Source: Seison nebaliae | Taxonomy: Eukaryota | Direction: 5' to 3' | DNA length: 44,488 bases | Assembly (NCBI GenBank): GCA_023231475.1 | Contig: JALJEE010002021.1 | Location: 62,001 to 106,488, forward strand | Shown here: one piece after another, positions 1 to 44,488 of the stretch | Numbering within the stretch: position 1 is the stretch's first letter | Layout: every line of letters starts with the position of its first letter | The notes under the pieces: generated by a model | The model's database searches: none | Told to the model about the DNA's origin: nothing | The model's input: the letters and a program-made list of their open reading frames with translations, nothing else | Made by a program: the position numbers and the translations under genes

Positions 1-2721
1 TTGGGAATTGAACCGAATGTTGTCGAAGAATTGTTGAATTGTGTACAGTCGATATTGGAGGCGAATGATTCGGAATAATTATCGGAAAATAATTGAGAAC
101 TCTTATTCGAACCGTTGTTTGACGGTGATAGAATGTTGTTAGTGGAATTTGATGAGAAAAATGAGTTTTTATTTCTATTATCGATGACATTCATGTTCAT
201 ATCAGTCGATAAGAAGTTCAAAGAATTATCACTTTTCTTCTTTTCATTATCATTATTCATCATCATATTATTATTATTGTTGTTGTTGTTGTTACTGTTC
301 CGGTTACCATTATTCATCATTATCTGATTATTATTATTATTGAAATTGTTGTTGGTATTATTATTATTATTATTATTGAAATTGTTGTTGTTATTATTGT
401 TGTTAAAGTCATTGTTAAAATTGTTGTTGTTGTTGTTATTGGTAAAATTATTATTATTGTTCATATTGTTATTATTAAAGTTGTTGTTGTTGTTATTTTG
501 ATTAGTGAAATTGTTGTTACTATTGAAATTGTTGTTGTTATTGTTATTATTGGAAAAATTAATATTATTATTATCATTATTCATCATCATATTATTATTT
601 TGATTTGAATTGAAATTAAATTGAAGATCTTTTGCAAAAGGATTTGTACAAGGAAAATTTTTGTTCGAAATCGGATCAATATCATTCATTCTATTGTCAT
701 AATTGGATTTCTCGGAAGTTAACGACTTCGAAAAGGAAACACTATTGACCGAAGTCAGATGGCTGGGTGAGGCGGACGACATGAAGTTCGAAGGAGATTC
801 AGAACTTTTCTTTGAAAACGGAGAATTGAACGGAGATAAATCTTGTTCGGAATTCATATTACTCTGATTTGATATCGTACTATTGTTAGCAGGTGATAAG
901 TTCATTGAATTAATTGAGAATTCGATTAATGAGGATTGATCCTGATAATTGTCGTTTGGTGATAAATCTTCTCGGCCGATACCTTTCACATTGCCCAATG
1001 ATTTATATTTCGGTTGGAATTCATTATTTCCATTTGTCTTTTGGTTCGAATTAGAGAATGGAGCAAATAAAAAAAATTCTTTTCTAACACATTCCTCATC
1101 GATGTCGTCAAATGATGAATCCGTTTTCCGTTTTCCTAAATCATATTTTTGAAAATTAGAATCAGTTTGATGTTCAACATGTTTCTGTTGCCCAATCTCA
1201 TCTTTCAATCGATTTTCGCTATTATTATCATTATTCATTTTTTGTTTAATTCCATTAGTGTTAGTAGAAACAGGTTCGTTAATATTAGTGAGCGATATTT
1301 TTGTTATTGATGGAGTATTACAAAATGTCGAACTTCCGTAGACTGTCGAAGGAGATAATTTCTTCTGTTCATTTTCTTCTTCATTCGATTTTGTAAATTT
1401 AATCAAACGATCAGGAATGGTCGTAGGCGAAGTGCTACCACCAATATATTCTAAAAGTGAATTGAGAGATAATGAAAATTTAAATAATAAAAATTTTAAA
1501 ATTAAATGTAATTTCTAATGAATGTTAATAAGCAAATCATAATGGACGAATTAGTAAAATGAGAGTGGATGAAGAAGAAAATAATCTCTTTGAACATATC
1601 TTACCATTAGGAAACTTTAGTTTGAAAAAAAAAGTTAAATCTCAATAAAAGTCTTCAACATTCTTTTCTTCCGTTAACCGACAGTTAATTGAGTGAAATA
1701 GCAACCTGGATTAATATGAATCATATTAATTTGTGAATCGTCATCAGATGAGGAATTGCTATTTCTGCTACTTCGTTTACTACCACGACTTCGTTTAAAA
1801 CTGGAATTTGGTGAAATATTGGGTGTGGTTCGTTTATTACCACTCAACTGATTTGAATCAATTCGTGTCATTAACGGTGAGAGACAACGGTTATTTTTCA
1901 CTTTCAACGAGCATTGTCCATAACGATGAGGAGTATTCAATGAATTACCGAAAGCTCCTTCTTCACTCGTATTTTGGACATTGCTCCGTCTGACAGCTTT
2001 ATCGCTTAAACTTCTTTGTAGCAAAGTGGGTGAGTCGTTAGTTTGTTCATTTCTCATCCTTGGAATGTTTTCATCACATTTTGATATGGTGACGGATGTC
2101 GAAGCGAGATTAGTATCTTTGTTTCAAGTGAAATATATTAACCAAAAGGTGAAAAGGAAATAGAAGAAGAAAAGTTAAAACCATAAACTGCCCAATTTAT
2201 TTCAGTTTTGGGAATATTTTCCGCTTGACACATCGAAACACATAGAAAGAGAATGAAGAAAGAAGAACTAACAAAGTTTTGCCCAAATTTTCCGTTCGGT
2301 CGCTAAGAAGGAGAGATTTGAATGCAACAAATGAAATTTAAAGAAACCATAAAGATTATTTCGACTTGTATGAGTTGATTTAATGAAATGCGAGGAAGTG
2401 TTAGTTTCCGGTTCATTCTCTTCTGTTGGACCACTGGGCTTTCTAACGATTTCACACGAACGACTTACTTTATCCGTTTCCAATTGATTGACGTTCAAAC
2501 TGTTATTGTTCTTTTCATTTTGATTGAGGGAATTAGTGAATTTTCCCAAATTTTTCTTTAATCGATTCTTTTTCAAAATTAATTTATTAAGATCTATTAT
2601 AAAGAAGGAAATAAACATTTGTTTGCATGATTTCATTGAACGTCCGATCTTCCATCGTACTCTTCTCCTTGATCATTTTAATTTTTTCTTCAAATTGACG
2701 CGGCATTTCTGATTTGATCAT
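1..2721 (-). CDS. Unknown low-complexity Asn/Ser-rich protein, multi-exon, 3' end outside the window. Exons approx. 2721-2617, 2567-2348, 2302-2273, 2223-2182, 2116-1679, 1450-<1
   Basis: ORFs 2587-2778, 2268-2636 and 1674-2057, plus a frame that stays open from 1450 to position 1 (poly-Asn tracts), join in phase through GT-AG introns of 49, 45, 49, 65 and 228 nt. No domain recognised. The start codon is uncertain, and an acceptor near 2780 suggests an upstream exon. Confidence 0.65.
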
Positions 2722-2981
2722 TATAGAAATGCCCAAAAGTCCAATATTCTTTTTCCTTGTAAATCTACCACTATTCAACTGATAGTTATTGAGAAAGAAA
2801 TCGAATGAATCTAATTGGAAAATGAAGATTTTAGTGCATGAAATGTTTATTTGTTTTCGGACAGAATTTTGTCGTCTCCAGATATCGATATGTGGAGAAT
2901 TGGTGATGAGAATTGTCAGTGACTACATTCTCTAGTATGTTCTCATATGAGTAAATAATAAATGTTAAAAGGAATAATGTG

Positions 2982-3008
2982 CACACACACACACACACAC
3001 ACACACAC
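2982..3008. repeat. (CA)n microsatellite
   Basis: Direct reading of the CA run. Confidence 0.9.
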
Positions 3009-3892
3009 GTATAAGAAAATGGACTTAAGGAGAAAAAGCCTTCGGGAAGAAATTGCAAAGAGTAATACTACCAGTAGTAGATGGAAAGCAAATAGTAAAG
3101 TAAATCTAAACACTTTCGGTACGAGATACGACAAAAGGAAATAATTAGTAGGTCGAACGAAGATGTATATAGACGATTGTTAATTTGAAAGGATCATTCT
3201 AATAAGACTACCAGAAATCTCACATTCGTCTGACACTTTTTAACATTAAATTACATAATAGAAAGTAATTCAATATTGTTTCAATATTGGAATAATCTGT
3301 TTTATTTCAATTCTGTCGTTGGAGTGATGTTGGAGGAATTTAAATAGAGCCAAATGCATCTTATTTAATAATCAGAAGTAAATTCCAATTTCTTTTGAAA
3401 AAAAGAAAAGAATTTCCGTTCACCAAATCATTTTTTCTTCCCATAATTTTCATATAACATATAACAATTTGTACACATCATTAATTATCGGTCATTGTGC
3501 ACATGTTTACCAATGTCCGTATGTATCACATGATTACATCGATCTAATTTTAATAATTTATAATATTCAGTCAAATTAATTAGAATTCATTTCTCATTCC
3601 GATTGCACACACTCCCACATCATTCTATAGTCGTTATTGCATATTATTCAATTCGTCGCTCTCGACAGATTGAGCTATAAACAATAATTTTCTGATTCAA
3701 TTTACAAACAAATTATTTTTACATACATCATATTTTGAATTATGATAATTTAACCATAATATATTTTCATAAAAAACTATCCATCTTTCGTGTATGATGA
3801 AAATAGTCATTTCATATTAAACTTGTCTATAAAGAGAAATTTAAAAAAAAGAACGATATTCTCTTCAAATTAATACAAATTATCTAGTTGGA

Positions 3893-3912
3893 GGATGGAT
3901 GGATGGATGGAT
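3893..3912. repeat. (GGAT)n microsatellite
   Basis: ggatggatggatggatggat. Confidence 0.85.
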
Positions 3913-6899
3913 GAAAATATTTATTCTTTTCAATTCATCTTCTTCTCCTCTCCAATTAATGAAAATGGGCATTGAACTTGAAAGAAATAGACAAATTCTT
4001 CCTTATCGAATAATTTTCTATTTGTCTTCTAATGTTTAGTCTTCTACTAGCTAGATATTCGTGCCAATTCTATAAAAGCTAGCTAGCTCTTCATTAAAAT
4101 TCTTTGTTTTTACATTCGTTTTTTTCGCCACTGGAATTTGAATCATCACTCCAATTTCATTCGACTGTCGATCATTAGAAAATTAAGAAGTTTACGTAAA
4201 ACTTATATAATTCATTATTGGTATCATTAATAATTAATAATAAGTGCATTGTAAATAATCCATTAGATCACTTCATTTACTTATGTCGATAATGATAATG
4301 GCGATTTTCTAGTATCTTCATCAAATTTCTCTCAATATTATTTCTTTTTCATGTGCTGGCAGAGTTTATAAATAAAGCTTTTACTCCATTCCTCATACAC
4401 GATATCTGACACACGTAAATTTGCTCATATACTAAATTATGTTGAAACAAATGTCAATCTTTATCATAAATTTTGTAACGAAAATAGTGCCTAATATCTC
4501 CCGGGTAAAATGAGACGTGTATTATGAATTTAACACTTCATCTTTTATAGTCGATTCATCTTCTCCTTCCATGGAGCAGTTGTAAGGAATCATTAGGAAG
4601 AGGAAGATGTTAGGAATATTTAAAATTTATAAATTTCTAATTTTCAATATTAATATTTGACACTTATAAGATAACAATATGTCAATGGATAAAAAATCAA
4701 AATTAATTACATAACTCCCACTCAGAAGTGTAAAGGGAGAAATATTTTGATAATTATTTCGTCCAATACTATTGACAGACTAATATAATATTATTAAGCT
4801 AGACAGAAGAAGGATCGAAATTCATTCTGAATGAATTATTCAAAAATTACTCACAATTTTAGTCAGACTATTTATAATACTTCACCTTTTTCTTCCAAAT
4901 TTTCGAATATTTTCTTCACTTATACCGTTTCTTTTGATCATTTGGTTTAAATTACAATATCTCCGAGAAGATTCTTCCCAAATATTCAAATTATGTGTTT
5001 TTATTTTTATTTTTATTATTTCTTTTGTTCTTTCTTATCTATCCTCTTATGTTGATGAAGGGAAATAATAACTTTAATGTTATTCGTATGAAATTATGGG
5101 AAATTCAATAAAATTATAGAAATGTTTGGAAATTCGTTAAATTTGCAATTTCCAATCAAATAATCATCTTTTCCGAATAAACAACTTGCCCAGAAATGTA
5201 AGTTCAACTTACTAAGTTGATTTTATGATGCAATTAATAAACTTTTAACTTAATTACATAGTTTTGATTCAAATACGTTTAAATATTTCTTCAAAAAAGC
5301 GGAAAGAAAAGAAAATGGAAACTTCTTCCAAAATTAGTTTTTTGTATAAACAACTGATGGGGAAAGAGGAGTTCGTTCTAAATATCTTACTTCCGAAAAT
5401 TTCGAAGTTCGATTTTCATTATCGATTAAATTCTCGGAAATCTCGTTACTTACCGTGTTCTATATTTTTATTACTAGCTAGATATTATATAATTATTATT
5501 ACTTTTATGTTTGAAATTTCTACTGTTTAATCTTTAACTTCTTTCAACATCAAATATATTATTAACTAACAGAATTATAAATAAGGAAAAGAACGGTTTT
5601 TCTAATTTTAACTGAACAATCATGAATAAGCTCAAAATTAATGCTAACTTTAATCACACTCGGAAATGCGAACTTTCTGATTAAATTATTTTATTGATTA
5701 AATTTCTTAGCATGGTAATTTCTCCGAATGTCTTCAGTTAATTCGTATCGAATACTCTACTAATGAAACCTATTAATGAAACCAAGATTATAAGTCTTTT
5801 TATGCTAAAACAACTAAAACTAAAAACTATATAGTCATATTTGAGATAGTGTGCTGGTCCCATAGAATACAGGTAGAATAGTGGGAACATGAGTTTTAAT
5901 CAAAAAGTTAAAAATAAAAAGATTCAGTTACTTCCGTTGTGTTGAAATATAAAGGGTCATAATAGTTACCGAAGAAACTAATGTAGAAACAGAACATTTC
6001 TTCTGTAATTCCTTACCATGTTTAACATGTGCTATAAGTTATCGGTTTTTGAATTTTACTTATTGAAAATGAAATTTCCCATATTGCCCCAGTGATTAAT
6101 TTATCATTATCTCGAATAATATAGGACTAATAATTATGAGAACGGGCAATGAGGTTCAAAAATATATTGGCTAGATGATCGTGGAAAAAAATATTATTCA
6201 TAATAAAAATTAATGTGCATTCTCAACCTAGATTTTTTTTTCAAAAAAATGAGCTTTTCTATTCCTAATTTTGTATGATGCAAAAAAAGTCTATTATTTT
6301 TTTAAGATAAGAAAACTACTTTTAAATATTTCTACACATACTTCAAATCCTTCCAAATAATGATGAAAATTACCTTTTAAAATTGTTAGATTTAACGTAT
6401 AAAAAATCACCAATATCAGCTTGAAATTTTTTGTTTCCAATTTTGCCCCAGTTGACGGTTATGTACAAAATGTTGACACTGTTCAAAGGATGAAAATAGC
6501 AAATCTGAAAAGTTAATATTTTAAATGAGAGTTATATAGTATAAAAATATATATCTCTTTGTAAACGACGACGGAAAAAGAGGAAGATCAGAGGAAGATA
6601 AACCAAACTAAAATTGTTGTCAAAGAATTTTTAAAATGACTACTTAAGTTTTTATTGTAATTTTATAATTTTTTAAGGAAGGACGTTCATCGTTCATTCA
6701 TCACTATTCTTTTTCACTTCTATTAACTTGTTGGATAGATGGAAGCAACTTATGGAATTATGTAAAATTACTGACATGTATATTTTTTAATTTTATTACT
6801 TGAAAGTTGAAAAATAATATAATAAAAATTTTAATTAATTTAAACAAATGTATTGAGAAAGGATTTGATTTCTAAAGAAACGATATTTTTACAATAGAA

Positions 6900-7971
6900 C
6901 TATGATATCTCATCATCAGGAAGTGTCATTCTAAAAATAAGCAAATGAAAGATGAAGATGAGAAATGAAAAAAAACTTTTGTATTAAATCACCTTGGACT
7001 TCCCATAAGTCATATGTAGTCGTTGGAGCAACATGAAAATAACAATCTTTAGGAAAAGTTTCATCCAATTCCCTAAATGGAACTTTAATTCTCACAATTT
7101 TATCTACATAAATATAATCGATGGAATTATAGTTTGTCATGTCGTCTGGTAATTTTGAATGTTCTTCTTTCTTTGCAGCTCTAATTTCTAAACGAATACG
7201 ATGAGTGACTTTTTCATTACAAGCTTTTCCTTTCTCAAAATAAAATTCAATATTTTCCTCCAAATCTTGATATCCATAACTAATATTTTCCCGATATTTG
7301 GTTTCGTTTGTGAAATTGTCACGTCCCTTTGCATACTCAAATTTGAAGGATTCATATTTCGGGAAATATGTTAAATTATATTCCAAATTTATCGAGCGAA
7401 ATTCATCGTAGTATAAATTGATATTATCAATTATATTCGTTTTATGAGAGAAACGTTTATACTGAGTGATGATATCTTCAAAATTATTATTGTCGATCAA
7501 TTTTTTTAAATGTTGAATTCGCTCCTCAATAAGCTTCAGATCACAAGTAACAGCAGTTTTCATTCCATCCAACTGACTGTTATTAGTACTATTACATTTC
7601 TTTAGCAAAAATAATTGTTCTTTCTCAATTTGTTCCAATTTGGATTTATAGAATTCATTTAAAGATTGATTCTCATCAAAATGATAATTTAATTCTTTTA
7701 GAACATTTTCATAAGAATCGATTAGTTTCTTTGATGATTGAATTTGAGACGAAATAATTTCACTTCTAATTAATCTAATTTCTTCAATCGTATTCACGAT
7801 GTGCTTCGAATGATCATTTGTTAATAGAACACATTCCCCGCAAAGAAATACGTTGCAATTCTTGCAAAAGAATTCTAACGTACAATTATGGTCTGCACAA
7901 ACATTATTTTCTGGAACCTTAACATTCTCCGGTTTTGCAGATTCGTTAATAGTATTACGAGCTTCACTCAT
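6900..7971 (-). CDS. B-box zinc finger / coiled-coil protein, TRIM37-like, no RING seen. Exons 7971-6977, 6930-6900
   Basis: B-box2 pattern C-x2-H...FFCKNC...LCGEC...DHSKH, followed by a heptad-rich region. The segments YFPKYESFKF and FHVAPTTTYDLWEVQ resemble the borders of the TRIM37 MATH domain. A 46-nt intron at 6931-6976 (GTTTTT...TAG) gives the C-terminus QKMTLPDDEIS*. Confidence 0.7.
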
Positions 7972-8445
7972 GATCAAATTTGAGAAGATGCTTTTCGAAT
8001 AATATTTGAATGAAGGTGTTGGAAATAAAGCTCTCTTTCAGTGGAGATCAGTTGTAATTTATGTTCCAAAAAATTTCTCTCTTATTAAAAAGAAACTCTG
8101 TTTGTACCAATCCAATATATTAATATTCTTTAGTAGTTACATTTATTTTTTTCAAGTTTCAAAAGAAATATCAAGTTTCTCTTATTATTTCATTTATAAA
8201 TTTCATGAAGGCATTTCATTATAAATTCAAGACATGGAATAATAGTCTATAAAAGGGGTGTATGGAGTAGTGATGTGCGAATGAGTTATTGAGTTAGGAA
8301 AGAGAACTCATGAGTTCACTTTAGGAAGAGAAAATTTCTCTTATCGCTAATTCGAATTGACTATAAGTATGGAATTTTCTTTTCCTCATGAATTCGAATC
8401 GCATACATACGACTCCTTGAGTAAATTCATGAATAAACTCATGAG

Positions 8446-8573
8446 TTTAAATTCATATTTTTTCTGATAATTCAATACAATTTGGAAGAAATAGAATCAT
8501 ATACAAATGTATTTAAGAAAAGTAATTTTTTTTTACAAAATTACTGAATTATCAGAAAAAATATGAATTTAAA
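8446..8573. repeat. Perfect 29-bp inverted repeat (foldback/MITE-like) with a 70-nt spacer
   Basis: tttaaattcatattttttctgataattca (8446-8474) is the exact reverse complement of 8545-8573. Confidence 0.85.
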
Positions 8574-8715
8574 TGGAAAACAAATCTTAAAAATTGTAGC
8601 CCTTAAAAAATAGACCTTAAACATGTATAACTTCTTACTATAATATTAAATTAATGTCGAAAATTATACACAGTTTAGATAAAATTTAAAGTTATTTTCA
8701 ATAAAATATTTCAAG

Positions 8716-9880
8716 TTGAGAAGGATCGACTCCAAACGACGTGTTGGATCGATCCTAAGTATCGCAGATACACGCATCGCAGTTCTTGAATCGACTGTTG
8801 TCCAACAACAGAAAGAAATCGATTCTCTAAATTCGGCTTTCCGACAACTTACGTCCGACGCATCGCTCGCGTCTTCTCCCGGCTCCTTAGCCGAATCTTT
8901 CGCCGACATATCGATTATTTCGCCCGCTTTACCATTGCCGGATATATTCGGATCCACACGAAGTCGCTCGAAGCAGGACAATCAATCTTCGAAGTCGGTG
9001 GCGACACAGCCATCAAAGGGGCTTCAACTCCCACACAAAAAGCGAACTCACGCGTGCGATTTTATCTACCCACAACATCTACCGGCAACAGTGTCCCGGT
9101 ATCGTCACGGTCGAGCAATCACGTCAAGATCGACCACAAGACCGACTCGAAGACGAAGTCCAAAAAGCCGATCCATCGAAGAAACCAGCGAACAAACGTA
9201 AAAACCGTCAGAGAAGTTCATGTTCTGGACATCAACTGACCATAATTCCTCCACGTCCCAATGGTCCATGCCGTTCATCGGTACTGGTCAGTGGATTCAC
9301 CAAAGCAACCAAGGCGATCGAGATTAATGAATTCCTGAGTACCAAAGGGGTTCGACCGATCTCAATCGCCAGACTCCTTCCTAAAGATTCGAACCGCCCG
9401 CTCCGTGTTGCGACGTTCCACATTGTGGTCGAAGGAAATCAATCGCAACTTCTTAATTCGACCGAAACTTGGCCTGAAGGAGTGTCCTTCTCCAAATTCA
9501 TCCACTCGGACAAGGGTAAGGAATTCCTCTCCACTCGTTTCAAGGTGGAGCACGATTCACTAGATTCTCTTTCTTCCATTTCTTCTGCTTTTTCTTCATT
9601 TCCTCAACCACATCTCACCTCACTTTCACACACACCACTAACTTTCTCATCTCCTCACCCAAATCTCTCTATATCACCAATCATATCCTCACATCAATCA
9701 CAAATACGTCCAGCTTCACAATCGAAGAAACTCTCACTAGTTTCTTTCAATTCCCACGGACCATCTAATCTCCGTTCTAGCTTACCGTTTCTCTTACAAT
9801 ACGACATAATATTCATATAAGAATCCTGGCTTGTGTCTCCCTATCTCATCTGACTTCACCCTCACCATTCGCAAACCGAC
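8716..9880 (+). mobile_element. Non-LTR retrotransposon 5' remnant: ORF1/gag-like region plus the start of an AP-endonuclease (pseudogenised)
   Basis: GC-richer island. It contains a coiled coil (RIAVLESTVVQQQKEIDSL), an ORF1 C-terminal motif (ATFHIVV...LLNSTETWPEGVSF) and APE motifs (LSLVSFNSHG...DIIFI*ESWL) with TAA in place of the conserved Gln. One frameshift near 9.0 kb. Confidence 0.75.
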
Positions 9881-9899
9881 AGGTCAAAATAATCCTCTT

Positions 9900-10700
9900 C
9901 CGTGAAGAATTGACTAAATTCATCACTAGAATTATTGTATAAAACGGTTTTCCATTAATCTGTGGGAAAATCTTGTTGCACCAATTATGAATCATCTTGT
10001 CGAATTAGCTAAAACCTGTCAAATCGAAGAAGTATGGAAAGAAATTAATCTTGGAAGAAATATTATTAGTAGACATGTTGGAATAACGGTATTGGGCAAA
10101 TCCGGTATGATTTGCTTCAGATAAATTATTTGTCAACGGTAAATTAGATATCAACCGTTCATAATTGCTCCAAATGTAGATTGGATTTCTGGACGGATTG
10201 TCCGTATATCAAAAATTTATCTTGCGAGATTGGAATCTTCATGGTTGGTTTATAAGTTCTAAATGTTCGTTTGATTACTTTCATATTGGGCAATTCCGCA
10301 CATACTTCCTTTCATGAGTTTTCGTCCACCGTGCTAATCGCTTCACAAGCCACATAGCCTTTATCCAGAATCAACCTCTTAATATCTTCATATAAATTCT
10401 TACTATAAAAACTTTCCTTACTTACTACGCGTTCCTGTTTACGACAACCCCTACTAGCATTTACCTGATCCAGATCCCTACTTAACAAAATCTTGGCACT
10501 ACATACTTTTTTCGATTCACATATTCTCAATCTAATTGTTGATGCTTTCGTTTGACGGGACTTTTCAAACTAATTTGATAAATATGCCTTACCATATAAG
10601 TTACATTTATTTTCATTATCGAGTTCCCTATAATATGTCCAAATTCTTGAAGGTCTTTGCGTCTTTTTCACAGTTTTATCATTCTCCATTTTATCGAAAA
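9900..10700 (-). mobile_element. Degenerate Mutator-like (MULE) transposase remnant, internally deleted
   Basis: The minus strand at about 10100-10190 reads PIYIWSNYERLISNLPLTNNLSEANHTGF, matching the MULE W...RTNNxxExxH motif. Upstream RICESKKVCSAKI resembles a FLYWCH/WRKY-type zinc finger. Boundaries are approximate. Confidence 0.6.
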
Positions 10701-10914
10701 TCAATATCAATTTTAAGTTTAAAAAAGTCAGAACAGTAATTATAAGAACAAATGTAATATAAAATTAATATGAATGATTCGCGTAGAACGACTCAGATCA
10801 GCTCACATTGTCGAGTTCATCGTTTTGACGGTTTAACAGGTCTAGTTTTCAGTCAATATTGACTAAATCTTATAAAATGTTTTTTTATCCAAAAATAGTT
10901 AAATTTGAATGATA

Positions 10915-11150
10915 CTCACCCTATTGTTGTCTTCAAGTCGTATTAGATATGGGTGGACCATTCAAACCAGTTGCGTTCATACCATGATGATAAAAGACGT
11001 AGTGTCAAGTGGTATATGGCACTATTTTATACCCAATTGATATTTCTACGCCCAATGCGAATGTATTGTATTCTAATCAAAATAATATTTTTCTAATCAC
11101 GGTAATATAAGTTCCAAAAAATTTAGATATAAGTTGATGGAAGAACGAAG
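10915..11150 (+). mobile_element. piggyBac-family transposase C-terminal catalytic remnant
   Basis: Reads WVDHSNQLRSYHDDKRRSVKWYMALF, then after a frameshift IDISTPNANVLY. This matches the PGBD motif GVDxxDQxxxxY...RRxxKWY...F...IDxxxxNAxxLY. Stop codons are present. Confidence 0.7.
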
Positions 11151-12127
11151 TGAATCAAAGGAAAAAATCTCGTTCCAGTATTCCCGAACCGAAATGATAA
11201 ACCATTAACTTATTCAATCTACCTTTCGAGACAATGGGGGCAAAGTGACGTATTCTGTAAGTACGTGTTCTTTTTAACTCGTAAAACTATTTTGAAAGAA
11301 ATAATAATGGTTTAATGTCTAATAGAAAGTAGTAATGTCTAATAAAGAAGCTTATTAAGTGTCACATTTTGCTCTATTGTTTGATGTTGCCCCTCAAAAT
11401 TTTATGGTTATTATTAACAAAAAGACAAATGATAAAGTCGTTATTTAAGGACAATTATGAATATTTCAATTGAATTTCCTAAAATTATAATTTATTTATA
11501 ATAATTATATTATCGTGTAAAATCGTGTGGTTAAATATAGTTTCTATCCCCTTAATTATCGCATCCTAACATTTGAAATAAAGTGCTATATCTCTATTAT
11601 ACATGTATCATTATGTCAATAAACATTTAGCATTGTAAGTTTTATTAAACTAATAATTTTTTACAAGAATGTCAATTGAACTAGTTCACACGAAATATTT
11701 ATAGGTATTCGATACTATGATCAAATTTAACAATTAAGAGTGCACTGTGGAAATTTGAAGACGACCACAAAGAATAAAGCTCATGAATTAAATTTAACGT
11801 TTTACCTTGTTGATACTATTAATAATTAGTCTTAAACCTTATAACTTCACTCTCAACTGATAATTATACTTATACTATATCTTGATAATATATTAAAATT
11901 TTTAAAAATTTTTTCCTTTATATCTTTGACTGATAGCGGTGAAGTTAATTTCTTAAATTATATTCTTGATAAAAAATTAGAAAAAGTTTTCGTTATTTCG
12001 ATAATTCGAGAATGTTTATGAAAAAGTCGATTAATAGTGTTACTTTTTTCCGATATAGAGGTCTTCATAACAACAAGCATTCGAATGTTCAATATTGGAA
12101 GATGTTTAGATTCCATTAAAAGTTCGA

Positions 12128-12979
12128 TTAAAGTACAACATAAGTGCCCATTGCTTCGTTCAGTTTAATGTGGCCCTCCGACCGTAACAATCCCACAGTA
12201 TTTTTGATGGTAATTGCATCGTATTCTGGAATCGAATCCTCTAATTGAGAGATGTTCATTCCTTTCGCTCCAGCTCCTTTAATTGCTGAAATGATAAGGT
12301 TAAAGAAAGCATTGTCTCCTCCACTACTCTTCTTCGGCGAGAATTTATTATCATTTTTCTTATAATCAGTTGTGGAATTGGTTACAGATCCTCCTGAATT
12401 ATTCCGTTTATCTCGAAAAATATTCCCATGGAGCACTTCGATCAAATGAAGAGATAATTCATTGAACGTTCTCATTGGAATATATCGGAAGAGAAGAATC
12501 CAGTTCATTTGACCATCGATCGTCGACATATTATGATCTTCTAAATTTTCCTGATTCTGAGTAGGGGCTGGTCGTGCCACTCCATAAAAATGTCCGAATT
12601 GACCCGCTTGTATCTCTCTAATTTCGTCCAAGAATTTTTCGTTACCTTTGTCTCGCTTCCAAAACTTGACAGGAATGGTAACGCCAGAGTAATCAACGAT
12701 TGTCATTTCAAAACGAGAAAGTAATTCGTTTTTGGTGAGAACTCGTCCCACAATGTGCACATTATTCAACTGTGCATTCCGATACAATAACTGGTTGTTC
12801 TCCAATGAATGTGTCGCTTCCTTCAAAATGTAACAGTTGATTTGCATCACATTGTTTGTCATTCCATTATTGGTCGGTTTACGACGAGTTTCCGTTTTCG
12901 ACGGAGATACTCCCAAATCAGAGAACAACGTATCATTGTTATTGTATCCACCATCTTCCGATATTTTCTCTTCCCACAT
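12128..12979 (-). CDS. RPA2: Replication protein A 32 kDa subunit, single exon, 283 aa
   Basis: N-terminal MW..GG..SP phosphorylation tail, OB fold (VHIVGRV...IVDYSG...VKFW...GHFYG...FNELSLHLIEV) and C-terminal winged helix (GMNISQL...LRSEGHI). Confidence 0.88.
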   Translation of the reverse strand: MWEEKISEDGGYNNNDTLFSDLGVSPSKTETRRKPTNNGMTNNVMQINCYILKEATHSLENNQLLYRNAQLNNVHIVGRVLTKNELLSRFEMTIVDYSGVTIPVKFWKRDKGNEKFLDEIREIQAGQFGHFYGVARPAPTQNQENLEDHNMSTIDGQMNWILLFRYIPMRTFNELSLHLIEVLHGNIFRDKRNNSGGSVTNSTTDYKKNDNKFSPKKSSGGDNAFFNLIISAIKGAGAKGMNISQLEDSIPEYDAITIKNTVGLLRSEGHIKLNEAMGTYVVL

Positions 12980-13324
12980 TCTCTTTTAAACTGTTTATAA
13001 AAAATCTTCTGCCACAAATATAATAGAAAATTTATATTAAACTGAAAAATTGTTTAATTTATTTGAATGAAAGAGAAAAAAACAAATGAGAGAATTGTCA
13101 AATTTTCTCGCAGATTTTTCTTTGTGCGTTTCGAAAAAGTCAGTGATAATACCGATGATTCTGTTAGAAGGCTAATTGTTCATATTTAAAAAATTTGAAT
13201 TATTCTCTCTGAGATGAATGAAGAAAAGAAAGAAAATATTAGCGCGAATTGTGGGGAGGTAATTGCCCCTCCAAAAATTCACAATTTATTATTTTTGTTT
13301 TGAAAAAGAAAATTTTACGTTAAA

Positions 13325-14303
13325 ATGAAAAACAATCTGGAGACAATGTTATTAATTTTGAAAAGAAGAAAAATAATTGTAATTGAACTTTAGGAATGAG
13401 AATAACAACAACACGGATATTGGAGTGATTCATCCCATAATCAACTTTCCTCTCCGTGATAAAGTAGTTGCGAAATCGTTTGATGAGTTAACGAGTAATT
13501 TGGATAAATTATTCGTGCGGAAAATGTTGAATTCGGAGGAGTTAGATCAAGTGGCATCTTTGATGTCTCATTTGGAGGTTGATGAGTCGCAATGGTCACA
13601 ATTTGCGAAATTTGATCCATTAAAGTTTTTTTTTTCAAATTTAAAAAATTAAAATGCTAAGTCATTGTTAGATATACCAGAAATATTATTAGCAGAGGGA
13701 ATGGATTCTATAATTTAATTTTGTTGTGTTGGAGTGAAGGTCAAGCGTCATCCATTCACGATCACACGAATGCCAGTTGTTTTATGAAAGTTCCATTAAT
13801 TTAAATTTCCTTCCATCTTTCTCATCGATCAAGCAGATCATGAAAGGAACTTTAATTGAGGATAGATATGAATGGCCCAAAATTAATTCAAATACTGGAA
13901 TGAAATTATTCCAAAGTACAAAACTAGAGACGGATCAAGTCGCTTACATAAACGGTTAAAAATTATCTCGTAAATTATCGTGGCTACAAGTGAAAACTCA
14001 TAATTCCCCACTCGTAGCTATTACCTAACCAATTCAATTTTCTTTCTTTTCAACATTTATTCATTATCCTTCTAGACGATTTGGGATTACATCGAGTTAA
14101 GAATAACAGTAACACAGATGTCGCCGTATCACTTCATCTTTATATGCCGCCGTTCACTTATTGTAATAAGTTTGATGAACGAAGTGGTTTACATCGACGA
14201 TGTGGAATGAATTGAATTTCAAATTAAATATATGATTAAACCATTGGATTTAGCGCTTACCTTCCAATTCTTTCCCAACAATAAACTTCTCACAAATCTA
14301 TGA
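13325..14303 (+). CDS. CDO1: Cysteine dioxygenase type 1. Exons 13325-13347, 13394-13624, 13672-13789, 13837-13954, then 14076-14215 (stop) or 14076-14201/14204 spliced to 14254-14303
   Basis: The spliced product contains [39 protein letters not shown] and [11 protein letters not shown]. The three iron-binding His, the crosslinking Cys and Tyr, and the substrate Arg are all present. The 3' end is ambiguous. Confidence 0.95.
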
Positions 14304-14766
14304 AAATTCATCATTTCTAATTTTTCACTTTTACTTTCCACGTTCGTATTTCAATTATGAACATTATTATTTTTAATTTACAAAAAAAATATATATATTC
14401 AATTTTCATTAAAATCCTTTTCATTGACAAGTTCCAACATAATTTCATTCTCTTCTTATTTCTGTTATAAATTTTGAAAACTTTTGAAAAAAAACTAGAA
14501 AATAAATTGATGAAATTAAATTTTAAAGTCAGCGGAAATTATAAATAATTTACATATAAAAATATATATATATATAAATATATGACAAAAATTTATTGAT
14601 AATTAACATTATTGTAAGTGGTAGCAGATGTTCTGCTCGATAATATTATCAATTTAATGGAATTATAATTATTAGATAACATAAAGTTTTGGTTAGAATT
14701 AGTTAAAAGAAGTGGATTGGTTAGAAGGAATGGCTCATTGATCAGATGACTCGATGACATTAATCA

Positions 14767-17760
14767 ATGGAAACATCTTCGAACATTTGCTTCTCCAAAA
14801 ATCTGATAAGTCCCACAATCCAAAAATTATTAGGTGATCGGAACACTGACAAACGAAAAAATGGAGCGGCCGAAATTGAAAAGTTATTTATCATCAAAAT
14901 AATTATATTCCATCATTAGTAGAATCGTAAAACAATTGATGAGAGATAACGATCATGGAAGTATTCGTGCAATTATTGCTCTGTTAAAAGGATCGTCATA
15001 TCTTCTCTCCACCACTAATTTACACGTGAGAAAAGGTGCCGTGTTGACATTCGCGTCAATCGCCATCACTTTGGGAGAGGAGAATGCAGATCAATTTATC
15101 GATGATCTATTACCATCAGTAATCAAAGCGTGTTTTGATGATGATAAAGAAATGAGATTCGTCTCTTTGGAAGCACTCTACAACATTCTCCGAACTTTCC
15201 GACAATCATCTTTACCTTATTTTCCTGATTTATTTGAATTATTAATTCATGTTCGTTTTCTTTAACTTTTCCAATTTAAAATTTTTTTTAAATCATTCAA
15301 AAGTTGTCACCTGATATGGATCAAAAAATCAAGAGTGGATCAGAATTTGTTGATAAATTATTGAAAGATATCGTTCTCGTATCTCAATCGTTCGATATAA
15401 AATTATTCGTAACTCTAATTCGAGAGAGATTATGTGTCACTCATTCCTTCACACGAATGTTCCTTCTTTCTTGGGTTTCTTCTTTTTCTAATAATTCCCT
15501 AAAACATTTCTCTTACATTTCTTGTTAGATTTATAATGTTGGTAATTTGACGGAATCACCTTTATTGGAATATCTGCATGAATTACTCGATGGATTATTT
15601 GAATTTTTATCTGGAACAAATTATGAAGTGCAAAGAATGTTGAAAATATTTTAAAATTTTTAAAAATTTTTAAAACTCAAACTTTTTAGGACTGACGTAG
15701 TTTTGAAGATATTTTATGATAATATCAATCAGGATTCTCCGTTAAAAACGAACGAAATCATCGGAATTACTCTACTTCATTTCCGTCAATCTCAGAAATC
15801 ATCTCAAGATAAATTGACTCATCGAACTTCGTTGAGATGGTTGTTAAAATTGATGTCGTTATTCCAGAACAACATTCTCTCATTCATTCCCAATATCACT
15901 TCAATTATCATTCATGACTTATCGATAAATAGCGACCAAAGTGAAATGTGGAAAGAAGCGAAAGAGATTAATGATAGTTGTGTCATAATCATTCGGAATA
16001 ATTGTCGGCAATCTCCGTTAGAATAATTTTTAAAATTTTCAAATAATTCTCCAATTTCTCAATTTATAGACATTCTAATGAAATCGTTTTGGATTTCTTA
16101 CAAACCATTACAGATCTGATAGATAATTCGAAGGAATTCTCCATGAAAATTAGGAATGATATGAGAAAATATTGTCTGTTATGGTTACTCTGTTTAGTGA
16201 AATCATTGAAACGGGAAGTATCGATGAATATTCATCGAATTCCATTTATAACGTCCGTTCTCCTTCTCATAATCGAAGAAGAAATGGACTTGGCGAATTC
16301 TGTTAATTTTAATTTCGATTAATTAATTAATTAATTTTTTTATTTTTTTTCAAATTATTTCGTATCATTTTGAAGGTTATTGGAAATGATATTATCGAAT
16401 TATTATCCAAATTATGTAGTGGAGAAAAAGAGAATTTGATGAATAATGACGTACCGTTATTGAGACGAGTTCCGACCTTAAACGAAATGGCGACGGATAG
16501 TGTAACGAAAAATATTTCATTTTATTCATATCAAACGGATTTGAGAGAGTATTTCAATCGACGTCTTAGTGACTCCAACGAACATTGTCATCGTTTAATG
16601 TCCATCATCACATCGATATATTGTGCCGAATGTGAAATTGAGGAATATAATTTGACCATCGCAATTCTCAATAAGGATGACGACGATTATAATAATAATT
16701 TATTAATACATGCCATTGCACATGATATTCTGGTACTCTTTTATTGGAATCAGAATAAATTCAACAATTTCTCATATCTCATTCGACAGATATGTCATCG
16801 GAGTAAGAACGCCCAACTCATATTTTTGGCATTCTCAATCGAACTTTATTTCTTTACGAAAAAATCGATTCTTGATGGATTCGTTGCCATGACGACCATT
16901 CCGACGAAACTGAATAAAAATCCAAAAAGAATTAATCGATCATGTTCAATATCGATAACGGAATATCGAGAAATGATCATTTATGCTCTAACGAAAGAAT
17001 TGTTGACTTCGAAAGAATTCTGTATAATCCGTCAACAATTTCGTGATATTTATTTATTTCTCATTCAACCAATTAATAAAAATTTTCAAAATCAAGAAAT
17101 CATCCGAAATATGTTCGAATCAATCATTTGCATCCAATGTATCTTCTCTTATGACATTATATCGTTTATTTCAATTTGTCTGTTATGTCAAAATTATCTA
17201 TTGTCCTATCGCATCATATGTTCGATGAGTGAATATGAATATTTGACATTCGCTTATCGATTCAAAGAACGTCTCTCAGAATTAGTTCGAATAATCGAAT
17301 CACCTTCATTCTCCTTCATGAGATTACAATTAGTTTCTTGCACTTCCAAACATTACATCGATCACGAACATTTGATCAAATATGCCGAACCATCGTCAAT
17401 TCCATCACTTACTCTATATAACAACACAAAGAACAACAACAGTTCTAATGGAATCAAAACGAGAATTGGAAATATCAGATCAGATAAATGTGCATTAACT
17501 AGATCTTTATACGGCTTATTGATGTTATTACCTCAAACGTCTTCTTTCGAAATTCTCAAAGATCGATTAACGTGTATTCCATCATCTATTAATGAAAATT
17601 CAATTTCTGATTCATCTTCCATCAATAACGAAAAGTTTCTTATCTTTCTCATATACTCTTTCCCAACTCTTTTTCTCCTAGATTAGAATTAAAGTCGGAT
17701 AATCTTCTTTACGAATTTGTGAAGGAAATTCAATTGAAATTATTCCAGGAAAATAATTGA
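14767..17760 (+). CDS. VAC14: VAC14, HEAT-repeat scaffold of the PIKfyve/Fab1-Fig4 complex, about 873 aa. Exons 14767-14882, 14923-15250, 15304-15474, 15529-15638, 15690-16016, 16070-16301, 16376-17634, 17682-17760
   Basis: Motifs DKRKNGAAEIEK, EALYNI, KSGSEFVDKLLKDIV, LIRERL, EYLHELLDGLF, LVRIIESPSFSFMRLQL and SLYGLLMLLPQTSSFEILKDRLTCIP. Seven GT-AG introns keep the frame (2622 nt in total). Confidence 0.95.
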
Positions 17761-18229
17761 CGAAACCGTTTTAAATTTCGCCTTATCTATTCGCATTTAC
17801 TTTCCAATTAAACTTATTCTTATCTACTCTTATTACGTTTTTTACGGATGCTTATACATTTGACGAAATTTGATATTTATGATGAAAATATAAATCGGAA
17901 ATTAAATATTGAACGAATTTTATTAATAATTCAGGATAATTAATTGTCAGGAATTACCTCTGTCAATATATAATTGAATTGAACCACATGTAAAATCTAC
18001 ATTGTATAATTGTATTCTACAAACTTATTTGTCTATAATATATTATCTTAATTCAGAATTCTTTAATTGTTCAATTGAAATTCGAAATTTTTTAGTGATG
18101 AGAAAAATTGTGATAATCATCAGATCAATCGTCGATGAATTTTAAAAAGATTAATGATGATGCGATGAATAAATGGAAAATAGTGATGATAAGATAAGAG
18201 GAAAATTTTGGTTTTATATTTGTAATGTC

Positions 18230-20065
18230 TTATTCGAAAATATGTGGAGTTACGTTCAATGTTTGTGTGGATTCTCCATCATTTCCTATGATATCTCGAT
18301 GGGCATCACTACGAACTTTTATGTATTTGGATATTCGACGTATCTCAACACATTGTAAGAAAGTTATTGGAATCATTATCGCCAACAATATTCCAATTGG
18401 AACTATAACGTACAAGAAAGTTTTCTCTTTTATTATCGGATTGTCGTCTGTTGTTCTACTTGTTGTCGGTGTCCAAGTCGTCACTTTCTTTTTAGTTGTC
18501 GTCGTACTCTTTTTTTCTGTGGTCGTCAAATTCTGAGATGTTGTTGTCGATGTTGTAGTTGTTGTTGATTTTGTACTTGTGGATTTAGTCGTTGTTGATG
18601 TTAATTTTGTGGTAGTCGTAGTAATTTGGGATTTATTTGAAAATTGAACTTTGTCAATCAACAAATATTTTGGGTTATAATCTCGAATTAAATTTGATAA
18701 ATTTCCAATGAAACATCGAAAATCTGAAGAGAATCGATTATCTTCATCGAATTTCAATAATAAATGAAATGCTGTTGAATAATTGAAAATTTTCTGAATA
18801 GACGACTCAGAGAAATGATGTTGTAATATAAAATTATTATTAATATTCTCCAAAGTTTCGTAGGAACAAGTTAAATTGAGATAAGGATCGATGGATTTAT
18901 CTTCCGAAATCGAGTCCTCCGACCAATTGTCGATACAAAATGTCAAATGATATTGATAATTAAATTTATCGACAATTTTATCAAAATTATTTTTATTATT
19001 TTGAAAATAATTGAAGATTGAATATGTGAAACATTCTTCATCTCCACCAACATCACAATAAGTCGAATAAGAATCCAAACTAATAATTTTTTCGATTATT
19101 TCAAAATATTCTTCCAACAATTTCTTCTTCCACAATCCATTGAACGTTATCGTTCCATTCTGGTATGTGATGGTGGTATATTCATTAAGATTTATCGCCG
19201 ACAACTTTACCATCAAACATAAGGGACATAATTCCTGAATTTGTTTTTCTGTCGGTATATTTGGGAGAATCGGTTTGTCACTTCGACACAAATCACAATC
19301 CTCACATGGACAATCTTCAGTACAAGCGATAGGTTGACTAATATTCAAACCGTTTTCCTTTTCAAATTTTATTTCCGTTTTCTCCAAATAATCTTCATAG
19401 AGTTTCGTTTGGAGTTTCGTGAGAAATTCTTCAGCATTCGAACAATTCTCTCCGCAAATTTCGTCGACTAAATTGATCGATCTATCGTCGGAGAGGACGG
19501 ATCGGCATGAAGAGAATAATTGAAGTGAACTAGTTTCGTTAAATGTGATGGATATTTCTTTAAGAACTGGTAAAGTGATTGTGTCGTTGAATAGAAGATC
19601 GGTAGCATTCCTATCTAAATAAATATTCTGTTTCGATGTACATAAAATCTGAAGAGAATTCAAATGTGTGAGAATTTGAAGATGAAAATTTGAAAATGTC
19701 AACTTCACATTGGAATTGCATCAGATTCTGATAACAAGACAAACATTTGTGGAAATTCCATTTGCTCTTTAAAATTTCAGAAATATTTTGGAGGAAATCA
19801 TATTTATCTGATTTGTTACAACAATTCTGGTTGGTGGTGAGATATGCTGGAAATTTTATGAAGTTCAAATTTAGTGAATGAAGGAACTTGGACAAATATT
19901 TAATAATTTCTCTTTGACACTTCTACTCGTGTTCACTGATGACGTATCTTTCAACAACCAATAATTCTTTTGAGTTATCAAATCGTAAACTGGAGCACTT
20001 CCCAATAGACAAGTGGAAGAACATTTAAAAATGAGAATAAAGAAAATGAGCGGTTGGAGAATCAT
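18230..20065 (-). CDS. NPC1-derived type I membrane protein, about 579 aa: signal peptide, NPC1 N-terminal domain, NPC1 middle luminal domain, Thr-rich stalk, single TM, short tail. Exons 20065-19888, 19846-19704, 19648-18230
   Basis: Introns of 41 and 55 nt join three ORFs. The Cys pattern ICP...CC...CLSCYQNLMQFQCEILCTSKQ...FSSCRSV...ICG..C...CPCEDCDLC matches the NPC1 NTD. CFTYSIFNYFQN, NYQYHLTFC and NYSTAF match the middle domain. The TM is FLYVIVPIGILLAIMIPITFLQCV. Confidence 0.8.
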
Positions 20066-20575
20066 TGTAGAAATCAGAAATCATTAAATTAATTGAAGTT
20101 ATTTGATGATTATTTATTTATTTGCAATTCTCAACTCTCAAGTAAGTTGAAAGTCCGAAAATTCGGAGAAATTGAAGAAGATGTTTAATGTAAACAGGCA
20201 ACCGAATAATTTATTGAACAATCAGAAAAAAAAAAGAAATTTTCAATTATAATAAAAGTTTTTCTCTGAAACACGATGAAATAGAGCAGGATGATACAAA
20301 ATAAATTTTTCTGAACGTTTTTATCACGACAGGAATTATCAGGAATAAGAAAATAATTTTGAACTGAATTCTGAAAACGAATGAAAGAAAGAACTGTTCA
20401 CACCTTCGAATGTTGATCGATATAAAATAAATTTCTCATGAAACTTTCTTGGTGTGTGTGAGTGAGTAGGAGGAATTGGATAAATAGATAAAATGAAAGT
20501 TGTGTGAAATAAACTGAATTGATCGTAAATTTTTTTAGATTTTAGAACATTGTCTTCCAATCGAACTCTCATATT

Positions 20576-23500
20576 CTAACGACGTGTAGTTCTATGTTTA
20601 TGAGATGGATAGAGACAATTCGTTTTCGGATCAGCGTATGGAATCGATGGTGGTAAAGATTCCCATGATTCAAATTCAAATCTCTCCAATTGGAGACGTT
20701 TTGTCGCTTTCTCAATCACAACATCTGGTGACATCGATTCAGTTACTTTTGAATTAGAAATTGAAGACAATGCATTAGAATGTTTGGGAGCGGTTCGTTT
20801 TGGAGGTTCGGGTGGTGGACGACTGGGTCTTGACGGAATAGTTGGTGGTGGACGATGTTGAGTAATAGATGATCGATTATTATCTGAAGAATAATTTTGG
20901 AGAGGAAAATTAAAAGATAAAATTAACTTGAAAATTGTCTCGAATTGTTGTTAGTGTACGACATGTTTGGTGGTGGTGGTTGTGGTGCAGGTTTTCCATT
21001 ATGTCTCATATCCGTCATTTGCAATGATGATGATGATGATGATATTGGTGGTGGTGGTGGTGGTTGACTTTTCATTACCGGTTTCTGCTGTTGTTGCTGT
21101 TGTTGTTGTTGTTGTTGGCCATATCTAATTTGTGGTTGTAGTGGCGGATTGGAATGTTGTGGTACTGGATTTGAACGTTGTTGTTGTTGTTGGTGTTGTT
21201 GGAAAGTGGTTTGTTGAGTATTGTTTAATTGAGCTGTTGATCGGAAATTTTTTGGTGGCGATTGAGCACGATTTGATTTTTCTTTAAAAAATACACAAAA
21301 AAAATAAAAAATTCAAAATTGAAATGGAAAAAAACCATTAAGATGTAATTGTGGCACAGTCACTGGAATGTTTCTGGTTGATGGAACATCCGTCGGATGT
21401 TGAGGCATTCTATTAGTGTCATTTCCATAACGTCCTTCATTTCTTATTGTTGGTGGTTTCATCGGCAATTCCATTTGTTGTGGTGGTGGTGGTGGTGGTT
21501 GTGATTGAGTTGGTGGTGCTGGTGGTGGTTGTTGTTGTTGTTGAATTGGCGGTTGTGGTGGCTGTGATGGTGGTTGTTGTGGGATGGTATTATTATTATT
21601 ATTATTTCGATTAATATCATTATGTTGATTGTTGTTATTTATTCGATCTGGAACGAGAAAAAGAGAAAAATTTGAAATTTGAAAAAAAATAATTTTTTCT
21701 TTTTACAGAAATTTCCATAAGATGGAAAGGAAGTAAACTGAAGTGTCTATATCTACTAATTGGATAAAAGAAAATCTATTCACCTTTTTCATTTAATGAC
21801 AAGTTCAATTCCTGGAATACTTCACTTAACAAATCTGATGAGATATTATATTCTGGTTTATTTTCAGATAATGGCGAATGGAATTTAGAGATATCATCAG
21901 GAATGATTTCTGAGAAATCGTCATTATCATCGATAGATTTAGTCGTTTGATAAGTTTGAGAATGATCGGACGAACGATAAATATCATTATCGGCTTCATT
22001 CGTCGAATAATCGTAAGTCGATGAGACATTAGTGGAAAGATAGACAATGGAAGATTTATCGATCGATTTCTTCCTCCGAGTTCCAGTGGACGAAAATCGA
22101 CGTCTATGTCTATTCAATGATTGATTATCGTTGAAGATTTGATTCATATGTTCGATAGAAGTTCGATTGAGAAGATTGGAAGTTTTATGGCGGATGGTGG
22201 AAATGGTTTTCACAATCGAATCGAATGAGACATTTGGAATTGAAAATTTTTCATTTGTTAAATTCTTCGATATTTTCGGCACTTCATTCCTCATTTCCTC
22301 ATCGTTATAATTACCATGAGTTCGACAATGGAAATTACGATGAATTTTATCTTCATCAAAATCCGATGACATTGACGAGAGAGAAGAGAGATCAGCGTCT
22401 TGATATTTTTTCATGAGTGATGACGGAGTCGATTCCATCACATTTTGAATTGGTTGAAGATATGATGATCCTGGTGATGCCATCGGCAATTTTGATTGTC
22501 TTTTTGATTGTTGATGATAATGATAATCGTAGAGAACGTATGCTGATGATGGAACATTCTCATCATAATTCTCATCATCATTTCCATATCTCTTATAGAT
22601 GTTATTATTAGAGGAATTCAATGAATGTTGAACTTCCGTCACTTTCATCGATTCATTATCGATGAATGATTTCCTTCGATTTTTCTTCTTTTTCAATTTC
22701 TTTAATGGTTCATATGTTCGATACTCATCATCATCATCATCATCATTATCATTAATTCTTTCTTCGTCTGTTCTTTGTATACGTCGATGATTAGTGCACG
22801 AATGATCTGGCAGACATTTATATAACGAATCTGGACTGAATAAATTCTTTTCCATTTCCATCTCTTCTTTCTCTTCACCATCATTATTGTTATTATTCGA
22901 TTGAAGTAAAGGAGATATAGATGGAGGTGTTGGTGGAAGTGGTGGTGGTTGTGGTGTCGGTGTTCGATGTTTCTTTTTCTGTAATTGGAGAGCTTGTGAA
23001 AGAATGGAATCGTTTGTCAAATCGATGGTGAACATTCGTCGTTTCGATTTATTCCGTCGATTATTTGTCGTTATAGATTTCTGTCGTTTAACATCCTTCG
23101 TCAAACAGATCGTCGATTTAGTCAACGTATCATTGAGAGTGAGTGATGGAGACGATTGCTCCAATTGAGATAACTGTAAAGATGATTTCAATTTTGATCG
23201 TTTCCGTCCGACGGTTCCTGTCAAATTCGCAAAAAATGACGTCGAACGTGATGATGATGATGATTGATCATTTGATGATATCGTTCCTTTTGTTGATGAA
23301 GATATTGTTGTGCTAATGGGAGATGAGATGGTTGTGGTGATGGTAGTGAATTGTTGAGATGATCGATTTTTCGGTAAACGAATACCGGCGGAAACATGAT
23401 CATAAATTTTATGGAATGTATCAAATCGTTGTTTCTTCTTCTTAATTGGAGTTATTTGTCTAGATTGTTGATGAATTGGTGGTAATTCGAAAGGAGAATT

Positions 23501-26500
23501 ATCAACCACTTTATCAGAATGATCGGAATTGTTTGTGGAATTTTCCATAATTAAATCATATAATTCCTCTTCATTATTTATCAATTTATTTTGTTTATTC
23601 GATTGATTGACAGATAATGATTGTGATAATCCAACGGCATCAATCGATGACGAATAATAAACGGAGGAAGGTGAATCATTTGATTTATTCTCCTCATTAT
23701 TCCTTCTTCCATTAATCGTCGCTAATTGATGATAATGTAAAGATGACGGTTTATTTTGTTGTTTCTGATGGGAATATTGACTAATATTGACATGTCGATT
23801 AGAGAAGGTGTAATCATTGGATGATGATCCATTTCCAGAATCATAAAATATTTCATCAGTCAAATTTAACATCGTGGCAATACTGTCACCATAATCATCA
23901 TTTTTCGGGAATTTGGGTGATAGACCATCGCCCATCTCAACGAAATCACCATCAGTTAATGATAATTGAACAACATCGAAAATGTGTTCGGATGTTGTTG
24001 ATTCACTTTTGGAATTCATCATATTTTCATCATTGATCTCCTCGTATTTATCACCTGATTGGGAAGAGGATGATGAGGAATTTTTCATTAATTTTGATGG
24101 AATCGCTGCCGTTGTTATTGGACCTGTCATCATATCTTTAATGGTCGTTGACGATAAATTCGATTGATACGACGTGACAGTTGTGAATGTTGTGATGAGA
24201 TTAGTTGTGGAGATACAGCGGAAGATATCAGCTAAAAGACTCGATTTTCCCATATTATTTTCATATCTCTCTGACAGTTTCTGTGAATGATTCGTTTTCA
24301 AAATACTCTTCATATCAGGAGTATGAATACTCTTCATCTGATGATGATGATGATGATTTGTATGGAGATGATTTATATGTTCATCTTCATCATAAATTCT
24401 CCGATTCAATTCATCAATTTCGTTCGTTGCTAATTTATATGATGATAAATTATCATTCTCTTCATTCATTGACATTCGACGATCATTTCCACATTTCAAT
24501 GAACTGTGAAGAATTATATGGTCGTCATTTTTATCTCCGATTGAGAGTTGTAAAACGTTCGTTTTAATTGTATGTTGATGACAGAAACTTTTTGATGGAT
24601 TTGATCCGTTCACTTCGTTTGGAATAGGAAGAAGTTCCTTCATCTCTCCCATTTTTGATGATGACAAAGTCGAATTACTATTTCCTTTCTCTCCACTTCT
24701 CGATCGTTGTCTAATCTCACCACAATTAGTTGATGATTTATTTAGAGATATCCGTTTCGACTGAACATTCCTGCTGTCCCCTTCCTCCTTCACACAATTG
24801 GAAGAGAAATGAAGTTTTCCTTTAATCAATTCTCTCGTCTGTGCAAAGTCTGATAATCTCTCGGAAATATTCAATTCCTTCTCCATTCCACCTATCTCCT
24901 TCATTTCATCACTCTCTTTCTTCAGATTGATGTCTGACAATTTATTCTGTTCATTCTGCTTGTTGAGTGAAACGCCGAGAAAGAAGTCGCGACGTGAAGC
25001 AACCGTATTTTGGATGCAATTTCTTAATTGTTCCGAAACACGAATATTTGCCATCACATTAATTAATTAAACTGCGTCAATGTTCACCCGTGAAAAAAAA
25101 ATATTCCATCTAATTAACATAACATATTTTTTTATTATTATTTAATCACATTTATCTTGAGTGTGCACTCGCAGTGCACAGAAATTATATCCTTGACATG
25201 AGATAGAAGTCGATCGATATGAAGAAAAATTAATTTGATGAAATAATTTCGTCATAGAATGAATTGTCGATCGATTAAAATACTCTTTGAAATATTATTT
25301 CATAGAATTAATCGAACGAACGAATGAATAGAGCAATGTAATATGAGAAATGCACAAACATATGTCTCTCATCAATGACCACGACAATAACAACAACAAA
25401 ACCAATATTCTAATCAATATACAGCTGACCATTCACTTAACTGACTTACGAGGATTGTTCTCTCTCTTCTCTCTCTCTATCTCTCTTTTCTCACTGACAG
25501 TCACACAAAAAGGAAATTTTGTGGAACGAATTTTCGCGGAAAAATCCAAAAGTTTTTTATGGAGAGGAAGAGCATGTCAGATGAATTATTGGTAATTGTT
25601 AACATCTCATCGAAATCATCTTAATAATATTATTAGAGAGTAAAAGTTTGATAAATAAATATAATAAAAATAATTCAATACGATAACATTCTCCTTCAAC
25701 CATAACATCTAAATTATCTTTTACCGATAAATAATTAGAGAAAATTAGATAATTATAGACTGTTTAATAAATATTATTTAATAAACTGTTTATTAAGTGT
25801 AAATAATTAAGGGAATTATATCTGTGTGATTACATCTTCTTCTTCTAACATCATTTCATATAGTGGTCTAACATAATTATGTGGTAGGTAAATTGTAAAT
25901 TTTGAATGGTAGTCATCCATAAATAAATAACATTTGAAATATTGGATAAATTGTTTCGTTATAATTGAAGAGTAAAAAGTTTAATATGACTTCTCGTCTT
26001 ACGTGAACGATAAAGAGCTTAAGTTAAACTGCTTGGGAAAAAGAGGTGAAGCAAATGAGAGTTCTTCCAATATCTTCCATCAGTCAGCGAGTAGCAGAGG
26101 AGAGGAAATAAGTGTGTGATTGAGGAGATAAATAGAATTAATCAAACTTCGTTCCATTATCAACAATTGCATATTCGGTTAATGGACTGCTTAAGATAGA
26201 ATGAGGAAATGATTAAATATAAACATCACGTAAATTCAGTCCACACAAATATGAAGTCCTACACTCATATTTATAGAGAATTGTCTATTACTATCATGAC
26301 GTATCCGTTACACTCATACACATTTCAATTATACTTCACTAAATTAATATATTCATAAACTGAAGAATAAATTGTGTAGTTGGGTATTGTAATACTGCAT
26401 CTGGATACATATGATATCGAACTTACATTATGTGGTCTATGTATATTTGTAATATTAACCGCACTGACAGTATCGAATCGATATTATTCCTTAGAAAAAT

Positions 26501-29500
26501 ATTATTTTTCGCTATGTATCTCTCTATTCGATTGGTCTCTGTTTACCTACAATCCATCCCTTCAACTTTTCCACATAACGACTTTATTTTGTGTGTAGAC
26601 TGAACCGATCACCACCGTAATCAACTAGTGGAGTCTAGTCTCCAAAATACTTTAACCATTCCAAGTCTCCCAACTCGAAGACGAAGAAAGAATTTATTAA
26701 TAAAACGAAAACATATTCACAGAGTTCAAACTTTATCTACAATTTCTCATGAGCAGAATGTGAAAAAAGAGAAAATCATTTCTCCTCAATCTCAATGTTT
26801 GTCTTCCCTAATTTCTTTCTTTCTTTTTTTGATATAATTTTTTGTTGTGGTCTACTAAAGCGGTTTTTAGTTAATAAAGAAATTCTGATCTTTCTGATCA
26901 CATCTTATTTTCTGTCTCTATCTGGATCATTATATTTTCCGTCCTGAAGGAACGAACCGTTTTCGGCAGTTTACAGTTTTACTCTAAAAAAAAAAGGAAT
27001 TCTCTTTTTTCACGTCCATATTTAATGGAGAATTGTTTCTCCTTCTAATTGAAATGGAAGAAATTCGGTGGAATAATATATATCTTGAAATAATTGCTTA
27101 TGGAAAAGGAAAAAGGTTCATCGGGAGAATGTTCAAAATGATTACATTCGATTCGAACGATATGTGATCTTAATACGATAAATTTCTTTATTTATTTATT
27201 CTCTATTAATTATATTGATAAGTAAATAGTCGTCCTAATCCAAGATTGGAATGATCAGGAATATCTGAATGAAAAGAAAAAACCTTAAAGGAAAATCTGA
27301 AACTAATTGGAATTCATTCTCTCTCAAATTTCCATCATCATCATCATCATCGTGATGGTGAGTGAGAGAAATGGATGATATATTCATACACAAATAAATG
27401 GATAAGATGAAGATAATATCTTTCTATAAATATAAACAAATAAATTCATCGTTTTGACATGACTTTCATTCTGCTTCCCCTCTCTCATATCTTACTCGCA
27501 ATTTAGTTTGATTCCCATTCAACTATGTCTCATTTTGTTACTTTTATTTCAATTGTTTCCCTTCAATCTCATCACTCGCGTTTGAAAGTTGTATCGAAAT
27601 AAATCTCAATCTTTCTTTCTTGCTTATCCAAAACTTCTTTTTCTCAAGATTCTCTAACAGAGTAAGTCAAGACGATATTGCTTTTCCTAATCTTTATTCT
27701 TCGTTTCGTCGTTCGGTTTATGTGAAACAATAAGAACATTAACAACAACAACAATAACAACAATGATATCTGTATCGATTGGGAATTATGAAAATTATGT
27801 CAAGATTTAATGGAAAATGTTGTTCAATTTAATATTGGGCAGAATTTGACAATATTAAAAAATTTAATATCTTAACACATTCCTCCATAATCTCACAAAG
27901 AATGAAAATTTGGAATTGAGAAGAAAATGCTTATTCTTCTCAATTTCTTTATATGTTTCTGAAGGAGGAAATCTCGATTTCTTGTAATGTTACACAATAA
28001 GACTTCTCACATGATTTTCTTATAAAGATAAATAAGATATATTCATTTAACCAAATAAACTGGAATATGAGAGAAATTATGAAATTATTTCCGTAATTAC
28101 ATGATTGATTTTTCGAGTATCGGTATGGAATGGCACAAAACAGCCATTTTTCAACTGAACGCAAAAATTGTCAAATAAACAAATGGGAATAAATTAATAT
28201 ACGATAAAAAAATTTTCATGAAAATTTTTAACGAGTTTCATTTTCGAAATTTATTTATTTTATTATCAAAAATTCAATAATCTGATAACGATCTGATGAT
28301 AATGGAATTAATTATTAATTAATTTTTCCGAATAATTATTTTTCCGAAAACATGTTCCAATCATCTTTTCGATGAGAATAGAATGAAATAGAAGAATGGT
28401 AAAGTAAATAAATAGAGTGAAGGAATTTGAGGTGGAAGAAAGTGGGGAAGGAATTGCAGAAGAAAATCATTTAATTCATTTCGAATGTTCGTCTTTTTTC
28501 TTCAGTCATTCAATGAATTAGTCAAAAATTGGGTTTCTTCCAATTTTATTGAGTATGTTTACTCTATCATTGTGACTACATTCATCTTATTTAGTAATTT
28601 TGTCACCATTTCTAATGGAATCAACGGAAAAGTGAACGACCTTCCATTCTCTTTTCCATCATTTCATGCAGAATTTATCTGAATGAGTCTAATTATAACC
28701 ATCATGATTAGTATTAGTTACTGGAGGAATAGTTGTTTCATTTTTTTCTCATATTCAAAACAGATGACGACGACATGAGATGATGGGAAACCAGCAGATA
28801 TGAATTTTATGATAATTTGAGAATTTATCATTCTCATTTTCGATTAATAACATATGAATAAATTAGAAAGGATGTTACCACTCGTCGTATAGAACACATA
28901 CACATACACACACACGTACTGCTCATTACTTCGGTGCAGAAAAAAGGGGAAATTGATGGAAAAGAAACATTTGTGACCTTCCCCCCAATAATAATAATCA
29001 TCATTGAGAGAATGGAAGGGGGAAACTTGTTAGAATAAATAGAATTATTTTCACTCTATGAACGACGAACCACACACAGGTACTCGTATGTGTTTAGTCA
29101 CACGATTTAGTAATAAGATGTGAATTGTTCAATTAAAAATTCTCAGCTGACTTCCATTCACCTTTTTCTCCTTTCAAGAATTATTCTGTTGAAGGAAAAT
29201 CCGATTTATTTTCCTACTTTATTATCAATACTCCATCAAACAATTCCAATTTATTATCATCGCCAGAGAAATTATAAATGGAATTATTTTCTTTGCAGAA
29301 TTAACATCATAAAAAATTCATAGAAGAGAGACGATGATACTGAAGAAAGTTTGGAGGAGGAGGGGAGAATCATTACAATTATACATTTGTCTTCTATTGT
29401 TTCGTCATATCGATTCAATTCTTTTCCAATTCTATGTAACAAAAAATTTCGACGGAAATCATCGAGGGAGTAAGAGAGATTTCCTCCTTCCCACGATTAA

Positions 29501-30248
29501 TCTCGATATGACCTCACACCGAAGTGTTCGTTCGATAAATAGGAAGAAATTCACCGAGAGAAACTTATTCAACTGATAAAGGAAAAGTTAAATAATCAAT
29601 TGATGGAATTTTCGTAAATTCTGCAAAACGAACAAAAGAAGAAATTTGTTGATGGAATTATTCGAAATTATTTCATGAAATGATTCATCTTCTTTATTTG
29701 TGATGAAATAATAATGATAACTATGTCCATCTCTTTTTATGGGATGAAGATCAATCGACTTATTATTGGAACGAATCTCAAAAGAACAATAAAGGAATCT
29801 TATGAGAAAAACAGAAATCTTAAACATAATCTTATGAAAGTGGAAGAAGAAGAAATTCCATTATTATTCCATTCACTTAATCGATTCTCATTAAGAAAGT
29901 TTAGAGAAAAGGTAGACATGGATGGATAGGATGGATGAGTGACACTTAAATGCCATTTTCCTTAATTCCCAATCACTCTTCTTCTTCTTCCATTTGTTGG
30001 AAATGTGAGTGATTGGTAGTCTATCGGAATGAGATGATTTTACTATGAACGTTTAATTTCACTTTCCATTTAGTCTCTATTTCATTTCAACTTTCATCCG
30101 ATCGTCATATCATCATTTCTTCTCCGACTCGAACTTTAATCCATTTTTTATTTTAACGTTCGAACTTGCTACTTTCCTTTCTTTCTCTTCTAATCTGACG
30201 ATGACAGAACAAATCTATCTTCATTTCATGAAATTTGATTCACCACTA

Positions 30249-30281
<33 letters not shown>

Positions 30282-30801
30282 ACACATTAATCCTGAGAGA
30301 GTGTTGTCTAAATTAAAATCATTTCTTAACCTGTCTTGACGATGGGAGCCGGTGCCCCACCAAAAATACCCGCTAACATCGCTTGTTTACTTTTGAATGA
30401 GTTCGCCGGCTTATTAGATGTCACTCCATTATTACGATTAATTTGTTGTTGTTGTTGTTGATGTGCTGGTTGTGGTTGTGATTGTTGAGTAGAATGATTT
30501 GATGGAATTGAACTTCCACCAGCTGTTATCGTTCCCGCATTCTCTAAAGAGAAATTTAATTTTTTTTTTATGAAAATCTTTTTTAACTTACAACCGATCG
30601 ATCGTTCACTTGTGTCTTCTTCAATCGACTCTTCAAATTCAAACTGTTTATGTCGTTGAATAATGCCGAACGACCACCACCACCTCCTCCACCCATATTA
30701 CTGAGGGATGGCGGTGGGGGAGGACCGGGAGGTGGAGGTGGTCCTCCCAAATCAGGAGGGGGTGGTGGCGGTGGCGGCGGTACTCCTCCACTGTTATACA
30801 T
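20576..30801 (-). CDS. WIPF: WASP-interacting protein (WIP/verprolin family), about 466 aa. Exons 30801-30588, 30543-30331, 21647-21336, 21281-20928, 20883-20576
   Basis: N-terminal poly-Pro and WH2 (GRSALFNDINS...LKKTQVNDRS), a second verprolin motif (LAGIFGG), a Pro/Gln-rich middle, and a C-terminal WASP-binding segment (ERFEFESWESLPPSIPY...LYPS). All four introns are phase 1 and the total of 1401 nt is in frame. Intron 2 is about 8.7 kb. Confidence 0.85.
21776..25054 (-). CDS. About 1090-codon low-complexity (Ser/Asn/Thr/His-rich) ORF inside WIP intron 2; probable alternative first coding exon of the WIP gene, otherwise a nested gene
   Basis: A 3.3-kb uninterrupted ORF in very AT-rich DNA, with an in-frame TAA just upstream of ATG 25054. 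A phase-1 donor AAG|GTGAAT at 21783 is compatible with the WIP exon-3 acceptor at 21648. Confidence 0.7.
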   Translation of the reverse strand: MANIRVSEQLRNCIQNTVASRRDFFLGVSLNKQNEQNKLSDINLKKESDEMKEIGGMEKELNISERLSDFAQTRELIKGKLHFSSNCVKEEGDSRNVQSKRISLNKSSTNCGEIRQRSRSGEKGNSNSTLSSSKMGEMKELLPIPNEVNGSNPSKSFCHQHTIKTNVLQLSIGDKNDDHIILHSSLKCGNDRRMSMNEENDNLSSYKLATNEIDELNRRIYDEDEHINHLHTNHHHHHQMKSIHTPDMKSILKTNHSQKLSERYENNMGKSSLLADIFRCISTTNLITTFTTVTSYQSNLSSTTIKDMMTGPITTAAIPSKLMKNSSSSSSQSGDKYEEINDENMMNSKSESTTSEHIFDVVQLSLTDGDFVEMGDGLSPKFPKNDDYGDSIATMLNLTDEIFYDSGNGSSSNDYTFSNRHVNISQYSHQKQQNKPSSLHYHQLATINGRRNNEENKSNDSPSSVYYSSSIDAVGLSQSLSVNQSNKQNKLINNEEELYDLIMENSTNNSDHSDKVVDNSPFELPPIHQQSRQITPIKKKKQRFDTFHKIYDHVSAGIRLPKNRSSQQFTTITTTISSPISTTISSSTKGTISSNDQSSSSSRSTSFFANLTGTVGRKRSKLKSSLQLSQLEQSSPSLTLNDTLTKSTICLTKDVKRQKSITTNNRRNKSKRRMFTIDLTNDSILSQALQLQKKKHRTPTPQPPPLPPTPPSISPLLQSNNNNNDGEEKEEMEMEKNLFSPDSLYKCLPDHSCTNHRRIQRTDEERINDNDDDDDDEYRTYEPLKKLKKKKNRRKSFIDNESMKVTEVQHSLNSSNNNIYKRYGNDDENYDENVPSSAYVLYDYHYHQQSKRQSKLPMASPGSSYLQPIQNVMESTPSSLMKKYQDADLSSLSSMSSDFDEDKIHRNFHCRTHGNYNDEEMRNEVPKISKNLTNEKFSIPNVSFDSIVKTISTIRHKTSNLLNRTSIEHMNQIFNDNQSLNRHRRRFSSTGTRRKKSIDKSSIVYLSTNVSSTYDYSTNEADNDIYRSSDHSQTYQTTKSIDDNDDFSEIIPDDISKFHSPLSENKPEYNISSDLLSEVFQELNLSLNEKGE
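30249..30281. repeat. Compound (CA)n(TA)n microsatellite near the 5' end of WIP intron 2
   Basis: Direct reading. Confidence 0.85.
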
Positions 30802-33368
30802 AATTTTATCTACTTCGAAAAATTTGAAGAGGATGAAAAAAAAATTTTTACATTCGTAATTTTCTGTTGAGAAGAAAGACGATTTATTGATAAGAATAAA
30901 ATTCAATAGAAATATTGATAAAGAAAGAAGAATTTTGATGAGAAAAAAAATAATTCAATGAATAAAGTTATTTTTTTGGTAGAAAGTGAACTTACATTAC
31001 CATAAATCATTTAGTGAATCATCTCCGAAATTTTCTGTTATTCCTTATTTCGATCGGCGTTCAGAAGAATAAACAAAATTATTTAATTTATTGTGTCATT
31101 TATTAAAAATTAATTTTTAATTAATTATCACGTTTTATTGAGGATGGTGAGTGAAATAGAACAATTTTAGTTTTCAAATTTTAAGTTTAACTCAATGAAA
31201 AATTATCATTTCTGATAATCGTCCTTGTCTATTTGAAATTGATAACAAATCACAAATTTTTCGTTAACAAACTCATTTTTCATTTAAACGTCAGAAAAAT
31301 AATTTTCTCCAACAACTACTTTTTCCACTTTTTCTTCTATTTACTTATTTGCATTAAAACTTTTTTCAAACTACTTAATAATTTCTTCAATTTTTAAAAT
31401 TTTAATTTTGAATTCTTTTCAATTCTAGCGCTATCTTCGGATTGATATTTTGATTTGAATATTATTATTCTCATTTCCCTTCTCAACAAATTAATTTTTT
31501 TGATAAAAAAAGGAAAACTTTATTAAAATTTTTTTAAATTTACATTATTTAATAAAATAAGCAATAAAAGTTTTATAAAAATAATAAAATAAAATTGAAT
31601 GACGAAAATGATGGAAATTTTCTTATAGAAGAGAAATAACATTAGTCCAAATATTCGAATGGGAAAATAATTAAAAAGGGAAACGGAAACCGAACGGTTT
31701 TTAATAAATCATGCTTCTTCTTCGACCATCGAATCGATGTGGCTAATATGTCGATATAGAGGTGGACATATTAATATATCGAACTATTTGTTATTACGTC
31801 AAATTTAATCATAAATTTTGTGATAAGTGCTTAGCCTAAATTATATGATTTCGTGCATGTCACATAAATTGATTATATGAGAATTCAAGTCCTTCAATTG
31901 CAAACGAGAAGCGAATTATTATTTGGACATAGAATAAAGAAATGAAGATAGAATGAAATTATTGGAGTTATTGATGGAATATTTATGATTTTTTGAAGGA
32001 ATTCTTCTTTCCATTTTTGAAATTGATAATTCTGCATAACTCATCAAATTTGTGCTCCACCAGGAAATATATTGAAGGAATGCTAATTCCCGACTTCTTC
32101 CAATGGATATCATAACTATGATATAATTTATAAATTTCCTGTCATATTTCTCCTCAATCATTCATTTCTCTTCCAATAAACTTTTCTCACATTCTTCTGT
32201 TATATGTATGAGAAATTTGTATGTAGAAGTGGAGTTATTTCTTTTCAAGTGCATGTTAATTCTTGTGCTATTTATTCATTCTCATTCCAAATCATTCGTC
32301 TTTGCCAACACGAGATGTTTATGGTGAAAAGATAAATTCTTCCCGATTCAATAGTATATGACATTAAAATTTTTTATGTTTGTTGTCGATCACTCATTTC
32401 AATTGGACATTGATAAATTATGATCGATTTCAAAGTCCATTCCGTTAACGAAACATTTTCTTGTTCACACATCCTTTTCTTCTCACGTGCGAATGAGAAC
32501 GTCGTCGAAGACGTTCTCACAAAATCTCTGTTTGAACTTGTGTTGAAGAAAAATAAATAAAATCCAGAATTTTTAGAGGATCCATAATCGTTCCACTCGA
32601 CGATACTCCCATTCTCCCCCTTCCAAGATGAAACAATTATATTAATTGTACTTACTCAAATTGCGTCTCCAAACGTCTTTCTTTTCTTCTTTCGCTAATT
32701 TTCTCAAGTCATTGGGAAAATTAATGATTTGCATATACTAAAGAAAGGAGAGATTGTCGTTGTCATTTTTTTTACTCGAGAAAGAAAAAAATAGTTCATT
32801 ATTCGGTCTGCATCGTGAAGGAAATTAATTTAATCTTTATTTCGCTTCATGTGTGTTCAATTTTTTTTTCTCATAAAAACGAGTTACGTTAAATTACATA
32901 AGACGGCTATGAACGAGACGTAAGGGAAATAACATCTGTCCGTCCAAATTTTAGAAAGAAATAATTAAAATTAAATTTTGTAATTTTTGACGTCGATAAC
33001 GTTTTCATTTTTTGAGAGGAGGAAGGAGATGAATTTCATAAAAGAAACAGCTGTCCAATTCTCACTTTGTTTATCGGTTGAACGATATTGCTAATCTAAA
33101 AAGAAGAAATTGATAATGTTGTCTCAATTGTGCTGATTCCGTGATGATTATGTAATTTTTTTTAGTGCTCAAAAGAATGAGATTCGTATGAGATTGAGAG
33201 TTTGTAGGAAGATAAATACATCAATTCAATTTTCCTTCCGTAAACTTTTCTGTTTATTTAGCAGATGAAATTTCAAAAGAGAAAGTAAATTTACCTGAAT
33301 GTGAAGAGAACATATTAAAATAAAGGAAAGAATCACATTCCATTACCGAATTCGAATAGAAGTTCATT

Positions 33369-36300
33369 ATGAGACGGAATGAATATCCGTTACAACCTTT
33401 GGATTCATCAGAAATTCAACTCGTTGTTAATGAAACGGAAATGAAAAATGGAAATAAATTAAATCGACTAATCGCATTAGCCATCGTCATATGCATCGCT
33501 TTCATCGGTTGTATTCTCGTGACGCATTTCGTTACAAAGAATCAATACAAAAATAAGAATGATGCTCTAAATAAATTACCGAAAGAAGACGTAAGAGAAT
33601 ATGTTTGTACGTCACCGAATCGATTGAGAGAATATCAGTTACTTTATTGTGACAAATCTTTCACCGCTTCCACATCCAAACCAGATGTAATTCTTTCTAC
33701 AACACCACATGAAGAAACGACACCATCACTAGTTACTGTGACTGGTGAACCGGAACAAAATGAAACGATAAAAACGATTTTGGCTCGACTACCTCGAGAT
33801 GTTATGCCGATCGAATATGATATATTCGTATCGGTCGATTTTCGAAGAGTTGACACAAACAAACAATATCCATTTTCAGGAAAAGTTTGTATTTTTTCAT
33901 TTGATATTTCTCATTTAATTATTAATTAATTTTCACTCCGATTAATATGAAGTTCTGTAAAATTGTTTTATTTTCTTTTCATTTATTCTCCTTCTTTTTT
34001 AGACGACAGTTGTTGTCGAATGTAAAAAAGTTACAGATGAGATTTTGTTGAATGTTTTAGATTTGACGATAGAGAACGTGGTGATTCGTTTAGTTGGGTC
34101 GACTGATGATTTATTGAAGGAATATGAAGTTCATAATGACGAGCAATTTATTTCGGTCAAAACAAAAAATAAATTGACAATTGATAAAAAATATGAAATT
34201 ATCTTCACTTTTACCAGTTTGTTGAATCGACACAATGCTGGACTTTATTATTCGAGTTATAAGGAGAATGCTATGGTACATCACATCGCTGCAACTCAAA
34301 TGGAGCCGGTTGATGCTCGGAGAATGTTTCCATGTTTCGATGAACCAGATATGAAAGCCAATTTTACGATAAGTGTCGAACACGAGACCACATATGGTTG
34401 TATTTCAAATATGAAGAAGAAAAGTGAGGACAATTCAGAGAATGGTATGAAAATAACGAAATTTAAAAAATCGCCAAAAATGTCGACATATTTGGTGGCT
34501 TTAGTAATTTCAAAATTCGACGTATTGGAAGGAAAAACGAGAAGCGATGTTAATATTCGAGTTTGGTGTCAGAAATTGAAAATAAAATCAGCCGAATTTC
34601 CATTACAATTAGCGATTAAGTTGACGGATAAATTCGGGGAGTATTACAAGACTCCGTTTCCGTTGGAGAAACAGGATATGATTGCTTTGCCTGATTTTTC
34701 AGAAGGTGCCATGGAAAATTGGGGTTTGATCACTTATCGTGAGAGTAGATTGTTAGTGGATGAAGCAACTAGTTCCACACTCGACAAACAATATGTGGCA
34801 CAAGTTGTTTCACATGAATTGGCACATCAATGGTTTGGGAATTTGGTCACACCGAAGTGGTGGGATGACTTATGGTTAAATGAAGGTTTCGCTCGCTACA
34901 TCGAATATTGGGGTGTCAATGACCTTTATCCGGAATATGAGATGATGAATCAATTCATTATTAAACGTCATTTAGATGTGATGTTGATTGATGGTAAGAG
35001 AAATAGTCATCCGGTGACAGTTCCCGTAAAACAACCGATGGAAATTAATGAAATATTCGATTCTATTTCGTATAGTAAAGGCGCATCGATGATAAGAATG
35101 ATGGTGAATTTCTTATCGGAGGAAATGGTGAGAAACGGTCTCCAATATTATCTCTCCACTTACGCTTATGATAATACGGATCAATATCATTTGTGGAGTT
35201 CGATGGATCATATGGAACCGCAAGGTCTTCCCGACACCGTTCGAGAAATTATGAAGAGATGGACGAATCAAATGGGTTTCCCTATCATTCATTTCAATTC
35301 GGAAACGGACGAATTAACACAACATCGTTTTATTTATCCCACATCAAATCAAAATGAATCCTCATCAGAAATCAAATATCCGAGTGCATATAATTACGAA
35401 TGGATTATCCCAATTCACATAACGACTGATTTGGATAATAAAATCATTTGGCTGAAAGATAAGAAGATGACGATAGAAACAGAAGATCTTGACAAAAAGA
35501 ATTTTTATCTTTTTAATGCCGACGCTTTCGCTTTTATTCGAGTGAAATATGATGAGAAAAATTATCAACAAATCACTAAAAGACTTAAAGAAGATCATCA
35601 TCAATTTTCCGTTGGAACACGAGCACAATTATTATCGGATGCTTCCGAATTAGCTGCCGCTTATGAGATCGATATGAAAATATTCCTGGAAATGACTCTC
35701 TATCTCGCCAAACCGGAAACACATTCTGGTATTTGGGATTTGGTGGCAGGTAATTTGGTTGATATCAACGCCCGATTGCGGCCATTTAAGTCGTATGAAT
35801 TATTTCAAAATTATTTGAAATATATCACCAAACCAATTTTGTTGAATGTGGGATGGGAACCGAAACCGACCGACGAACCACTAGACACATATGTTCGTAA
35901 TACGATATTGATGTTAAATTGCAAAATCCATCAATCGGAATGTCGGGAATATATTACGAAATTATTCAATAAATGGAAATCCGATCCTACTAACAATCCG
36001 ATTCCACCAGATCAGCGAGATTTAGTTTATTGTTTCGCTTTACGATTGGGAAATAGTTCGGATTGGCATTTCTTATTAAATAATTTCCTCAACTCTGATA
36101 ATCTCCCAATCAGCGAATTGAATAAACAATTATTAGCATTGCCATGTACGAGAGAGCCGTGGTTATTGGAAAAGTTGATATTATTTTAAAAAATATTTTG
36201 TTGATTCACTTATTTCAAGATTATTGAAAGAAGCAATTGTTACGAAACAATTCGTTCGATTACAAGATTCATTGAGTGTTATCATCAAAGTAGCGAAATC

Positions 36301-39300
36301 ACCATACGGCTCCCAATTGGCATGGAAATATGTAAAGAAATATTATAAACAATTATACGAATCGTTCGAATTCTATTCTAATTTGTTCTCTAATTTTCGG
36401 TCCTGAATCGTCCAGTTTAGGCCAAACGGGCGGTTTCGGACGAATGATTCGGGCCTTCGCCGAAGTATTTTCTGATGAAGGAATGAAACAAGAAGTTCGT
36501 TTTCTTTTTGACAATATTTTTGATGGGATGATTGATAGTTTGTTGAATTAGGAAAGATGGCTAAACTGAATAATATGGAAGGAACGGCTGCCATTCAATT
36601 TCAGGCCGGAATCGATAATATTGATTTGAATATTGGATGGTTGAAGAAAATTCGACCACAAATTGAAGATTGGCTACAAAAGAATTTCGATGGCAATTCA
36701 ACATTGCAACCGATAAAAAATGATATTCGCTTATCCAAAGATATTATACCGATTAGTTATACGATTGAATTGGAACCATTCCTTAATGAGGATGATGAGA
36801 ATGCTTATAAGTTTAACGGAAAGAATACGATAACCTTCGAATGTGAGAAACCCACAAAAACCATCGAATTACATTGGAAGAATTTGATGTTCCGAGAGAA
36901 TTTGACCACGGAAGAACCGGCGACTAATGTGCCAGTTCCGCGAGAAGTCTTCGCTTTGAAAGAAGTGGCGAATGGAGAAGAAGTACAAATAGTTTCGTGG
37001 AAGAAAAATCCCAGAAATGACATTTTGACCTTGAGGTTGGATAACATTTTGAAAAAAAACGGAAAATATAATTTAATGGTGAAATATGACGGAATCATTA
37101 ACGATCTCTTAGCAGGTTGGTACAAAGCAAAATATACAAATTCGAAAGGAATCGAAACTTATTTGGCCACTTCTCATTGTCAACCGGCGAATGCACGTAA
37201 AATTTTTCCATGCTTCGACGAACCGGAATTAAAAGCGAAAATTATATTGACAGTCACTCACGATAAAGAACTGAAATGTTTATCGAATGGGAAACTGGAA
37301 ACGAGTAAAGAAGTTGGAGAGGATAAATTAGAAAGTTCATTTGAAACCACACCAAAAATGTCGACGTACTTGTTCGCCATTGTTGTTGGTGATGTTGAAT
37401 GTAAAAACGAGACGGTTAAATCCGCTAACGGAAAAGACGTTGAAATAAGTGCGTGTGCCGAACCCGAAAAGATTGAAGGTGTTTCTTACGCTTTGGAAAT
37501 AGCGACAAAAGTGTTACCATATTATGAGAAATTGTTCAACATTCCATATCCGTTGAGTAAGATGCATATGTTGGCCGTTTCGGCTTTTAATGCTGGTGCC
37601 ATGGAGAATTGGGGATTAATAATCTATCGTGAAACGGCAATGTTGTATGACCCAACTGTTAATTCGATTAGTAATAAATATCGTGTGGCGGAGGTGGTAG
37701 CTCACGAATGGGCACATCAATGGTTCGGTAATTTAGTTACACCGAAATGGTGGGATGAAATTTGGTTGAATGAAGGTTTCGCTTCATTTATGGAGTATTT
37801 AGGTGTGGACGAATCAGAAAAATTATGGAAAGCACAAAATCGTATGGTAACAACTGTCGTTCAAACGATAATGGAAGACGACGCGGTCGCCACTTCATTA
37901 CCAGTTTACCGTCCCATCCATAATGTGGACGAAGTGAATCAAGCGTTCGATTATATCGTTTATGATAAAGGTTGTTCAATTCTAAGAATGTTGAAAGGAT
38001 TCCTCACCAAAGACGTGTTCTATGAAGGAATCTCCGAATATTTGAAAGAGTTTTTGTATAGTGCGACGGTGGGTGAAGAATTATGGAGTTCTTTAACGAA
38101 AACGGCTCATGAAAAAAATTTCCTACCTGCAGATAAAAACGTTTCGTCCATTATGCATAATTGGATACAGAAAAGTGGATTTCCTGTAATCAATGTAAAA
38201 CAATTGGAGAATAATAAAGTCCAATTGAAACAACGTCGATATCTGTCAACGACTTTGGCAAAAAACGATGAGACTCTTTGGCAAGTTCCAATTACATATC
38301 GAATAATCAAGAATGCCAATCGAGAAGAGTCTGAAAATATCGTTTGGTTAGATGATAAAGAAGCCGAATATGATTGGAAATTAGAGAAAGAATCTGTCGT
38401 TATTCTCAATCGTCATCATGACGGTTTTTACCGAGTGAATTATGATAAAGAAAATTGGATGAAAATCACTGAATATCTACAGACTAATCCGGAAGAATTT
38501 GAAGAGATTGAAAAATCATTATTATTTGATGATTCTCTTTCTTTATTCATATCAGGTCATATCAATCCAAAAATTCCATTCGATTTACTTCAATATTTGA
38601 AAAATGGTAAATTAATTTTTTTTGTCTCTTTTTAACATTTTTCCTTTTGCAGGAACGGAAACTTCCAGTAATGTGGCGAGGACTCTTGTTTATAAATTCA
38701 GTACAATAAACGACAAATTGTATTTCCAACCGTCTTATCAAAGTTTCAAGAAGTTGATCCGATCATATTTCAATTCATATTATTCCGACAATTTATTCGA
38801 TTTCCAACCAACAAATGACATCAATCAAGTTTCAATTTCCTTTCTTAATTTAAAAAAAAAATCTTTTTTCAAGGTCGATTTCCAACGATATATCGTATCA
38901 TTATCTTGCGGATATAATGTGGAAGGATGTCGATCAGAAGCACGACGCCGATATTTAGAATGGAGAACGAATGGAACGGAAATGTTAGTAAAATTATTTA
39001 TAATTTCAATATAATTTCCTCGAAGTAATTCGAATGTTCGAACCATCGTTTTATGTTACGGTGCTATCAAAGAAGGAACAAGTGAAGATTGGGAGTATAT
39101 TAAAGGCCGGTATATGGAAGAGAAAAATGCAGCAGAAAAATCAAAATTTGGCGCTGCCCTCGGATGTACCAATTCCATGAATATCGTGAGAAGGTTTTAG
39201 CAAGTCTCTAGAAATTTAATCGTAATTTGTTGAAGATTATTAACCATGTCGACGAATGGAGAAATAAAAAATTCAGAAATTTCAACAGTTATCGGTTACG

Positions 39301-39659
39301 CGTCCAACTCTCCAATGAGTAATGGCGTCGTTCTACAATACGTGTTGAAGAACTGGAAATTGTATTTCGATAAGTTCCGTGACGACTCATTTACGTTGGA
39401 TAGAATTATACAAAAATCATGTCTCTACCTCTCCTCACAATGTGATATTACGATTGTCCACTTTTCTACTTGCTATCTCTAATATTTATTCTTTCAGTTA
39501 CAAGATTTCATGGACTCAAATCAAGTAGGACCAGCGAAACAGGCCTTCATCAATGGAATCGAGAAAATTCGATACAGTATTAATTGGCTGGAAGAAGTGT
39601 ATCCGAAATTGGAGGATTATTTAAGAAAATTTGAAGATTCATCAATAATCACAACATAA
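33369..39659 (+). CDS. Type II membrane M1-family zinc aminopeptidase (aminopeptidase N/A-like) with two tandem full catalytic units, about 1937 aa. Exons 33369-33884, 34003-36173, 36220-36363, 36416-36494, 36539-38606, 38653-38828, 38874-38983, 39026-39193, 39236-39455, 39498-39659
   Basis: Signal-anchor LIALAIVICIAFIGCILVTHF. Unit 1: RLPRDVMPIEY, FPCFDEP, GAMENWGL, HELAHQWFGN...WLNEGFA, SYSKG. Unit 2: RLSKDIIPISY, FPCFDEP, GAMENWGL, HEWAHQWFGN...WLNEGFA, VYDKG. Each unit has its own ERAP1-like C-terminal domain. Nine introns keep the frame (5814 nt). Confidence 0.92.
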
Positions 39660-40342
39660 TAATTTTGCATATTATCGATGACATCAATTTTATATTCTAT
39701 TGATAATTTTTTTCTATTAAATTCTATTTCTGTTTCCATTTTGATGAAAATTTCAAATTTAATTTCCGATTACATCTTATTTATATCAACTAATTCCTGT
39801 TTTCATGTATTTTGTTTAACAAAAAAATCTGTTTTCTTCTTTTTCTTCCTAATTGTAATTGTTTATCACTTCATAATAATATCTATTCACTATGTTGAAA
39901 TTTATGGATGATTTGTTCAATCAGATTAATATCAACTATTCAATAATGTCTTTAGTCTCTTTAGTCTAAACTTTTAATTAATCTCTATAGACTTATTACT
40001 AAACTCCCAAATTGGCAGAACGTTTGATAGCTGATACAACATATAGTACGTTAATTCTAACTTTCGACGCAATCTGTGTAGCAGACAGATCGAAGAATAA
40101 CAATCGATTGTTATTCTACGAAAGACGAATTACACAAATCACAGGATAAGCACAAACGCAGCAAGTGAAATGCCATATTATTGACATATGGAAATAATAT
40201 TTTTTCACGAGAAGTTCAAAGTTTCTCGTATTATTTTCTAGATAGTTTATTAGGTATAATCGATATGTGTAACGAATGTTGATTTACAGGAACTCTCACG
40301 TGTTTAAATATAATATAATTAATTCAAGAACAATTTCTACAT

Positions 40343-40414
40343 TCCCATGTGGTCTAGGGGTTAGGATTTCGCCCTTTCACGGCGACGGCCCGGGTTCGAT
40401 TCCCGGCGTGGGAG
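40343..40414 (+). tRNA. tRNA-Glu (anticodon TTC)
   Basis: Cloverleaf: acceptor stem TCCCATG/CGTGGGA, anticodon arm TCGCC-CTTTCAC-GGCGA, T arm CCGGG-TTCGATT-CCCGG; A and B boxes are intact. Confidence 0.96.
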
Positions 40415-40417
40415 AAA

Positions 40418-40423
40418 TTTTTT
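40418..40423 (+). terminator. RNA polymerase III oligo-T terminator of the tRNA gene
   Basis: T6 run 3 nt after the discriminator base. Confidence 0.75.
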
Positions 40424-40699
40424 GTTGAAGTATTAGTTTTTTGAAATTTTATGCTGGTATATAAATTTGTTCCCCTCAATTGAGGTGATAGTATTCTATA
40501 TTATAGAATACTAATAAATGAATATATTGTAACACTTATCGCTTCAAAATTACTCGGTTCGTGATAAAAATATTAGGGATTTAAAAATAACGCAATAATA
40601 ACGATAGAGCATTTTCGAAAAATGGCTTAAAAAAACACGTAATATAATAAAATTATAGTAATACAGTGGTGATAAATCATATCCAGAACAGTTTAGGAT

Positions 40700-42080
40700 A
40701 TATCAGTTAAGTTTACAAATAAACAAGTGATAATGTGGTTTAATTCCAAACAGTTTAAGTAATGTGTAATTATTAGAAGACTGTTATAACTTAGGGCTTA
40801 CGAAGTCACCGGGATTCCAAATGGGTTTCGATGTTGATACCATCTGACACGGGTCTGACGATAAGAGAGTTGGACACCATTAATTGCCAATCAGTCATTC
40901 GTGACGTTGTTTGTTTTTTCTTTAGCAATTACACATATATATATCTAGATATTTTCTAATAAAAGTAGATGAGTTTGAATTTTGGATATTGAAATACAGG
41001 TTTTTTTAACCATGAAAAGATACATTGTGAAATTTGTTAGTGCACTGTCAATGATCGGCAGTCGCAATGGTTTTGCTGTTCGACTACAAAAAATATGTTC
41101 TTCGGTCCAGAAGAATCATAGTCTCCTTCATCATTTTAATTTATCGAGTAAACATCCGTTACCGACAACGTTTGGAGTGTCTCGTAAATTATATAAGTTA
41201 TAGTTTATAAATTAATACAAAACAAATATCAATTACGACATCGTCTTTTTAGAAAGGTTATTGAAGAAGAACGATTGAACGATCTTTTAAAATATACGGA
41301 GGTTCGTTGGTGAAGCGCAATTAAGATGATGCGAAGATTCCAAACTTTATACCCGAAAATACTACTCTTCAACAATGAAGATTTATTTGTGAAAGAATCC
41401 TTGGACACATTAATTTCTTCCAAAGAATTTTTCTTTTATATATGTTTCGCGGTTCTTATATTAAGTATTTTTAAAAAATGCTGCAAAAAACTTCAATCGT
41501 CCTTTCTGTTCTTGGGCACCGTCGTGATCGAAGTCAAAAAGCTCCAGATGGAATTGAATTTCTTGTCCAATTTGACGAATGTTCAGCTTTCGGAAGTATT
41601 ACTCTACGTCGACCCAGCGATCGACCAATCCACTTTCAATGATGATATTTTAAAAACATACCTAACAACGATAAATGACAGCCAATAACGTTGCCACACA
41701 TCAAAATTTCAGTATTCAGAGATCGACAAACTTCAGAGATCCATTCGAAGTTTCAAACGATGAAGAATTCGCGAATTTACCGGTAAGACTCAATTTGAGA
41801 ATGTTGTAAGAAGATATCCAGCTAAAATCGCTGTACTTCTACAATATCCCATCCAATTCTAAAAGTATTCTCGAATATTATAGAAAAATGCCAATTGAAT
41901 ACATTGAATTAAAAACTGTTGCTTTTAAATTAGGCACAATGTTTCGTTCTACCACAACACGGGAATCGCTATTTTCTAGGATGAATTTAGTGAAGACTGT
42001 TCGTCGAAGCAAATTGACGAACGAAAATCTGGAAAAAATATTGTTATTTATCATAAACGAAGAAATCGAACCGGAATAAT
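40700..42080 (+). mobile_element. Pseudogenised hAT transposase (Charlie/SPIN/Buster-like)
   Basis: SMIGSRNGF...NHSLLHHFNLSSK (the CxxH region), LLKYTEVRW*SAIKMMRRF, and the dimerisation motif FRSTTTRESLFSRMNLVKTVRRSKLTNENL. Stops and frameshifts are present; TIRs were not identified. Confidence 0.8.
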
Positions 42081-42221
42081 ATATTGTTGATGATAATATA
42101 TTTTTGACGATAAATACATTGTGAATACTTCACAAATAGATCTTCAATTTACTCAAATTGACATTTCAGAACATTATAAATATAATTTTTGAAGTAAAAT
42201 TTTAATTCAACTTTACTTACT

Positions 42222-42980
42222 GTAAGGCTTTTCTTACAATGACGAAGATTGAAGAAATTTTCGAATCCGGTTTTCTTGTTCTGAAAGATTATCTTCCGAT
42301 GGTAATTTCTTCAATGGTTCCGTTAACGACCATGATTTGAGCTTTTTCTTGGTTTATTTTAATTCCATTGCGTTCGAGATGTTCTACGACGAGGTTTATC
42401 TTCTTGATCAGTCGATTTTTTGTTGATACAAAGATCGTGATGTCGTCTGCATATGTGACGAAATCGAACGATATTTGGTTTATTAGGAGATCATACATTC
42501 GATAGGTGAAAAGAGGTTCCATAGATAGATTGAAGAGAAATGATGAGAGAATCGAACCTTGTCTCACGCCTTTATTGGATTTGATTGGAGATGACTGGAG
42601 TGTTTTCCAACTTATTATTGTGTTTGTTTTTTCGTTGATGAATTTGATGAGATTAATTTCACTTTGAGGAAGATGTCGATTTTCCAATCGATTTACGATG
42701 TTCTGGAAGTTAACATTGTTAAATGCCTTAGATGCATCGATTGCGGCGATGTATGTGGATTCTTTGTTCTTCTTTCTCGCGGAACATAGCATTTTGATGA
42801 CATAGCATATAAACTGTTCAATGAACAGTCTTAATTTTTTTGGAACCCGAAGGAGAAGAAGTTAAAATTAATTTATTTTTCTAATCTGTTTAAAATTATT
42901 TTTTCGATTAATTTTAATAGAGTGGAGTCGATCGAGATTGGACGTAGATCTTTTGTGTTGTTCGGGATTTTTCCTTTTAC
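42222..42980 (-). mobile_element. Non-LTR retrotransposon reverse transcriptase fragment, copy 1 (truncated at both ends)
   Basis: KDLRPISIDSTLLKLIEK, FGFQK, IDASKAFNNV, GVRQGSILSSFLF, YADD, INQEKAQIM. Confidence 0.9.
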
Positions 42981-43509
42981 GTCGATTAGTCGTTTTTCTA
43001 TACATAATTTTTAGTCGACTGAGGCATCGACTCACAATTGTCAGAATGAGTCACTCACATCAGTCGATCGTTTCGACTATTTAACAGCCCTAGTCTGAAC
43101 CGAGTATACTCATTGTACTGGATATTTTTATTCCTAATAATTTCAGATAAAAGTTTTATTAATATTTTTAACCCATTATTTAAAAAATAACGGGTTTTCC
43201 AAAAATAAGTCTTAAGACTCATTTAGTTCATTTCCTCCACGGTATTGATTAGTATTCACATTTTATTTATAATAAATAGATTCTCAAAACACTGACAAGT
43301 CTGACTCAAGGAACAGTCAAGGTCTGACAGTAAGTTTTAGAAAAAATAAAATTTGGAAAAGTATCAGCATTGTTTTACCTCTCTAATAGTACCCCCACAT
43401 TTTGCGGCCCGAACCTCTAAGACCGGTTTTTTTATTAAACTTTAAGCCAAAATATTAAAATGATATTGAGGTACCAAAAAGATGGAAGAGAATAATCTAA
43501 ACTTTGGTA

Positions 43510-44488
43510 ACATTTAAGATTTATTTAGAGGCTTATTATTATTTATAAAGCATGTTAAATCCATTTAACATATACAAGATAAGATACAAACGACGAAAGA
43601 CAAGGACTACTAGACCGTGGAGAAAAAGATAAAAGAGGTGACCCTAGAAGCGATTCATGTGAGTGAATGTTCTAGGTGTTTCAATTTAGTGTGTTATGTA
43701 TGGAATTTTTTTTCAATAGTAGTTTGTCGTTATGAAAATTATGATAGTCTTTATTACTTAGTTGTTCTCTAACTGATCTTGCAGTAGTTTTCATTTCATA
43801 CGGGATTCTATTTTCGATGTTGAAGTTTTCTATCAAGTTTTCGAGCTGTCTTTTTTCGATGGAGTAATATGACAAGATGAGTTTCCGGAAAAGATAAGAA
43901 GTGTCAAATCTTCTTCTCAGTTCATTGTATAGTGTCTCGTATTGTGATGACTTTATTTTGAGGATGAAGTCTCTTTGTCGTTCGTATAGGATGATTGGAA
44001 GTGGCTTATAGTCGATTATGAAGAAGCTGGCTTGTTGATCTTGTTTTTGATGTTGTTGATCATCATATCGTCGTTGAGATTGTTAGTAATTTCTATTCCG
44101 AGAATATTTATTTGTTTTTGAGTCGTGATCGGCTTGTTCCCTCTTCGGTTTGACCGTTTATCACCATGATTTGAGTTTTCTCTGGATTTTTTTGTATTCC
44201 GTTTCGTTCGAGATGTTCTGCGGCTACTTTTATCTTTTTGAGTAGTCGATCTTTTGTTGATGCGATGAGCGTGATGTCATCTGCATAGGTGATGAAGTCG
44301 ATTGAAGTTTGTTTAATGAGCAAATCGTTCATTCGGAAGTTGAATAGCGGTTCCATCGATAAGTTGAATAAGAAAGGTGATAGAATAGAACCTTGTCTAA
44401 CTCCTTTATTGGACTTAATTGGTGGAGAGTGAATTTGTTTCCAATTGATTATCGTGTTAGTTTTTTCGTTTATCAGTTTGATGAGATT
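43510..44488 (-). mobile_element. Non-LTR retrotransposon 3' portion, copy 2 of the same or a closely related family (RT C-terminus, ORF2 tail, 3' UTR); continues beyond the window
   Basis: GVRQGSILSPFLFNLSMEPLF...YADD...NPEKTQIM is colinear with copy 1. It has a frameshifted C-terminal ORF (43681-43875), a 3' UTR hairpin at 43552-43571 and AATAAA (minus strand) at about 43520. Confidence 0.88.

Follow-up and report, generated by a model that had tools for sequence, protein, structure and literature searches.

The window, by which we mean the whole 44,488-nucleotide stretch of DNA analysed here from Seison nebaliae, a minute marine rotifer, carries CDO, VAC14, and aminopeptidase genes on the plus strand and NPC1-like, WIP-like, and CRTC-like genes on the minus strand, with two to nine introns per gene, as well as an ORF nested in a WIP-like intron and a B-box ORF. 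Animal introns usually start with GTA or GTG and end with CAG or TAG, and few letters of animal donors are as constant as the purine at the third intron position (+3). A sequence-only reading of this DNA had proposed that GTT takes the place of GTA/GTG at nearly all predicted introns, and our analysis confirmed this in the window.

Intron seeds came from that reading and from deposited gene models, and tiers (A to C) were assigned after scoring. The strict set comprises introns that are the top-scoring, frame-open GT/GC-AG cut against profiles of non-Seison homologues; the CDO profile consists of one krill protein, and none of the VAC14 homologues looked up (n = 10) was named as a rotifer. Left out of the counts were a deposited VAC14 intron (15855-15932), an optional CRTC-like intron (2347-2303), and any UTR introns that may precede the WIP-like start.

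The four CDO and seven VAC14 donors quoted in the sequence-only reading are present in the sequence, and their introns are identical to those of the deposited Seison proteins P0123 and P0125, which mapped back exactly. CDO intron 1 (13348..13393, 46 nt, GTTATT..TAG, tier B) is the sole open GT/GC-AG cut, intron 2 (13625..13671, 47 nt, GTTTTT..TAG, tier A) ranks first among 13 GT/GC-AG cuts and among 1292 any-kind cuts, and introns 3 (13790..13836, 47 nt, GTTCCA..CAG) and 4 (13955..14075, 121 nt, GTTAAA..TAG), both tier A, are the top of 11 and of 10, respectively. Five VAC14 introns are tier A: intron 1 (14883..14922, 40 nt, GTTATT..TAG), with the sole possible donor and the top of 1341 any-kind cuts; intron 2 (15251..15303, 53 nt, GTTCGT..AAG), which leads three solutions by 30 bits; intron 3 (15475..15528, 54 nt, GTTTCT..TAG), at 76.3 against 37.5 bits; intron 4 (15639..15689, 51 nt, GTTGAA..TAG), the top of 1384 any-kind cuts; and intron 7 (17635..17681, 47 nt, GTTTCT..TAG), the sole open GT/GC-AG cut. 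Introns 5 (16017..16069, 53 nt, GTTAGA..TAG) and 6 (16302..16375, 74 nt, GTTAAT..AAG), both tier B, have the top GT donors, with a GC donor scoring 3 bits higher at the former, in a poorly conserved stretch, and 4.5 bits higher at the latter, where homology is weak. The additional deposited VAC14 intron at 15855-15932 (GTCGTT) was rejected, as homology is 30.3 bits without it and 7.6 bits with it. As a sister-taxon control, CDO relatives were sought in metagenomes, where the matches, at three loci, are intronless and so provide no control.

All nine aminopeptidase introns are tier A, and several can be compared with a divergent copy, about 80-85% identical to the window, found in DNA runs. Intron 1 (33885..34002, 118 nt, GTTTGT..TAG) scores 35.4 bits against 28.9 for a GTA donor; intron 2 (36174..36219, 46 nt, GTTGAT..AAG) scores 60.8 against 38.7, with the divergent copy restarting at 36218; and intron 3 (36364..36415, 52 nt, GTTCGA..CAG), to which the copy aligns as far as 36368, has two open donors, both GTT. 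Intron 4 (36499..36551, 53 nt, GTTTTC..TAG) is the top of 10, its start at 36499 being better than one at 36495 with GTT at both, and the copy restarts at 36545. Introns 6 (38829..38873, 45 nt, GTTTCA..AAG; 23.1 bits against 12.9 intronless) and 7 (38984..39025, 42 nt, GTTAGT..AAG; copy restarting at 39027) are each the sole open cut, the copy keeping the +3 T of intron 6 at 38831, and intron 8 (39194..39235, 42 nt, GTTTTA..AAG) scores 44.3 against 8.8 bits. The remaining two are exceptions. At intron 5 (38607..38652, 46 nt, GTAAAT..CAG), the sole open cut, the alignment with the divergent copy runs through the GT and breaks at +3, and at intron 9 (39456..39497, 42 nt, GTCCAC..CAG), the top of 11, a C>T difference at 39458 makes the donor GTT in the copy.

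On the minus strand, NPC1-like intron 1 (19847..19887, 41 nt, GTTCCT..CAG, tier C) is one of six open solutions and intron 2 (19649..19703, 55 nt, GTTGAC..CAG, tier B) the sole one. WIP-like intron 1 (30544..30587, 44 nt, GTTAAA..TAG, tier C) is one of seven; it is overlapped by a perfect GTAAGT at 30591, the use of which requires a GAG acceptor. WIP-like intron 2 (21648..30330, 8683 nt, GTTAAG..CAG, tier C) yields one open, Pro/Gln-rich frame of 466 aa; other phase-1 GTs lie upstream, and an ORF of 1096 aa is nested inside. Introns 3 (21282..21335, 54 nt, GTTTTT..AAG) and 4 (20884..20927, 44 nt, GTTAAT..CAG), both tier B, are sole open solutions. A doubtful intron at 21648..21783 (tier C, exception) would start with GTGAAT where the nested ORF ends; that ORF carries a stop of its own (21776-21778), and the site may not be a donor. 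The WIP-like last exon had no match in the PDB, and the nested ORF (four starts) and the B-box ORF had no entry in the protein collection searched. In the CRTC-like gene, one intron (2568..2616, 49 or 61 nt, GTTTAT..AAG, tier C) has three open solutions and a weak TORC_N match upstream, while two of tier B, at 2224..2272 (49 nt, GTTAGT..AAG) and 2117..2181 (65 nt, GTTTTA..AAG), are sole solutions for the chosen anchors; the former may merge with the next intron, leaving the donor unchanged. Among the frame-open solutions at 1451..1678 (tier C) is a single 228-nt intron, GTTAAC..TAG; the stretch 1705-1451 has several solutions, including two-intron ones with GTC or GTAAGA (1604). The in-frame intron at 2347-2303, also GTT, is optional. 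Candidate GTA donors were seen at 1604, 30591, 30995, and about 30851.

GTT begins 15 of the 17 introns in the strictest set (Wilson 95% interval 0.66-0.97; p = 0.0012 against 0.5) and 28 of the 31 placed introns once weaker ones are included. Of the 33 introns in the earlier count, the two that were not placed are probably CRTC-like. The three exceptions of that count (GTAAAT at 38607, GTCCAC at 39456, and GTGAAT at 21783) are all in the sequence, with the reservation already made about 21783. On a base of 30 donors the count is 27 or, with the doubtful 21783 donor exchanged for that of the long WIP-like intron at 30330, 28.

Such a pattern could arise as an artefact of T-rich introns or of a hand choice that preferred GTT: the introns are 49% T, some offer non-GTT alternatives, and all junctions are predicted, including those of the deposited models. 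We nevertheless consider an artefact very improbable. GTT makes up 1580 of 3996 GTs in the window (about 40%), 164 of 406 in exons, and 14 of 38 in the interiors of introns. Among unused GTs no more than 40 nt away from a donor, GTT accounts for 7 of 26 in the strict set (Fisher p = 1.2e-4) and for 16 of 54 when all introns are taken (p = 6e-8). The composition of +4 to +8 equals background, the ranking that gave 15 of 17 used homology only, and the GTC exception is GTT in the divergent copy. Moreover, long contigs from two DNA runs, possibly the source of the window, equal it at the CDO, VAC14, and NPC1-like donors. In most anchored introns the GT-AG cut is first, or a few bits below the best cut of any kind. 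Less credible still is an origin of the GTT introns in a recent family derived from transposons, or a one-base shift of the canonical signal (GTT-RAG), since the best similarity among 28 introns is 39 against 27-47 for shuffled ones, most lack end duplications, and the +6 G that a shifted signal requires is present in 1 of 30.

Beyond the third letter little of the donor is constrained, and the sequence-only reading was right that +5 G is infrequent and +4 variable. The donors depart from a GURAGU-like consensus, with a +3 purine in 1 of 30. At +4, A (12/30) and T (10/30) stand against 49% intron T, with no preference for U. G occupies +5 in 6 of 30, an approximately threefold enrichment over an intron G content of 0.063 (p = 0.01) that is expected if the C of U1 and U6 opposite +5 is retained. 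On the exon side, G is found at -1 in 8 of 30 and AG precedes the donor in 2 of 30, while exon ends are rich in A (18/30 at -3 and 18/30 at -2, against 0.35; p = 0.004 each, uncorrected). Donors score above decoys in U5 pairing (p = 0.007), and compensation between +5 G and exon A across donors was not significant (p = 0.08). Pairing with canonical U1 averages 4.40 of 9 at true donors and 4.19 of 9 at unused neighbouring GTs (p = 0.21); since the donors pair no better than decoys, an unchanged U1 does not choose them by pairing. A U1 compensated at +3 would form about 5.3 of 9 pairs, a score that is circular for +3 itself. This very weak helix speaks against a change in U1, in that the choice may be made later.

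Weak RNA pairing with any U1 also leaves room for a protein reader. U1C and LUC7 serve to place U1, and TIA-1/Nam8-type proteins bind U-rich intron starts, so that U1C or LUC7 in diverged form, or a binder of the latter type, might set U1 on GUU. T is somewhat raised at +9 (19/25, uncorrected), and U1C is reported to be highly diverged in Entamoeba (bioRxiv 10.1101/2022.06.08.495308). The preference is, however, sharp at one position, with no U tract (T is 0.49 across +4 to +20), and we regard such a reader as improbable.

Introns are short, at 40-55 nt in 24 of 30. Statistics, decoys, and the divergent copy together support the earlier proposal that in these short introns the donor signal has been pared down to hardly more than GUU. 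Intron 3' ends are T-rich, and the 30 acceptors comprise 12 TAG, 10 AAG, 8 CAG, and no GAG; AAG at a third of acceptors is new in this analysis and absent from the sequence-only reading. Five branch-point motifs were scored, and their matches are scattered over the last 45 nt with no peak.

Both intron ends therefore deviate at the third position (GTT in 28/30, AAG in 10/30), as might follow if U1 were unchanged and read little, with the active site picking +3 U through a G.U wobble on U6 or an altered U6, Prp8, or second-step pocket that also relaxes the acceptor at -3. In a published BUSCO table of 25 rotifers (PMC12256650 supplement), Seison is the only species scored as lacking FAM192A, taken here to be orthologous to Fyv6, and likewise the only one scored as lacking SPF45. 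The normal +3 purine contacts U6 G44 weakly (PMC11732430), and work in yeast shows A3C to be limiting for the second step, and Prp8 Q1594, Prp18, and Fyv6 to govern -3 (PMC12707134). Conversely, +3 U would be mismatched with an unchanged U1, which would favour purines at the first step, a single wobble is little to sustain a preference of about 90%, and FAM192A is merely fragmented in most other rotifers, which makes its BUSCO row unreliable. On balance we think this origin unlikely, if to be taken seriously.

Searches of the window for U1, U5, and U6 genes with Rfam at two thresholds and with short U1/U6 motifs gave none, and U1C and LUC7 have no row among the BUSCO rows searched. Of the factors suspected in the sequence-only reading, SNRNP27 and PRP8 are scored complete, and METTL16 receives a missing call in Seison only among the 25 rotifers (PMC12256650 supplement). 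METTL16 may thus have been lost; Seison misses 356 of 954 BUSCO genes, 76 of them in Seison alone, so that the absence calls for METTL16 and FAM192A are weak. We rejected this loss as the cause of the +3 T, because the known effect of METTL16 loss moves +4, not +3 (PMC10581693); SNRNP27K retention without METTL16 tolerates +4 A (PMC10581693), and yeasts without METTL16 prefer +4 U, a preference that the Seison donors do not have.

We infer the mechanism behind the GTT donors as follows, with a confidence that stands about evenly balanced: as in Entamoeba, an A of the U1 snRNA would face +3, in combination with relaxed reading by U6 and definition of short introns. The Seison U1 5' end is predicted to be ACUAAC-like instead of ACUUAC, whereby the major spliceosome would select the third U. 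A three-pair U1 helix would mark GUU, aided by proteins and by contact across the intron with the 3' end, which could help U1 because the introns are so short. After hand-over, +3 U would lie in a G.U wobble with the G of the U6 ACAGA box, itself unaltered, an arrangement already put forward for Entamoeba; U6 is likely unmethylated and SNRNP27 kept, which would free +4, and A at -3/-2 may pair with U5 loop 1, offsetting the weak U6 helix. The first AG past the T-rich tract would mostly serve as acceptor, and control of position -3 would be loose. The Entamoeba precedent and the relaxed acceptor are both absent from the sequence-only interpretation. A wider version, in which a one-letter change in U1 (or the U6 pocket) established GUU donors genome-wide, loss of METTL16 and of a second-step check freed +4 and permitted AAG, and intron length and exon-end As place the cuts, we hold tentatively, at somewhat below an even chance.

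The GTT starts likely mean that the splicing machinery of Seison now recognizes another base at the third intron position. If true, replacement of the +3 purine by U throughout the genome of an animal with many introns would offer a natural test of how snRNAs and tens of thousands of splice sites change jointly; in the literature that we searched, such a change has so far been shown in an amoeba with few introns. The pattern also bears on annotation, in that standard donor models are a poor match to the Seison genome and one of the deposited VAC14 introns seems spurious. We found no description of a GTT-donor switch in an animal in the literature searched, and no splicing terms in the supplement text of PMC8351084; a Syndermata annotation paper cited in PMC12256650 may show splice-site logos.

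Several known systems resemble the Seison pattern in part. Rare human GUU donors show that the major spliceosome can process introns with this start, but the GUU classes make up 3604 of 215,155 (1.7%; by our own sum, no more than about 4% if unspecified classes are added) and all have GU at +5/+6 (PMC5387049 Table 1), in contrast to 28 of 30 in Seison, mostly without it. The AG//GU, U5-reliant 5' splice sites share a weak U6-facing start and an exon end that can pair with U5 loop 1, whereas +3 U is not described as a fixed feature of these sites in PMC11732430 and PMC11347140, and Seison has AG in 2 of 30, its exon signal being A at -3/-2. In Saccharomycotina after METTL16/SNRNP27K loss the donor consensus has likewise shifted, and METTL16 is scored missing in Seison too, although the yeast shift is to +4 U (PMC10581693), while that of Seison is at +3, with +5 G not kept and SNRNP27 complete. 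Speaking against a changed U1 in Seison, an unchanged U1 is frequent with atypical donors, as in 69 yeasts, Thecamonas, and Micromonas, though mainly in +4 cases (bioRxiv 10.1101/2022.06.08.495308). The closest parallel, and as far as our searches reach the only described +3 U lineage, is Entamoeba, where GUUUGU(U) donors are accompanied by a co-evolved U1 (ACAAAC) and a normal U6 (Roy and Bowser, bioRxiv 10.1101/2022.06.08.495308). Seison is like it in having +3 U in nearly all introns, GT-AG ends, and AT-rich introns, and differs in that Entamoeba, an intron-poor protist, keeps a strict, long GUUUGN (97-98.5%), while Seison, an animal, has GTTTG in 1 of 30 and leaves +4 to +6 nearly free.

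Pfam matches in the window cover CDO and VAC14, the luminal domain of NPC1, a WH2 motif and two aminopeptidase units of the M1 family, together with a weak match to TORC_N. The final CDO exon matches the Seison nebaliae protein SNEBB_007299 with 100% identity, and a VAC14 exon is identical to SNEBB_007300 of the same species, so the window belongs to this seisonid rotifer or to a strain identical with it. Exact back-mapping of two deposited proteins recovered the four CDO and seven VAC14 introns of the sequence-only reading, plus one more; the deposited models are predictions independent of that reading, not RNA evidence. The additional intron, at 15855-15932 (+) of the deposited VAC14 model, removes 26 codons that are coding according to homology (30.3 bits unspliced versus 7.6 spliced), and it was rejected. 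The window equals long contigs of two DNA runs over 13200-21014, 21618-30238 and 30290-33199, and other DNA-run contigs over 35649-39432; these contigs may be the source of the window itself.

In the aminopeptidase gene (33369-39659, +), a single open frame of 1931 aa encodes a tandem pair of complete aminopeptidase N units (profile matches of 917 and 812 bits), and the long catalytic exons are free of introns. The NPC1-like gene (18230-20070, -) encodes luminal domains only, with a Thr-rich repeat, a hydrophobic end and a weak NPC1_MLD match. Two genes appear intronless, one encoding a B-box zinc-finger protein (6931-8037, -) and the other the 283-aa protein P0275, without a Pfam match (12128-12985, -). 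A GC-richer ORF cluster without a Pfam match (8683-9820, +) and reverse-transcriptase fragments (RVT_1) near the window end (42289-44488, -) are likely retroelement remains, and a tRNA gene lies at 40343-40414 (+; Rfam RF00005, anticodon TTC by eye).

All donor tests were run on DNA, with predicted introns. The test took in 21 candidate introns from CDO, VAC14 and the aminopeptidase. Every frame-open cut within ~45 nt was enumerated with the third intron base (+3) ignored, and the spliced peptides were scored against Seison-free profiles of 57 VAC14 and 60 aminopeptidase N homologues, or one krill protein for CDO; existing models supplied the seeds for the search windows, and tiers were assigned once the scores were known. 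The strict set (n=17) holds introns whose top-scoring GT/GC-AG cut had no competitor, stood at least 6 bits above every non-GTT donor or, at 39456, was 8 bits ahead. These donors comprise 15 GTT, one GTA (38607) and one GTC (39456). Of the four candidates outside this set, one is the rejected VAC14 intron. For two VAC14 introns in weak homology, a GC donor scored 3-5 bits higher and the best GT was GTT; CDO intron 1, which lies beyond the conserved part, allows just one solution. With five further introns that have one frame-open solution each, all beginning GTT, the count is 23/25, and adding five or six ambiguous introns gives 27/30, 28/30 or, with both, 28/31. The earlier claim that nearly all introns start with GTT is thus borne out for predicted introns, and we regard this preference, as read from DNA, as a real feature of the window.

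Across the window 1580 of 3996 GTs read GTT, and within exons 164 of 406 do; T content is 49% in intron interiors and likewise from +4 to +20. The GTT excess over an expectation of 0.5 is significant (p=0.0012, n=17; p=1e-5, n=25). Decoys, defined as unused GTs at most 40 nt away that leave an intron of at least 38 nt, read GTT in 7/26, 12/40 and 16/54 cases in three sets (Fisher p 1e-4 to 6e-8). Given 49% intron T and 16/54 GTT decoys, T-richness is unlikely to account for some 90% T at +3, as the sequence-only reading had argued. In human introns, the GUU classes named in Table 1 of PMC5387049 sum to 3604/215,155.

Lower-depth contigs, about 80-85% identical in a search at 80% likeness of three DNA runs of one sample, cover parts of the aminopeptidase, with many pieces within 33388-39800; divergent contigs also occur at 21770-21907 and 22119-22267, the identity over all these stretches being 80-88%. 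They may represent a paralogue or the second S. nebaliae lineage reported in PMC8351084. In aminopeptidase intron 9, substitutions and gaps are concentrated in 39458-39491, with none at GT or AG among the matches listed, and 6/7 exon changes listed in its flanks are third positions. In the divergent copy, the GTC exception carries T in place of C at +3 (39458). A divergent piece terminates on the GT (38608) of the donor at 38607, the GTA exception, and its +3 there is therefore likely not A. Another stops at 38831, which is the +3 T in intron 6, and one extends to +5 of intron 3; pieces restart at 36218, 36545, 38645 and 39027, at inferred acceptors or a few bases off. This evidence concerns four donors among the matches listed and is not a survey; the contigs could be used to test genome-wide for selection at +3.

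Perfect GTAAG sites at 30591, 30995 and 1604 are possible donors, use of 30591 requiring a GAG acceptor two bases beyond the first AG. Two sites precede the WIP-like start codon (30801, -), GTAAGT at 30995 and GTAAAA at ~30851 (both -). Each is followed by a T-rich tract and AG, and they possibly mark UTR introns with a purine at +3. The 30995 GTAAGT overlaps a GTT four bases on, as in the 30591/30587 pair. A 1096-aa ORF without a Pfam match (21776-25066, -) lies inside the inferred 8683-nt WIP-like intron on the same strand, and could alternatively be spliced from 21783 into the WIP-like 3' exons.

Other donor positions carry less signal: +4 is A in 12/30 and T in 10/30, +5 G (6/30) exceeds intron G content (p=0.01), +6 is G in 1/30, -1 is G in 8/30, and AG precedes the donor in 2/30. 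At exon ends, positions -3 and -2 are enriched in A (18/30 each; p=0.004 each, uncorrected). Canonical-U1 pairing of true donors was no better than that of decoy GTs (p=0.21), and U5-facing As were more frequent in true donors (p=0.007). A compensated U1 snRNA, with A opposite +3, would supply a partner favouring U at this position. We rank this explanation first, at about an even chance, because preference for U over purine needs such a partner and an unchanged U1 offers none. No snRNA was seen within the window. Roy and Bowser (bioRxiv 10.1101/2022.06.08.495308) describe GUUUGU donors in Entamoeba, where U1 reads ACAAAC while the U6 box is normal; in yeasts, Thecamonas and Micromonas they report U1 to be unchanged.

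Most introns are short (40-55 nt in 24/30), and the last 25 nt hold no other AG in 25/30. Acceptors (n=30) are TAG 12, AAG 10, CAG 8 and GAG 0, with AAG in 5/17 of the strict set; in animals that have been studied well, AAG makes up a few percent of acceptors. Branch-point motifs showed no peak, and a common sequence family was rejected, the similarity among 28 introns staying within the range of shuffled ones. The parallel change at acceptor -3 favours a second explanation, choice of +3 U in the active site, which we rank second, as less likely than a compensated U1. Also in its favour, Prp8 Q1594, Prp18 and Fyv6 police -3 in yeast (PMC12707134), and the usual +3 purine contacts U6 G44 weakly (PMC11732430).

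In the rows searched of the PMC12256650 BUSCO sheet (25 species), Seison is the only species scored as missing METTL16, SPF45 and FAM192A. It shares the absence of U5-40K with one bdelloid and that of ZMAT5 with both acanthocephalans; PRP8, SNRNP27, SLU7, KIN17, ZMAT2 and cactin are complete in Seison. Since Seison misses 356/954 genes, 76 of these alone, three to four Seison-alone rows among ~30 do not amount to enrichment in these rows, and we treat the missing factors as a lead. According to PMC10581693, METTL16 loss would account for a free +4, not for +3.

Full-text searches of literature outside subscription papers showed, among the matches listed, no account of donors starting GTT in Seison, in rotifers more widely or in any further animal; in the accessible text of PMC8351084, 'splice' occurs once and donor analysis is absent. 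The Entamoeba donor shift is of the same kind as the shift to GTT predicted for Seison introns. However, Seison is an animal and intron-rich, and its signal is minimal rather than strict.
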